A DNA stretch of 64,000 nucleotides from Paramoeba atlantica (GCA_977017575.1 CDRNVI010000032.1:186001-250000); one strand, 5' to 3'. Counted from the first letter of the stretch, positions 1 through 64,000 are shown. The notes: generated by a model from the letters alone, not told the origin. Numbers and translations: made by a program.

Positions 1-108
1 TGATGAAAATGATCCTTCCGTTCTTAACACGTTATTCAGAAGCCCACTTCACGATAATGATTAAAGATCAGTACAGAGATCTCTTTTGTTAAGAAATTTT
101 CTCTTCTA

Positions 109-3100
109 CTAGTTTTCAAAAAAGCAGATGCTCGGCTTCGAAGTACGACACTTTTGCGCTGTAGCGAAATGTACATTATCATTTTCTACCACATCACGAT
201 CGACAATATCAATGTGCGATACTGAGGTAAATTCCGCCAAAAATCCACGCTGTTCTAGTAGGGTTGCGTAATCGTTTACCGCAGGACAAAGCTTCTCTAC
301 TTCATGTAAAATACTATTATCCCTAACATACGCTAGGAACGAGAGTGCATCTGCTACGTACTTAGATGTTTCGGCATGGTTTTTAAGGGGACTGGCATAT
401 AGTTTTGCGACATCTCCATCAACAGCAAAAATTCCCTGTGTAACACCTTTTTCCTTTGATACTACAGTAAGAGCATGCCGCTGCCAGGAAGTGTAACACG
501 AGGAAGCGAATATACGAACGGCATTGATTTTTGGACGCTTCTTTACCGCTTTCACTAAATTGCCTCGAATATCACACAAAGTATCCTGCAGTAGTTTCTG
601 TGTCAGTTGCAACGCCAGACTGACTTTGGGGGCATCGGGCCATTGTACTCCAAAAGACTGAATTGATGGGAGCTTCCCGGGATATACCTCAACACAGTTT
701 TGGTATATATGCTCTGCCGTATGGGGGGCTATAGGGCATAATAGTTTGGCCTGAACTTCCACATATCTGCGAGCAATGTCATGATGAAGTCCCTCAGCTC
801 CGCAGTATAATTTCCATTCATCACGTGCGTTCGTCAGATCAAAAAACATGCAATGTAACACGTTTCGAAACTGCATATTCGTATACGCCTTCTCACATTC
901 TACTATCGAGTGCGATATGTGATTGTCAAATATTTTATCAAAAAGGTTCCTTTTGCCGTCGCGCATCTTCTGCCTGGAACTGACAAAGTCCTCACAGAAA
1001 TCGATAATCTGGCCCAATTTCGAAATTATAGAAGGTAAATTGTTGGTAACAAAGTTAGGATCATCCAACGAATCACCCGCGTCGGCCAAAGCCAGTCGCG
1101 CAGCATCAGAAGTGTACTGATCAACAGTTTCCTTTAGGGTCCTAAAGTTACCTTTTGATTTGCTCATCTTTTCTTTGTTGACAAGGATGTGACCGTTACA
1201 ATAATATGCCCGAGGCCATAACTCTGGTTTGGTGGGCCAGACAGCGGCGTGATTATAAAGGCACATAGTTAAGTGATTCTGAATTAAATCTTTACCACTG
1301 ACTCGCAAATCTACAGGATACCAGTAAAGAAATTCTCTTCTCATGCGACGTAGGAGTGAACTTGGAATTCCACATTCAACAGGCTCGAATTCTCCAAAGA
1401 AAATGTAATTCCATACCTCGTTCGTCATGGACGACGCCTCAATGCCATAATCTGGAGAAGGACGTGATCCATCAATGTTATCCTCCCCATGCAACAAGTG
1501 GCATATGGTATAATACGCCATATAAATAGTGCTGTCCGAAAGAGAATCCACGAGATACTTCTCAGCCCCCGCGTACGGCAGTCGCGAGCCCAGACCAAAA
1601 GTTCGGCTACACGCCCAATCTCCCAACCACGACAGCGTCTCACAGAGACCATTTCGCACTGCGGGGCTGTAACATTCCATTGTTTGCGCGACATGGCGTT
1701 CTACAGCTTCTCTCCAACTCTCCTCCCCGTACCGGAGATACCACTGGTCGACCAGCGCCACCACGCATTCGTCTCCACTACGGGAGATGACCAACCCGTC
1801 GGGCTCGGAGTACGCAAGTGCCTGGCCACTTTCTGTCATCTCTTTCTTCGCCAGCATTTTAGCCGCGCTCACCGGTTTGCCACAGTACGGGCCTGTGATC
1901 ATAACCCCTCGATAGAAACCTTCACGATAGGTCATTTGCTTCGCGGCTAAAAGCTTCTCCGCGTCTTTTGGTCCACTGACTTGGTGGATAGCGCACGCCA
2001 CCTCTGCTGAGTTTTCTCCAAGTTCGCTGTTCGGAACCTGGATAATCGCCACGGGGTTGAAATTCATAATCCACTCATCGTTAAGTCCAAGCTTAAATCG
2101 ATAATCCGGCTTTCGTTTCAGCGCTTGTAGATTAATAAAGTCATCAGGACTGTCGGAGGGCACAGACACCACGATTGCGGTTCCCTTGGATTCGGAAATG
2201 GTGTCCATCGGCAGCGCGTACACGGACGCATATGGTCCCATGGGTGTTAGCAGTCGTGTGCCCACGAGATCCTGTCCGGAGACTTCAAAAAGAGAATCTG
2301 ATCCCACGCCTTGCATTTGATAACGCAGGTTTCTTGCGCTGCGCTTTGTCATAATAAAAATTTCGTTTTGGACAAGATACGCGCTGTAGTTTATGCTTGG
2401 GGATACCCAACAATTCGTAAGCCCAGGCATTGTTTCAGGGCGAAGTGTGGCTGCAGGAAAAATGACGGAGCGAAAGCCAATGAGCGCTGCAAAACGAGAA
2501 ATCGCTGGATGCGAAGAGGGATCGGCAACTTGAAGCTTTATTAAGGTGTATTCTTGAGGAAGAACTCCTTCTCCTGAGGCACGATCGTGATCTTGGCACG
2601 GCTGTTCGTCAAGGGGTGAAAATACGGTATAGCGCTTACCGAAGGCTATTTTTTTGCCTCTTTTTAGTATGTCGAATTGCCAACGAACAAAACCGTCATA
2701 GTAAGGGTTCAAACTCGTTGTGATAAATGAACGGCGGTAGTCAATGCGAGCACCAAATGCCTTGAGATCTTCAAGAGCCCGTGGAGGAAAGACTTTTAGC
2801 CAATGTTCTGGGTCTCTAAATTCAGAAATATTATCGCACTTCATCTCCTCCAGGATAGTCCACTGTGGCTTCGCCGCAGGACCTTTTTTTCCTTTCTTAC
2901 TTTTGAATGCAACGATCTCGGAGCCAGATAGGGGTTTCGAATCCGCTTTCTCCACTGTCTCTTCACTCGGAAATATCGGAGGATTGCCAAATTTTTCAAT
3001 TTCATTTTCAAGTTTCTTTGCGCAGGCAGCAATGGGCATTCCTGTGGCATGAAGACCAAATGGCCATAATACGTGCTTGCCTTTCATGCGAGCAAAACCG

Positions 3101-3324
3101 GCCGCGAACTCTGACTTAGATAAGGAGAAAGCGTGTCCCAAATGAAGCAAACCATTCATATACGGATAAGGAAATGTCACAAAATACTTGTTTTCGTTCT
3201 TCTCGAAGTTCGATGGGGCGTCTGCTTCGAAGACTTTTTCTTTCGACCAGAGTTCTTGAGATGCCTTTTCAATGGAACGCAATTTCTCTACGCGCGTACT
3301 CGATATACTGGATGCGCCTTTCAT
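109..3324 (-). CDS. LARS1: Leucyl-tRNA synthetase, cytosolic (eukaryotic) type
   Basis: FPYPYMNGLLHLGH (HIGH motif), KMSKSKGNF (KMSKS), editing-domain motifs ATLRPET and VSVPSDSPDD, DLRVSGKDLIQNHL. The ORF-track start at 3345 is TTG; the first ATG is at 3324. Confidence 0.97.
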   Translation of the reverse strand: MKGASSISSTRVEKLRSIEKASQELWSKEKVFEADAPSNFEKNENKYFVTFPYPYMNGLLHLGHAFSLSKSEFAAGFARMKGKHVLWPFGLHATGMPIAACAKKLENEIEKFGNPPIFPSEETVEKADSKPLSGSEIVAFKSKKGKKGPAAKPQWTILEEMKCDNISEFRDPEHWLKVFPPRALEDLKAFGARIDYRRSFITTSLNPYYDGFVRWQFDILKRGKKIAFGKRYTVFSPLDEQPCQDHDRASGEGVLPQEYTLIKLQVADPSSHPAISRFAALIGFRSVIFPAATLRPETMPGLTNCWVSPSINYSAYLVQNEIFIMTKRSARNLRYQMQGVGSDSLFEVSGQDLVGTRLLTPMGPYASVYALPMDTISESKGTAIVVSVPSDSPDDFINLQALKRKPDYRFKLGLNDEWIMNFNPVAIIQVPNSELGENSAEVACAIHQVSGPKDAEKLLAAKQMTYREGFYRGVMITGPYCGKPVSAAKMLAKKEMTESGQALAYSEPDGLVISRSGDECVVALVDQWYLRYGEESWREAVERHVAQTMECYSPAVRNGLCETLSWLGDWACSRTFGLGSRLPYAGAEKYLVDSLSDSTIYMAYYTICHLLHGEDNIDGSRPSPDYGIEASSMTNEVWNYIFFGEFEPVECGIPSSLLRRMRREFLYWYPVDLRVSGKDLIQNHLTMCLYNHAAVWPTKPELWPRAYYCNGHILVNKEKMSKSKGNFRTLKETVDQYTSDAARLALADAGDSLDDPNFVTNNLPSIISKLGQIIDFCEDFVSSRQKMRDGKRNLFDKIFDNHISHSIVECEKAYTNMQFRNVLHCMFFDLTNARDEWKLYCGAEGLHHDIARRYVEVQAKLLCPIAPHTAEHIYQNCVEVYPGKLPSIQSFGVQWPDAPKVSLALQLTQKLLQDTLCDIRGNLVKAVKKRPKINAVRIFASSCYTSWQRHALTVVSKEKGVTQGIFAVDGDVAKLYASPLKNHAETSKYVADALSFLAYVRDNSILHEVEKLCPAVNDYATLLEQRGFLAEFTSVSHIDIVDRDVVENDNVHFATAQKCRTSKPSICFFEN

Positions 3325-3501
3325 TAATATTGTATGTCGACGCAAAATGAATAACCCGGATACAAAAGTGGCTATAAAGCGATATAAAACGATAATAAGC
3401 GATATAAAACCTTTTTATCATTACTATTTCGTACTCTTATTTATTATGGCTCAAAGTATTATGGCAAAGTAGGCTCAACTCTATTGATAGATGTAGATAT
3501 A

Positions 3502-3678
3502 CGGTCCCCCCTGTTTAAGCGCACCTCGTTTGCCGTGAAAAGTGCGCTTCAACGAGGGGGTCTGAATCAGTACATAAAAAAACATTGGCGCCGCTTAGCG
3601 GCGCCGGAGACTTCACCTCAACTCTATGTGCGCTTAAACGGGGGGTCTGACCGGGTGCGCTTAAGGGGAGGGGGACAG
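3502..3678. mobile_element. 177-bp TA-flanked MITE (Tc1/mariner/pogo-like, non-autonomous)
   Basis: TA|CGGTCCCCCCTGTTTAAGCGCACC ... GGTGCGCTTAAGGGGAGGGGGACAG|TA. The imperfect TIRs share C.GTCCCCC and TTAAGCGCACC. There are two internal GTGCGCTT..GGGGTCTGA repeats and a central GGCGCCGC-TTA-GCGGCGCC hairpin. Confidence 0.75.
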
Positions 3679-3997
3679 TACCAATAAACCATGTACAATT
3701 GCCGATAATAAATAATGTATATACAAAAATATTTGTACTGGTACTTGTACCGTGCAACTCGCAGGAAACATACGAGTAGATTAATGCCAACTATGTACAT
3801 GCACATAATGCGTTTCAGCAGGAATGTAAATATTTGGTCAAGTTTTGAGACCAATTTCGCTTACCTATTCTTCGACAAGACTGATATTTAATGCGCAGGA
3901 AATTGATGAAAGATCGCTTTTCAAAAAGTCGGCAAACGAAGAAAATATGGTTTAAGATAATTGCAAAGACGTTTTGAACGAAGTTTTAAAAGCCATG

Positions 3998-5404
3998 TTA
4001 CCACTCGACGTCTCCAATAAGTAGAGAAATTAGCTCGACGATCTTTGACCCCGTAAAGTACAAAACTGTTATGACAATTAAGAGAAATGCCAGTGAAAGT
4101 TCCCAGAGCTCTCTCCTTATCCATGTGGACAAAGAAAGATATCTTCGAAAAATGTCTCCGAAAGTACTTGAATAATTCTCATTTTTCGTTTTTCTTACCT
4201 TTCGCGTCGCTGGTGCTGCAAAATTCTTTTTCTCGCAAGGAATTTCGGGCATAAAAATTCGTTTATTTCCTGTCGCCGAATTCGTAGATTCTGTAGGAGC
4301 AGAGCAATTCCCCTTAGTTCGCCTCTTTTCACATGGTATTTGAGGAGGAACTGTTTTCACAATATTTATAACATCCGCTTGCCCTGATTCTCTATGAAGT
4401 TCCGAGTTCTCCTTTATTGAAGACAACTTCGAGTTTTTATTTTGCATGAATGATGCGGCGAGCTCGCTGCGCGCAGTAGAATGCACCTTAGCGACGGAGT
4501 CCGATTCTTCCCTATTACCTCTTAGAAGAGATTCTATACGAAAGCCTTTCTTCCAAATTTTTTCATCCGCCTGGATTTTATCTGCATGCATTCTAGAATT
4601 CTTATCGTAAAATTTATCGACATTACCAGGGTCATGTGGTGACGCAGCATAAGTTGAGCCTTTCACAAAAAAACTCTTCTCTACGAGATTTGTTTTTGAT
4701 TCTCCGACGGCCCAATAATTTTGATATTTTAGATCCAAGTTTGAGGTAAAATCACGTTTGTCAGATGCCTTTCTTTCCAACAAAGATTTTTCATGTCTTC
4801 CTTGCAACTGTTCAAAGTGAGTGCTCGCAAGCGTGAAATCGCTGAGCCAACCGCATACCGCACGCGAATTTTCAAAAGGAAAGCGAGAGCCGACTAGGAG
4901 TTCCGTTTTTGTGTGGCCAAAGCGAAGACCACAAGCATGCTCGATTCCCAGTGACGGCAATGTGGCATCTCCCACAACGCAAAGAAAGAGACGAACCCGA
5001 ATTTTGTGGCGCAATAGGGGATCTGACACTTGGTCGCCTATAATGAACTTTCCCAAAAAGAGGTCATCTGCATAGTTTGCTGTACTGCCTTCCTCTGATC
5101 CTTCATAGGTTTGTTCACAAAAATTGAGCATCCGTTTTCCAAAATCTTTGTATGAACACATCCAAGACCACATCAGCGTGTAACTGCAACCCTTTTCGTG
5201 AGACATTTCTTTAATTGCAGAGGCAACATCACGCATCGTTGATATAGGAAAGATGCCATTGATATCTGAAGGTGAGTTTTGCGGGAATGACGGTATGTAA
5301 TTTTTATACAGGATCCAATTTTTTGACAAGCTGTATGAACAGTCTTCATCCATCGACCACAGCAAGAAAAAGTCAAATGAAATTGCAAGAATTCTAGACT
5401 GCAT
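3998..5404 (-). CDS. Hypothetical protein with C-terminal transmembrane segment (tail-anchored-like)
   Basis: 468-aa ORF on the cluster strand. It has a globular-looking N-terminal half, a low-complexity middle and a hydrophobic C-terminus (LSLAFLLIVITVLYFTG). The start could be 5353 (MDEDCS). Confidence 0.7.
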   Translation of the reverse strand: MQSRILAISFDFFLLWSMDEDCSYSLSKNWILYKNYIPSFPQNSPSDINGIFPISTMRDVASAIKEMSHEKGCSYTLMWSWMCSYKDFGKRMLNFCEQTYEGSEEGSTANYADDLFLGKFIIGDQVSDPLLRHKIRVRLFLCVVGDATLPSLGIEHACGLRFGHTKTELLVGSRFPFENSRAVCGWLSDFTLASTHFEQLQGRHEKSLLERKASDKRDFTSNLDLKYQNYWAVGESKTNLVEKSFFVKGSTYAASPHDPGNVDKFYDKNSRMHADKIQADEKIWKKGFRIESLLRGNREESDSVAKVHSTARSELAASFMQNKNSKLSSIKENSELHRESGQADVINIVKTVPPQIPCEKRRTKGNCSAPTESTNSATGNKRIFMPEIPCEKKNFAAPATRKVRKTKNENYSSTFGDIFRRYLSLSTWIRRELWELSLAFLLIVITVLYFTGSKIVELISLLIGDVEW

Positions 5405-5539
5405 ACGAAAATAGTGCGATCATCAGAGGAACAACACTATAGGTGTTGTAACATCCATTACTTCTATTAAATTGTTCCCATGATCTAATACAGAATTCAT
5501 TGAAACAATGCCTCAATACCCGTACAGTGGTATGTATAC

Positions 5540-5568
5540 ATACCGGGGTAGGTATAATACCCCGGTAT
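5540..5568. repeat. Perfect 11-bp-arm inverted repeat
   Basis: ATACCGGGGTA-GGTATAA-TACCCCGGTAT, preceded by the palindrome TATGTATACATA and a TA-CAGTGG (Tc1-like end) at about 5523. Probably a MITE remnant. Confidence 0.45.
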
Positions 5569-5859
5569 ACCAATGTATGTAGCCGGACTTCCATATGGCG
5601 GAGATACACGATATGTAAGAAAAATACCGTACCAGTGTTGAGCGATTACTAGCGAAGGGGAGAAGCGGGAGACCCTATTCGTAAAATAGCTTAAAAACAA
5701 TCCCAAACGTTCCCCATCATCTTCCACACGATTCAGCGAAACGCTAAAACTTCCGATTTGGTATTAGAGCGATCATGAAGCTGCAATGGGGTAGTGGGCG
5801 AAAGTTTTAACACCGTTTCGCTTCCAGCTAAAGTTATAAATAGTAGGCGCAATGTTTAT

Positions 5860-6369
5860 TCAACATCGTCTCGTAAAATGATTATTTCTATTCGTGGTTT
5901 TGAGTTGTACTGTCCTTCTCAAAAGTTTGCTGGTGTGTGCGAATGGGTAGTGGGGAAGTCGCGCAAAATCCACATCATCCGTACTGGTGTCAACCTGCGA
6001 CCATGTGGGAGGCGTCCCGCATTCATTCATTCTCGCCATGTGTTTAGAGAGGGACTGTTGCAAGAAGAGAAGTGAGTCATTCTCTTCCCTTTCTTCGGCT
6101 ACACTTGTGGTTTCAACCTCTTCCGTCTGATCCACATTTCCATTTGATACACAGACATTATCCTCCGGTGCATGTTGATACACTGTTGAAGCCCATTCAG
6201 CAACAAGGGAAAAGTATTTCCTTAGATTTGTTGAAGATTTGTTCGAAAAATGCGGGGTGTGGCTTGAAGGACTCGTATCTCGTGCTTTGCGTTGCGCAGG
6301 GGGTCGAAACCCATGAGAAGAGCGATATCCCTGCGCAACCACAGACGGTGTTTCTTTGCTAAGACACAT
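5860..6369 (-). CDS. Hypothetical protein (169 aa)
   Basis: ATG-started ORF on the cluster strand filling the gap between genes. No recognised motif. Confidence 0.5.
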   Translation of the reverse strand: MCLSKETPSVVAQGYRSSHGFRPPAQRKARDTSPSSHTPHFSNKSSTNLRKYFSLVAEWASTVYQHAPEDNVCVSNGNVDQTEEVETTSVAEEREENDSLLFLQQSLSKHMARMNECGTPPTWSQVDTSTDDVDFARLPHYPFAHTSKLLRRTVQLKTTNRNNHFTRRC

Positions 6370-6689
6370 TTTCTGTTCTATACGGCACTAGGTCATTAGA
6401 AATCAAAGCAGTAAGAATAAAAGAAGACGGAATTCTATTTTAAATATTTATATTTTAATTAAATGTAATCTGTACTTAAACTAAAGAAATTACGTAAGAC
6501 TACCGAGCAAAAAATCTCTCCCCATAGCCGAGAAAGGCATGTGAAAAAAATTTAATACGCACTTAACAGCGCATCATTGATCGCCTCAAACAACTATAAA
6601 AAACTACACCTTTCGCTAATCTGAGCACAACTAATCTAAATGTTGATTACCCAAAAGCATCAAACACACAGCACATACCATACACGTAT

Positions 6690-7440
6690 CTGTATATACA
6701 ATCCCACCCTTCTACCCCCCCCCCCCCCACCCCCTTTTCTCAGCCACTCTTTTGTTTCTTCGGCGTCTTATTCTTCTTCAGCAGCATCCGGTGCAGCTGC
6801 GGCACCACCCCCCCGCCACGAATCGTCCCCCGCACCACCGCGTCCAGCTCCTCATCCCCGCGCACCGCGAGGAGGATATGCCGCGGGGTGATCCGTTTCG
6901 CCTTTAGATCCATACACGCGTTGCCGGCGAGTTCCAGCACCTCCGCGGTGAGGTACTCCACCAGCGCCGCGGTGTAGATCGCCGCACTGGTCCCACAGCG
7001 CTGGTGACGGAGCAAGTCCTGTTTTAGTCGACGGTGGATGCGGCCGACGGGGAACTGCAGCCCCGCCCGAGCGGAGCGTGACAGCGGGGGCTTGCGGACC
7101 TTCCCGCTGGTCTTGCCGGCGGATTTCCCGGTCTTGGCTTTGCCGCCCTTGCCGCGGGTTTTGGCCGCGACTTTGGCGCCGGTGGTGGTGGTGGTGCCGG
7201 GTAATGCGGGGGGGAGGGTGGGGGAGGAGGGGGGTGAGTTATCGCGGAGGGGAGAGGGGGAGGGTTCGGGGGAGAGGCCGAGGGATTCGGAGGCCATGGG
7301 GGAGGGAGAAGAAGGAGAGAAGGAAAAGAAAGAGGGAGAGGGAGAGAGAAATAAAGAAAATAACTACGGAAGGAGAGTAAATGAGGAATTATAAGAATTG
7401 GTAGGGTGAGGATGGTGAGTACAAGGAGATGGACAGGAAG
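6690..7440. other. GC-rich island with C-to-G skew flip (island 1)
   Basis: On the + strand, C-runs at 6705-6860 give way to G/purine runs at 7195-7440. Confidence 0.75.
6740..7297 (-). CDS. H2AZ: Histone H2A.Z (H2A variant) with long N-terminal tail
   Basis: [62 protein letters not shown] and [12 protein letters not shown] are H2A.Z-type signatures (RIHR, GDEELD). Long Lys/Gly-rich N-tail as in kinetoplastids. Confidence 0.95.
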
Positions 7441-7690
7441 CATCACATCGCGAGAAAATATTCCTAGTTAGAGAGGTGAAACTTAAAAAAACGACACCTG
7501 AACGAAACGGGGCGAACTGACTCAATCCCATTGAAATCAATGGCGATTTCTAATTGTCGGTTTTTCAAGGATGGTTCCCAGCTTTTTCGGGGAGCCATGC
7601 ACCATGGTGGCCCCCCTTTAAGACCACTAGGCGTTACTCTGCCCCAGGACAACGAGACAGTGCCTAGAAGCACACATGACAGAAAAATGA

Positions 7691-8119
7691 TGCCTGGGCG
7701 AAATACTAGACTGCACTTATTTTTCCGTTATCGGAATAGCCACTACCACATTGGACGAAAAAGTGACTGTAGAGTTTAAAAAGAACGACTTGGACGAGGA
7801 ACTAGAAATTGGCTGCGGGTTTTCTTATTCGATTCACAAAGTTCAAGGGGCTGCTGTCCTGGGAAATTTGTGCGTTGATCTTAATCAACGCCCATAAACT
7901 TATCACAGATGTATGCTGACTCACGCTTCCGTTTACGTTGCTCTTTCGAGAGTAAAGTCAGGACAGCAGATATGGTTGTTCCATAACTTTCCAAAGAAAT
8001 GCGAACAAGACTCCTTGAAGGAGTCTTGTAAAACCGAAAAGGCATACTCAGGCCAATCCTTCAGGCTAATAAGATTGGTATGCCTTTTTGGTTTGACTAG
8101 CATTTTGTGTTGTGCATGA
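7691..8119 (+). pseudogene. Pif1/RecD-like (SF1B) helicase C-terminal relic, Helitron-like
   Basis: One frame reads GFSYSIHKVQGAAVLGNLCVDLNQRP*TYHRCMLTHASVYVALSRVKS, corresponding to helicase motifs V (T.HK.QG) and VI (YVALSRV). In-frame TAA at 7895-7897. It lies antisense to the gene cluster. Confidence 0.75.
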
Positions 8120-8290
8120 TTCTTCCGAATAGGGAAGCATTACCTAGGTGTCCACGACAGCGCTGTAAAGTTGTGGGTAAAACGCTTCGAGGAAACCGGA
8201 GATATTGAGCGTGCTACGCCCTTCTCGAAGCGTGCCGTGAAATTATCGACACGGTCAAATATGACAGCTTCGTCACATTGTTTGCTATGA
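8120..8290 (+). pseudogene. IS630/Tc1-like transposase N-terminal helix-turn-helix relic
   Basis: Reads HYLGVHDSAVKLWVKRFEETGDI, which matches the LGVS.STV..WVKRF.ETG HTH pattern of Tc1/IS630 transposases. No DDE domain follows. Confidence 0.55.
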
Positions 8291-9005
8291 CGAGAAAAGT
8301 TCACTTGTCAACTTGGATAGAAAAGCCGTTCTTACATTGGCAGAGCATGACCAGCATAAAGACGAATAAGAAAGACGAATAAACACAGTAACTAGTAGAA
8401 GTAACTAGACTGCGCCAGGCGAGCCGAAGCGAACCGACCCCGAACTTAAACCGAATTTCGCTTCAGTTTAGCCGGTTTCATCCCTCTAAGTTAGGGGAGG
8501 TGACGGTACTTACGCGTTTATGAGGAGACGATATTCTGTTTTAATTAATAGCGAATGTTTCTATTATTGAAATGAATTGGGTGCAAAGTCTTAGGAAGAA
8601 CTGGAGTGTCAATCTCACCATAAAGATCCATGCTTTCAAGAAAAATTCAAGTTTTCAGGAAGACGATCAAACATCACTAAACCAGAGAAAGAGTTGTTAT
8701 CCGTTGTAAAATACATCAGTGAAGACGCGCTACACGGTGGTGCGAAGCGGAGGCCCCTCTTCAAAGGAAAGAAGAGTTTCCGGCCCTAGCGCCAGCCGGA
8801 AACGAACACGCATAAAGTTTTAAGCGTATGCTCGTTTCCGGGAAAGGAAAAGACGAACTAGAGAAAATACACCAAGGTACATAAACTGTATCTTAGTAAA
8901 AAGAACATGGATTCGTGAGATCAAGATTTCCTTCAAATTGGTTGTCACTGAGTCGGTTGAGTCTGAGGGCCTGGTAGATTCGGAGGTCCAGATAATTCCA
9001 GATTA

Positions 9006-9106
9006 CTCCGGACGGTCACTGGCAAGCCAGACCCTTCGCAGACTGATTTGGAAATTCCGAGGCCGACGTCCTCTACCAGTTTCCTCTTGTCCAAGGCGGT
9101 ACCAAC
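9006..9106 (+). repeat. 101-bp dispersed repeat, copy A
   Basis: Manual alignment gives 93/101 identity to the reverse complement of 15804-15904. Confidence 0.9.
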
Positions 9107-9277
9107 GCACTGCTACCAAAACGCTGCGTCGACGAATTGTTCGCCAACACGGCTGCCCAAGAGGTGTAATCCGGGTAAGGGACCTGTTTCCCTGAGGGGA
9201 GGGCCCGGGTCGGTCCTCCGAGTACTGGGCCTAGTCGGCTCTCAGCCCAGCCTCTTAGAGTGAGGCCGCCGGGAATA

Positions 9278-9363
9278 ATGCGATGAGCGGGTTTGAACTC
9301 GCCGTCTGAGCACCATGTGCTTCAAACTTTGAATTCTTGCCACTCCGCCACCTGAATCAGCAT
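9278..9363 (-). other. Degenerate tRNA-like sequence (A/B boxes, long variable-arm hairpin, TCA loop)
   Basis: Minus strand has TGGCGGAGTGG (A-box-like), ATTCAAA loop, AGCAC-ATG-GTGCT hairpin and GCGAG-TTCAAA-CCCGC (T-arm-like, one nt short). The acceptor stem is imperfect. Confidence 0.2.
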
Positions 9364-9404
9364 GGGGTGATAAAATAAAATAAAATTCTGTGCCAGTCAG
9401 TGGT

Positions 9405-9474
9405 CCCAATGCAGGGCCCGAGTGACCCAGCATGGCCCCCAGTGGGCCTTGGTGGCCCCGAGTGGACCCGAAAA
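9405..9474 (+). repeat. GTGGCCCC-type minisatellite, left copy
   Basis: ~10-bp degenerate units. GTGGCCCCGAGTGGACCC at 9452-9469 is identical to 10515-10532. Confidence 0.8.
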
Positions 9475-9479
9475 CCGGC

Positions 9480-10331
9480 GATAAATATACTGTCGCTCCG
9501 ATGACGTTTCGGACCGCTAACCTCATTTCTTCCATTTGTATCTCGTATCTCTACGATTTCAACCTCAGGTTCTGCGGAGATGGAACTGCGAGGCGGAGGT
9601 CTCGCCACGTGGACGAGGTGGAAGTTGTCTGTCTTTCGGTGTTTGATGATGCGACGTTGTAGAAGGTCATCTTTAAGGGAAGTGACTTCACTTCCTTCCA
9701 GTGTTGCCAAAGGTTATCCTTGACATCATCTTGAATTTGGTGAAAAAACTTTGGATCAACTTCAAGGTTTGCATCCCACAAGGTCGATAAAAAGTTTTCC
9801 ACCAAAGCTACTTGATCGTCGCGCAGTCTCTTTTTGAAAAAGAGAAAAATTTTCTCGTTCGCACGCACAACCTCGTACATGCGCCACATGTTTCGAAGAA
9901 ATTCTTGCAGGGAGTTGCGTGGGTGATTAAAGTATGCGCATATTGCTTCCGCAGAACGAGAGATGTAGCGCTTGATGGAAACATCTTTAGCTCGCTTGAT
10001 CAAGATAAGGACCTGTGCCACGTGACCGAACATGAGTTTCGTGCCTCAAAGCATGCGGCCAACGTACTCTGCACACATTGAGAATTTTAGTCTCTTGAAG
10101 CTCACGAGCGTGAAGATGGTCGATGGCACTGGGCAGAAGTCGTTCCGAGTCCTTTGGAGCATTGCATAGAGGACAGTAGTTCGTGCCTATGATTACAGAG
10201 ACCCTTTGACATTGGATGCAAGGATCCTTTGCATCACTTTCAATGGTGCATGCACACAATACACACCGTATAGGTTCCCCCAAAGACACGTGGCGGTCCA
10301 CCTTGCAGCGAGGACAATACATTTTTCCCAT
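9480..10331 (-). pseudogene. Frameshifted orphan gene with N-terminal four-CxxC zinc-ribbon region
   Basis: Three overlapping minus-strand ORFs (9987-10334, 9551-10033, 9357-9710). The first has CPRC/CVLC/CIQC/CPLC. The segment is bracketed by the two GTGGCCCC arrays. Confidence 0.45.
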
Positions 10332-10493
10332 CACAATAATTTTGAATAGATGGAGAGTTCGAATCTAGAGAATAATAATGAGTATCATTTTGCATCACAA
10401 GGGGGCAACTTTTAAGAAATAACAGTAACAATCCATATCTGCTCAACTAAACTTATAAAAAATGATCAGCAAAGACCAGTAGCAGTGCCACAC

Positions 10494-10538
10494 CGTGGCC
10501 CCTAGTGGCCCACCGTGGCCCCGAGTGGACCCAAAAAA
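10494..10538 (+). repeat. GTGGCCCC-type minisatellite, right copy
   Basis: CCGTGGCCCCTAGTGGCCCACCGTGGCCCCGAGTGGACCC, in direct orientation relative to 9405-9474. Confidence 0.8.
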
Positions 10539-10962
10539 GATGTCAAGTTGCAGGGGGTCTAGTGCCAGCCACACTTGCATGGACTCCATTACGGTGTTCC
10601 TCTATATATTTTCACTGTTTTCACTTGTTTTTCAATAATCGAGGGTAGAGCGGTAGTTATACAACCACCGCAATTGAAGTTTTTACGGTAAGTGGATCTA
10701 AAGGCGAATTTAAGCGTTAGGGGATCTAATGAGAAAAAGCACCGGCAAGATATGCTTTAAATATAATTTTAGATACATACATGTAACTGCAAGGAAGGGA
10801 GACTTCGGTTTCTAGTTTCTACTACTGGAGGACTTTAATTAATCATTCAATTGATGTTTCCTTGGACTTTTAAAGTCCAAGGTATGTAAACGCTTTAGAC
10901 TCATTAGCAAGGTACTTCGGTTAACATATTTTGATAAAGAAAGACATGAAAAAATCCAGATG

Positions 10963-11529
10963 TCACTTCTTTTTCGAGAAGGTTTGTGTCATGTTGCACA
11001 CGTTGTAAAGAATATGCTGTGCATTGCGTTGGACGGCGTCCTTGACCAAGCCAACCTCGGAACTTTGAATACTGTGGATCAATGACTTCGTGTGTTGAAT
11101 TTGATTCTTCTGCTCTTTTAGAAGTGTAATAAGCTCTTTCATTGCAGTATCTTGCTGATCTCGAAGTGCAGCCAATGCGCATTGACGAAGACGATGCGAA
11201 TACAGAGCGATAGCTAACTCAGCACCCATAGGAAGTAGGCAAGTTTTTTTTGCCATGTTCCCTGATGGAGAATCACCATTTCCGCGTTGAATGCTTTCTA
11301 AACCTTCATGACATTTTTTTGAAGTTCGTAGCAACGGTAGTGAAATTACTCTGAGCAAGTGAGCCCAACTTTCGGGATGTTGTCTGCTCCAATCCTCGTT
11401 GTCACTGTGAGGCGCTATTTGTGGATACGTCTCGATTAACCCGGTGCTCGTCATTTCAAATTGTAGATTCCTTTTCGAATAAACAATATTCACAAAATGT
11501 AATATCTCGTATGAGAAAATATTGGGCAT
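10963..11529 (-). CDS. Hypothetical protein, helical/coiled-coil C-terminus
   Basis: 188-aa ORF on the cluster strand; alternative ATG at 11454. No motif recognised. Confidence 0.55.
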   Translation of the reverse strand: MPNIFSYEILHFVNIVYSKRNLQFEMTSTGLIETYPQIAPHSDNEDWSRQHPESWAHLLRVISLPLLRTSKKCHEGLESIQRGNGDSPSGNMAKKTCLLPMGAELAIALYSHRLRQCALAALRDQQDTAMKELITLLKEQKNQIQHTKSLIHSIQSSEVGLVKDAVQRNAQHILYNVCNMTQTFSKKK

Positions 11530-11943
11530 TAAATAGACTAACGTAAAAAGGGAAATGGCTTAAGGAAAAGACTTGAAAAAAAAAGGAATAATCAATTGCA
11601 AGAAAAGCACTTTGAACGGAACACAAAATTCTTTTTCCTCAGCACGAAGGTTTTAAGATCTTTGACGAAATAACATTAGGACCGACATCAGCACACGGAG
11701 TCATGGCTAAATGTTTTAGTAGACATGTAAAATACACGTTAGTTCACTACGATAGGACCGCAATATTGAGTTTCCCTTACAACTGCGTGCTCGAACAACG
11801 CGCATGATGTCCAACATGAATACGACATAATCGTGGATTTCAATGCACAGTGTAACCTAACCAGAGTGTAGACATACACTACTGTATCTTGAAAAGAACA
11901 TTACTTTCTTTATGATTTCTTCTACTACATACCAATTCCAGAT

Positions 11944-13998
11944 TCAGACAGCTAATTCTTGAACAGAAATGCGTGCTACATCTGCCCAATTTTCATCCAA
12001 ATCGGCGGCTCGTTGGTAGTTGAAAATTGCCTCTGATTTCCGACGGAGTTTCTCATGACAACGCGCTAAATTGAGGTGTACAAGCGCGTCCTCTGGACAG
12101 TGAATCCGCAAGAATTCTAAATCAGGAAAAGCCTTTTCATAGTTTGTTCGAAGCATTTCCAAGTGAGCCCGACGATGGCGTACGTTATGGTTCTTAGAAT
12201 CAACTTCCAATATTTGATCATAAATATTTAAAGCTCGAGTGCGTGCTTCTTCATCGTCGAGTTCTTCAAGTGACATTGCTAAGCCTGTCGCTAGAGCAGG
12301 ATTTTCAGGCTTCAAGGCTTGCGCTGCCTCAAAGTAAGTTATAGCTAGAGGAAACTTACCACGTCGTCGTTCCACCTCGCCCAGTCCCGCAATCGCCGCA
12401 TACAAACGTGGGTCGAAATCTAACGCCCGTTGAAAGCGCTCTGATGCTGACCTCCACGCCTCCTGACGTAAAAGCTCGAACCCAAGTAACACATGTCCGT
12501 ACGCAAAATCCTCCTGCACGCCAATCGCAAGCGTGAACAGACGCTCTGCCTCCTCTACCTCTCCACAAAGGCTGTGGTAGTTACCGGCAACACACATAGC
12601 GATCACGGAAAACGGTTCCTGGGCCACACAACGTTGTGCCAGGGTACGAAGTTCAGCCACGGCTCGTGTGTGCCACAGCGCTATACTGTAGTACAGAAGC
12701 GAGGGGTCCATTTTCCACGCATAGTGCCGGGTGTATGTCGACCACGACCGCACCGCCTCCGTGTATAGCCCTCTCTCGTAGTAGGTCTGCGCCAGCATCG
12801 GGAGATACCACTCCGCGTGTTTGTGTGCGGTAGCGAAGGACCCGTTGGTGAGACAGGACAGCCCACTGGTGTTACTCCCACGGAGACACTGGCGTGCCTC
12901 TACGTAGGGCTTTAGCACATCCACGACGGAGTGAAGTCTCTGGGCGTAGGTTTTTCGTAAAGGTCGCGGGTGAGTGCTCTCGGGGCTTATGTCCCCCATG
13001 TGGGTTGTGTGTAGAAAAGTACTCCGACGTCCGTAACTTGACGGTCGCCCGTCAAGGACTAAGTTGGAGAACTGTTGCAATGGGGTGCGACGTCCGAGCA
13101 TGTTCGGGCGACGCTCTGAGGGTGGGGTGTGAAGATTTCGGGGTCGAGGCGACTTCATGAGAGGGGGAGGTGTACGCCTCGCGGTAGAGTTCCTCACAGG
13201 AGCCGGAGTGGAATATTCAAGAGAGGAATCCAAGGCTGAGCCCTGGGTGGTTCTAGTGGAGCTACGCATAGTAAGTCCACCCAGCGTACTTCGCCGATGT
13301 TTTCCTATAAGAGAACGTGTGAATACGGGAGGGGCGGCAGAAGGGTCTGACGTTTTGCACTCGGCTGAGGAAGGGACAGGTTCATTACTTTCCTTTGCCA
13401 TGTTCGGTTTTTCCGTCTTACAGTGTGTGTCGTTTTCAGATGCGGCATCAAAGTGTTCTGCTGTAAATTTATGAAATACATCATCCGTATCGGCGCCTCC
13501 ACACAAAGCTTCATCGAGCGCTGCTATTTGGGTGGGATCTATAGAGTAACACTGTGAGTACGACTTTTTTGCCTCTGCGTGCTTGCCTAACCGTTTCTTG
13601 CACTCTGAAGTCCAATAAAGTATTCCACAGAAAAGGTCTTCTCGAATTTCGTGTGCTATGTCTTCCGTAGTTGACTCCAACGCATATCGTAATTCAGTTA
13701 AAGTTCGTTCAGCTTGCTTGAAATTCCCCACCTGCACCTGTGCTACTCCAAATAAGTACATTAAGCGAGCATAGGCAACGATATCATTCAAGGAAAACGG
13801 ATAGAGCGATTCTATAAAACGACAAACGGTTCGAACTTCGCCAGCGAGGTAGTAAGTCTGCGCTAAGATATGGGCTGTGCTAAGATCCCGATTTATTTCA
13901 TAGAGGCGATGAGCTAAAAAGATTGCATTGCGGTGAAGCAGAAGCCGGTGTGAACGATCAATAGCAGCGTGGAGACTCCTTATGACCTCGTTGTCCAT
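11944..13998 (-). CDS. CDC27: Anaphase-promoting complex subunit CDC27/APC3 (TPR)
   Basis: N-terminal NAIFLAHRL...AHILAQTYY dimerisation TPRs and a disordered S/T-P-rich middle. C-terminal TPRs include CVAGNYHSL and FAYGHVLLGFE..FQRALDFDPRLYAAIAGLG. Confidence 0.85.
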   Translation of the reverse strand: MDNEVIRSLHAAIDRSHRLLLHRNAIFLAHRLYEINRDLSTAHILAQTYYLAGEVRTVCRFIESLYPFSLNDIVAYARLMYLFGVAQVQVGNFKQAERTLTELRYALESTTEDIAHEIREDLFCGILYWTSECKKRLGKHAEAKKSYSQCYSIDPTQIAALDEALCGGADTDDVFHKFTAEHFDAASENDTHCKTEKPNMAKESNEPVPSSAECKTSDPSAAPPVFTRSLIGKHRRSTLGGLTMRSSTRTTQGSALDSSLEYSTPAPVRNSTARRTPPPLMKSPRPRNLHTPPSERRPNMLGRRTPLQQFSNLVLDGRPSSYGRRSTFLHTTHMGDISPESTHPRPLRKTYAQRLHSVVDVLKPYVEARQCLRGSNTSGLSCLTNGSFATAHKHAEWYLPMLAQTYYERGLYTEAVRSWSTYTRHYAWKMDPSLLYYSIALWHTRAVAELRTLAQRCVAQEPFSVIAMCVAGNYHSLCGEVEEAERLFTLAIGVQEDFAYGHVLLGFELLRQEAWRSASERFQRALDFDPRLYAAIAGLGEVERRRGKFPLAITYFEAAQALKPENPALATGLAMSLEELDDEEARTRALNIYDQILEVDSKNHNVRHRRAHLEMLRTNYEKAFPDLEFLRIHCPEDALVHLNLARCHEKLRRKSEAIFNYQRAADLDENWADVARISVQELAV

Positions 13999-14448
13999 CT
14001 AAGAGTAAAACAAGGTGTTATTGATTCAATTGAATCTATGCCACGTATAATTGTTCAACTTTCAAATAGAGTACTTAGTTACGAAACATGCACAAAGCAA
14101 TTTCGCTTAAAATATTGCTACGAAATGTAGTACGATTATAAATTTCAACGACTACATCACAAAACCATTTTCTAGCAGTTCCTTAACGGCTTCAGTGTAC
14201 TGGGAAAAAAATGTCTTTTGCGGAAGGGTTAAACAAATTTACTCCGCGGTCGGTTCGTGAGTTACGTTATACCGTAGACTCGTATACCAAACAGTGATTT
14301 CGTTAAATTACAAAAGGCAAACAAAGCAAAGAAAAAACACGCCCAAAATACCAGTAAGCCAGCAAAAAAGTCGTGCGAAACGAAAATTCAAAAGCTACTC
14401 AAACGTCAAACAATCAAAAGCAAATGAAAACAATCCAACGGTTAATCA

Positions 14449-15555
14449 TTAATCTAATTCGTCCCTGGATTGGGGCTTTGAAGAAGTTGATTTTGATGCT
14501 GATATATCGTTGAATGGAGCTGATTCACTATTCGTACCGCTGGCGGAAGCCGAGGGCATGTTCATAGATGACATCATCTTCGAGATCAATTTAGACATTT
14601 TTGGGTCTTGCATGTATTGCATAGCACTCATAGGATTACTCATTAAGTTTTTAAGTTTCTCCGCCGTTTCAGGATCACGAAGAGCTGCTTGTACCTCAGG
14701 GTCTTGAAAAAGCGAATCCATCTTAGGAATGCCGCTGAAGGACGCGCCCGTAAATGGCGTCTCTGCCGTACTCGATGCTTCGGGTGTTTGACTTTTGTTC
14801 TGTCGTGGCATATAAAAATTTCTTTCTTCCGATTCATGACGCGCGGCCCTTCTCTCCTCCCGCACACGTTGCTTTGTGCGTAATTGACGGGCGCGAGACT
14901 CGACAAACTTTAACACTTCCGATGTATCGGGGTCATAATCAACTCGGTTAGCAGCATTTAAATCCAACGTGGCTTGAGCGTAGTTACCCAGATACCGATG
15001 TGCCATACCTCGTACACGGAGAGCTTTCGCATTCTCCGGATTGTATTGCAAGGCTCTGTTCGAGTCTTTTACAGCACAGTTGGGCCTTTTCCACTTTAAA
15101 TAGCACTGAGCGCGAAGTGCCCAGAGGGGAGCTTTGTAGGGATTACAACGTAATGCCTCATTGATCTTTTCTATTCCCTTTGAGAGATCGCCCGCTTGTA
15201 TGAGTTGTGCTGCCTCGGACCGAAGTTTGTTTATGTGCGTCTCCAAAGCCTCATCTGAGACTGATTCAGTGGGTTCCAGGACTTCCTCGTATGAGGGGTC
15301 TTGAGGCTCCACTGTCCATAGATCCGGGTCCGGGTCTTCATCGGAGGAGATATCTGATTCTTCATCCATATCACATCCCAAGGAGTTTTCCGGAACGTCA
15401 CGCTCACAGGGATTGTTAAGAAAGTTAGTACTGGCGTATTGAAGGAAATCGCGAAAAAAGGTCAAACGATCATCCTGAAGAAGATCTGGGTTTTCTTGAA
15501 TCTTTTGAACGAACGAACGAACTGTAGTTATTTCTTCTTCGCACAAATTATTCAT
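14449..15555 (-). CDS. ST13: Hsc70-interacting protein Hip/ST13
   Basis: N-terminal dimerisation domain (FVQKIQENPDLLQDDRLTFFRDFL), acidic linker, three TPRs (KRPNCAVKDSNRALQYNPE) and an STI1/DP domain (FQDPEVQAALRDP...MQDPKM). Confidence 0.92.
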   Translation of the reverse strand: MNNLCEEEITTVRSFVQKIQENPDLLQDDRLTFFRDFLQYASTNFLNNPCERDVPENSLGCDMDEESDISSDEDPDPDLWTVEPQDPSYEEVLEPTESVSDEALETHINKLRSEAAQLIQAGDLSKGIEKINEALRCNPYKAPLWALRAQCYLKWKRPNCAVKDSNRALQYNPENAKALRVRGMAHRYLGNYAQATLDLNAANRVDYDPDTSEVLKFVESRARQLRTKQRVREERRAARHESEERNFYMPRQNKSQTPEASSTAETPFTGASFSGIPKMDSLFQDPEVQAALRDPETAEKLKNLMSNPMSAMQYMQDPKMSKLISKMMSSMNMPSASASGTNSESAPFNDISASKSTSSKPQSRDELD

Positions 15556-15729
15556 AAGTTATAAAGAAACAAAAACTTTCTTGCCGCTATTTTACTAAAC
15601 TAAATGGCAATGAAGAGAAAATCGTTTCGCTTGTTTAGAAAGAGGGTGATGAATTCAAAATGTACACAAAAAATGAAGACCAGTCGCTTAACACAGTATT
15701 AAAATATGCAATTCTTAAATGTTACTAAA

Positions 15730-16201
15730 CCCCCCGCACACTATTATTCCGGATTTTTTCGTCCACATTTTCCGGAATAATAAGTGTGCGCGCACACTTA
15801 GGTGTTGGTGCCGCCTTGGGCAAGCGGAAACTGGCAGATGACGTCGGTCTCGGAACTTCCAAATCAGTCTGTGAAGGGTCTGGCTTGCCAGTGACCGTCC
15901 GGAGCAGTCAGGGTCTTCGGAAGAGCCATCGTTGAAGGATTCTTCATCGGGAGAATTCGAGTTTCTTTCTTCAATAATGTCAACGCCCCATTCACGACGC
16001 TCCTGGCGAAGGTTCTTTGTTTCAAGGTATACCAAATTTTTCTCGAATCCAGGAATCCAATTTTTTCCATTGGCAGAGATAAAATTTTGTAAAAAATCTC
16101 AAAGGTGAAATAATAAAAAAAAGCGGAATAATAAGTGTGTTTGCGGAATAATAAGTGTTTCCGGAATAATAAAAAAAACGGAATAATAAGTGTGCGGGGG
16201 G
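15730..16201. mobile_element. 472-bp non-autonomous TIR element with CCC...GGG ends (piggyBac- or Tc1-like)
   Basis: TIR CCCCCCGCACACT(T)ATTATTCCG at both ends, with flanks TAAA and TTAA. There are multiple subterminal GGAATAATAAG repeats (four at the right end) and a perfect 20-bp palindrome at 15781-15800. It carries the 101-bp repeat. Confidence 0.8.
15804..15904 (-). repeat. 101-bp dispersed repeat, copy B
   Basis: Inverted copy of 9006-9106 (93/101). Confidence 0.9.
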
Positions 16202-16491
16202 TTAAAATGAGTTGCTACGAAAAGGATTAAACTAAAAAAAGAATTGTACGTTGTATCTTGATGCAAAAAGAATACCGGTATCGGACTTCCTGCGTAATGT
16301 TTCTTGCAGTATTGAAAAAGATCTGCAGAAAAACTTTTTGAAGATGGAGTGCATTTACATGACCAGAATGATAGAGTATAGTGATAGAGAACATTTACCA
16401 TTGAAATTGTCGTTCGACTGTGTACATTATTCCATACGCCAGAAAAACTGTTTTCTATCTGTTCACGGTAGTACTAAAATGATGGATTTTA

Positions 16492-17655
16492 TCAGGAAAA
16501 AATTCCAATCTGTTGATTCCATTCTCTATGCAAAAAAGAGTTAGCCTGTTGAATTCGATCTACCCAAGATTCTGCTTTCTTGGCGAAGACACCAATTTCT
16601 TGAGGATGTAATACACGGGGCTTAATTAGAGTTACCGTTAATGTTCTCGCAATGCCATCCATCCGACCTTCGAAAAGATCCAAGGATAGCGCTGAAATCA
16701 GTAACGATTCCACGTCAGTCGCATTTATTTCGCAACGCTGCGCAATTTGAGAAAATGTCAGAATACGGCCCTTGTTTTCCGGAGTGTAGAAAATATAGTG
16801 CAACAGGCTCATGAGAGTGAATTTTTGCTCAAGTCCTTCAGAATGAATTCGTATGAGATCATTGTGCGAGATTTCTAGAGAGTACTTTGTTTTGAGATTT
16901 TTCCATGACTCAACGTCTCCTTCTTGAAATGATTGAAGAATCGTGCTCAACCACGGAGCTGTGTCTTTAAGTCCTTCACTGACACGAACATTACTCAATA
17001 GCTCTCCAAAATTGTGTAGCTGAGGACATAAAAGTGCAGATATCGCAACCTGCACACAAAGACCAGAGAAATCATTAGGTTCCAGTGTGACGTTCGTGTC
17101 ACAATAAGCCAAATATTGAAAAACACAAGTGTAAAAGAACTCCCACTCTTGACGAAACCAGTGCGCTACGCAGCGCATACGATAATACTGCATCCATAAA
17201 AGGGGAGAGACACGGACACGGTCCAAAGGGCGCGTGTAGTCTTCAATTTCACGGCATGCGGCATCGAGCAACAAATATGAATTATTGCAGGCATGCGTAG
17301 CTATGGAGAATTCGGCTTGAATACATTTCTGAGCCTCGAAATCTTTTGATACGACATTCTTCAAAAAACTGCAACGAGTTTCTGGCGAAAACGTAAGAGC
17401 AATCATCAAAGAAAGTCGAGCGTAAGAGATCGGATTGAAGAACTCGGCTTTGGGGTAAAGGACAAGATGATGAACTCTTTCTCCATTTTGGGCTAGAAAA
17501 GAGGTATTGTGGAAAAGCTCAAAAGCATGTAGAGTGACTTCATGCCACATATTTTTATGAAAGGCCTCAAACAAAAGTCGAACGGTGTCCTGGAGTGCGG
17601 GGTACTCGGCACTAGCATTAAGCGCATCGGATAAAGAACTTCTTGATTGTGCCAT
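16492..17655 (-). CDS. RPN9: 26S proteasome lid subunit RPN9/PSMD13
   Basis: KNMWHEVT N-terminal motif (KLWHQLT-like), EQKFTLMSLL, and PCI end DVESLLISALSLDLFEGRMDGIARTLTVTLIKPRVL. Confidence 0.9.
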   Translation of the reverse strand: MAQSRSSLSDALNASAEYPALQDTVRLLFEAFHKNMWHEVTLHAFELFHNTSFLAQNGERVHHLVLYPKAEFFNPISYARLSLMIALTFSPETRCSFLKNVVSKDFEAQKCIQAEFSIATHACNNSYLLLDAACREIEDYTRPLDRVRVSPLLWMQYYRMRCVAHWFRQEWEFFYTCVFQYLAYCDTNVTLEPNDFSGLCVQVAISALLCPQLHNFGELLSNVRVSEGLKDTAPWLSTILQSFQEGDVESWKNLKTKYSLEISHNDLIRIHSEGLEQKFTLMSLLHYIFYTPENKGRILTFSQIAQRCEINATDVESLLISALSLDLFEGRMDGIARTLTVTLIKPRVLHPQEIGVFAKKAESWVDRIQQANSFLHREWNQQIGIFS

Positions 17656-18053
17656 AATAGGATCAGAGAATCAAGGTAATGCAAAACGGCTTTTTGTAGA
17701 CTATTCTAAGGCAAACTATTTTTGTAAATGATTCCTCTTATTTTTAGATTATCTAAAAAGAATCTAAGATAAAGTAAAGTGGCTGAAAAAAGCGCGAGGA
17801 TACCTGCACAGATTTGACGTCAGACGATATGTCTGGTGAAGCTACGCCCAGTGAAATTCACTGGACTTATGAAAGTAACGTTCGGTTTTTTCGATTTATA
17901 GAAATTAATGCTCCCGCGTAAAACAGATTTTTATAACTCGAAAGTATAAATTTATGAGAGAGCAACATATTTTTTATGCTTTTAAGATTAATTTTGGCCA
18001 CCCAAAATGAACCCCCAACAAGGAGGTGTCCTGGAAAAGCCGAGCAAACTTTA

Positions 18054-18091
18054 GCAAAACCTGGCAAAACTTGACAGGTTTCAACCCTCTA
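18054..18091. mobile_element. Solo hAT-like element end, copy 1
   Basis: GCAAAACCTGGCAAAACTTGACAGGTTTCAACCCTCTA, 36/38 identical to 27119-27156. Confidence 0.6.
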
Positions 18092-18174
18092 CATAATACC
18101 GTAATTGAATATTTGGCTGCAAGGGAATTTGCAAATTTAGGAACGCCTCACCATGATATACTATGCTTTGCTGA

Positions 18175-19005
18175 CTACTTCACTCCTCGAATAAGAATCT
18201 TCGGCGCTCTCCGCCAGGTGTCGCTAGACACTTTTACAAAATTTTTATTAGGAGGAATCACGGAATCAAAGAAATTAGAATCGACCTCAATAGAGTTTAG
18301 TGAGTTCGGAAGTCGTGAGAGATCAAGCACCCCAGTCAAAAGGTTACCCTTTACTGCAAAAACTATAATACCTTCCGAAAGATCTCTGGGTAATAGGGCG
18401 CCACTCAGCTTGTTTTGCGAAAGACGCAGTTCCTGTAGAGAAGGAGGAAGAGCGCTAATGTCCAATAAACCATCGAAATTGTTGTGGTCAAGGTTTATAC
18501 AAGCCACAGAAGTTGGTAATTGAGTTAGATCAAGGGTCCCATACAAATTGTTTCGTGAAAGCAGTATTGTTTCAATTTTTGTTGGAAAGAGTCCTAGTTG
18601 CAGCGTTGATGAAAAGAGATTTTGGCGACCATCAAGTCGAATGAGTGACGAAACTGACTCGGGGTCCACGGCCCCGCTTAATTGATTTTCCGCAAGATGT
18701 ACCCAAGTTATCGAATGAGGCAGATAGGCCCAAGTTAAATTTCCTACCATTCCGAGGCAGTTCCACTCTAACATTATTGGTTCATCGGCTTCGTTGCATA
18801 TTACGCCATTCCAGTCACATCCAGGTACCATCTGAGACCACGTGGAATCCGGTGACTTGGAGAGCAATTGCGTGAACCGTGTGAGCTGAATTTCCAGAGG
18901 GAGTAATGAACGAGAGACTTTGCCAAGAGCTCGTTTTGGACAAGAGGTTACGTCTGCGCCGCTAAAAAGATATGTCTGCAGCAAACCTACCATTTCGAAA
19001 ATCAT
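18175..19005 (-). CDS. Leucine-rich repeat protein (plant-like LRR N-cap)
   Basis: W....GCDWNGVICN cap followed by repeats of LP..(L/I)..(L/I).L..N...G.LDL. The ORF-track start is TTG; ATG is at 19005. Confidence 0.88.
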   Translation of the reverse strand: MIFEMVGLLQTYLFSGADVTSCPKRALGKVSRSLLPLEIQLTRFTQLLSKSPDSTWSQMVPGCDWNGVICNEADEPIMLEWNCLGMVGNLTWAYLPHSITWVHLAENQLSGAVDPESVSSLIRLDGRQNLFSSTLQLGLFPTKIETILLSRNNLYGTLDLTQLPTSVACINLDHNNFDGLLDISALPPSLQELRLSQNKLSGALLPRDLSEGIIVFAVKGNLLTGVLDLSRLPNSLNSIEVDSNFFDSVIPPNKNFVKVSSDTWRRAPKILIRGVK

Positions 19006-19398
19006 ATTCAGAAATACAGCTTTGAAAAAAGAAGAAAGAATGCTTTTAAAGATAAAAACAAGCAAACGTGAGATTTTCTCATGCAAGAATACTTGGAGGA
19101 TATAATGTAAAAATCTTAGTACAGCATTCAGGTTTTATGCGCCATATAACGAAACAAACGTACCAAAGTGCTGAACACACAACGTACATGTATTATGTGA
19201 TGAGTCCCAGAGTAAAAACATTAACAAATTTAAAAAAACATTTGGCAAGTAGTAGTACGCGGCAAGCTGTACAACAGAAAGCAAGAGTTTCCATAAGTGG
19301 AGTTTCCCAGATTGTTTTTTGTAACAACAGTACAAGTAGGGTTGTGACACCTAATTCGTAAAATAAACATATTCTACAAAAAAATAAACGTATCAGCC

Positions 19399-20262
19399 CT
19401 AAATGCCACAAATAAAACGTAAATGTTCACAAAAGCCCACCAGGTCTGTTCCTGCGAGTCCGCATGCATCACGACGAGTGCTGTCCTCGGATAAATTCAT
19501 CAATGCGCTGTAGAATTCCCTCATTGTAGGCCTGTGAGCGGCGTGCGTCACTACATGTGGAAAGCATCGTACACCCTCGTAAAGCAACAAAAATCCGCAG
19601 CAAATGTTTTGTTCTGTGGTTGGACGAGATCGTGCGCGCTGTGAGAGGTTCTTTCGTCGCGTCAATTTATCTTGCTCACGAAGAGAGACACAAATCCAGT
19701 GCTGGAGAAGCGGAATCAACATTTCAAAATGCCCAGCGTCAAGTTCTTGAAATTGCTGAGCACTTTTTATGGCATGTAGTTTCTCATGCAGCTCAAGACA
19801 ATGCGTTGTTGTCCCTTTTTCGAAGGCTTTTGAGATTGTCGAATGCAAAGAGGGTTCAGCGGCATCCGTGGGGAGCGGGGTGGTGGAAGACATCGATGGA
19901 AGAGCTCTTGGGCACTCTGGAAGTGTGTGTATCTTAGTGCAATTCGAATTATGGGAATCGGAAAGCTCGAATGGAGGCTGCTCAAGATCTATTGAAGGCA
20001 ATGAGGGATCAACCTTTTCCCGAATATTGTTCACCATTTCTCCCATGCTCAAAATATTGCGGTGATGGGTGCGATGCCAAATTTCTTCACCTTTGGTTGA
20101 ATCCAAAAGCTTTTGGAGATAACCCTGAAGCTCCTCCCATTCCTGCTTTCGAGGGGAAGGCGCGATTTCAGTACGCAGCGTTGATTTGCGTGAGGAATCT
20201 ACTCTAACTTGGGCTGAGTCAGAAGTCTTATTTAAGGAGTTCAATTGTGCGCGTGCAGGCAT
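19399..20262 (-). CDS. Hypothetical protein (287 aa)
   Basis: ATG-started ORF on the cluster strand. No motif recognised. Confidence 0.6.
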   Translation of the reverse strand: MPARAQLNSLNKTSDSAQVRVDSSRKSTLRTEIAPSPRKQEWEELQGYLQKLLDSTKGEEIWHRTHHRNILSMGEMVNNIREKVDPSLPSIDLEQPPFELSDSHNSNCTKIHTLPECPRALPSMSSTTPLPTDAAEPSLHSTISKAFEKGTTTHCLELHEKLHAIKSAQQFQELDAGHFEMLIPLLQHWICVSLREQDKLTRRKNLSQRARSRPTTEQNICCGFLLLYEGVRCFPHVVTHAAHRPTMREFYSALMNLSEDSTRRDACGLAGTDLVGFCEHLRFICGI

Positions 20263-20661
20263 GTAATCAGAAGATATTCAAGGAGAAATTTAAGTATAAA
20301 CCGATGAACGACGCCAATTCATAAAGCAACTTTCTGCTAGAGTTCTTATACTTTTTTGAGAAATTCATAAGAGTTTTGAGAAATGTGAGGGACCGTCGGT
20401 AAGAGTCAACTCGAGATCACGTGAAATCCCTCACCCGAGTATCTTAAAATAAGAAATCAATACCCTTTTATAAAATTCTTCTATAAAAGCGCGTGCGTCG
20501 TATGATAGCATACAACGAAAATGTCCGTCATACCTATTTTAATATTCATATCGACAAAGTGGTGAAGTGATTGCAGCACTTCAATTACAGATCTTGATTG
20601 TGAGTAGTGTTTTTAGAAAATCTGTTCCCTTTGAAATCTTCACTACTACATTAAATGCGAC

Positions 20662-21924
20662 TTACGGTGCGGGAGACTCTTCAAACGACGGAGCACTGCG
20701 TTTAGTTGTCTCACGCTTTTTATCCACACCTTTTCCGTCTTTCTCCGCCTTTTGTTTTTCTCGTTCCCTTGCCCGACGTTTGTTCTCGCGTCGGGTGTGA
20801 CGGGCTTTCTCCTCCAGGAGCGCCACCTCTGCTGGGGTCTTGGAAAGGTAACTATGCCAAATCACTTCGCCCCCACACACCCCGCTCTCCACCTTGAGCA
20901 GTCTCAAACTGAGCCGAGGACCCAGTTCTACCAGCTTCACCCGGAGCGAACCCTTCTGCCGACGAAACGTCAGCGCGGGCGGAAGTTCAACATTCTCCCC
21001 TTCCCCCTCCGTATCCGAAGCTCCCCCAGGCCCCGCACTCAACGCCTCGGACAAACTCTCCGCATACGAAAAACTCTCCGGGACATTCCCCCCCGAGAGC
21101 TTCGCAATACTCCGATTCAACCCCGTGGGACGGGACTGTACCGTATAATGCCGCATCTCCAACACCACAGGCGTCTTTTCCTTCCCTCTCCCCTCCTCCC
21201 CCTCCTCCTTCCCCCCCTCCACACGCTCCACCTCCCCGGGCTTCATTAAATGAAACAACACCACACGGTGAATGTGACTCAAATCACTACGACGCTCCAC
21301 CATGGGCTCCGGAACCATCGACTGCAACATCTCCAACGTCAGCGCAAGCTCCGGGCGAAGTCGCGAACCTGAAACCCACTTCTTTTTTTCTTCTCTACGG
21401 GTAGGGACGGAACCCTCTTCATCCTCCTCACAAACTACCCCCCCCTCGCGCCCAAACCCGTTACACATCACCAGCGGGGGGTACTGGTACTGCCGCTGCC
21501 CCCCCGCGCACCCCCGGGTCCGTGCCCCCCTCCCCACCACCACCCCGCTCCCCGGGGTGTAGGACTGGACCCGGAAGCACAGCGTGGGGCCGTGGGGGAG
21601 GCGCGAGAGCGCGAGCGTGGGCCCGCGCGGGGGGCTGGCGAACTTAAACAGGTGGGTGAGCCGTAGCGCGGGGGCGAGCGCGAGGAGGTCGCGCAGGGGG
21701 TGGCGGGAGTGGGGGGGGAGGTGGGAGAGGGTGTGGGGGGCGAGGGCCTTGCGGCAGTCCCGGATGAGGCGGTCCATGGTGGGGTCCGCGGGGCCGTGGT
21801 GGTAGAGAAGGGAGCAGGGGAGGGGGGCAGGGGAGGGGGTGGTGGGGGAGGGGGAGGAGGGGGGTGGTGGGGGTTGGGTGAGATGGGTGCGACGCTTCTT
21901 GCGACGTTTTCCTTTGTAGGGCAT
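20662..21924 (-). CDS. PPAN: Brix-domain ribosome biogenesis protein Peter pan/Ssf1
   Basis: M..K.KRRKKRRTH start, LTHLFKF, LSRLPHGPTLCFRVQSYT, PPLVMCNGF, LEMRHY, VKLVELGPRLSLRLLKVESGVCGGEVIWH. An upstream ATG also exists at 22053. Confidence 0.92.
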   Translation of the reverse strand: MPYKGKRRKKRRTHLTQPPPPPSSPSPTTPSPAPLPCSLLYHHGPADPTMDRLIRDCRKALAPHTLSHLPPHSRHPLRDLLALAPALRLTHLFKFASPPRGPTLALSRLPHGPTLCFRVQSYTPGSGVVVGRGARTRGCAGGQRQYQYPPLVMCNGFGREGGVVCEEDEEGSVPTRREEKKKWVSGSRLRPELALTLEMLQSMVPEPMVERRSDLSHIHRVVLFHLMKPGEVERVEGGKEEGEEGRGKEKTPVVLEMRHYTVQSRPTGLNRSIAKLSGGNVPESFSYAESLSEALSAGPGGASDTEGEGENVELPPALTFRRQKGSLRVKLVELGPRLSLRLLKVESGVCGGEVIWHSYLSKTPAEVALLEEKARHTRRENKRRAREREKQKAEKDGKGVDKKRETTKRSAPSFEESPAP

Positions 21925-22000
21925 GGGGTGGGGGGAATAGGGAGGAGGATGGGTAAAGGGAGATGGAGGGAACGTGGAAGATTGGGGTAGGGGTTGGGAG
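20860..22000. other. GC-rich island with C-to-G skew flip (island 2)
   Basis: The + strand is C-rich over 20860-21553 and abruptly G-rich over 21554-22000. Confidence 0.85.
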
Positions 22001-22323
22001 GTAAAGATGTCTTTTTTGAAGTAAAAAATGTAAGAGATTGTGAAAACTGTCATGTCCTATAAGATATACACGAGATACAAGATGTATTGATGTTCCCGTG
22101 TATATTGGCTCTGCGAAAGCAATATTAAAAGGCATAAATTGTAGGTAAAAAGTCTTAGAAAAATTCTTAAAGCTGATCCCCTCCTTATCCAAATGCTGCG
22201 CTAAATAATAAGTAGACTTTACAAAGAAAGAACAAAATTGCATTTTTCAGCAGACTAAGGCCCAATGTCGTCTTATCCATTCAACATTCAGTTGCGCATT
22301 CTATATGATCCATTCGTCACTGC

Positions 22324-23934
22324 CTAGGCATCTTCCTCTTCCTCCGAGACCTCCCCTTGCTCTTCTTCATCTTCGCTGTCCCCAAGATCATACAGGGTAA
22401 GCATTCCCTTTCCAGCTTCTCGAACCAACATGTAACTGCCGTCCCCAAGCTCCAGTGTGGCATCCACAAGCACACAGAACGCACTCCACATCTTCCCCAT
22501 GTTCAACCCCACCTGTGCTGCCAGTTCACTAGGAGGCTTTGTGTCAAGCCCTAGAAACTGGTGAGAGGTGTTGCTATTGTAGAGGGATCGCGTGGCGTAG
22601 GCCAGTTTTACGTTATCCACGCCTGAAAGAGTAGCCATTGTCGCCCATCGAGTAAACTTACACGCATTCGTCTTGATGAAATGTGCAAGAACGGCACCCC
22701 GACCGGTTTGCATTTTGTTTTTCCATTCGTTTCCACTGTGCTCGTTTAACGTAAACACACGTAACAACTCCCCTGGTTTATTCGGGGCGGATTTCAGCAC
22801 GGCATCTACTTGGCATCGGCATATGACTACAATGTCCGGTGCCGAGGCCCGGCGCAGCGTCCATTGACGATACAGATATGTTGTTGAGGCCACCGGGTCT
22901 TCTCCCTCCTCAACTGTGGCATCAAATACATTCTTGTGACGCGGAACCTCCCGGGTGAGCTTGGCGCGCTGCTTTGGGTTTACTAACATTTGCGTCAGAT
23001 CCCGGCAGAGTTTGGTGGCTTCCTTGGAGAGACTACTCGCTGAGTTAATATCCCTCAGAGGGGCCTCACCGGAGTCAACAGGGGGACAAGTGGAGGTCTC
23101 ATCTACCGTGTAGGCATCCGCGAGGTCGTCATCTCCACGCCAGTCCAAAAACAGTACTTGGCCAGCCCGCGTGACCTTTACGTCCCAGGAGAAGATACTA
23201 CGGGGGGCCGTGAGTAGAGTAGATAAGATACTCTCATTGGTCACCACACACAGACGTTCGTCTTGCTCCTCACCTCGTGCCATCACGATTTCACGCAGCA
23301 CCTCGTCCTCCAGAGGTGACACGTGGGGGTGGGTCCGTGGGGGGGCTCTCACGGGAACCGGCTTTAACGGACTAACAAAGTCGAATGAAGTATCGAAGGT
23401 GTGAAGGTGACCGTGATAGGAGAGGTCTTCGGCAGGAGACACGGAGACGTGAACCCCACTGCGTTCTAAGGTGTTCAACGGGATCCGGTGCTTTGCCTCC
23501 CACCGGTCGCGAATAAGAACAGAGGAGAGGTGACCGACGGATTGATCTCCCAGATGACGGGGACGGCCGGGATTACCCCCTCTCGCTTTACGCGCGTCAG
23601 TTACACCTCGTTGTTTGCTTTCGGGACGCTTCCCCGCAGTGGCGAAGTTCCGTTGCGCGGGTTTGGGTGGCAAACCGCCTGTAGACTTTTTCTTCTTTTT
23701 CTTGCCAATGTCGACCACCTCAAAAGCATCCTCGGCCTCTACTACCTCACGCATTGCGTTCTGGCCATACGGTGTAATCCCAATCCAATCACAAGCCTTG
23801 TAGGAGTGATCGACCCGAGTAATCGGAACCACGGGGACATCTAAAAAAGTCTCTTTCGTTGGTAGCGGACCCCATCCAGAAGTGTTATACGCCAGAGGAG
23901 GAAGTTGTAAGTCGCAACGTCCGTCAGAATGCAT
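22324..23934 (-). CDS. EIF3D: Translation initiation factor eIF3 subunit d
   Basis: LPPLAYNTSGWGP, APRSIFSWDVKVTR, DETSTCPP, YLYRQW, VICRCQVDA, LNE..GNEWKNKM...RGAVLA..IKTNACKFTRWA. Confidence 0.93.
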   Translation of the reverse strand: MHSDGRCDLQLPPLAYNTSGWGPLPTKETFLDVPVVPITRVDHSYKACDWIGITPYGQNAMREVVEAEDAFEVVDIGKKKKKKSTGGLPPKPAQRNFATAGKRPESKQRGVTDARKARGGNPGRPRHLGDQSVGHLSSVLIRDRWEAKHRIPLNTLERSGVHVSVSPAEDLSYHGHLHTFDTSFDFVSPLKPVPVRAPPRTHPHVSPLEDEVLREIVMARGEEQDERLCVVTNESILSTLLTAPRSIFSWDVKVTRAGQVLFLDWRGDDDLADAYTVDETSTCPPVDSGEAPLRDINSASSLSKEATKLCRDLTQMLVNPKQRAKLTREVPRHKNVFDATVEEGEDPVASTTYLYRQWTLRRASAPDIVVICRCQVDAVLKSAPNKPGELLRVFTLNEHSGNEWKNKMQTGRGAVLAHFIKTNACKFTRWATMATLSGVDNVKLAYATRSLYNSNTSHQFLGLDTKPPSELAAQVGLNMGKMWSAFCVLVDATLELGDGSYMLVREAGKGMLTLYDLGDSEDEEEQGEVSEEEEDA

Positions 23935-24119
23935 AGTACAAAACAAGGTTCTTTTAACAATTACAATTTTTATGATGACTAATTCCTGAAAAAATATTTG
24001 TGGAAAGAATAATTCAAAAATGGAGGTCCAAGAAAAATGTTCTCTCCCAGATAGTGGCGTACTACGGTTACATAAACGTACGTATGTGTACGTGCGTATG
24101 TGTATGAAGGTATATTATG

Positions 24120-24380
24120 CTATGATCTAGTGTTTTTCCGGAGTTTTGACACTTCTTCCTGGGTAAACCCTTCTCGCAGAAGACAACTATAAAAGTTTTC
24201 TATCTGTCGCACGCACTTCTTCCTGTCCTCGTTGAGCAAGATGCATTCATCTCGTTCTCTGCGTTCTATTGGGCAAGCACAGCATATTTTGCAAGTTGGT
24301 GTCTTCGTCGATTTGTCAGGAACATTGTATTTATTTTCACTTCCGGGTGAAGAGGTTTCTCCTTGGATTGGAGAGAGCAT
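24120..24380 (-). CDS. COX17: Cytochrome c oxidase copper chaperone Cox17
   Basis: CKICCACPIERRERDECIL......C...IE.FYSCL..EGF: the CC copper motif plus twin CX9C. Confidence 0.92.
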   Translation of the reverse strand: MLSPIQGETSSPGSENKYNVPDKSTKTPTCKICCACPIERRERDECILLNEDRKKCVRQIENFYSCLLREGFTQEEVSKLRKNTRS

Positions 24381-24781
24381 CAGCAAAAAAGGAAATATAA
24401 CAAAAAAGTTATAGCAAGAGACACACGAAATACGACAGAGAAGTTATTGAAAAAGTTTTATCACCTATATGGTACGTGGAAATACATGCTTGTATGTAAA
24501 ATAGATTTTGTTACTAACTTAGACTAGCGAATTCCTGAACTAAATAGGCTTGTTCTCACAACCTCGCTGAGTGCATTAAAGATGTTGAGCCCCATTTTTA
24601 CGCAGAAAAAACAAAAATATAGACGAGCAATATTTCGGACATACAGCCCGAGTCTGTATACGTCTGTATAGTATACAAATTTAATAGGAGAATTAGAATA
24701 GTATTAGAAAAAGAGAATATATGGAAATCGTACTTCAAATGAGAGTGATAATATAGCTTTTAACTCGTTACTGATTGTGCT

Positions 24782-25465
24782 TTAGGAATGTACTGAAGGA
24801 GCGACGATTTGCCTAGCTACACCATTCGTCCAATGCGCTGTCAGAGTAATGCGAAATGTACACATTCGAATTCCCCAAAGCTTTAATAACTGCGCGGCAT
24901 TACTTGTAAGAGCACACCCTTTGGTGCAAACTGGAGTATCCTCGCGCACATGAATTACTCCATGGTCTAATTTCACCGGAAGACCTAAATGCGCTAATTG
25001 CTCACTCATGTTATGAGGAAATGTTTCCGTTGAAAGAGAACCCGAGGGTATGACAAAGTCATGAGTTGCGAGTGCCCCAGTACGGGCAAAATCTTCTCGT
25101 ACGAAAGTTTCATGAAAGAAAGTCTTTATTTCATTTTTTGAAAGTCGCGTGAAAAGCAAACCAACGCTCCCTTTTAAGAAACGAACAAGTTTGTATATAT
25201 TTGGTGCAACACTCTCCTCTTCGTTGCGGCCTAACGCGACGGCCATAACACGATTACTTCCCATAAACATCCGACTATCTGCCTGTCGCTCTAAACGAAT
25301 TTGCTTAAGAAAACTGGCTCGGAGATTAGTATAATCAAATGTATAAAGATGCGGATATTCCTTTAGAGCTTCTCGTATGGTTTCGATAAGGGTTTCCTTA
25401 TGAGATCGGCCTTTCGGCTTGCTCCGGGTTAGGTGCTCAACGCGAACGCGTTTCGATCGAGGCAT
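24782..25465 (-). CDS. MRT4: Ribosome assembly factor Mrt4
   Basis: MPRSKR.RV.HLT, SRMFMGSNRVMAVALGR..EE, LKGSVGLLFT, DFARTGALAT, FPHNMSEQL..LGLPVKL..GVI. Confidence 0.95.
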   Translation of the reverse strand: MPRSKRVRVEHLTRSKPKGRSHKETLIETIREALKEYPHLYTFDYTNLRASFLKQIRLERQADSRMFMGSNRVMAVALGRNEEESVAPNIYKLVRFLKGSVGLLFTRLSKNEIKTFFHETFVREDFARTGALATHDFVIPSGSLSTETFPHNMSEQLAHLGLPVKLDHGVIHVREDTPVCTKGCALTSNAAQLLKLWGIRMCTFRITLTAHWTNGVARQIVAPSVHS

Positions 25466-25684
25466 TGACGAACAATTTGTGTATCTAAAAAACTTTTCGA
25501 AAAAAACGACACTTTCTGATTTAAGTGATATTTAATAGTTACTGCAGCTCGAATCCCGAGACCTACGTTTTTAAGCACAACTATTTGCCCCCAAATCGAG
25601 GATTATCCTTGATCCACCCTACCCCGGACACCATAAAGAAGGGAGAGGCAGAGGTTGTAAAACCCCCGCAATTTTTCTTTTTTA

Positions 25685-25783
25685 GTCGCTTCGTTAAACG
25701 CGGTGGCAGTTTTCAACGCGAAGCTCGCAGCATGAGTCATTTCTATGTATGTTGAAAACAACCACCGCGTTTAACGGAGCGAC
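25685..25783. repeat. 99-bp hairpin element with 33-bp arms
   Basis: GTCGCTTCGTTAAACGCGGTGGCAGTTTTCAAC ... GTTGAAAACAACCACCGCGTTTAACGGAGCGAC (30/33 complementary), between a T-run and an A-run. Confidence 0.85.
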
Positions 25784-25816
25784 AAAAAAAATATGCATCA
25801 TAGTGTACTGATACTA

Positions 25817-26342
25817 CCGGGCGTTACTTAATTACGGAATTTCTTAATTACGGTTAACGGTTAAAATTTTCTTCGATTTTAACCTTAAATCGGTTAACCG
25901 TAATTAGGGAGTAACCGTAATTAAGAAATTCCGTAAATAGGGAAAATGGGTTATGCAAAGACCGCAACGAATTTCAACATCAATGAAACGATAACAATTA
26001 ATCATCAACTAGATTCGAATCAACTAGATTCGAAAGTGCGTTGTAGCTTTCTTCTAGTGGTATCCGCATCATCGTTGCGTTCCCCGCAGCCAAGTCCAAG
26101 CTATAATGTTTCCAAGCCACTCGTAATGCAATTATCTGATGGTGGCGCATTCCACATTGTACGAGGAATGCCAGTCGCTCTATTCCTCGCCCAGGCGACT
26201 TTCTGCTTCCCGATATTCCAGTCACAGGGCGCATAAAAATATTTTGCTCGGAAAATAAAAATGTCAGTTTAAATCTTAAATAGATTAACCGTAATTAGGT
26301 AAAAACTGTAATTAAGGGCAACCGTAATTAAGTAACGCCCGG
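25817..26342. mobile_element. 526-bp TA-flanked MITE with perfect 21-bp TIRs
   Basis: TA|CCGGGCGTTACTTAATTACGG ... CCGTAATTAAGTAACGCCCGG|TA, with many subterminal TAATTACGG/CCGTAATTA repeats. Confidence 0.9.
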
Positions 26343-26549
26343 TAACCGTTACTAACATTATTTTGTATGATTCTAACGAAATACACTGTATACTTTGCGA
26401 GAGCTTTTCAGGAAGCAAAATGCTGCATTTTTCATGAACAAAAGTAATTTCGAAACAACTGCGTCAAACAGTGTGATCATCACGAATTGGAGTAAGAATA
26501 ATGAAAACGAAAACATAATAGAATATAGTACATGTAAACCGAGTTCCGG

Positions 26550-26583
26550 GTTATTGTGCCCCCCCTCCCCCCGGCACAATAAC
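26550..26583. repeat. 11-bp-arm inverted repeat around a C-tract
   Basis: GTTATTGTGCC-CCCCCTCCCCCC-GGCACAATAAC. The C5-T-C5-like core resembles the MITE ends at about 3670 and 33620. Confidence 0.5.
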
Positions 26584-26665
26584 TACACCCCCTTTCATTG
26601 AGAATGATAATTGAAAAAAATTCACCTCAGGCTGTGACAATTACTCAAACATTATCAAAAAAAAT

Positions 26666-27156
26666 TCAGTAGTCGGAAGTGTCCTCTGGTTCTCCAGCTT
26701 CACTACCACTGGTAGCCACATAGATTTCCTGGATATCTGTTTCGTCACTTTCGCCACCGGAAAGGCCGACAGACCCTTCATCTTCTTCTAGCTATTGGAC
26801 ACCACTTCTCGATGGCGATCAAGTCCATCTCAAAAAAATGAATACACGAAGAACAGAGATCAGCATGTTGATGAAAACATGTCCATAATGAAGGGGGGTG
26901 ACTGCTCCAGTCTACTACTAACCATATACAGTGGTTTCAAGATATCTCCACCCTGCGGAAATTTGAATTTCTTTATACACTTTTTTCTCATTTTTGCAGC
27001 ATTGGATAGATCTTGTTCTCTTGGTGAAGAGCTTCATCCCCACTCTTCCCCCTACATGACTTGGCCGTTCAGACTGCCACTGGTTGCCATGAGTGTCACA
27101 GACTGCCATAAGAACCAGGCAAAACCAGGCAAAACTTAACAGGTTTCAACCCTCTA
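26666..27156 (-). mobile_element. Decayed element: hAT-like end (copy 2) followed by broken reading frames
   Basis: 27119-27156 matches 18054-18091 (36/38). Minus-strand fragments end in acidic EEDEGSVGLSGGESDETDIQEIY...DY*. Confidence 0.45.
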
Positions 27157-27215
27157 ATATATCATAGAAAAAAGATCACGAAAAGCATAAATGTTCGTGC
27201 CACATAATACATTTT

Positions 27216-29966
27216 TTAAACATCATCGAAAAATAAAATGTCCCGTTCGTGATGCAACAACTGCTTTTTCACACGTTCCAAGTTTTCGATTGAACATAGC
27301 ACTTTGTTGAAAGTAGGATATGATGATTCAAGTTTCATAGAACTGCAATGAAAAGACAACAAGTTTAATGTCTTTAATGTGACAACCGCCAAACATTCGA
27401 AAGTACTAGGGCGCTGATTTTTCTCAGGCCAAGAATAAACCATCTTTGTATATTCTAAAAACGGATTTGAATCTGGATTTGCGAAGGAGTTCTTCAACAG
27501 ATCCAAAGAAATGGTCGCGCTTTCCTGTATGGAGTAGTAGCAGTCAAGGGTCGCCGAAACCAGTTCTAACAAACAGGAGGAAATAACACTTTTAGGTAAC
27601 ACATGATGTGCTCGGTGTCCAGAAACCTCAGAAAACAAGGATTCTGACCCAACTGGATAGTGGAGACGATATAAAGTGTATAACGGAACCGATGCACTAT
27701 GTACATCTTCGTTAATACTATTTTTAACTGCAATTTGCACAAGTTTTTGATAAATACTTAGCGAGATCGTACGATCGCCGTCGTGCGAAATAGACTCTGC
27801 GTGATGCAAGATTCGTTCGAGGTATTCTGCGAAATACTTTCTCGAATGATGTTTAGAAGCTTCGTGCCACAAGAAAATAGAAGCGCAAACTTCGTTGATC
27901 ATAGTCTTGTTGCCAGAAGAAAGACCATTGGAGAAAATTGTTGCCCACTTTTGCCTATGTTCCTTGCTGCAAACATTTTCTATTGTATCAACAGCAAATT
28001 TTGGTTCAAGAGAGAGTAAAAGACAGATGCTGCAAGTTCTAAAGGCATAGACACATACATTTGATTTTTGAGCAGTTGAAGAGAATTTGATTAGGAAATT
28101 CCATGCAGAACCTAAAAATCTTTGAAGAGGAATGTTGTAGAGAAGATCAGATTTCATGACGAATAACCCACAGAGTATCGATGCAAGAGGTCGGTATTCT
28201 AGATCGATGTTACTCCAAATAATAGTCTTGAGAATACGTTCGAACAAAGACAAGAATGCGTCGCATTCTGCGCCAAAAGCTTCATTTGATGTCGTAATCG
28301 CGTCAACTAACGCTCCAGCAAAGTATACTAATGGAATAGAAAGTTCAGAGTTTTGACAAGACTCAGTAAAAATCTTCAGTTGTTGCCAAATGGACGAGTC
28401 AAGGTCAGATAGAGCACAGCAAATTGAGGCAAGTGTATGTAAGCCTAATTTACAAGTTGAAATGTCGTTGTCCTTCGCGAGGATTAGGAACAGAACACAA
28501 CATAAAAAATCATGCAAATATGTACCGGCGAACAAATCTCGTTGATCATTGCAAGCGAAATCCAGAGATGAAGAGTTGCTTAATGGAGAAAGTGAGGTAA
28601 ATGTACTCTTTTCTCGGCTAGGATCATCGTGCGAAGTAAAAGGATTTTCTAAGCATGACTTCAAACTTGGTGTCTCCAATGCGTGACACAATGATATGAA
28701 AAAGCTTACTAGCCACGTCTCCTCCGTATCCAATTGAAATCTTGGTTGTCGAGAGCGCCAAATATGTGCCAGGCGAGAGAGACCGAGCAATGTAGCATAC
28801 CGGTTCCTTTTTGAAGGGGAGCTAGCCCCATGCTTAAAAGCTGATAGAAGATCCGAAATATAGGACGAGCATAAAATGCTAGGATAAGTTGTGTACATTG
28901 CATATAAAACTTTGAGGCTCTCCTCGAATCGATCGTCATCCTTGTGGCATATATGAATAAGTTCGTAGACAATTCGGTGTCCGCTCCAGGAAGAAAGAAA
29001 AAGAAGAATTTTGTCAGACGGATACTTCCTAAGAAAAACGTTTCGTAGTACCTGTGCCGCATCTCCTTGTAACTGCGCACTCCTAGAAGAAATAATGCTG
29101 CAGTAAAAATTACCTGACAGAAAAGAGAGAAGAACTGTCAAAGCTTCAGGCATTGCATTATACGGTGTGGAAATAACTATTTGCTGCCATACGCGGCACA
29201 AAGCTCCATGCAAGTCAGAATAGTCCTCATGTTTTTCAAGGAATTTCCTCAATCCATAATGAGTACACAAAAGAACGCTACGATATTTGTCCATGCGAGA
29301 TGTGTATGACAGATTTTTATGTGTAGCAGTACGAGGCGTGACCAAATAAACTTTGAAGAGGTTATCCAGAAAATCATGCGAATGCTGGAATAAAGAATGA
29401 ATGCAGTTAAAAGCAGCCAATTTGGCGCGTATGTAGTCATCATGTAGCACAATTGAAAACAAATGACGTCCAAACGGCGAGTCTACTTCAGCCTTGTACT
29501 TTGGTAAAATATATTCCCAATGCTCAAGGAGCGCTTTCGGATAGAATCTTGCCAGGGCGTCTAATACGACAATAACGTAAAATCTGAAATCTTCGTACAA
29601 TTTTCGAAGACGTTGATTACAATAAGATCTCTTCCCGTCAGTTTTGAAAAGAAAGGCACACGGGAAAACATCCTTTACAATGATTCCCACCGCTGCTGAA
29701 GTGACAAATTCCAATGAATTATCGACCAAAGCAATTGTAAGACCCTGAAGAAGTGCTATTAGCGCGTCCCATTGCCTTTCCTTTTCTACAAAAGTTTCTG
29801 AGCTAATATTCACGAGCGTCATTACGAGAGAATGAAAGAACTCAGGCTTGGTGGTATCTAGAGGAAAACTCAGAGAACACACCTTCAGAAGCCTTTTATT
29901 TATAGCTTCTGTAGAAGGAAGACGGTCCCGAGCCGGAAATTTTCTACGGGGTTCATCAGCTACCAT
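27216..29966 (-). CDS. HEAT-repeat protein, HEATR6/DUF4042-like
   Basis: 916-aa helical repeat protein. HWEYILP...LFSIVLHDDYIRAKLAAFNCIHSLF..S..FL resembles the DUF4042 region. Confidence 0.6.
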   Translation of the reverse strand: MVADEPRRKFPARDRLPSTEAINKRLLKVCSLSFPLDTTKPEFFHSLVMTLVNISSETFVEKERQWDALIALLQGLTIALVDNSLEFVTSAAVGIIVKDVFPCAFLFKTDGKRSYCNQRLRKLYEDFRFYVIVVLDALARFYPKALLEHWEYILPKYKAEVDSPFGRHLFSIVLHDDYIRAKLAAFNCIHSLFQHSHDFLDNLFKVYLVTPRTATHKNLSYTSRMDKYRSVLLCTHYGLRKFLEKHEDYSDLHGALCRVWQQIVISTPYNAMPEALTVLLSFLSGNFYCSIISSRSAQLQGDAAQVLRNVFLRKYPSDKILLFLSSWSGHRIVYELIHICHKDDDRFEESLKVLYAMYTTYPSILCSSYISDLLSAFKHGASSPSKRNRYATLLGLSRLAHIWRSRQPRFQLDTEETWLVSFFISLCHALETPSLKSCLENPFTSHDDPSREKSTFTSLSPLSNSSSLDFACNDQRDLFAGTYLHDFLCCVLFLILAKDNDISTCKLGLHTLASICCALSDLDSSIWQQLKIFTESCQNSELSIPLVYFAGALVDAITTSNEAFGAECDAFLSLFERILKTIIWSNIDLEYRPLASILCGLFVMKSDLLYNIPLQRFLGSAWNFLIKFSSTAQKSNVCVYAFRTCSICLLLSLEPKFAVDTIENVCSKEHRQKWATIFSNGLSSGNKTMINEVCASIFLWHEASKHHSRKYFAEYLERILHHAESISHDGDRTISLSIYQKLVQIAVKNSINEDVHSASVPLYTLYRLHYPVGSESLFSEVSGHRAHHVLPKSVISSCLLELVSATLDCYYSIQESATISLDLLKNSFANPDSNPFLEYTKMVYSWPEKNQRPSTFECLAVVTLKTLNLLSFHCSSMKLESSYPTFNKVLCSIENLERVKKQLLHHERDILFFDDV

Positions 29967-30271
29967 GCTGAAAAGATCGCTGACGTATAAACTGGGGTGC
30001 TCGTGTAGAAATCAACGCGATGAACAAGTGGTCACCGTTTGCCCAAAAAACCAGAGATGTTATATGCCGTATTTAAGCCCATGTAAAATAGTTCCTCGTT
30101 AAAAAAAAACCTCTGCTTCACAGATTCATAATAAGTAGATATGATGGCACTAGCAAAAATAAAACTATAAGCGCCAAAATTCAGTGCCAAAATAATAATT
30201 TGATTTATAAGACTAAATACCCAATTAAAATGTGAAAAATACTTCTCAGAGGGAATAACTACGTATCACCA

Positions 30272-31969
30272 CTACTTGCGCAGAAATGGAAGGATTTTAC
30301 TATCTAACGGCCTGACTAGTGCTCTGCAAAACCTCATGTGTCCACAAAGACCGTAGTGTCCATGATCACGAGCAGCCGCAGAAATCTTCACATACAGACT
30401 TGGATCAAAAAACTCGAAAAATGATGTCTCCGAAAGATGAAGCATAAAATAATAAATCTCTTCAATATCACCTACGTCTAGTAGTGTATGTAGGAGAGTT
30501 TCTACAGTCTCAATTGTATCACATGCAAATGTTCGACGATTCGCAGCGTGAGATTCATTATAGGATGTTGAAACAGGAACTGAACGAAATTGATACAAGC
30601 AGCGAGAAAGTTTACGTGTAAGATCACTGTTTCTGCCTTTACAACTAACAACATTTTTCTCTTTTAACGACTTCAGTAGAGCTTCACACAGAACTTGTAG
30701 AGTTCTGGGTATTGCAGGGATACACGTAAATATCCTTTGTATAAAAGAACCTGACTTATTAGAATCCGTAGAATTGATGTAAGTAAGCCAATAAAGAGTG
30801 CTTAAAGCACCACGTCGCCGTGCAAGCTCTTCAACAGCTAGGCTAAGTTTAACATCTATCCCATTTACTGATTTCTCACCAAATGATCCCTGTACAGATG
30901 GATCGAGCTCCGTCATGATGTAGTTTTGCAATTCTGCGCTCGACATTGTACTATCCTGTAGTTTTAATTGAAGTTCTATATCGGATAGGTTTATAGATTC
31001 AGAACATGAAGTTATTTTATCGCCTGTCAACACCTTACCTGTTGGTTTTACACTGCGCATCAATTGGCAATGCATTTCCCGTGCCTCTTGATGCTTCCTC
31101 CCAAACAATAACGCCTCGCAAAAATAAAGTGATGCTTTAGGGTACTGGAAAGGATGCCTCGTAAGGGAGGGAAACATTTTTTCCAGGATATGCAGAAAGT
31201 TGTCATCGCCGGACACACGCAGACCATATATCACAATTGAAAGAATCTCATCCCAATGGGCGTAGTTCGCTGGCGCGGCTCCACGCTTGCGATAAACTGC
31301 CTCATAATCCTTGGTGTCTTCCACAAAACCCTCCGACACATCCATGATGCCCATGAGAAGAATCTTCATGCCTGGAACACAACCTAAAAGAGATAAGCAC
31401 TGGAGTATATCCATAGAAAAGTTATACAGCGTTTTATTCGTCGCAACACGAAGTGTGGTGCGGCCAAGCACACTAGCACGCTGCTTTTGCAACGGGCAAT
31501 TGGATAGATAAGGGCGGGTGACAAGATCTAGTGTCACTCTCCATAAGGGAAGTAGCAAATCCTCTGCTATATGCGGCGCAATGCGACCTTGCCCTTCCCA
31601 GAGGAGCGTGTGAAGGTATCCCACCGAAGTAGCTAATTTTTCAACAATCTCTTCCGGGAGAGGACGTCGTCCGGAAGAGCCTAGTTCTTGAAGAAGCATC
31701 AGGACACGTGAATAGTTGCGCTCCGCTGTGTGGGAAAGCAACAAATGGTGTAGAATTTCATCACCTGGAACATAACCATGGGAAGAAGCAAGACGTTGAT
31801 ACTGTCGTTCCTTTTCGGTAGAAGTTTTGGAGGCAAACAATTGCTCCCGTATGGAAAGATAGGTTGGAGTATTATGTCGAGAACAGTTTAACGTACGAAC
31901 GAAGGGGAGCTTAATAAGATGTTGGGTTGATGATTCAGCGTGATATTGCAGTTTTTGCCGGAAGAACAT
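30272..31969 (-). CDS. Hypothetical alpha-solenoid protein, possibly mitochondrial (PPR-like)
   Basis: 565-aa ORF with a basic, acid-poor N-terminus (MFFRQKL...). EILHHLLLSHTAERNYSRVLMLLQEL resembles a PPR unit. Confidence 0.55.
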   Translation of the reverse strand: MFFRQKLQYHAESSTQHLIKLPFVRTLNCSRHNTPTYLSIREQLFASKTSTEKERQYQRLASSHGYVPGDEILHHLLLSHTAERNYSRVLMLLQELGSSGRRPLPEEIVEKLATSVGYLHTLLWEGQGRIAPHIAEDLLLPLWRVTLDLVTRPYLSNCPLQKQRASVLGRTTLRVATNKTLYNFSMDILQCLSLLGCVPGMKILLMGIMDVSEGFVEDTKDYEAVYRKRGAAPANYAHWDEILSIVIYGLRVSGDDNFLHILEKMFPSLTRHPFQYPKASLYFCEALLFGRKHQEAREMHCQLMRSVKPTGKVLTGDKITSCSESINLSDIELQLKLQDSTMSSAELQNYIMTELDPSVQGSFGEKSVNGIDVKLSLAVEELARRRGALSTLYWLTYINSTDSNKSGSFIQRIFTCIPAIPRTLQVLCEALLKSLKEKNVVSCKGRNSDLTRKLSRCLYQFRSVPVSTSYNESHAANRRTFACDTIETVETLLHTLLDVGDIEEIYYFMLHLSETSFFEFFDPSLYVKISAAARDHGHYGLCGHMRFCRALVRPLDSKILPFLRK

Positions 31970-32387
31970 GACGGCGCTAAACGCTCAGTGGAAGTTATCA
32001 AAAGCTTGATTTGATCCCAATTGATATCGCATCGATATTTGATAGTATAAATTACTGCATATTTTTCATAAGGAGGCAAACGAACGGCGGTTACAATGAA
32101 AATATAATATCTTATTATATATTCCAATTGAAACTGAAGGATTGTAATGTAGCTGAGAGTGTACTCCATGACTATATTAATGAGCACCAAAATATCGTAT
32201 AATGTCGTATAATGCACCAAAATGTCGTATAATGACCATGATTATCACGTTTAAAAAACGCACCTGAAAAGCGCATTATTTGTATATCTTGATGTCAATT
32301 TAATCTCCTAATTTTGCTTTGTCCACTTTCCCCGTTCTTTGCCATTACATTATCACACAAACTTCATTCACATTCGCATGCTTCAAA

Positions 32388-33032
32388 TTAGTAAAGTCGC
32401 TGTGGTTTTCCCATGGTTGACTTTAAGTACACACTGCTGAGGTTTTGCCAATTCTTCTTTAAGAGGGAGACGAGGAAATTGATGGCCATAGTTGTGTTCT
32501 GCCGTACTTCATCGTCACCCATCTTCAAATGACCCACGCAACATGCGAGACACAGAACTTTCTTCAGTTGAAACTTTACTGTGGATTGGATTTCCTTTAT
32601 CTTTCCGACCAGATCATCCCCTGGAGAGACTGCAGTAGGAAACTTTCCGGCGCGATTCATTTGGGGTCCCACCACTTTCGGAACCTGCTTGATCACGGTA
32701 TCGCTGGCCAGAAAGGCATCGTAGCTCTCACAAAGCTTCTTTACAAGTTTCTTGTTCTTGTTGAGTTTCTTCAAGTCATCCATGTTAATGTGGAGAATAC
32801 CGAGCTTCTCTGCTTGTTCCTCGTGCGCGGCGTCTGCAATGATACATACGCGGAACCGAGGGCGAGCAATGTGAGGGAGTTTGACGGAACCGCTAAAACG
32901 CTTGTCCTTAGTGGGGTCGTAGTTCTTCAAGTTGAACTGAAGATCGACTGATTCGTTGAACTTTCGCTTCTTCTCCGGGTTCAGCACTTCTTTGATGGCA
33001 CCAAGAAGGGTGGCCGGAGCGATTTTAGACAT
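32388..33032 (-). CDS. RPL10A: 60S ribosomal protein L10a (uL1)
   Basis: [77 protein letters not shown]. Confidence 0.98.
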
Positions 33033-33544
33033 TTGTTCTAACTTCTAAGGAAAGAGCGCAATACAAAACAATATGGAAACACAGAGTTGTATGATAACAA
33101 GTTTCTGTCTTTTTATCCTGACTACAGAAGCTCGAAAAACAATAATATATAAATATTTAGATTTTTAAAAAAACAGGGATGTACCGTGCAATATAAATGC
33201 AACTTAATAATGACGAGAAATCTTTTCAAAAATTCTTGACGTTTTCCACTTGTCACAAAGCGTTAGTGGATTTAATCTTTCTTGTTCAAAATCTTAGATT
33301 CAAATGTACGAAACATTGCTACTTACAGATGATACCTGCACCCTCTTATAAATTCCAGCGTGGTTTATCACATTGACTCACGAAACAAGAAAAAAAATAA
33401 ACTTCTTCGCACAAGTCTTACGTTCTACGTTTCGTATGCCCTAAAAAATGAAGAAAGGTAAAATGTTCATTAGAGCGTGCATCTGCGGATACTAAACCAC
33501 TGTCCAGCGTACCATATCTCTCCAGTATATTAAGAGGGGTGGAC

Positions 33545-33593
33545 CGGGATCGGTGCGAGCGGGTGTGGCCGGGTGCGCGCGGGGATTATACAG
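33545..33593. mobile_element. Solo MITE right end related to the 3502-3678 element
   Basis: ...CCGGGTGCGCGCGGGGATTATACAG|TA shares CCGGGTGCGC and the CAG|TA terminus with 3651-3680. Confidence 0.4.
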
Positions 33594-33619
33594 TAGAGAT
33601 CCAAAAAAGTTAACGTATA

Positions 33620-33910
33620 CCCCCCCTCCCAGTAATAGACCCCCCCAGTAACAGAGATTTGACCATTTTTGGGCTGACCCCCAGTAACAAGGATTTGTCT
33701 CGAAAGGGTGGTTGGAGGGGGGAGGGGGTGTTTGGGCGGGGTGAGGGTGATTGCACGGGAGCGAATGGCGCAGTTGCGGGGTTGTCTGGACAGAAAATCA
33801 ACCCACTCATGAACAAAAAAGGCTTTTGCCCACTAAAAAAGCGTACCCCCCACAGTAGCAAGAATTTGGTCATTTTGGTCCAAAATCGATTCTATTACTG
33901 GGGAGGGGTG
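33620..33910. mobile_element. 291-bp TA-flanked MITE
   Basis: TA|CCCCCCCTCCCAGTAATAGA ... TCTATTACTGGGGAGGGGTG|TA, with internal CCCCCAGTAA repeats. Confidence 0.8.
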
Positions 33911-34075
33911 TAAGGCTTCCCTATAATGTTTTAGTACCAAGGAGGTGAATGAGTTTATACACTTCCCTGGCTTCAGAATTTTGAAATGCACACGTTACCA
34001 CTACTTTTAGTAGACTTTTTCGAAGTTTTTTCTCCAGCAAAACTATCAACTTTCGGCATAACTATTTTTTGATGA

Positions 34076-34754
34076 AATACAGTAGAAACGTATCCGAAAC
34101 CTTCTAGTTCCAAATTTTATTTTGAGCTTGTATACCTTTTGATTGATCTTCCTCCCGACGACACTGTGTCTTCTGAAGACATATATGCCATCTCTTCTTC
34201 TCCCATCTACCACCGTTTGCGCAAATGGGTAAGCCACAAGTTGCGCGAAACAATGATTATGCCTTTGACTCGCAAGGAAATAATAAACTTGAATTTCGTT
34301 GGTCTTTCGGATGTAGAGAAGAACAAGATCAAATACGCGGAGAAACGTCTTCCTGCGCAAAAAATCATGGGGCGCATAGAAGAGGGTGTCCTACATACTT
34401 GCTGATCGTCGTCAGCAGCTTCAAGTTGGGTCAGAGACTTGCCTAAAAACACTTTGCGAAATTCCTACAGATGAAACAATCCTACTTGAGGTATTGGTTT
34501 CGATGGTAAAGACCCGTGACGCGGGACTTATGTTCTACAAAGATGCCATAAAAACTGAACTTCATGGCGTTAAGGAACGAGAGATGGAGAATTACTGGCG
34601 ATGGAACAGTCCAGAGGGCAAGTGGAAACTTGTACTTCAGGTTTTACCTGTGGACTCGTTAGCTAAGGATATGGATAAGTTCCTTAGGCAGTACTATGAT
34701 GGGAAGTATGAGCATTCTCATCGCTCCTCTAAGAGTCAAAAACTTAGAATTTAA
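34076..34754 (+). pseudogene. Frameshifted orphan ORF antisense to the cluster
   Basis: Two overlapping + ORFs (34139-34405 and 34386-34754) with protein-like composition. They join by one frameshift near 34390, and an in-frame TGA lies upstream at 34073. Confidence 0.4.
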
Positions 34755-35002
34755 TCTGCAAAGTCTACTCCCACACTCGTTCACAATGTCTGCGCCTTAC
34801 CGAGATGTCCTTCTTGAATGTCAGACCTTGTATGTCTGTATCACATGCCTTTACAGGATACGACGCTGGTATTGTTTCATCCTTATCCGTACGAATCGGG
34901 TGTACAAGCTTACAAAAGTTCGCGTCATTGAGTGTCATTCGCCTTAATTTAAGCTATGAACAGGCTACGGTCGTCCTACCTCCGTGTCTCGGCAAAAAAA
35001 GG

Positions 35003-36691
35003 TCATAGACGAAGCACAAGAGACCTAAGACGATTCAAGGCTCCGGACATTTCAAAGCGCCGCACACGACTTGAAAACCCCAATGGAAACCAGCTTTTGC
35101 CTGTTTGGGGCTCAACTTCTGGCCTAGTCTCGAATTTTTCTCCAATGGATTTCAAGCAAGAATCCGATGGCTTTTCCTCCGCAAGCCTAAGCAAGGCTTG
35201 TGCGATAAAATTCGCTTGTGCGGGTTCAACAAGTTGTTCCAGGTGAGAAATGTCAACTTCCTCCGTCCCACACTGAATGTAGCCTCGGGTTGCTTTGACC
35301 CTTGGGCTGTCTTTATTCAGACACCGAAAACTGCGCCCAACTTCAACCCATCGATCCCGAGGAAGCACCAGCGGAGTACTGGGTTTAGGAGGGAGGCTGC
35401 AAAGTCCGGGGGACTCACGTAATATCTCTGTGACCTGATCAGTAAGGTCATTGCATCTGTACCCCTCCAACCCCAACACCGTGTCTGCGACGTGCAGGTA
35501 CTGCCCCGACCCCCCAACAACCAGAATAATGGATATGCCATGGGTACGAAATAGTTCCCGCACACGAGACACAAACGGCACAATTGGCTCCGCCTCCACG
35601 ACCCTCGCTATCAACGCATCCCGAACCATAAAATTCGTCGCCGAGGTATCCTCATCCACCAAAAGCGTCTGCGCCCCACATTCCAACGCCTCCGCAATAT
35701 TCGCCGCCTGACTCGTCGACCCACTCGCATCCGGTGAACAAAACACCGCCGTATTCGCCCCCGACGGCACCTCCTTAATAAACGACCCAATATCCACGCT
35801 CGTCACCACACGTCGATCCTCCGCTCGAATCTTACACGCCGTCGGGTCCGTCACCACAAACTCTCTCCCATCCCCGGGCAAATGATTATACACCCCCACC
35901 TGCAACGCCCTCAACAGGGTCGATTTCCCATGAAACCCACCCCCCGTAATCACAACCACCCCACGCGGAATCCCCATCCCCGTCACCACCCTCCCCGACG
36001 GCAGCCGCACCGTTTTCTCCAACCCCTTCGGGGACGCGAACGGGAGGGCCCCGGGCAGCGCCGTGTCCACCGTCCCCGAGGCCCTGGGGAGCACCGCCCC
36101 ATTGGCCACGAACCCACACAGCCCCCTCCCCGGGAGGGCGTCCCGCAGCGCCTGCTGGTCGCCCACGTGGGTGAGGTAGTCCCCCATGTGGGCGGGGGGG
36201 ACCCGGCTGAGGTGAGTGAGAACCCGCAGGGGGGCGTGCAGTAAGGCCCGGGCACACCCCGGGGCGTCGACACGACGGTGGGGACCGGGGAGCGCGACCC
36301 GGCAGCGGAGCTCCACGCCCCCGGCGGGGGTGAGAAGCACCGCGGAGCGCTGGAGGATGTGCTGGGAGGGGGTGAGGAGCTCAAGGGGGGGGAGGGGGCT
36401 GGGGAGCGCCCCGTGGGCACGGCGAAGGAGGTAGTCCGCGGCGGCGATGTGGGAGATGTGGGTGGGGTCGGAGAGGTTAAGGGGGAGGGAGGTGAGGAAG
36501 GGGAGGGAGCAGCGTAGGGTGAGTTGGCTGCCCGGGGCGAAGGGGTCGGGTTGGACTCGGGTGAGTTCGCCCTGGAAGAGGGAGTTCCCCCCCAGGCCGT
36601 ATTTGATGCCTTGCAGCTTGCGCAGGGTGCTGTAGGGGGCTTCGTGCATTCTCTGCAGCCGTTTATCCATCGGTTCTGCGTTTCCGATCAT
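35003..36691 (-). CDS. ABC-ATPase-family protein (PF09818/COG3044), MRB1590-like
   Basis: VQPDPFAPGS, GMGIPRGVVVITGGGFHGKSTLL (Walker A), VYNHLPGDGRE, IRAEDRR, DASGSTSQAANI, LLVDEDTSATNFMVRD. Confidence 0.9.
   Translation of the reverse strand: MIGNAEPMDKRLQRMHEAPYSTLRKLQGIKYGLGGNSLFQGELTRVQPDPFAPGSQLTLRCSLPFLTSLPLNLSDPTHISHIAAADYLLRRAHGALPSPLPPLELLTPSQHILQRSAVLLTPAGGVELRCRVALPGPHRRVDAPGCARALLHAPLRVLTHLSRVPPAHMGDYLTHVGDQQALRDALPGRGLCGFVANGAVLPRASGTVDTALPGALPFASPKGLEKTVRLPSGRVVTGMGIPRGVVVITGGGFHGKSTLLRALQVGVYNHLPGDGREFVVTDPTACKIRAEDRRVVTSVDIGSFIKEVPSGANTAVFCSPDASGSTSQAANIAEALECGAQTLLVDEDTSATNFMVRDALIARVVEAEPIVPFVSRVRELFRTHGISIILVVGGSGQYLHVADTVLGLEGYRCNDLTDQVTEILRESPGLCSLPPKPSTPLVLPRDRWVEVGRSFRCLNKDSPRVKATRGYIQCGTEEVDISHLEQLVEPAQANFIAQALLRLAEEKPSDSCLKSIGEKFETRPEVEPQTGKSWFPLGFSSRVRRFEMSGALNRLRSLVLRL
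35440..36650. other. GC-rich island with C-to-G skew flip (island 3)
   Basis: The + strand is C-rich over 35440-36160 and G-rich over 36190-36650. Confidence 0.85.
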
Positions 36692-36961
36692 GAGGAGTGG
36701 TGAGAAAGTACACGCTACATAAAAATTGAAAGTCTAGGCATATTTAATAGCGTTGGGAGAATTGTGTGGGTTGCAAGGTATGTAAAAGTTACCAATACGT
36801 AAAAACAGATTTTTGCAATTTAAAGTTATAATTTGAAACCTTATAATTTCATACTTTAAACTTGATTTTTATTCTCCTTCTATCTGTACTTCCTTACTTC
36901 AATACACCTCACCACCACTCCTTACCCTTTCTCTTCTTATGCAGCAACCCAGCAATTTTAC

Positions 36962-37933
36962 TTAGTCGAACAATCCCAGGCCCATATCCTCATCCTCTTC
37001 CTCGGCTTCCTCTTCCTGGACTGCGGCGGCCTCTGTCTTACTGGCGGCATCACCACTGGCGGCCCCAGCGGCGGGGGCCAGCGATTTGCCACTGCGAATG
37101 GCTTCCACGATTTCCTCCCCGCTGAATTCGGGAAAAGAGTACCCAGTGCCAAGCGAGATGGCCAACAAGTTCTTGAATGCACGGGTGGCGACATGAGGCA
37201 TGGAGGACACGGTGGGGATGCCAGTGGCAAGAGCTAGGGAGGTGACATTGCGCAGCGCAGTCTGGATGTTTTCCCGGAAGAAGTCGTCGTTGAGCTCAAG
37301 GATGTCCGAGCCAAACACAGTGCCGTTGTCGAACACGAACTTTATCTCTAGCCCGTAGAAGAAGGGTTTGATCTTTAGCTTTTGCAACAGCACGGCCGTG
37401 GAGTTGTCTACCTTGTCCCCGGTCGTAAGAACCTTTTTCTCGGTCAGAATCTCCACTGCCCCCTTCACGATCTTGGTGTTGATCGAGAGCGCCTGGAAGA
37501 AGGTGGTCATGCCGGGCTCCAGACCGGTGTTCCCGGCGGGAATCACCACGTCCAGAGGGGCGATCGCCCCGACGCGAGCAGGAGCCTGAATGCGGTTCAA
37601 ACGGATCACTTCCTGAATGACATCAAACTCCTCGTTGGTGAAGATGATACCGAGATTTCCCACCAGAGAACCAGCCTCGATGACCTTTTCCAGGAGTTCC
37701 TTGTCTTGCTGCGTGGCGTCTTCCGAGGACGCACGCATGCGAATGGCTTTGCGCATCAGAGTGTTCTTCCCCATAAGGATCTCCCCTTTTCCTCGAAGCC
37801 CCTTGCGAATGTTGTGCATTTGTTGGGACTGCACGTTGTCGACGTTACAGAAGATAAGGCGGCGGTGGGTCGCGACAAGATCGGCCATACGATCGAGGTA
37901 GTTTGCTTTCTTTTCGGAAAAGACGCGCACCAT
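36962..37933 (-). CDS. RPLP0: 60S acidic ribosomal protein P0 (uL10)
   Basis: DNVQSQQMHNIRKGLRG, MGKNTLMRKAI, GNLGIIFT, APARVGAIAP, NTGLEP..TTFFQALSINTKI, C-terminal EEEDEDMGLGLFD. Confidence 0.98.
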   Translation of the reverse strand: MVRVFSEKKANYLDRMADLVATHRRLIFCNVDNVQSQQMHNIRKGLRGKGEILMGKNTLMRKAIRMRASSEDATQQDKELLEKVIEAGSLVGNLGIIFTNEEFDVIQEVIRLNRIQAPARVGAIAPLDVVIPAGNTGLEPGMTTFFQALSINTKIVKGAVEILTEKKVLTTGDKVDNSTAVLLQKLKIKPFFYGLEIKFVFDNGTVFGSDILELNDDFFRENIQTALRNVTSLALATGIPTVSSMPHVATRAFKNLLAISLGTGYSFPEFSGEEIVEAIRSGKSLAPAAGAASGDAASKTEAAAVQEEEAEEEDEDMGLGLFD

Positions 37934-38076
37934 TGGAAAGAACTGTGTAGAGAGACGGTTAAGAATCTATTGAATTAGAAATATGATGTTAAAATAGTCC
38001 GATTTTCAAATAATATAAGCTGGCATACACAGTCAATCATGTATAGCAGCATGTACCAATCTTACAATTGTAACTT

Positions 38077-38910
38077 TCAGTCATGTGCTGAAGAAGGAAG
38101 AAATCCGGCGTACAAGAGCCATCTATCCCGATCCTCTGCACTTTGAGCATTAAAAGGGCTATACGGGTATAACACCTCTGATGACGCATAAACAGGTTTC
38201 GTGGTATGAACGTCTATGAATGGTCGACTGGGCATGCGAACTCCGAGAAAAGAAGCCCGGTTCTTGTTTTCCTGTGTGGGAATCCAAATTTGATAGATGG
38301 TGTTCGCTGCATGAACAGAATCTCCGTGATTCGCTAAATCAAGAAACGGGACTAACCTGATCCTCTTTTTTGAAAAGTGGCTTCGAGAGAGAACTGCAAT
38401 CAATGCCCATGGTTCCACATCGGATCGAAGTCTTATTGCGGATTCGTAGAAGTGCCACTGTGCTCGGGCCCCGGGGGTCTGCAAGCGCGACAGAGTTTCC
38501 TGTGAAAGCAAAGGTAGAACTGGTTGCTGTTTTACCTTTTTTGCATGTAGAAACGTAGCGTGTTCGGGGTCCGCGGCAGCTTTTTGAAGAGCCCTAGCAA
38601 CAGATAGGACACCGTCTTCCGTGGTGTATACACTAGACTGCTTGAGAGGTTGTGATTCATAGCACAATTCAAGCGGTATACGTAAGAGAAGCGTACCAGC
38701 TTTGAGAAAGAAATCGGTAGTTTTTGAGCTCGACAATAATTTTGATCCTTTGATTGCCTTCAGAGACGAGCAACCATCATCGGAGTCGGATGAACATGGC
38801 TCAAAGAAAATCCCAAGACCATGTAACTGACTCTTTTTAAGCTTTAGATTCGGGTGTATATAGAGACCTCGCAGAATGCCTTTTTGAGCAGCAAGCGAAT
38901 TCAATAACAT
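38077..38910 (-). CDS. SET-domain methyltransferase (LSMT/SETD6-like core)
   Basis: HGLGIFF, LLRIPLELC, VLSRSHF....RLVPFLDLANH and EVLYPYS correspond to SET motifs I-IV. The C-terminal substrate-binding domain is lacking. Confidence 0.75.
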   Translation of the reverse strand: MLLNSLAAQKGILRGLYIHPNLKLKKSQLHGLGIFFEPCSSDSDDGCSSLKAIKGSKLLSSSKTTDFFLKAGTLLLRIPLELCYESQPLKQSSVYTTEDGVLSVARALQKAAADPEHATFLHAKKVKQQPVLPLLSQETLSRLQTPGARAQWHFYESAIRLRSDVEPWALIAVLSRSHFSKKRIRLVPFLDLANHGDSVHAANTIYQIWIPTQENKNRASFLGVRMPSRPFIDVHTTKPVYASSEVLYPYSPFNAQSAEDRDRWLLYAGFLPSSAHD

Positions 38911-39162
38911 GTTGGCTCAAAAAATAATGTGAACGTTTAAAAAATGAGCACACAAGTCTCGAATGATATAAATTTGAGAGTTACCGTTATTTTTTCCAAT
39001 ACAATATTCCGACTACAGTATTCCATGTTCAATATATTCTTGAATCCCGCGCTTTTCTATGGAATTTCGTTAAGGCACTCATTTTTGATGATGAAAATGA
39101 AATGTGTTGAACGGCTGTTCGGAGCTCTTTATCCGTCAGTGACCTATGGCTAAATAATCTAT

Positions 39163-41121
39163 CTAGGAAATCAATGTTTCCAAAGGATCGAATGGTGCTT
39201 CTTCCCCTATCTTAGAATCCTTCCCGTCCTTTGTTTGCTTTGCAGGGCTTTGTTCCTCGACTTCACTACCAGGTTCGTTAGATGTGACGTCGTGTCCATC
39301 CTCGGGTTCAGACTTCCAGGAATCCAGAGAGCGGATAAAATACTTTGAGGTGACACCAAAAGTAGGGCTTAGAGTGTTAAACTGTTCAAGAAGAAGATCC
39401 TGGACCTCCCCTCGTCCCCAATTCATAAATCCAGGTGCCAAACCGGACTGTGGGTCAAGCTGAGAACTCACTACACGTTTCGCAAGATCTACATCTTTTT
39501 TTAGCAGGGTGTAGTAAAGTTGAGCGTGATAGTGAACCTCTGTGTGTGAAGGACAGAGCCGCATGGCACAATGGAGAATCTTACCCAATGTTTTTTGCAT
39601 TGCTGGCGGGTGCGCAAAGAAACACTTCATGCTCGAGGTTAAAATCTCTAGCTGCACGCGCGCACATTGCTCCGAAAAAGATTCCACGAAGGATTCGAGA
39701 ATGTAAGGTGATTTGTCAAGTCGGAAACTCAATTCCCCAATGAGTTGAACAAAAAATGCAAGGGAATCCTCTTTTTCGAGATTAAGTGACCCAGAGATGT
39801 AAAAATCAATGATGGTATCAAGACACAGTTGAACCTCATCGGAAGACCTGTACTTTATCGCAATGTCACGAAGTGCCATCAATGCGTTTTCACGGAGAAT
39901 CTCATTCCCGGTTGACAGAATACTGAGCATATGCCCCACTACTTTGGACATTGTGGCATCAATTTTTAGCGCGATAGCACATGTTGCATGCAGAGCCTTG
40001 CAGGCAACCTCACTCTGTGACTCACTTTGCTCCGAGTACACGATCATCTCACTTAAAATATTCTCTGCGTTTGATTTGAAAACCAAACGTGATAATATTT
40101 CTAACTTCAGGAGTTTCATATTTAGCGGTTCTGTGTGACGCAGGTAAAATTCGCGGTAGTATGCCATGAAGAGGCGTGGCTCGCGAACGACAAGCAAATG
40201 AAGTTGTGAAAGACATGCGTAGGAAATTTCAAAAGGTGCAGTAAGTGTGGCCGTGATCAAAGGCTCCCGTACTCGATCGATGACTTGTCTATAAAGATCT
40301 GAATCATGTTGGGAAAGTTGCATGAAAAAATTTACACAAGATAATACCACTCCACTATGTGCACTCTGAAGTTTGTTATCCAGGAGGTTCATGATGTCAT
40401 ACATGTCTTCTTCTGAAGACGGAATGTACGGAGTCACCAATTGAAGCACGATTGTTGTGTGCCATTCGTTAAAGTCGCGAATTCGATTTAGAAGACGGAA
40501 AACTAAATTTTTCGTAAGTTCCAACCCCTTTCCGTTTTCTAGCAAGAGAAGCTCTTGTACAACCATAAGCGCGTTTAATAACACATTGTTATCGGAATCT
40601 CGTAGACATGAAATGAGCGTATCTAGAAGCTGTAAACTATGGAATACGCTCTTGTCCCGATAAAAAAGCTTAGCGGCAGCAATGACTGCCGTTTTTCTGA
40701 CGTATCCGGAACGATCGTTAAATCCATTTCGTAGCAAGGGAGCTAAATATTCTACGACTTCCGGGACGTTAAGAGAACTTAGTGCACGAAGTGCAACACC
40801 ACGTATGACAGGTGAGGGATCTCCACAATCTTTTTGCAATGTGTTGACGGCCATCAAGGCCAATTCAGGGCTTTCCTCAGCTTGGGAGGATAAATAGAAA
40901 TATACCATCTTCTTCTCTACGACGCTTTCTGTGGCGCATGCTAGCAACATATCCGAGAACAGTGCAGATGTGCTAATACCCTGAGTCATCAGTGATAGGA
41001 CATTTTGTAGTGCTTCACGACGAAGTGCAGAATTTGGTCTAATTTTTGGGTCACGTAGCTTTTCCCGGAGCTCCTCAAGTTCCGTGTTAAACTCCCTGCT
41101 ATGGGTCTTGGGGGTAGTCAT
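39163..41121 (-). CDS. AP4B1: Adaptor protein complex beta subunit, most like AP-4 beta
   Basis: KKMVYFYL, LALMAVNTLQKDCGDPSPVIRGVALRAL, YVRKTAV, NLLDNKLQSAHSGVVLS, EQFNTLS. No ear domain. First ATG at 41121. Confidence 0.82.
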   Translation of the reverse strand: MTTPKTHSREFNTELEELREKLRDPKIRPNSALRREALQNVLSLMTQGISTSALFSDMLLACATESVVEKKMVYFYLSSQAEESPELALMAVNTLQKDCGDPSPVIRGVALRALSSLNVPEVVEYLAPLLRNGFNDRSGYVRKTAVIAAAKLFYRDKSVFHSLQLLDTLISCLRDSDNNVLLNALMVVQELLLLENGKGLELTKNLVFRLLNRIRDFNEWHTTIVLQLVTPYIPSSEEDMYDIMNLLDNKLQSAHSGVVLSCVNFFMQLSQHDSDLYRQVIDRVREPLITATLTAPFEISYACLSQLHLLVVREPRLFMAYYREFYLRHTEPLNMKLLKLEILSRLVFKSNAENILSEMIVYSEQSESQSEVACKALHATCAIALKIDATMSKVVGHMLSILSTGNEILRENALMALRDIAIKYRSSDEVQLCLDTIIDFYISGSLNLEKEDSLAFFVQLIGELSFRLDKSPYILESFVESFSEQCARVQLEILTSSMKCFFAHPPAMQKTLGKILHCAMRLCPSHTEVHYHAQLYYTLLKKDVDLAKRVVSSQLDPQSGLAPGFMNWGRGEVQDLLLEQFNTLSPTFGVTSKYFIRSLDSWKSEPEDGHDVTSNEPGSEVEEQSPAKQTKDGKDSKIGEEAPFDPLETLIS

Positions 41122-41399
41122 TGAAAGCGTCACGAAAAAGTACTATGACATTGCCTGCAAGCGACCAAAATATAAAAAGAAAAGTGCTATCTGTATAGGT
41201 AAAATCATTTGATTCATGTACCCCATCTTTTCACACCACTTCAACATCATGTTAACATTTAGCCATGATTTTTTTGCAGTAAAAATATTTGCTTCAGCAT
41301 TTTTACAGTAACTTATCCCTAGATCCTTAACTCTTTTCTACCAACCTCTTCCTACTCTTCGCTTATTTCCTTTCCCCTTTCGAAAGAGTAACTACTCAC

Positions 41400-41966
41400 T
41401 TACTCTTCCTCCTCCTCCTTTCTGCCACGACCCTTTGCAAGTTTCACCCGGCGGCACCGTGCGATCTTGCCACTCACCAGCGGACTCTGTGCCGCCAACG
41501 CAATGTGCTTCTCACTCGTCACCCGTACCATGAACGAGGGCACCGTCACAATCTGTTTCCCCACGGCAATATGTCGCTGGCGTACCATCACTCGGGCATG
41601 GTGAATCGACTTTGCGAGTCCGAGCTTAAACACAATCGTCTGCAGCCGGCGCTCAAGGATATCGGTGACGCCCAGGGAGAGCACGTAGTCGAGCTTGTGT
41701 TTGTCCGCAGAGAGCAGACCTGTTTCCTGACATCGTCGTAACAGGGCTGCGCCCTCGAGTTGTCGTCGCGGGTGGTCCTCGGGGAGGGTCAACAGAATAC
41801 GTGCGGTACGACGAAGCTTGGAAAGAAAAAGGTTGACACGCCAGATTTCTTTCTTACAACGCAGGCCGTACTCGCCGCAGAGTTTGAGTTCACGGTCGAG
41901 ACGTTCACGTTCGAACGGACGGCGGGGGTTCTTGCGGACCCGGTTGCAGTTGCGGTAGTTGCGCAT
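41400..41966 (-). CDS. RPS9: 40S ribosomal protein S9 (uS4)
   Basis: [65 protein letters not shown]. Confidence 0.98.
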
Positions 41967-42588
41967 GGGTGGGAATACGGTTTAAAAATGGGGGAAAATA
42001 TAGTTTTAAGGAAAATAAAAATGTAGGAAGGGTTGAAATTCGATATTAATGGATGTGAAAATACATGATATGCGACGATTGGTCGAATAGAATTAAAGAA
42101 TTCTAAGACTCACGATTCTAGTCTCATGAATACGTGCAAATTTTATTAGTTAGTATTTACTAATCAAATTGGAGATGAATCAGTTGCAAGACTTACAACT
42201 TGTTGCACAAAGTGTTACAATTTGTTAATAAATGTATTTAATAAGAAGTGTAATTAAGTTTAAATACTACAAAAGGTGCACCTTTTCGGGCGTACTACGT
42301 TGTATGATCAACCGACGCATTTAAGCTTCTCAACTAAACAGGACAATAGCTTCTTACCACATGTATTTTTCTGTCGACGGGTTTCACTACATGATAAGAG
42401 ATTACATCATAAGGGTTGTATATCAATAGGTGTTTTCATAGCGAAGCAAGAAATAATTTCTTGAAAAATATAGAACTTGTTGCACTACGGCGTATGATAT
42501 TGTGTTGATACTACGAATATTTCTTGTATTCAAAAAAATATATTGCATACTGTACACGAACCAACCCGGTGTCTTCAAGATTACTTCT

Positions 42589-43434
42589 CTATAAGCCCAC
42601 AAACTTGGTCTTTTCTAGTGGCTTTCCCTTTTCCCATAATTTTTGACGATTTTCGGCCACGTTCAACACGCCGTTCGGATGGCCATTGAGAAGCTTCTGT
42701 ACGCGACTTAATGAAGGTGTATGTGCGTCATAACCGCAATCCTCTTTACATCCATTGAAGAGAGTTTCTAATATGTGACATTTACTACAGAAAGGACATT
42801 TTTTACTTCCATGTAGCTCAGATGAAGAAAATGTAGCATGATATTTAGAGACACATGGACACATGACCATAAAGGACCCAGATGGCTTTTTACTTGATTG
42901 CAGCGCTGCTTTGGGAGAAAGACCCGTCGAGCTGAATCGGGTCTCCTCACCGGGAAAACTTTTTGGTTTGCATGAGGTCTTCAGGGTTGTTTCTATAGCA
43001 GTTGATGATTTCATACTCTTAGTCTCATCGTATACGGGCTTCAAAGGTTGAGTAGGTGCAGAAGTTAATGTCGCACTACGTGACAACTTCGAATGAGCAA
43101 AGAAGGGAAGAGCCATGTGAGAAGGGGTGGTAAGTTGGGAGGCTGGTGGAATAGATTTCGCATTTTCCTTTTCACAAATTTTCGCATCGTTTTGTGTTTT
43201 TTCTAATTCATTGACCCGACTTGTAAGACTGTCTATTTTTTCCATAAGGGTAGAAGCCCATTGTGGAGGAGTTTCTGTACTCTCAGGTAATGTTTTCAAC
43301 ATTGATCGACACTCTTTGCTTTTAGGTGAAGCTACTTTTGAGTTCACCGACCTCTTTGCATTGCTCTGTATTTTCTTCAGTTTTCCTTTTTGAGAGACCT
43401 TCGGCTTCGATGTAATTGTGTGCTTTGGCGACAT
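42589..43434 (-). CDS. Hypothetical protein: basic N-terminus, short coiled coil, C-terminal Cys/His cluster
   Basis: WASTLMEKIDSLTSRVNELEK coil; CPC...H...CPFCSKCH...C...C...H. Confidence 0.65.
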   Translation of the reverse strand: MSPKHTITSKPKVSQKGKLKKIQSNAKRSVNSKVASPKSKECRSMLKTLPESTETPPQWASTLMEKIDSLTSRVNELEKTQNDAKICEKENAKSIPPASQLTTPSHMALPFFAHSKLSRSATLTSAPTQPLKPVYDETKSMKSSTAIETTLKTSCKPKSFPGEETRFSSTGLSPKAALQSSKKPSGSFMVMCPCVSKYHATFSSSELHGSKKCPFCSKCHILETLFNGCKEDCGYDAHTPSLSRVQKLLNGHPNGVLNVAENRQKLWEKGKPLEKTKFVGL

Positions 43435-43873
43435 AAGCTTATTTTAAAATTTATAAAAAAGAGAGTTTAGTTAACAGTATGAGTGCTAAATATGTTAATA
43501 CGTAAAGGTCATCCCACAATTTGTCCAAAAAGTGCCAAAATTTGCTACTTATAAAGCATGTAAATATTCTTACGAATACCATAAATAACTTTTGAGATCA
43601 GTATTTTACAAGTTCGTGTGGATCAGAAGAGTGAAAAAAGTATCATGTAAAAAATGCCATGTACACTGACGTAAGAAAGAAATCTATTTAACATATAGGA
43701 TCACTCGGAGTCATATGCCGAAAACGTGTGATAAATGTACACTGGACAATCTTATTCGATTGCGAAGATAATTTTTAGCAGATAGTTTCTCAAAAATTGT
43801 ACTTTGCAGAATGTAGAATTTTCTTTTTTTAATTGACAATTATACATATTTTTAAAACCCTAAAAGACTTGCT

Positions 43874-44371
43874 TCATGATGGTATATAGAATTTCTTACT
43901 TCCTGCAGAAGTCAGGCAGCCAACATGTGCGGCACTAATCTTCGTGTATTGCCATACATGAGAGCGGTGATCCCAAGGCGAATTGTTAATGGCCTCCTCC
44001 CACTCCTTGTTCATAAATTTTCGCCATGTCGGTGAGGTTGCTGGTACCCAGCGGTTGTAGTAATACCATATGAGACCCATGTTAACGACGGTTTGCACCA
44101 TCATGACAAGCAGACAATTCATCCACATGTGCCTGTGAAATTTCACGCCGTCTCCGAGGAACTTTTTGGAATACTTCATATTTTTCACTGTATCCACGTG
44201 ATCACGGAAGGCTTGGGGGTTCTTGAACATGGCCATTGTCTCCGGGTGATAATACGTCTCTTGGTGCAATCGCCAGAGAGGAACAAATCGAAAATCACGC
44301 CAAGCCGGAGTGCGTGCACGAAGTTCAGCGATCGTGGTCGCAGGATGCCACGTCCCGAAAGGCCGGGGCAT
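43874..44371 (-). CDS. COXVII: Kinetoplastid-specific cytochrome c oxidase subunit VII
   Basis: The N-terminus MPRPFGTWHPATTIAELRART closely matches my recollection of trypanosomatid COX VII (MPRPFGVWAPATTLAEYRARI). It has a single TM segment, a size of about 165 aa and a KFYIP C-terminus. Confidence 0.8.
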   Translation of the reverse strand: MPRPFGTWHPATTIAELRARTPAWRDFRFVPLWRLHQETYYHPETMAMFKNPQAFRDHVDTVKNMKYSKKFLGDGVKFHRHMWMNCLLVMMVQTVVNMGLIWYYYNRWVPATSPTWRKFMNKEWEEAINNSPWDHRSHVWQYTKISAAHVGCLTSAGSKKFYIPS

Positions 44372-44533
44372 TCGCAATAATAATAAAACGAAAAAACAAA
44401 TGTAGCACCTATGCGACTTTATGTATCTTCACTCATAAAATTGAAGTTGCTATCAGATGTATACATGTGTATGGTACACGCGTATGACACAAATAATTCC
44501 CACTTCTTTCGTTGAAAAAGAAATTCACCAAAA

Positions 44534-45676
44534 TTACTTCTTTTTAAACAAATTTCGAATTCGTTTGGGCAAAGCTTTACTTTTTTGAGGATCCGTAGTG
44601 AAACCTTGCCACGGTTTCTGATCTATGGTTGAATCCGTATAAAATTTATTTCGTTTATTTTTTTCGTTTCCTAGAATGATTTTGTTCGACACGTTCGTTT
44701 TTGTTTCCTTCGAAGATCTTTTTTGCATTTTACGTGTTTTCATAATGCGCAGTTCACGTCCATTCAGTTCCACCCCGGTCAATTTCAGAGCTTGTTTCGC
44801 ACTGTCGGCCCCTCGAAAGGCCACAAACCCAAAACCCTGGCCTAGTCCCGTGTTGGAATCGCGCACAAGTCGTACATGATGTATGTCAGCGAGCCCTTGC
44901 GCCGCGAAGCAGTCGATTACGTTCTGTTCCGATGCTCTTCGCGGTAAATTTCCGACGAATATGCTCGAGTCGGATTCGAAAGCCTGCGGAGAACTACTGC
45001 AGGAATCTACGTGCAAAAGATTTCCGCCGGCAATAATCTGACCTTGAAGTTCGAGAGAGCGAACCACGGCGTCGGGATGAGAGAAGCACACGTAGGCAAA
45101 AATCGTTCCTGTTGGATTGTGGCGCAGAGCCGTCGCATCCCTAGAGTGAGTTCGTCGGGAATAAGCAGACTTGGCAAATGAACGCAGTCGAATAGAACGT
45201 ATTTCGCCACAGAAGCGAAAGAGCCGTTGGAGAGATCTTTTCGTCGTGTTGGCAGGGAGATTGGAAACGAACGTGGTACATGAGGGATCGTCATAATGTG
45301 GAGTATCTTTGTTTTCCGGAGGCACTTCGGAGTGCGATTCTTGTAAAATCTTGTCTTGAGACAATTTCTTTGAAGCCTTGCCCATAGATTTGCGATCGGT
45401 GCATTTATCCGCAGGCGTGTCTGACGGTATATTCTTTGCAGTCTTATCGGATTTTCGAAAAACTCTTGACTCCGAGACATCCTTATTTATTCTTTCCTCT
45501 TTTTTTACCCCTTTTTCAGAACCATTTAGAGGCAAATCTGGTAAAACGTATCCCTGCGAAGTGAAGAACGACGTAGTAAGATCATTTTGATTTCCGAACA
45601 AAGTATCGGCTAGACTTGAAGGAAGCGTTGAAGAGATCGGCTTTATTTTACGTTTTCGTTTGTGAGATTCTACCAT
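44534..45676 (-). CDS. Nucleolar two-RRM protein RBM34/Nop12-like
   Basis: RRM1 TTFVSNLP..FRFCGEIRSIRLRS..AYVCF; RRM2 SIFVGNLP..VRLVRDSNTGLGQGFGFVAF; Lys-rich termini. Confidence 0.8.
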   Translation of the reverse strand: MVESHKRKRKIKPISSTLPSSLADTLFGNQNDLTTSFFTSQGYVLPDLPLNGSEKGVKKEERINKDVSESRVFRKSDKTAKNIPSDTPADKCTDRKSMGKASKKLSQDKILQESHSEVPPENKDTPHYDDPSCTTFVSNLPANTTKRSLQRLFRFCGEIRSIRLRSFAKSAYSRRTHSRDATALRHNPTGTIFAYVCFSHPDAVVRSLELQGQIIAGGNLLHVDSCSSSPQAFESDSSIFVGNLPRRASEQNVIDCFAAQGLADIHHVRLVRDSNTGLGQGFGFVAFRGADSAKQALKLTGVELNGRELRIMKTRKMQKRSSKETKTNVSNKIILGNEKNKRNKFYTDSTIDQKPWQGFTTDPQKSKALPKRIRNLFKKK

Positions 45677-45851
45677 GTCAAACGTAGAGGGAAGTGTAAT
45701 AGAAAAGAAGTATTCGTATATCGAAAGATTAAGAAACTACATGCCAAGACGCTATCTCTTTAACTTGAATAAGCAAATATTTGCATACCACATTTGGTTG
45801 TGCAAGTGTATTTGTGTTCTCCATCAAATCAAATGTGTAATACAATTCATA

Positions 45852-45916
45852 CAGGTACATACCGCCCCTAACCACATCGCCCCCCAACCCCGTACCCTGC
45901 GGCGGTACCAGTCCTG
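45852..45916. mobile_element. Possible 65-bp mini-MITE
   Basis: TA|CAGG...TACCGCC ... GGCGGTA...CCTG|TA. Confidence 0.3.
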
Positions 45917-46050
45917 TACCGCCCCTTGTACGATCTGGGCATTTCCTTTCTGAATGGCCACACATATTGCCATCAGAAGGGGTGACAGACATCCGTTCTT
46001 GTCGGATGTGTGCGCGGATTTGTGTTGTTCTGCAGCGCAAAATATCAAGA

Positions 46051-46776
46051 CTAAAACAGTATCGGAGGATAATCACCCACGGAAACCTGGTTCAAACGAG
46101 CAAAGCATCCATAGTTCTTACCACACACAAAGTATCGATACCCCTTGAGTTCACCATCATTTTTTCCCAAGGGTTCGTCGAGCTCCACACCTACCCACTT
46201 ACTATCAGTGTCAAGATGACGAAGAGGTCCAATGTATCGAACACTACCTAAACGATCTCCGGGAGAAACACAACAGCGATTTCCAAGAACAACAGAGCTT
46301 ACCTCACTAGTGTCAGAATTTTGTTCAAGAGATTCGGAATCTCTTGCATCGACTGAGCCTATATTTCGTCTTAGTGAATGCATTTCGGCCATCCGCGATT
46401 CCTTGTATCGACGCATGCTATTTGGACGCAGATTATAGCTCTCTTCGTCCATAGTATATTTTTCTACTAAAGATACATCAGTTAGCTCAGATACTCTGGC
46501 CTGTGCATTTTTTAGGTTATCTTGATCAATCACATGAATAGAATGTCCTTCATGTAGAGAAAAATCCCTGAAGCGAGTACCTGGAACATCCCCAAGTCTA
46601 TCACAGAGCACTTCACCTCTTTCGTTATGAAGCTGTAATCGCATGGATAACACAGGCGTGCCAAAAAATCCGTGACACATATTCTGTAGCTCGCATAATG
46701 TAATTAGCCATGAGACACGCTTTTCTCTTACACACCCTGGGTGAACGTTATGCGTAAAATCCACTTTGACGTACAT
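46051..46776 (-). CDS. TBCB: Tubulin-folding cofactor B
   Basis: Ubl domain (GTPVLSMRLQL, IHVID), VEKYTMDEESY..R.NSMRRYK, and CAP-Gly GSVRYIG..WVGVELDEPLGKNDG..G.RYF.C..NYG.F. Confidence 0.93.
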   Translation of the reverse strand: MYVKVDFTHNVHPGCVREKRVSWLITLCELQNMCHGFFGTPVLSMRLQLHNERGEVLCDRLGDVPGTRFRDFSLHEGHSIHVIDQDNLKNAQARVSELTDVSLVEKYTMDEESYNLRPNSMRRYKESRMAEMHSLRRNIGSVDARDSESLEQNSDTSEVSSVVLGNRCCVSPGDRLGSVRYIGPLRHLDTDSKWVGVELDEPLGKNDGELKGYRYFVCGKNYGCFARLNQVSVGDYPPILF

Positions 46777-47058
46777 TTGAAGAACGTAAAGGCAAATGTA
46801 ATATAATAGCAAGAATACAAAGCACTCCGATATTGCGACTGGACTACATTATCGTATCTTCAAGTGTTGAAGATGTAAATATCAATGATATGTATGATAA
46901 TCATACATAATAAGATACAGAGAGTAGCTCATCCTCTAAATCAAAAATAATCTTACATCAATAGTCAGCATTAAGTGTGAAAGCACACTTACTACACATC
47001 GTATCTGTGTTGTTCTTACTTTTCGGAATTGACAAGATCGTTTTGAGACATCCTTAAT

Positions 47059-47805
47059 TTATCTCAGGCTAAGCTTTGCGAGTGGATCTAAGAGTTGCTG
47101 TGTGGAAAGGGATGTATCGAGATTTAAAACTTTATTGGCGCATTGAAAGAATTCTGGAGGAGACACGAATACGTTAAAATCAAGAAGAGTGACAAATAAT
47201 GCCTCAAGTTCGTTAAGTTGTTCATTGCTTATGCCCCCAACTCCAGCAAAATTCTTGTTGTTAAGTGTGCGCAGATCATTTACTTTAGACGCTATTCGAA
47301 CCGCAATAAAGAAAAGTTTGTAAACATTCATGACACTTAAACAGGCTTGCTGAGAATCGAGTATTCGATTCACATAGATTAATGCAATCAACAGTGTAGA
47401 AGGAGAAGTATAAGTGTATTCCGCAATGCGCCACACGTATTGAGAAAGCTTTATTTGTGGCGTGACGGAGGTTTCAAAGGGTTTCAGGGAAGCTCTTGAT
47501 TCGGAGGTATCGGTTCCAGAAACGTGAGCCGAGGACTTGTGGGCTTGAAGCGTATCATAAAGCGCTTCCGTAATAGACGGTACAAGTTGCTCAAATTCAG
47601 GTAAATGCTTTCTTTGAAGAATTTCAATCTCACCTAGTTGCCTCCCTGACTGGCTGCGCACATTTGTCTCTCGTTCGTATGGAGAATGAAGAAAGAGCTC
47701 TCGTTTCGCGCGAGCATCTTCAAGAACTGGGGTAGGTACAGGAGAGTGAAGAGCTGCTTCTGGCGGCTTTAGAAAATCCAAAACACTAAAGGATGGAGAT
47801 GTCAT
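47059..47805 (-). CDS. PHO80/U-type cyclin (CYC2-like)
   Basis: PQIKLSQYVWRIAEY, LLIALIYVNRI, NVYKLFFIAVRIASKV, NKNFAGVGGIS..QLNELE..F..LLDFNVFVS. Confidence 0.9.
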   Translation of the reverse strand: MTSPSFSVLDFLKPPEAALHSPVPTPVLEDARAKRELFLHSPYERETNVRSQSGRQLGEIEILQRKHLPEFEQLVPSITEALYDTLQAHKSSAHVSGTDTSESRASLKPFETSVTPQIKLSQYVWRIAEYTYTSPSTLLIALIYVNRILDSQQACLSVMNVYKLFFIAVRIASKVNDLRTLNNKNFAGVGGISNEQLNELEALFVTLLDFNVFVSPPEFFQCANKVLNLDTSLSTQQLLDPLAKLSLR

Positions 47806-48111
47806 ATTATTCCAACGACAGCTCTTTTTTTAATCTAGCAGCGAATCTCCTCCGTGGGTGCATATCGAAAAAATATACGCCTATAAAATGCGGTGTTAAA
47901 AATAATATAGTACTGCCAAAGGTTCGAGAGTAGCGATACATGTACATCAATATAAGCTTGGCCATAATTAGGCCAATATAATTAGGCCAATTGCTAGCGT
48001 ACACGTCTGTAGCACACGAGTACTTTGTCGAGTGTAAGTTGCGTTTGTGCATAGATGAACCATCAGACGCAGCTTTCAGCGGATCTTGGATACCGTTACG
48101 TGCAAACCACG

Positions 48112-49053
48112 CTAAGTACTAGAGATATCGTCTGGTTTCATTATATACCCATACATTGAATGTAATCGCAATGTATGAAGCAATCCTTCCCTTACTTCTC
48201 TTTGTTTAGATATAAGTTTAGGATTCATCCACTCGTGATTTATTCTAGCAAGATAAGGAATGTCGGTATCCGTCAAGAGCTCTAATGAAAGGAATCCGAC
48301 TAACATGTAAGATTCCTTTACTTTACTCGAGCTCTGAGGTAATAGTGAATGTTCACTAACCTTTGATAATGTAGAATTTAGAAAAGTGCCTAAATCTTTG
48401 TCCTTATTAGACGTCGTTGAGCCATTAGATAATTTCATGCATAGAGCAATGCGGTGAGATGTGGACGAAAGCTCGCCGGTACCATTTTTAGTTTCCTTGT
48501 TTCTCGAGCGCTTGCCTTTTATCGCTAAAATTAGTTCTGAGTTTCTTTCTTTTAAACCAGAGCCACTACACCCAGCGAATACGATTTCACAAATCTGTCT
48601 TACAGACAAAGACGTGTAATAGGAAGGGGAGACGTATCCGAATACCAACGCAGGTGCGATTTCCAGAGGTGCCAATGTACAGATTTTTCTTATTCGAGCT
48701 GCAGGAAACTGATCTACAGTGTTACACAATTTTCGATGTAAAGCGTCGTCTTCCTTGTCTCCTGCGGTGTACACCATACCACACGTATTGCAGGTCGAAA
48801 CACCCAAGTTACTTTGACCAACATCCAAACACATTTGTCTTAGTTTACTATTGGTTTCTCTGTGAGTGTAAGATTTAGGCTTCGACAATGTCTTCTGTTC
48901 ATTGATCGTAAGACCTTGATCGACGCAATGTGCTTCAGAAGATCGTTCCGTGCATTCGGTCAATGCGCTACATGTAAATTTTCTCTCATGATCAGTGATT
49001 GGAGTAGGCAATTGTGTGGTGGTGCGTATCCCGAAGTCAAAGAGAGTTTTCAT
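48112..49053 (-). CDS. Eco1/ESCO-like protein (zinc finger intact, acetyltransferase divergent)
   Basis: RQMCLDVGQSNLG..TCNTCGMVYT..DKEDDALH is the Eco1 PIP-box plus C2H2 finger. The C-terminus only loosely resembles the GNAT domain. Confidence 0.72.
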   Translation of the reverse strand: MKTLFDFGIRTTTQLPTPITDHERKFTCSALTECTERSSEAHCVDQGLTINEQKTLSKPKSYTHRETNSKLRQMCLDVGQSNLGVSTCNTCGMVYTAGDKEDDALHRKLCNTVDQFPAARIRKICTLAPLEIAPALVFGYVSPSYYTSLSVRQICEIVFAGCSGSGLKERNSELILAIKGKRSRNKETKNGTGELSSTSHRIALCMKLSNGSTTSNKDKDLGTFLNSTLSKVSEHSLLPQSSSKVKESYMLVGFLSLELLTDTDIPYLARINHEWMNPKLISKQREVREGLLHTLRLHSMYGYIMKPDDISST

Positions 49054-49186
49054 ATGAATAATAAAAGATGAGCATACTTATAAAACCGAACACATACATC
49101 GAATACTTACCACTTGTAGAACTCGTCTAATAAACGTAGAAGTAGGATGATATTAAGAATTGTGATAACTAGTGATAGGGGAGTTT

Positions 49187-49822
49187 TTACACAATTCCTT
49201 CCATTTTTAATGATTCCTTGTAGCGCGTAAGGGATGAAATATGGTCAGCACGATGAACTAAGTCAAGCTGGATTTGTCTTAGAGATTTATTGATCTCACT
49301 AGTTCGTGCAGGAAACTGAATACCATTTATGGCTGTAGGAATATCTATGCACGAAACCTTTGGAAGGGTAGTGATTTTTGCGAATTCATTAGAAAGGTTT
49401 TGACCTTCTGTATCAATCGCATTTCGATTTTTTTGAAAGCCCGAAAGAGAAGTGCGAACATGATTTACACGGGAGGATTCTGACTGATCACTATTCATAC
49501 ACAAACTATTTCTCACAGGAATCTGTGAGCAATATGAATACGAATAATTGCACAAATTCCCCTGTATGCTACGTCTTATCCGGCGATGATATGGCGGAAA
49601 AGCATTAGACTTGCGCACAAAGTCGCATACACGCACGCAATCTGTGCCATTCGACAGATGTCCCACATTTGAGATAAAACCAACACCTTTTATTGAACTC
49701 CGTGTAGTTGAGGAAGAAGCCGCTGCTGTTATTTGTTTTTGTGCATCAAACTTGCATACATCTCCAAGTTTGATTTCAGAACCCTTTCCAGTTTTCGCTT
49801 GCTTACGAGGCCTACCAGACAT
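49187..49822 (-). CDS. Hypothetical protein
   Basis: ORF on the cluster strand. The track start is TTG; the ATG at 49822 gives MSGRPRKQAK (NLS/AT-hook-like). Confidence 0.5.
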   Translation of the reverse strand: MSGRPRKQAKTGKGSEIKLGDVCKFDAQKQITAAASSSTTRSSIKGVGFISNVGHLSNGTDCVRVCDFVRKSNAFPPYHRRIRRSIQGNLCNYSYSYCSQIPVRNSLCMNSDQSESSRVNHVRTSLSGFQKNRNAIDTEGQNLSNEFAKITTLPKVSCIDIPTAINGIQFPARTSEINKSLRQIQLDLVHRADHISSLTRYKESLKMEGIV

Positions 49823-50116
49823 CCACAATAAAGACCTTCTATGGAAAAGTATGATGTGTCGAAAGCATTCGTATAGTATGGAATCGTCTCCCCTTGCATT
49901 GTCCTGTTTTGGTAAAAACAACGCTGATGATAATCAACGTTGATAATAAACAACGCTGATAATAAACAATATACAATGTACAATGAGTCAAAAAATTGTG
50001 TCGCTCCGCAGCAGGATTCACTTCCCTAAAACGACGACATAACCTTGACTCTGCTGTGACAATGCTAGGATAGAGAGACCACCAATGGAGGGCGGCGGGC
50101 ATAAGATCGTAAGTTT

Positions 50117-50803
50117 TTACGTACTAGGATCAGCCTGATTCCTTTTCACCAAATCAAAAGCATTTACATGATACTTTACAAGTTTTACATTGTGTGGAAG
50201 CTTTTCCAGGTCTAGTACACCTTCAAGGTCATTTTTGTGGATAAGTAGAACAGAAAGACTGCCTGGTAAATGATTAAAGGAGATGCTCCCAGAAAAATGA
50301 TTATGATCCAGACAGAGGTGCTTGAGGCCATGTGGCAGACAAGTGAGGTCGAGTGAACCACCGAAGTTATTGCGCGTCAAAATCAATGAACTAAGCGCCC
50401 CATGGTACCGCAGCTCAGAAAGTGATAGTGACCCACAGAATTCATTAAAATCTAGGCGAATCTTTTTGCAAGTGAGCGGCAGAGAGGCAAGCGATATTTC
50501 CCCTTGTAATCGATTGACAGCAAGAACCAAATCTTGTACTCTAAAAGGAAGATGATTCCAAGACAGAGAACCCGAAATTCCTTTTTGAAACTGATCTATA
50601 GAAATCACGTATCCCGTTTCACCACACTGAATGCCTTCCCATTTTGAAGCAGGGATTTCATCCTTCCATGATAAACTCGAATATGATGTGTTGCGGAAAA
50701 AGCGCCTAAGAGTTACTTCTGGAGGAAGAATGCAGCTACGAACGCGATATGGATGATGATGAATGTCCACATTCAAGAACAAAGAAATACGCGGCAGATT
50801 CAT
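50117..50803 (-). CDS. Leucine-rich repeat protein, paralogue of 18175-19005
   Basis: W......SKWEGIQC cap plus LP..V..L.L..N...G.I.L..LP repeats; same N-terminal RV....LP.E..L.RF motif. Confidence 0.88.
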   Translation of the reverse strand: MNLPRISLFLNVDIHHHPYRVRSCILPPEVTLRRFFRNTSYSSLSWKDEIPASKWEGIQCGETGYVISIDQFQKGISGSLSWNHLPFRVQDLVLAVNRLQGEISLASLPLTCKKIRLDFNEFCGSLSLSELRYHGALSSLILTRNNFGGSLDLTCLPHGLKHLCLDHNHFSGSISFNHLPGSLSVLLIHKNDLEGVLDLEKLPHNVKLVKYHVNAFDLVKRNQADPST

Positions 50804-51355
50804 TGATTTATTTGCTGCCTAATACTGTACTGTAGATGTTTCGAATAAATAAATACCAATTAAATGGGAATGCAAATTTCTGATTCAAAAACTTAATTTT
50901 GAAATGTAATATAGAATTTTAAGAATGTAGTATCACATAATAATAATTGCCACTATCGATTTCTATTCAGTTCTATTCACAAGTCTTAGTATTATTTATA
51001 TCTCATAACCATATTTGCATAAATAAAAACATTTATGATCCGGATCATCTTATGAAATAGCCAAACTTACGACTGGGGATTACGTTCGCCTTTCCATGTC
51101 CCATTCAAAAATTATAGTCGCGGATAAACCAAACAAGAAATACATGTATAATGTACTACACATTAAGAATGAGTTTCATCTTATTCGTAATTACAACTAA
51201 AACTATATACACAATTCGACTTTTATATACACAATTCGAATTACTAACGTAAAGTTTACGAATTTATGATCTGGTGCCCACAGCCTAATGGAATCTCGGT
51301 GATTTAGGTTGAGGATGTATATCATGAAAAACTTTTAACGGATTGAAAAAAACAA

Positions 51356-52273
51356 TCACTGTAACAGTTGATTGATTTCTTGCAGCTCAAATTCAGAGAG
51401 AGGTGTGACAGAACGTGCTACCACCAAATCTTCGTCCATGTGCTTTTCTGAAGTAGTGCCGTCCAATGGAGTGATACCAAGATCTAGAACAAAGCGGTAC
51501 AATGCTTGTTCAACTGTGATACCACGCTTTTGAGCAAGATCTTTTAACTCTGTACTTTGAAGAAGATGTGGGTTAGCCGTCAGGGTCCAGAATGATTGAT
51601 AAACTACTCCATTTTCTTGACAGAAACTTCGTATTTCCTTGTCGTATCCGGATTGATGGTAAAAACGATTCTGGACAACGGAGGGTTTGACACGAGCATG
51701 ACTATAAAGCCAACGCAAGTTTTTCAGGCTATACTCATTGCTAATTCCAAGGCTACGTACGTGTCCTTTAGAAACCTCTTCTTCCATCGCTCGCCACGCA
51801 CTTATTGTGTCTTGCGGATCAGAATATGGTGAGTGAAGCACAAGGCTATCTATGTACATTGTTTGTAGATTCTTTAAGGATGTTTGCACGGAGGAAGACA
51901 CTTGAGTAGCAATGGAAGATAGCGGGTCGTAGGGAATATTACTCGGATCTTGTGCAGAAATTGGAGAAAATTTCGTTTGGAGGAAAAGATCTTCACGTCG
52001 CAGATCGGGATTTTCGTGATAGGCCTTGATGATTCCTATGCCGACGAGATCCTCCCGATAGTGCCGCGGTTGACAGGCAGTATCGATACCACGAAAACCA
52101 TGCTTCAAGGCGGAAGCCACAAGATCCGCGGTGCGTTGTTTTTTCCAAGCTGTCCCATACAGAATCTTAGGGAGTGCGCGTAAAGCGGCTTGTGCAGGAA
52201 AGTCTGCAGTGCTTCCGCAAGTCATTGTAAAGGCGAGCAAAACTACTCGACACAAGATAGATTTCAGAAACAT
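51356..52273 (-). CDS. Aldo-keto reductase
   Basis: LYGTAWK, GFRGIDTA..PRHY.E..VG, REDLFLQTK, YIDSLVLHSP, VRSLGISN, PSVVQNRF, PLDGTTSEKHM.ED. Confidence 0.92.
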   Translation of the reverse strand: MFLKSILCRVVLLAFTMTCGSTADFPAQAALRALPKILYGTAWKKQRTADLVASALKHGFRGIDTACQPRHYREDLVGIGIIKAYHENPDLRREDLFLQTKFSPISAQDPSNIPYDPLSSIATQVSSSVQTSLKNLQTMYIDSLVLHSPYSDPQDTISAWRAMEEEVSKGHVRSLGISNEYSLKNLRWLYSHARVKPSVVQNRFYHQSGYDKEIRSFCQENGVVYQSFWTLTANPHLLQSTELKDLAQKRGITVEQALYRFVLDLGITPLDGTTSEKHMDEDLVVARSVTPLSEFELQEINQLLQ

Positions 52274-52432
52274 TGAAAAAAATTATGTTACATCTGAAAG
52301 TATAGTAGTAAGTCTAGTAACGTGCGACGCACACTAAGAAATAAACTAAAGCACATTTAGTGGGGCACTATGGAGGAGGAACAACGTCACAATCGGAGAT
52401 GTGGATAAAAGAATTGAAGCGAAACTAAAATA

Positions 52433-52652
52433 CTGTGTCCCCCAATTATTTGTCACCTGTTCTTCGAAAAAAGGACAAAGTGGGGGGGTTAGGCTATGAA
52501 AATTAAGTGGGGGGTCAAAATATTTTTATACTTCGAAATATTTGTTTACGAATGGAAGACCACGAGGAGGTCTTCCCCAATTTTGGGTTGCGCGCAGAGG
52601 CAAGACAAATAAGTAAGGGGGCTTGCTATGACAAATAAGTGGGGGGACACAG
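52433..52652. mobile_element. 220-bp TA-flanked MITE
   Basis: TA|CTGTGTCCCCCAATTATTTGTCA ... TGACAAATAAGTGGGGGGACACAG|TA, with internal ACAAA(TAA)GT(GGGGG) repeats. Confidence 0.85.
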
Positions 52653-52687
52653 TACGTTATTCTATAATTTAAACGACATCTCTGATT

Positions 52688-55684
52688 TTACTCTATGGGC
52701 TCACGATGCTCAGAAAAGAATCTCACTGCGCAAAGCCACTGCCACGTAGTTACAGTAACGCCCTTCATATAGATAGCGGGCTTCTCGTGCTCCAGCGCTG
52801 CACGATTCGGGATAGTTTTCGAAAACTCCCTCTTCCCATTTTTTTGTGATGATTTCTGTAACATGGAGAAAACAACCCATTCAGGAGAAGGATGAATACG
52901 ACTAACCCCGCTATCAGGATGAATGTATAATGCTTCCTTAACGGGAGAAAAATCGTTTCGTACGAAAAGCGGAAGTACGTGAACATACGCCACATATCTA
53001 GTGCGACCGGTGGATACACAACGAACGTGAAGTTCCTCACACTCCATAGAAGTAGCTCGTCGAGCCACACAATCTAAAAGACCCCGGCAAACAATTTGTC
53101 GAAACGTAATTTCTTCGTCCTTTGAAAGAAAACCTCTAGGATGCGTTATTCGGTGACGTGAGCTCATCAGCTGGCGTTCCTCCTTGCGATCTGTCACTGC
53201 ACTAGACATAGACATTTCTTGTCTTTCATCATGTGAATTTTCGCGACTGCACAAGGGCACCGTTGTACCAAATAGTTTTCTGTGCTTCTTAAGCTGTATG
53301 CTAAGGAGAAGAGATTCTCGTATGGTGTTCTGAATAATATTGTGCTTCTTGCAAAATAATTTTCGGTTTTTGGCCTTACGATAGTATTCCAAACAATTCG
53401 CCGCAGTTAACATATCGCTTCCTGGATGCAAGAATCGGTTCTTTGTTTTCTCTGTCGCTTTTGATGGTTCCTCTTCATTAGTTTCTGCGAAACCTTGATC
53501 GGAAAAAGAACGAGGTGCGGTCTTTTTACCTTCCACTTTTTGTTTACAATAACTTTCACGATCGAAGAGATCGACAGCAGTCGAGCACACACTCACGGCA
53601 TCTACCAGGTAGGATTGTACTATAGGAGGCATTGATCGAGCGGACAATAACATTATAGCAAACCTAGGGGCAATCGGAATCTCGAGCAACTCTTCACCTA
53701 GAGTAGTAATCTGAATTCCTAGACCGCTATCGCTTGTTCCCATTTTACGCTCGACGGCTCCCGTAATTTGTAACGATTGAATCGCACACTGTATATCCTC
53801 AACACGGGGTTCCGTTGGAAAAGGAAATGTGTCGGTCCGAACGCCCAACTTTGTCAGGAGTAGAATAGGATGCTCTAATGGGGTTCGAGTAATTTCAGGA
53901 ATCTGTTGCGGGGACATGCATGACATCGTTCCCGTACTATAAAGTCGATAACAGTGTCCAGGAGCAACACGTCCCGCTCTGCCCGCACGTTGAGTTGCAG
54001 AACTTTGACTGATCTGGGTAGTGTGATATTTATAAATATGATCATCTGCATTGTATAATCTTTCTTTAACGAAACCTGTGTCTACAACATATCGTACAAA
54101 TGGAACGGTGAGCGAAATTTCCGCAACATTTGTTGCGACGACACAAAGTCGTTTTCCTTCTGGGGTTTCCTGAAATATTCTTTGCTGCAAGTCATACCGC
54201 AGTTTTGAATATAGGGGAAGTACATGCAAGGTGTCAAAGCACATCCCTTGATCGTGGTGCTCATCGTCTTGATTAGATTCTATCTCTGAAGCAAGATCAT
54301 AGATACTGTCATGGTCTGAAATCCCAATCTGCGAACTGAGTGCTTGCGCAGATGTTTTGTCAAGAAATTCTCCATGTTCTGTATCGGAAAAGTCAAACAT
54401 ACGCGAGTGAGAAAATCCATTCTTCACGTTGTGGCGAAAACCAGTTTCATCGTATGCCCTAGTAGAGGTTGTGGAAAAATAATCGATCAATTTTCGGGTT
54501 AGATTCTCACAGTCACGCTGGGTTGGAACAAAACACAGTATTGCACCTGCGGGCAAGCGTGTATGGATCTGTATACATTTGAGAAAAGCATCTGAAAGAT
54601 AAGAATCCAAAGTTGAGCTCTGCAGCGCATAATGCTCAGTGACCGAGTAAGTTCTACTTTCAATTTCCACGATGGGGGGTGGTTTCGGGTAAAGTTTTCT
54701 GTTACTTGCAAAATCAGCAAGTTGTAACGTAGCACTCATAATCAACACAGCCAGAGGTCGATTCATAGTTGACCTGAGCGGTACTATTCGTGAAAGTAAG
54801 CCAAGGAGAAGGTCGCATTCAACACTACGTTCATGAGCTTCGTCAATGATAATAGCGGAATACTGAGACAAAGAAAAATCCTGCTGAATTTGTTTCAACA
54901 ATATGCCTTCCGTAAGAAAAAGTAACCTGGTATCTTGTGATGTTTTGCGATCGTAGCGAACCTGATAGCCCACTCTACCTACGCCTATGGGAGGCTCTCC
55001 GAGTTCCCAACGCACACGTTCAGCCATGGCTCTGACCGCAACACGACGCGGTTGAGTTACGGCAATTACATCAGGGAAGCCGTATTCCCATAGAAATTGA
55101 GGAACTTGTGTAGTCTTTCCGCAACCTGTAGCACCACAAATTAAGGCACATCCGGTGTATGCTGATATTTTTGCTGCCTCAATGATTTCCCGCTCAAACT
55201 TTGTAGCAGGGAGAAAAGAGCGCTGCAATTCCAATGCTTGTGACCGATGAATTTGTACGCTTTGAAATTTTATGGAATTTTCTGGTAGAATAACATGTGG
55301 AATTTCTACATCAGAATCGGGGTCATTCTTTGTGTTTCGTTTCAAACGTTTTGCCGTCTGTTGACCTTGTATACTACCCACGTTATCAGTAACGTATGGT
55401 GAGCTTAATTCTTTTTGTGGAGAAGCTCCCTGTTTCTTTTCCTTCATAAATCGTTTTCGCTCTGCTTTGGTAAATTTGATGGCTTTCTGCTGTTCGCGTA
55501 TATAAGCGTGATGTTGTTCGGTTTCATCTTTGGATTCATGCAGTTTCATCATTGATGCACGCAAAAGGCATTCCCTACTTCTCTTTTCTTCACTTTTTCG
55601 TTGGAGTCGATCCTTTTTCGTGCGAAAATTCACAGAAAGCAAATTTTCAAGCCCCAATTTTTCGAAAATATTAGGAGTCGTCAT
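52688..55684 (-). CDS. DHX37: DEAH-box RNA helicase DHX37/Dhr1-like
   Basis: GATGCGKTTQVPQFL, TQPRRVAV, DEAHERS, MSATL, LHVLPLYS, RLCVVATNVAE.SLT, QRAGRAGR..PGHCYRLYS. An upstream ATG exists at 55759 in low-complexity DNA. Confidence 0.85.
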   Translation of the reverse strand: MTTPNIFEKLGLENLLSVNFRTKKDRLQRKSEEKRSRECLLRASMMKLHESKDETEQHHAYIREQQKAIKFTKAERKRFMKEKKQGASPQKELSSPYVTDNVGSIQGQQTAKRLKRNTKNDPDSDVEIPHVILPENSIKFQSVQIHRSQALELQRSFLPATKFEREIIEAAKISAYTGCALICGATGCGKTTQVPQFLWEYGFPDVIAVTQPRRVAVRAMAERVRWELGEPPIGVGRVGYQVRYDRKTSQDTRLLFLTEGILLKQIQQDFSLSQYSAIIIDEAHERSVECDLLLGLLSRIVPLRSTMNRPLAVLIMSATLQLADFASNRKLYPKPPPIVEIESRTYSVTEHYALQSSTLDSYLSDAFLKCIQIHTRLPAGAILCFVPTQRDCENLTRKLIDYFSTTSTRAYDETGFRHNVKNGFSHSRMFDFSDTEHGEFLDKTSAQALSSQIGISDHDSIYDLASEIESNQDDEHHDQGMCFDTLHVLPLYSKLRYDLQQRIFQETPEGKRLCVVATNVAEISLTVPFVRYVVDTGFVKERLYNADDHIYKYHTTQISQSSATQRAGRAGRVAPGHCYRLYSTGTMSCMSPQQIPEITRTPLEHPILLLTKLGVRTDTFPFPTEPRVEDIQCAIQSLQITGAVERKMGTSDSGLGIQITTLGEELLEIPIAPRFAIMLLSARSMPPIVQSYLVDAVSVCSTAVDLFDRESYCKQKVEGKKTAPRSFSDQGFAETNEEEPSKATEKTKNRFLHPGSDMLTAANCLEYYRKAKNRKLFCKKHNIIQNTIRESLLLSIQLKKHRKLFGTTVPLCSRENSHDERQEMSMSSAVTDRKEERQLMSSRHRITHPRGFLSKDEEITFRQIVCRGLLDCVARRATSMECEELHVRCVSTGRTRYVAYVHVLPLFVRNDFSPVKEALYIHPDSGVSRIHPSPEWVVFSMLQKSSQKNGKREFSKTIPNRAALEHEKPAIYMKGVTVTTWQWLCAVRFFSEHREPIE

Positions 55685-55894
55685 TCGGTCATACGGAAGA
55701 ATATACAGTAGAAAAAGATCTATACATGTATGCCATGCCATGTATGCATATCTATACATGATCTATGTATATCATGTATGTGCCATGCCAATTAAATGAT
55801 TTCCATGTTAGCGAATGTAGTAATAAGCACGCCACAGAAAATTGAACTGCCCTGCGTATGATACATTATTTAGTTGCTACATTGTCTAATAAAA

Positions 55895-56566
55895 TCAGTA
55901 GAGAGCTCTCCCATCCGCAGGCTTACGAAGGTGTACACGCACTTTTACTCTCTTATTATCATAGACTTCACGTTCGATGCCAAGCTCTTCCGCTCCCGGC
56001 ATATAGAGCCAACACCAATTATGCCCTAAAACATCAATTCCTGTAAGTTTATCTTTCTCTCTAAATTCAATTAAGGAAGGATCAACACGAACGCGATACT
56101 GTTGCCAAAGTTTTTGTACAACATCCTTTTTTCGTAAGGGACAATTAATGCGCCACCCTCCCCCAAAAGATCGTCTAGAGAACAACAGGTAGCCAGTGTT
56201 CACCCTCCAGTAAAGATCAAGCCACTGCCTTTTTCGGGCTGCAAGAGCAAGAAATTCGGCTGTTCGGGCAACATACTTGTCATTTTGCTCCGTTTCAGGG
56301 TTGTAGCACCATACGCCAGCAAGTGTCTCTTCGCAAGGTTCAACTGCAGTTTCGCATTCTAGGTGACTCATTGCAACCTCACGTTTCACTAACCGTTCTT
56401 CTCCCGCGAATCCACCGTCGGGACCTAATATAGTTTTAACAAAGATTATGGGTTTGAACTCGAGTTGATGCTCGGGTGCAAGTTCCCGACAGACGGTACT
56501 GGCGCGAAAAAGCTTTGTGATCGAAAAAGAGAACAGCCGTCCTAGCACATGCGTTCCCGACAGCAT
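55895..56566 (-). CDS. Mitochondrial ribosomal protein bL9m-like
   Basis: IIFVKTILG..GFAGEERLVKREVAMSHL...AVEP fits the L9 N-domain. LLFSRR..G...N.PLRKKDVVQKLWQQYRVRVDPSLIEF..I..LG fits the L9 C-domain. It has a presequence-like N-terminus. Confidence 0.62.
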   Translation of the reverse strand: MLSGTHVLGRLFSFSITKLFRASTVCRELAPEHQLEFKPIIFVKTILGPDGGFAGEERLVKREVAMSHLECETAVEPCEETLAGVWCYNPETEQNDKYVARTAEFLALAARKRQWLDLYWRVNTGYLLFSRRSFGGGWRINCPLRKKDVVQKLWQQYRVRVDPSLIEFREKDKLTGIDVLGHNWCWLYMPGAEELGIEREVYDNKRVKVRVHLRKPADGRALY

Positions 56567-57361
56567 TAAGAAAAGAAAATTTAATTTGTGTATCTTATTT
56601 CGTTTCTTCCGGACGACACATCCAGTAAGACGTCTTTGAATAAAATTCAAGAAAAATCTAACATACATTATATTTGGCGGGAAGCAAAAACATTACAGCA
56701 TGACGAACAAAGACGATGTAGAAACTAAATTATAGCTTGTCCACTCTCCTATAAATTATTCTGAAAATAACATAGACTTTGAAACACTTAAAGAAACAGT
56801 GCTTCCAATGAGTACCACCAATGAGTTGAAATCTATATTTTCATGAATAAGTAGGATACGACGCATATGGACTAGATATCTCTGTTGGAGACCGTCTAAA
56901 TTGTTGGTAAATTTATTGCGCTTTGTCATTTTTTCCACTAACATGACTAGACCGGTGTGCGAAACGGGAGCACAACTAGTTCCCGTTCATGCCGGAGAGT
57001 CTTCGCGGGGAACACTGTTCTATGTGTGTTTCATATGTGTTTATATGCTTCGTTGCTCAAGCCAAACAAAAGCATCATTTAGAACGGAAGTAAAGCACAG
57101 TGAACGTAATCTAAAGCACAGTTGTCAGAAATCGAGAGTAAAACTCCGAATCTCCGGAGTGAAAGATGCCCCACCATGAACTTGCGGAATCACAGAATAA
57201 AGCACGTAAATACCTTATAAAAATTCGTGGCCCCACTGTGTTTCGATATAAGTCTTCTCTGGCTGCGCGTTGCTTGCCGTCAAAGAGTGGCCAAAGTATG
57301 GACAAGCGCTTATAGTAGCTAGAGCAATCCGAGATTCGAATGCAGGTAGCCTTAAATATTC

Positions 57362-59146
57362 TCAGTTCAATTCTACACCAAATTCATTCGCAAGAGCTGT
57401 AATATCATTTCTAGTGGTCAGCTCAATCAAGTCACTGCGATCCATCTGGTGTAAAGTGAGACGCATCATGTTCCATATCTCGCGTGTACACTCTGCTCTG
57501 CGAAACAGTGTGTACTGGTGCAGCATGGGCCCATCTGCTTTATCTTCTAAAGAGGTTTCACTGGTCGCTTCATTTTGTAAATGTACTGCCCTAAGAAATG
57601 TACGTACAGCCTCCGCGTACTCCCCAAGGTTGGAGAGCGAGATGCCGCGGTTGTAGTGCACCCGAACATTACCCGGTTTAATGTCTAATGCACGGTCGTA
57701 TGCCTGAAGCGCTTCTTGCGATCGGTTCCCATTAGCTAGTGTGGCGCCCAGTTGATTCCACAAAATGGCATCGTCGGAGCGTAATGCTAAGGCGCTTTGA
57801 AAATCCGCCGCGGCGAGATCGTATTCATGGGAAAGATTGTGAACAATACCAAGCGCCAGGTGGAGGTCAGGGTCCGTGTTGCTATAGACGGCTGCTTGCT
57901 CAAGAGAGCTACTTAGGGCCTGGTGCTCGTCAGCGTTTACCTCGAGGTACTCAGATACCATTTCGTCCCCCTCGGAGGTTATTGAATCAACAGTATACGA
58001 CGCATATTCTGGATGATACCGCAGCCATTGACGTAAAATCCCAAGTGCTGCACCGGCATGTCCCTCATTCGTCAAGGAAGCGCTAAGAGAAAGATAATTG
58101 GGAAGACACAATGGATCTAATTCTACAGCCTTACGTAGTGCAATTACAGCGAGTGGGTCTTTCTCGCTCTCTTGTAGGGCATGGCCCAGTTGCTGCCATG
58201 CCTCTACGTGTTGACTATCTTTTTGGCAGGCTGCCTCAAAGGCTAGGGCAGCGGAGGCTACCGCCCCGGCGTGCAACAGATCGTTCCCTTCCTCAAAAGG
58301 AAAGTCATGAAAGCGATACGGATTGTCAGGATGAAATGGGTACTCTTCGGAAGTTTTATCCAGTCCTAACTCATTCTTGGAAAAGTTCTCATATTCTTGT
58401 TCCCAGGAAAGGTCTTCGTTGTCCGAATTTTGAAGGAAGTCTTTAGCCCAGGATTCTTCCACAGCTTGCTCCTCAAAAGTCGAGAATCCTTCGTCGTCTT
58501 GAAATTGGTTTGCCCATGACGTATTTTCCAAATCATCTGGTACCGCACTCTCATTTATTACGTCATGTTCGGTTGTTTCAGAGAAAGAGTTGTCTTGATT
58601 AACTGACTCCGAACGAGCCTCGTCAAGTTCTTCATCCAGTATCGTGGGTTCTGAATTAATATTTTGTTCACCCATGCCTTCGATAGAAAATTCTTGCACA
58701 GGTTCATTTACGATAGGCCCCGAAGCCTCTCCTACAAACCTTTCAAGCCACGCAGAGCTGTCTCCTGGGTCATCAAATCCAATATGAGCATCTGAACCAG
58801 GAACATACTCTGCATATGATTCATCCCTCATGCGCGATGGAGGTTCACCTGATTTACGCTCCTGATTCCATACGGAATCAAAAGAAACATCGAAATGTTC
58901 ATCATTTCCCGTAAAAGGGGTGATTAACGTTTCTGCGTATTCTATTGGAGGCGTCTCATCGTTGTAGTTCGAGGGAAAAGCATTAAAGTCAGCGTATAGA
59001 GGGGGCGCTTCATTCACATGAGATTCCTCCGGTGTCTCACCCCAAGTCTCAAGCGGAACCATAGGGCCTTGAAACATAGCCCCTGCTGCATCTGCAAATG
59101 TGTTCCCTCCGCAACTGGGGTCCAGTAGATCGCGAAAAAAACTCAT
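57362..59146 (-). CDS. PEX5: Peroxisomal PTS1 receptor PEX5
   Basis: N-terminal M..RDLL...CGG, four WxxxF/Y motifs (WLERF, WANQF, WAKDF, WEQEY), YPF..DNPY, and C-terminal TPRs with LWNQLGATLANGNRS.EA..AY.RAL..KP..VR..YN.GIS. Confidence 0.95.
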   Translation of the reverse strand: MSFFRDLLDPSCGGNTFADAAGAMFQGPMVPLETWGETPEESHVNEAPPLYADFNAFPSNYNDETPPIEYAETLITPFTGNDEHFDVSFDSVWNQERKSGEPPSRMRDESYAEYVPGSDAHIGFDDPGDSSAWLERFVGEASGPIVNEPVQEFSIEGMGEQNINSEPTILDEELDEARSESVNQDNSFSETTEHDVINESAVPDDLENTSWANQFQDDEGFSTFEEQAVEESWAKDFLQNSDNEDLSWEQEYENFSKNELGLDKTSEEYPFHPDNPYRFHDFPFEEGNDLLHAGAVASAALAFEAACQKDSQHVEAWQQLGHALQESEKDPLAVIALRKAVELDPLCLPNYLSLSASLTNEGHAGAALGILRQWLRYHPEYASYTVDSITSEGDEMVSEYLEVNADEHQALSSSLEQAAVYSNTDPDLHLALGIVHNLSHEYDLAAADFQSALALRSDDAILWNQLGATLANGNRSQEALQAYDRALDIKPGNVRVHYNRGISLSNLGEYAEAVRTFLRAVHLQNEATSETSLEDKADGPMLHQYTLFRRAECTREIWNMMRLTLHQMDRSDLIELTTRNDITALANEFGVELN

Positions 59147-59369
59147 TCTTAAGTTAAGGGGATTAGTTTGAATACCGTTCACTACCACAATTCTTTTACC
59201 ATACAAACAAACTGCAACAATTTAAATAAATGCGCCTAAAAGCTTGAATCTTTTAATCAAATAGAACAAAAGTCCCAATCTATAGTAGACTAGTACGAAA
59301 TGTCTCCCTACTTATTCCAAAGAAAAGTTGCGTAAGCCCATTCCTTAAGATTTTTCTTATACAAGAATC

Positions 59370-60360
59370 AAACTCCAAACAGACCACCTCCTACACCTGT
59401 ATGTGTTACCTCCACAAGAATACACCTTAACGCTTCACATAAAACTCTACTTTCCCCCCACCCCTCTATTCCCCCCTCACTCCGCAAACGTTTTAAAATC
59501 CCGCAACCACCGCTCATACTCCCCTTGCTCAATATACTCACACTGCTCCTTAATAAACACCGCAAACTTATCCGTCACCCCTTTCCCCTCCAAGTAACTA
59601 TGCAACACGGTAATCACGGCCTCATCCAGGTGCGCCAACGTGGGGCCCTGGTAGTGACTCTCCAGTTCCCGGCACGTCTGGGCGGATAAGAAATCCGTAA
59701 TCCCCCGGGCGCTGGGGTAGACCACAATGTTGTCCACCACGAGCTCGTTCTCCACGGAGAGCATGGAGAACTCCACGGTGCGCTGGTGCCGCAGCGCGCG
59801 CAGCACGAACGGGTACTGCTCCACGGGCTCCTCCGTGTTCCCCGCGTCCGGGTTCCCCTTCGGGAGGGCGCAGAAGACCTCGAGCGTGGCCTCCGCGGGG
59901 CTGGCCGCGGGGTGGGACATGGTGAAGAAGCTCTTGCCGGGGTGGAGCTGGAGGGTCCAGCCATCGGGGAGGGGAGGTGGGGGGCTGCGGTCGATGGCCT
60001 GCTCGTCCGTGAGCTCCTTGTCGAGGACTTTGCAGAGGTCGGTGGGGGGGGAGGGGGAGGGGGGAGGGGGGGAGGAGGGGGTGCAGTAGGGTCGGGTGAG
60101 GGGGGAGGGGAGGGCAGTGCGCGTGAGGGGGGTGAGGGGTGTAAGGGGGTAGAGGAGGCGGGTGGGGAATTTGGGGGAACGTTGGAGGAGGGAACGCATG
60201 GAGGAAGGGGAGGAGAAAGAGTGGTAAGGGAAAAGGAAAAGTATGGGGTGAAAACAATTGTTTCCCCCCTCTAATAACTAATTATAAATCCTTTCCCCTA
60301 TATATTATTTATGAATAATTATAGGGTGAAGGATGGAATATAATGGAGGTGGAGTGTTGC
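59370..60360. other. GC-rich island with C-to-G skew flip (island 4)
   Basis: The + strand is C-rich over 59370-59720 and G-rich over 59880-60360. Confidence 0.85.
59477..60199 (-). CDS. Mitochondrial acidic matrix protein MAM33/p32 family (p22-like)
   Basis: Presequence-like N-terminus, LCKVLDKEL, YQGPTLAHLDE......SYLEGKGVTDKFAVFI...EYIEQGEYERWL. Confidence 0.9.
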   Translation of the reverse strand: MRSLLQRSPKFPTRLLYPLTPLTPLTRTALPSPLTRPYCTPSSPPPPSPSPPTDLCKVLDKELTDEQAIDRSPPPPLPDGWTLQLHPGKSFFTMSHPAASPAEATLEVFCALPKGNPDAGNTEEPVEQYPFVLRALRHQRTVEFSMLSVENELVVDNIVVYPSARGITDFLSAQTCRELESHYQGPTLAHLDEAVITVLHSYLEGKGVTDKFAVFIKEQCEYIEQGEYERWLRDFKTFAE

Positions 60361-60519
60361 GTTCTATCCGAGACATGCTGATAGAAGAGATGTTATTTGA
60401 ATGAAAGTGGCATAGAAATGGAAGCCGTGGTTTTCATTAAGCGAGAAGGCTACCTCTCTGATCCGGTATGACAATACAGGAGAAAGACGATTCGGAATGT
60501 TTTTGAAAGTTTATATGAT

Positions 60520-61686
60520 TTAAAGCGACACGTTCTCTAAATATGCTTTGATTAGATATTCGATGCCGGAGGCTGCAACAGAGTCTTTCGTTAGAATAGC
60601 ATTTACTAACACAGGTATATCGTTTTTCAGATCTAGAATGAATTCCGCAAGAAATATGAGAATATGAAAATCAGCTACCTTGTAAAGAAACGGTTTGTCA
60701 CGATATTTCTGATCAGCGAAACACCGTGCGAGGTGAAGTATAGTGGGACTCTCTTCCCCAGGGCGTGATATGCGTACGAATCGGTTTCGAAATAGAGACG
60801 AATGAAAAGGTTCTACAGCCACTGGGGAAATTAACCAACGACAATCAATTTCATGACTAGGAGCTTTAGAAACCATAGAAGGCCTTCCCGAACCAGATTT
60901 TTGAGCCTCCGCTACCTCTAAAGGTTTACTGCTATGTATCAAACCCGTCGATTGATTCGAACAGTGGAAGTAACCCAAACGATACAAATGAACGCCTTGC
61001 TGTGAAGCTTGCCATACTTCTACTTCACACTCTGCCGAATCTTTTTTGGGAGAAACTGTCACTACGATACATAAGTCTCCGAACCGGGAGCTTTCTTTCA
61101 ATCCTAAAAGTGTCTCCTCAGCAGTCATTACGACCTCTGATTTTTCTCGAAAGCCATGCGCGATAATAATGCCCAATCGTTGAAGACCAAAGAGCGAGGC
61201 AATTGTGTCAACCTGACATGTTCGAGAATCTGCAGATAATTTTGTAGAAATTTCTGTATTCTCTTGTTCAGGTTCATATATGCCGTGTATTTCTATGGCT
61301 GTGTCATTTTCGCATATTTTTCCATAGAGCACTCCGATGCGATGAAGCCTCCAAGACCGCAAAGTTGCAAAACTTTGAAACATGGATATGGCATCTTGAT
61401 CAATTTTTACCTTCTGTATGCGCGCAGGTTCCCACTTAATGCGAAGTATTTTCATAAACTCAGTAAGCTGCGCCCCTGTTATGCAACGTTGATCTTTGTC
61501 GACAGCGATTCCACAAATCTCTCTTGTGTTCTGGTTCGTTTTTGTGTGAAATAAACCAGACTCCGAACAAACTTTCTCCTTGTACAAAGGTTGTTGACAC
61601 AGATCGCATATTTGAATGTGCGGCTTCTCTTCTTTTGTGAGCTTAGAGTATTTTTCACTCATCAAACGTCGGTATTCTGCATTCAT
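60520..61686 (-). CDS. NPL4: NPL4-like p97/Cdc48 cofactor
   Basis: AISMFQSF......RIGVLYG, IHGIYEPEQ, LFGLQRLGIIIAH, CIVVTV, EVWQAS.Q, ADFHILIFL. Confidence 0.85.
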   Translation of the reverse strand: MNAEYRRLMSEKYSKLTKEEKPHIQICDLCQQPLYKEKVCSESGLFHTKTNQNTREICGIAVDKDQRCITGAQLTEFMKILRIKWEPARIQKVKIDQDAISMFQSFATLRSWRLHRIGVLYGKICENDTAIEIHGIYEPEQENTEISTKLSADSRTCQVDTIASLFGLQRLGIIIAHGFREKSEVVMTAEETLLGLKESSRFGDLCIVVTVSPKKDSAECEVEVWQASQQGVHLYRLGYFHCSNQSTGLIHSSKPLEVAEAQKSGSGRPSMVSKAPSHEIDCRWLISPVAVEPFHSSLFRNRFVRISRPGEESPTILHLARCFADQKYRDKPFLYKVADFHILIFLAEFILDLKNDIPVLVNAILTKDSVAASGIEYLIKAYLENVSL

Positions 61687-61786
61687 CAGCTAGGGATCTA
61701 CCAATGTAAAAAAAATTATTGATTCGTTTTCGAAATCTTATGTAATTTCGATGCAATCCAATGTGCTAGAAGATAGGGGGGATTAT

Positions 61787-62123
61787 GTTGTGTCAACAAA
61801 AGTCGTGTTAATTTCTGGGATTAACACGACTTTAGTTCACACAACTTATGTGGCCAGAACTATTTCCCCCCCATAAGTGAGATGGCAGTGCCAGAGCGTC
61901 ATGTAATACCCCTGAAACCGCACTCTCGATGGCCAAGTCACCTTCGTTTCAAGGGAAAAGAGCGAATATGCACCCATTTTACCAAAAATAGAGAACTATT
62001 CTATTTTTTAGCATACTTTAAAAGTATGATAAAAAACAAAAGTCTTTTGTTCCTCACCACGTTTCGCATTAACACGACTTTGTTGACACAACTTTTGTTG
62101 CCTCGACTTTTGTTGACATAACT
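61787..62123. mobile_element. Foldback-like element built from 15-bp modules
   Basis: Left: GTTGTGTCAACAAAAGTCGTGTTAA plus an internal inverted copy at 61821-61845. Right (62068-62123): inverted modules GTTATGTCAACAAAA / GTCGAGGCAACAAAA / GTTGTGTCAACAAA / GTCGTGTTAAT. Confidence 0.7.
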
Positions 62124-62313
62124 TTTTTTCCGCCCTGTATGCTAGAAAGCGAGTAATTGTTTTCTACGATTGCTAACGTTGATATCAATCTGCGCTGTAG
62201 TTGAGCGCGAAGAACATGATGGCTTCTTACTTTCTATGCTTGGTTTCGAAACATACGACCATATATTTATGGTCACTCTCACTCTAATCTGTTTTCTAAA
62301 AAATAAAAAGCCT

Positions 62314-62868
62314 CTAAAATCTTCTTCGACCTGCTTCTGCTCGGCGCTGTGCAATAGTGCGCGACGAACGAGGAGCATTGCGTGATGCGTTGGACGTTGA
62401 CTCGGATGTTTCATGAGATCCAGTGCCCAGCCAGGCCCAAATAAACGTACCTAAAAGAGTGAGAACTCGATACACTACGTAGATCGCCATAAACCCATAA
62501 ATAATATAAAATCGGGACGAGTATAAGCTTCCTGCTTGTATCACCCAACATAACCAAAGAAAGTCCTGCGCATAGCTGTACAGACCAAGTACTTGAGCGT
62601 TTGTAATGTCCTGACTGTCTAGAAGATTGTTATACTCGTCAAAGCTCGGAGATACAGCTTTGTATAAAAACCATATCATCGTCAATTGCTGCAGCAACCA
62701 CAAAAACAATGGAAACCATACCGAAATATTGCGAAGTCCGGAAAGGTTTACGCGCAGCGTTCCTGATACCAAAAGCCAAAAAATATTTATTACCGCCGTA
62801 ATAATCAAATAAAGACGGATCCGACGCCTCGAATTACGATAAGCTCTCTTAGCGTTTTCTCTTCCCAT
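62314..62868 (-). CDS. TMEM208: TMEM208/SND2 (DUF788) ER membrane protein
   Basis: N-terminal AKR...N, TM segments, and LLDSQDI......YSYAQDFLWLCW.IQ..SLYS..F..IY.F...Y..Y pattern. Confidence 0.82.
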   Translation of the reverse strand: MGRENAKRAYRNSRRRIRLYLIITAVINIFWLLVSGTLRVNLSGLRNISVWFPLFLWLLQQLTMIWFLYKAVSPSFDEYNNLLDSQDITNAQVLGLYSYAQDFLWLCWVIQAGSLYSSRFYIIYGFMAIYVVYRVLTLLGTFIWAWLGTGSHETSESTSNASRNAPRSSRTIAQRRAEAGRRRF

Positions 62869-62997
62869 TTTCAAGTATTACTAAAATAATCAATTTGATA
62901 AAAAACAAAATAAGACTTTAGATGTGTTGATTGTGTAATTTATATGTCGAATAATGGAGTACAGGTTTTGCTTTAAAAGTTTAAATTATACTATATT

Positions 62998-63034
62998 AAA
63001 AATGAATGGTTTTAAATTAAAACCATTCATTTTT
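62998..63034. repeat. Perfect palindrome, 18-bp arms, 1-nt spacer
   Basis: AAAAATGAATGGTTTTAA-A-TTAAAACCATTCATTTTT. Confidence 0.9.
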
Positions 63035-63245
63035 CACTCCTTTTTAATCTGGGTGTTGTTCTGAAAAAAATGTAACACATGTAAACAAAGTGCCCTTGTG
63101 CTAGCATGATGCATCCTTGAAATTTAAACAATGGCTAAAAGTAAAGCCTTTTGTGCCTAAATAATAGTTGTTTCTTAGATTATTTACATTGTATTCATCA
63201 TTTCTCGTTGATGATTCATTTGTTTCATGTTCATCTACGAAAATG

Positions 63246-64000
63246 TTACAGAGTAGAAACAGAGCGTTGCGCGTGTTGAGCGTCCTCTCTAGTATGAATA
63301 AATTTAATATGCTCCGTGATCTGGCGCACCGCTATAGAGCACTCTAGAGTACGGTCTTGGAAGTTTGCATCAGAAAAGTGAAGAGGCTCAGAATCAGTAT
63401 TTGTGCTAATGCTTAACTTCGCTAGAAAGTCAGCTACCGCACTGCTTTCGCTGGAAGATACATGTTTGCTCGTTATACACCGAGTTGAGAGAGAAGCTTT
63501 TTTCATCCCTGACTCTTCTTGGATTAATGTGTCATCATTTTCTACATCAAACCCCAACGCTCTACTTATTTGGGACAATTTAATTTTTGATTTCGGAGCT
63601 CTTGATTGTAAAAACTGCAATAACCAATTGGTGCGCTTTTCCTGAAACAAGCGTCGCAGTAAAAGTTGAGTGTACCTACTCGGGGCACTGTAATACAACT
63701 GAATAAGCTTAAACACGTTTTCTGTCGCCGCGGCGCGTACAACGCACTCTGCATGTTGTATCTCCGTACGACCCATATCTTTCAAGGTTAAGGCAGTGAA
63801 TTCTGCGGCAATACCGCCGGCATTACCCATTAAAGCACAATATATGAGATGAAGTGCGCCAAACTCGTATCGTGTTTCACGCGCAGAGCAACATGGTAAA
63901 CGGTGTAGAGCTTGTATGCGACCTTGCAATTGGTTGAATTCTAGAAGATCTCCAAGCTCAAGAGTCAGCCGGGCATGCGCTTCCAGAACCTCAATCGTAA
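63246..64000 (-). CDS. SAC3/GANP/THP3 (LENG8-like) PCI protein, 5' end beyond the window
   Basis: The frame stays open to the window edge: TIEVLEAHARLTLELGDLLEFNQLQ..., EFGALHLIY, NVFKLIQLYYSAP..TQLLL....R. Confidence 0.85.
   Translation of the reverse strand, partial: TIEVLEAHARLTLELGDLLEFNQLQGRIQALHRLPCCSARETRYEFGALHLIYCALMGNAGGIAAEFTALTLKDMGRTEIQHAECVVRAAATENVFKLIQLYYSAPSRYTQLLLRRLFQEKRTNWLLQFLQSRAPKSKIKLSQISRALGFDVENDDTLIQEESGMKKASLSTRCITSKHVSSSESSAVADFLAKLSISTNTDSEPLHFSDANFQDRTLECSIAVRQITEHIKFIHTREDAQHAQRSVSTL

What the first reader, a model, noticed from the sequence alone, without database searches (positions are those of the whole stretch)
6690..60360. Recurrent ~1-kb GC islands with a strand-symmetric C-to-G skew flip centred inside genes: candidate origin, promoter or recombination-hotspot signal
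Seen: most of the window is AT-rich or neutral, but four islands (centres about 7.0, 21.55, 36.18 and 59.8 kb) are very GC-rich. Each reads C-runs first, then G-runs, on the + strand, so the pattern is identical on the - strand. The bias extends into non-coding flanks on both sides (e.g. 6705-6740 and 7300-7440; 59370-59476 and 60200-60360), so it is not only codon usage. All genes here are co-directional, so ordinary transcription-coupled skew should be one-sided and should not flip. The first three centres are about 14.5 kb apart; the fourth gap is about 24 kb, with weaker flips around RPS9 and eIF3d. Established: a symmetric C-to-G flip is the signature of bidirectional replication origins and of bidirectional R-loop-forming promoters, and local GC gain with flipped mutation asymmetry occurs at meiotic break hotspots. 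Inference: these islands may mark a genome-wide class of intragenic initiation or break sites within a polycistronic unit.
Basis: partly seen in the sequence, partly recalled or inferred. Interest (0 to 1): 0.85.

Follow-up and report, generated by a model that had tools for sequence, protein, structure and literature searches.

The report
Mirror-skewed GC islands inside kinetoplastid genes
Four ordinary genes in this kinetoplastid gene array each carry a 1-kb patch whose freely changeable DNA letters have become almost all C and then almost all G; this is the footprint of an undescribed strand-specific DNA process, possibly internal start sites for transcription or replication.

Summary
C-to-G flips lie at 7002, 21554, 36167 and 59850, with a weak one at 41656. 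Their scores exceed all 200 block shuffles. At 4-fold sites GC is 82-89% against a 38% background: C 0.78 in one arm, G 0.66 in the other. Non-coding flanks share the skew; non-island genes do not.

New here:
- The drive is not a symmetric AT-to-GC push. In the C-arm, C/T two-fold codons are 94% C, but A/G two-fold codons stay at background (44% vs 40%). The G-arm is the mirror image (76% G; C 27% vs 38%). Everything drifts to G on the strand running 5'->3' away from the junction.
- This argues against plain biased gene conversion, codon optimisation and mRNA folding.
- The polarity matches the GT-rich coding strands of T. brucei transcription start regions. It is opposite to the G4 layout of T. 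brucei origins.
- Junctions sit 223-524 nt after the ATG in 5 of 5 cases.
- A relative's orthologue has no island.

My best guess, at low confidence, is internal divergent R-loop or initiation zones. An origin, or a process anchored to gene 5' ends, remains open.

The scan has already found this phenomenon many times elsewhere in this genome. I found no published description.

The parts
6500..7002 (-). Island 1, G-arm in gene sense (C-rich on +). It covers the 3' half of an H2A.Z-like histone gene (CDS 6740-7297) plus a G/T-rich 3' flank with a 14-nt G run just after the stop codon.
7003..7500 (-). Island 1, C-arm in gene sense (G-rich on +). It covers the 5' half of the H2A.Z-like CDS plus a C/T-rich upstream tract (7298-7440).
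   Evidence: upstream 100 nt: skew -0.90
20700..21554 (-). Island 2, G-arm. It covers most of the Brix/PPAN CDS (stop at 20662). The switch at 21555 is abrupt, reading 'cccc|gggg'.
21555..22010 (-). Island 2, C-arm. It covers the first 74 codons of PPAN (ATG about 21777, where the Pfam Brix domain starts in the ORF) plus about 230 nt of non-coding C-rich sequence. That non-coding part is 58% C and 6% G in sense.
35450..36167 (-). Island 3, G-arm, inside the ABC-ATPase/MRB1590 gene (CDS 35003-36691). The arm ends about 450 nt before the stop codon.
36168..36790 (-). Island 3, C-arm. It runs from the polypyrimidine tract and spliced-leader acceptor (mRNA 5' end at 36734) through the first about 175 codons.
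59250..59850 (-). Island 4, G-arm. It covers the 3' half of the MAM33/p22 gene (CDS 59477-60199) plus a G/T-rich 3' flank.
59851..60250 (-). Island 4, C-arm. It covers the Pro-rich 5' half of MAM33 plus about 50 nt of C/T tract. A milder C>G skew continues to about 60500.
41250..42060 (-). Weak island over RPS9 (CDS 41400-41966), centred at 41656. GC3 is 62-68% and skew3 runs from -0.5 to +0.5. The flanks are skewed (-0.81 upstream, +0.68 downstream).
   Evidence: score 118, within the shuffle range
12300..13500 (-). Weak mid-gene island in the 684-aa gene 11944-13998. GC3 reaches 74% and skew3 runs from -0.3 to +0.6 around codon 400.
36962..37933 (-). Control: RPLP0. GC3 is 64-78% with no flip. 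Its mRNA is mapped from 37967 (spliced-leader junction) to about 36874.

Best explanation
Shown. Each island is a DNA-level compositional domain laid over a normal, trans-spliced gene. It consists of two abutting tracts of about 0.4-0.85 kb. In each tract, the strand that runs 5'->3' away from the junction has been driven to G. On that strand A, C and T are replaced by G wherever the protein allows, T is tolerated, and C and A are purged.

Inferred, step 1. This spectrum and polarity fit recurrent single-strandedness of the outward strand on both sides of a fixed point. Lesions on that strand (abasic or deaminated bases) would be bypassed by C insertion. G would then be the absorbing state. 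G-richness, by favouring R-loops and G4 structures, would reinforce the exposure.

Inferred, step 2. The outward strand is the non-template strand of divergent transcription. I therefore favour internal, CpG-island-like divergent initiation or R-loop zones inside the polycistronic unit. These would be akin to the GT-rich coding-strand promoters of T. brucei transcription start regions.
For: - Flips exceed all shuffles.
- The pooled 4-fold profile is a plateau of about 75-97% GC from -450 to +550. It switches from C 0.8 to G 0.7-0.84 within about 200 nt. In PPAN the switch is abrupt.
- Two-fold-codon test. In the C-arm, Y2 codons are 94% C (background 38%, p 1.5e-15) but R2 codons are 44% G (background 40%, p 0.72). 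In the G-arm, R2 codons are 76% G (p 1.8e-16) but Y2 codons are 27% C (p 0.03).
- In the G-arm, TTG is used more than CTG and AGT more than AGC, so C is avoided there.
- D/(D+E) is 0.59 in the C-arm and 0.26 in the G-arm (p 0.002).
- Non-coding flanks share the skew.
- G4 motifs: 7 of 9 on the + strand lie in right arms, and 4 of 5 on the - strand lie in left arms. They sit on the outward strands.
- GT-rich sequence on the coding strand of T. brucei start regions drives directional Pol II transcription and H2A.Z deposition (PMC5579346). This is the same polarity.
- Human CpG-island promoters show a reverse skew upstream and a co-oriented skew downstream, with R-loops (PMC3787257).
- A 'C-rule' for bypass of abasic sites has been reported in eukaryotes (PMC4167244).
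- A relative's orthologue and its 14-kb contig have no island, so the trait is lineage-specific.
Against: - There is no direct evidence of initiation, antisense RNA or R-loops. The runs available were contigs only.
- The junctions lie 223-524 nt inside coding sequence, not in spacers.
- The ABC-ATPase mRNA is an ordinary spliced-leader mRNA that spans the island.
- The island density is far above the start-region density I recall for trypanosomatids.
- AT skew does not flip. The upstream outward strand is therefore GA-rich rather than GT-rich.
- Non-coding island sequence is less extreme than 4-fold sites (C 0.58 vs 0.8).
- The lesion-bypass chemistry is my inference and is not tested.
Confidence: 0.35

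Rival explanations
1. Fixed bidirectional replication origins. The outward strand is the lagging-strand template, so its single-strand exposure near the start site gives the same drive to G.
For: - A C-to-G upward jump is the classic origin polarity; this is established knowledge.
- The outward strand would be the exposed one.
- The 4-fold and non-coding sites flip.
Against: [quoted passage not shown] Their G4s are on the + strand upstream and on the - strand downstream, on the leading-strand template. That is the opposite polarity to these islands (PMC13179062).
- The skew is confined to about +/-0.5 kb instead of extending along replicons.
- Centres are inside coding sequence and tied to gene 5' ends.
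- There is no A-to-T flip.
Confidence: 0.2
2. A one-directional process anchored to gene 5' ends, either co-transcriptional or a 5' chromatin domain. It would start at the polypyrimidine tract and splice acceptor and run about 1.2 kb downstream, first favouring C and then G on the sense strand. The 'mirror symmetry' would then be only a mathematical identity.
For: - Junctions lie 223-524 nt after the ATG in 5 of 5 cases. A random position does so 21% of the time, giving p 0.002 for 4 of 4.
- The C-arm of island 3 starts at the mapped spliced-leader acceptor and polypyrimidine tract, 36734-36790.
- Short genes are covered whole, with shorter arms.
Against: - I know of no mechanism that would reverse sign in mid-gene under transcription in one direction.
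- Weak islands sit in the middle of long genes.
- The anchoring could instead be a filter. A G-arm placed over a downstream polypyrimidine tract would destroy trans-splicing, so only compatible placements would survive; this is my inference.
- These genes have no promoters of their own, as far as is known for kinetoplastids.
Confidence: 0.2
3. Stable DNA double-strand-break or recombination hotspots, with GC-biased gene conversion plus a strand-asymmetric repair bias that flips at the break.
For: - The islands have the 1-kb scale of conversion tracts and a strong GC gain, and they are lineage-specific.
- The haplotypes of three runs form a mosaic in the ABC gene.
Against: - A symmetric AT-to-GC bias predicts more C at C/T two-fold sites in the G-arm and more G at A/G two-fold sites in the C-arm. 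Neither is seen.
- Resection leaves single-stranded the strand that runs towards the break. Here that strand is the C-rich one, so single-strand damage would give the opposite polarity; this is my inference.
- Between-strain differences are not concentrated in the island core: 10 in 1150 nt, against 14 in 550 nt in the non-island 3' part of the gene.
Confidence: 0.12
4. Selection on the product: codon optimisation, amino-acid composition, or 5'-3' pairing of the mRNA.
For: - GC3-rich codons do mark the probably highly expressed RPLP0 and RPS9.
- The island proteins are enriched in Pro, Leu and Ala, then in Gly, Val and Glu.
Against: - Non-coding flanks carry the skew.
- RPLP0 has high GC3 without a flip.
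- The island covers only the first 1.25 kb of the ABC gene, whose RNA-like depth is as low as its neighbours'.
- The two-fold-codon asymmetry is not a codon-optimality pattern.
- The MFE of the H2A.Z mRNA is -299.9. Synonymous permutations within blocks give -304.6 +/- 6.8.
- The ABC protein is no more diverged in the island than in its tail.
Confidence: 0.05
5. Assembly artefact or chimera with foreign (host) DNA.
For: None found.
Against: - Conserved kinetoplastid proteins read in frame across the island borders.
- An independent DNA contig of 9.5 kb, differing at 0.8% of sites, spans island 3. So do RNA-like contigs carrying a spliced-leader junction.
Confidence: 0.01

Closest known systems
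GT-rich coding-strand promoters and skew at Pol II transcription start regions of Trypanosoma brucei and Leishmania (Wedel et al. 2017, PMC5579346)
   Same: They are G(T)-rich on the strand that would be the coding strand of outward transcription, with long G runs. At a divergent site this produces a C-to-G flip on the + strand. The lineage is kinetoplastid.
   Different: The known start regions are broad, lie between genes and are rare. These islands are 1 kb long and lie inside coding sequence. About 1 gene in 8-10 carries one here, and 4-fold sites are driven to about 80% of a single base. Initiation has not been shown.
GC-skewed, R-loop-forming CpG-island promoters of vertebrates (Ginno et al. 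2013, PMC3787257; Polak & Arndt 2008/2009, as cited there)
   Same: They are about 1 kb long and GC-rich, with a negative skew upstream and a positive skew downstream of a point. The strand asymmetry is confined to the first 1-2 kb.
   Different: The skew there is modest and centred on the transcription start site, and the concept rests on CpG depletion elsewhere in the genome. In this genome CpG o/e is about 1.0, and the junctions lie 0.2-0.5 kb inside the ORF.
Replication-origin skew switches (bacteria, human N-domains) and T. brucei SNS-seq origins (PMC13179062)
   Same: The sign of the GC-skew jump matches that of the classic skew switches.
   Different: Classic skews extend over whole replicons and are weak. 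[quoted passage not shown]
Strand asymmetry of vertebrate mitochondrial DNA (from my own knowledge)
   Same: It is the only natural case I know of with a |GC skew| of about 0.8-0.9 at 4-fold sites. It is attributed to time spent single-stranded, and the exposed strand becomes G/T-rich.
   Different: It affects a whole genome, is driven by transitions and involves no GC gain. The islands here also need transversions to G.

Membership tests
Bidirectional replication origin (skew-switch type) | GC skew changes sign from negative to positive at the origin. | tested here: met
Bidirectional replication origin (skew-switch type) | The skew persists along each replichore away from the origin. | tested here: not met
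   The skew returns to about 0 within 0.5-0.85 kb.
Bidirectional replication origin (skew-switch type) | Nascent-strand or marker-frequency evidence of initiation. | not testable with these tools
   Only assembled contigs were available.
T. brucei-type SNS-seq origin | [quoted passage not shown] | tested here: not met
   The centres are in coding sequence. The G4 motifs are on the - strand upstream and the + strand downstream. There is no A-to-T flip.
Kinetoplastid Pol II transcription start region (GT-rich promoter) | G/T-rich runs on the coding strand of the transcript that starts there. | tested here: inconclusive
   The sense G-arm and its 3' flank are G/T-rich and C-poor. The opposite arm is G-rich but GA-rich in its flank.
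Kinetoplastid Pol II transcription start region (GT-rich promoter) | Primary-transcript 5' ends and H2A.Z or acetylated histones at the site. | not testable with these tools
   No such data exist for this organism.
CpG-island promoter with R-loop-forming GC skew | GC-rich, about 1 kb, CpG o/e above 0.6, against a CpG-depleted genome. | tested here: not met
   The islands have GC 0.59-0.63 and CpG o/e 0.68-0.86. However, the genome background o/e is 1.04, so there is no depletion to contrast with.
CpG-island promoter with R-loop-forming GC skew | The skew switch coincides with the transcription start site. | not testable with these tools
   The only mapped mRNA 5' end is a spliced-leader junction at the island's upstream edge.
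Recombination hotspot with GC-biased gene conversion | A strand-symmetric advantage of GC over AT at all silent sites. | tested here: not met
   In the G-arm, C/T two-fold sites are 27% C (background 38%). In the C-arm, A/G two-fold sites are 44% G (background 40%).
Recombination hotspot with GC-biased gene conversion | Raised diversity or exchange at the hotspot. | tested here: inconclusive
   One island and contigs only. There are 0.9% differences in the core against 2.5% in the adjacent non-island part.

The most novel reading that the evidence does not exclude
The islands are a new class of self-reinforcing genomic element. A fixed intragenic point would expose the outward strand on both sides, through divergent initiation or R-loop formation. 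Lesion bypass with C insertion would then ratchet that strand to G, rewriting codons and some amino acids. If they are functional, they would be dispersed internal promoters or origins. A kinetoplastid's 'polycistronic' array would then in fact be punctuated every 5-15 kb.
Probability: 0.3. Interest if true: 0.9.

Novelty: new variant of a known kind. Interest (0 to 1): 0.78.

Why it matters
Kinetoplastids are the textbook case of genes without individual promoters, and what defines their origins is still debated. A sequence footprint this strong reaches up to 100% GC at third positions, with a skew of +/-0.9 that flips in mid-gene. It would allow the sites of a strand-specific DNA transaction to be read directly from a genome.

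It also shows how far a local mutational drive can rewrite essential genes (a histone variant, PPAN, MRB1590, p22) without breaking them. The two-fold-codon result narrows the chemistry to 'everything becomes G on one strand', which is a testable mutational signature.

Tried and rejected
- mRNA 5'-3' pairing. The MFE of the H2A.Z mRNA is no lower than that of synonymous permutations within blocks or across the whole CDS. An earlier, larger run timed out.
- Amino-acid composition as the sole cause. Rejected by the 4-fold and non-coding sites.
- Expression-linked codon bias. RPLP0 has high GC3 and no flip, and the ABC gene is not abundant in the RNA-like contigs.
- AT-skew flip. None is consistent across the islands.
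- Periodicity. The two equal gaps of about 14.6 kb do not survive once the weaker islands are included.
- Pol III or ncRNA landmarks. There are no tRNA genes and no Rfam hits in the 64 kb.
- Faster protein divergence inside the island. Not seen for the ABC-ATPase.
- Exact-protein look-up of the ABC-ATPase. Not on record.
- Locus L002 is bacterial and irrelevant.
- Literature. Searches on Prokinetoplastina or Perkinsela with skew found no description.


Full report
**Setting.** The window has 44% GC. All 39 ORFs of 100 aa or more are on the - strand. Pfam names ordinary eukaryotic genes, including an H2A-family histone, Brix/PPAN, ABC-ATPase/MRB1590, MAM33/p22, RPLP0, eIF3d, RPS9 and NPL4. The best relative of the ABC-ATPase is a transcript of the free-living prokinetoplastid clone PhF-6, at 48% identity; trypanosomatid MRB1590 proteins follow. 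RNA-like contigs end at 37967 in a loose tail. Its reverse complement, AGATACAGTTTCTGTACCTTGTT, carries the conserved core of the kinetoplastid spliced leader; I recognise that core from my own knowledge. The genes are therefore trans-spliced. This is a kinetoplastid polycistronic array.

**The observation.** A flip scan with 400-nt arms finds C-to-G flips at 7002, 21554, 36167 and 59850, with scores of 194-285. The largest value in 200 shuffles of 100-nt blocks was 168. RPS9 (41656, score 118) is weak. No G-to-C flip exists other than the islands' right edges. The 200-nt skew runs from about -0.5/-0.7 to +0.7/+0.8, and GC reaches 0.78.

In gene sense, third codon positions reach 82-100% GC against a 30-45% background. 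Skew3 goes from -0.9 to +0.9. I pooled the four islands on their junctions. At 4-fold sites GC stays at about 75-97% from -450 to +550. C is about 0.8 and then G is 0.7-0.84, with the switch taking about 200 nt. Values return to background by +700. In PPAN the switch is abrupt, reading 'cccc|gggg' at 21555.

Non-coding flanks share the skew. Upstream G is 0.04-0.11 and downstream C is 0.07-0.12. The 230 nt upstream of the PPAN ATG are 58% C and 6% G. Flanks of non-island genes are not skewed.

The islands are not chimeras. The reading frames continue across their borders. A 9.5-kb DNA contig from another run, differing at 36 sites in 4.5 kb, spans island 3.

Any C-then-G sequence reads the same on the other strand, so the symmetry alone does not show a two-sided process. 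The two gaps of about 14.6 kb are real numbers. However, weaker islands lie in between, at about 12.9 kb in mid-gene, at 41.66 kb and at about 2 kb.

**What kind of force.** The decisive test was to separate the codon classes, counting only sites more than 100 nt from the junction.
- C-arm: 4-fold sites are C 0.78, G 0.12, A 0.04 and T 0.06. C/T two-fold codons are 94% C (background 38%, p 1.5e-15). A/G two-fold codons are 44% G (background 40%, p 0.72).
- G-arm: 4-fold sites are G 0.66, C 0.16, T 0.12 and A 0.05. A/G two-fold codons are 76% G (p 1.8e-16). C/T two-fold codons are 27% C, slightly below background (p 0.03).
- In the G-arm, Leu prefers TTG over CTG and Ser prefers AGT over AGC. 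C is therefore avoided there, not merely left unfavoured.

A strand-symmetric advantage of GC over AT would raise both two-fold classes in both arms. That covers GC-biased conversion and selection for GC3 codon optimality. Neither class pattern fits. The data instead fit a drive to a single base on a single strand, and it includes transversions. In both arms, the strand that runs 5'->3' away from the junction goes to G, with T tolerated and A and C lost.

The drive also reaches the proteins. D/(D+E) is 0.59 in C-arms and 0.26 in G-arms (p 0.002). Pro makes up 15% of C-arm residues, while Gly and Val each make up 10% of G-arm residues. Even so, the ABC-ATPase is no more diverged from its orthologues inside the island than in its tail. 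Purifying selection therefore holds.

**Other readings tested.**
- mRNA folding. The H2A.Z mRNA folds at -299.9 kcal/mol. Synonymous permutations within each block give -304.6 +/- 6.8, and permutations across the whole CDS give -298.5 +/- 5.7. There is no sign of selected pairing.
- Expression. RPLP0 has RNA-like contig depth of 700, against 7-16 for its neighbours. It has GC3 of 64-78% and no flip. The ABC gene, which carries one of the strongest islands, has ordinary depth.
- Diversity. In island 3 the other strain differs at 10 sites in the 1150-nt core. It differs at 14 sites in the 550-nt non-island 3' part of the same gene, at none in the spacer and at 1 in RPLP0. The core is not a diversity peak here.
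- Lineage. The orthologue in a compact, co-directional kinetoplastid contig (Logan, 43% identity) has GC3 of 44-66% and a skew near 0. None of the 11 genes on those 14 kb has an island.

**Relation to genes.** The junctions lie 295, 223, 524, 310 and 349 nt downstream of the ATG. A random position falls in the 200-550 nt band 21% of the time (p 0.002 for the four strong islands; this test is post hoc). For island 3 the C-arm starts at the polypyrimidine tract and the mapped spliced-leader acceptor (36734). Short genes are covered whole.

This can be read in two ways. It could reflect a true 5' anchoring. It could also be a filter: a G-arm laid over a downstream polypyrimidine tract would ruin trans-splicing, so only placements compatible with splicing would persist. 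The weak mid-gene islands in the two long genes fit the filter idea.

**Polarity against known systems.** G4-type motifs sit on the outward strand. Seven of 9 on the + strand are in right arms, and 4 of 5 on the - strand are in left arms. [quoted passage not shown] G4s there are on the + strand upstream and on the - strand downstream, that is, on leading-strand templates (PMC13179062). That is the opposite layout.

T. brucei transcription start regions are enriched in G/T 10-mers on the coding strand. Synthetic GT-rich elements drive directional Pol II transcription and H2A.Z deposition (PMC5579346). A divergent pair of such elements would give exactly a C-to-G flip. Human CpG-island promoters show co-oriented skew downstream and 'reverse' skew upstream, linked to R-loops (PMC3787257). 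This genome has no CpG depletion (o/e 1.04), so the CpG-island concept applies only by analogy.

**Mechanism (inference).** 'Everything becomes G on one strand' is what would be expected under two conditions. First, that strand is repeatedly single-stranded and acquires abasic or deaminated sites. Second, those sites are copied by insertion of C, the 'C-rule' reported in eukaryotes (PMC4167244). G is then the only base whose loss is repaired without change.

Which strand is exposed depends on the process.
- In divergent transcription the outward strand is exposed, because it is the displaced non-template strand in R-loops.
- At a bidirectional origin the outward strand is also exposed, because it is the lagging-strand template.
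- After resection of a double-strand break, the strand that runs towards the break is exposed, which would give the wrong polarity.

The confinement to about +/-0.5 kb fits R-loop-sized tracts better than replichores. I therefore rank the readings as follows:
- internal divergent initiation or R-loop zones: 0.35
- origin: 0.2
- a one-directional process anchored to gene 5' ends: 0.2
- break hotspot with biased conversion: 0.12
- selection on the product: 0.05
- artefact: 0.01

None of the functional steps is shown. Only assembled contigs could be laid on the window.

**Novelty.** Full-text searches found no description of such islands. They covered kinetoplastid skew and origins, Prokinetoplastina nuclear genomes, and Perkinsela with skew. 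Earlier agents of this scan found the same phenomenon many times in other windows of this genome and reached mixed conclusions. Four results were absent from those notes when I searched them: the two-fold-codon result, the D/E shift, the fold test, and the polarity comparison with mapped T. brucei origins and promoters.

Noticed in passing
window 33618-33912: A MITE-like element of 295 nt with 22-nt terminal inverted repeats (TACCCCCCCTCCCAGTAATAGA / TCTATTACTGGGGAGGGGTGTA, 86% complementary). Word depth in the DNA run is 3000-4800 against 83 for flanking DNA. Many joints and loose ends occur there. This indicates a dispersed repeat of tens of copies.
   Followed up: partly
window 37967 and 36734: Spliced-leader junctions were read from RNA-like contigs. 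The RPLP0 mRNA runs from 37967 to about 36874 (5'UTR 34 nt, 3'UTR 88 nt). The ABC-ATPase mRNA 5' end is at 36734 (5'UTR 43 nt). The spliced-leader 3' end reads ...AGATACAGTTTCTGTACCTTGTT.
   Followed up: partly
window 35003-35554: The non-island 3' part of the ABC-ATPase gene differs from another strain at 14 sites in 550 nt (2.5%). Elsewhere on the same 4.5-kb contig the figure is 0-0.9%. A third run is a mosaic of the two haplotypes. This suggests heterozygosity or recombination.
   Followed up: no
window 36962-37933 and 41400-41966: RPLP0 and RPS9 have GC3 of 62-78% with a preference for C-ending codons. Their 5' flanks are C-rich and their 3' flanks G-rich, yet they lack a strong flip. This may be expression-linked codon bias, or islands that are weak or young.
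   Followed up: partly
window 7002, 21554, 36167: Two successive gaps between strong islands are nearly equal (14,552 and 14,613 nt). The genes between them are unrelated. This is a post hoc observation and probably a coincidence, but it remains unexplained.
   Followed up: partly
window 7450-9550, 25470-27210, 33030-35000: Three stretches of about 2 kb lack any convincing ORF on the coding strand. They lie in an otherwise compact array and may be decayed mobile elements. No tRNA gene or Rfam family was found anywhere in the 64 kb.
   Followed up: partly
window 6715-6728 and 59454-59476: In the two short island genes, long G runs in gene sense begin directly after the stop codon (14 G after H2A.Z; GGGGGG...GGGGTGGGGGG after MAM33). 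C/T runs end directly at their ATGs.
   Followed up: no
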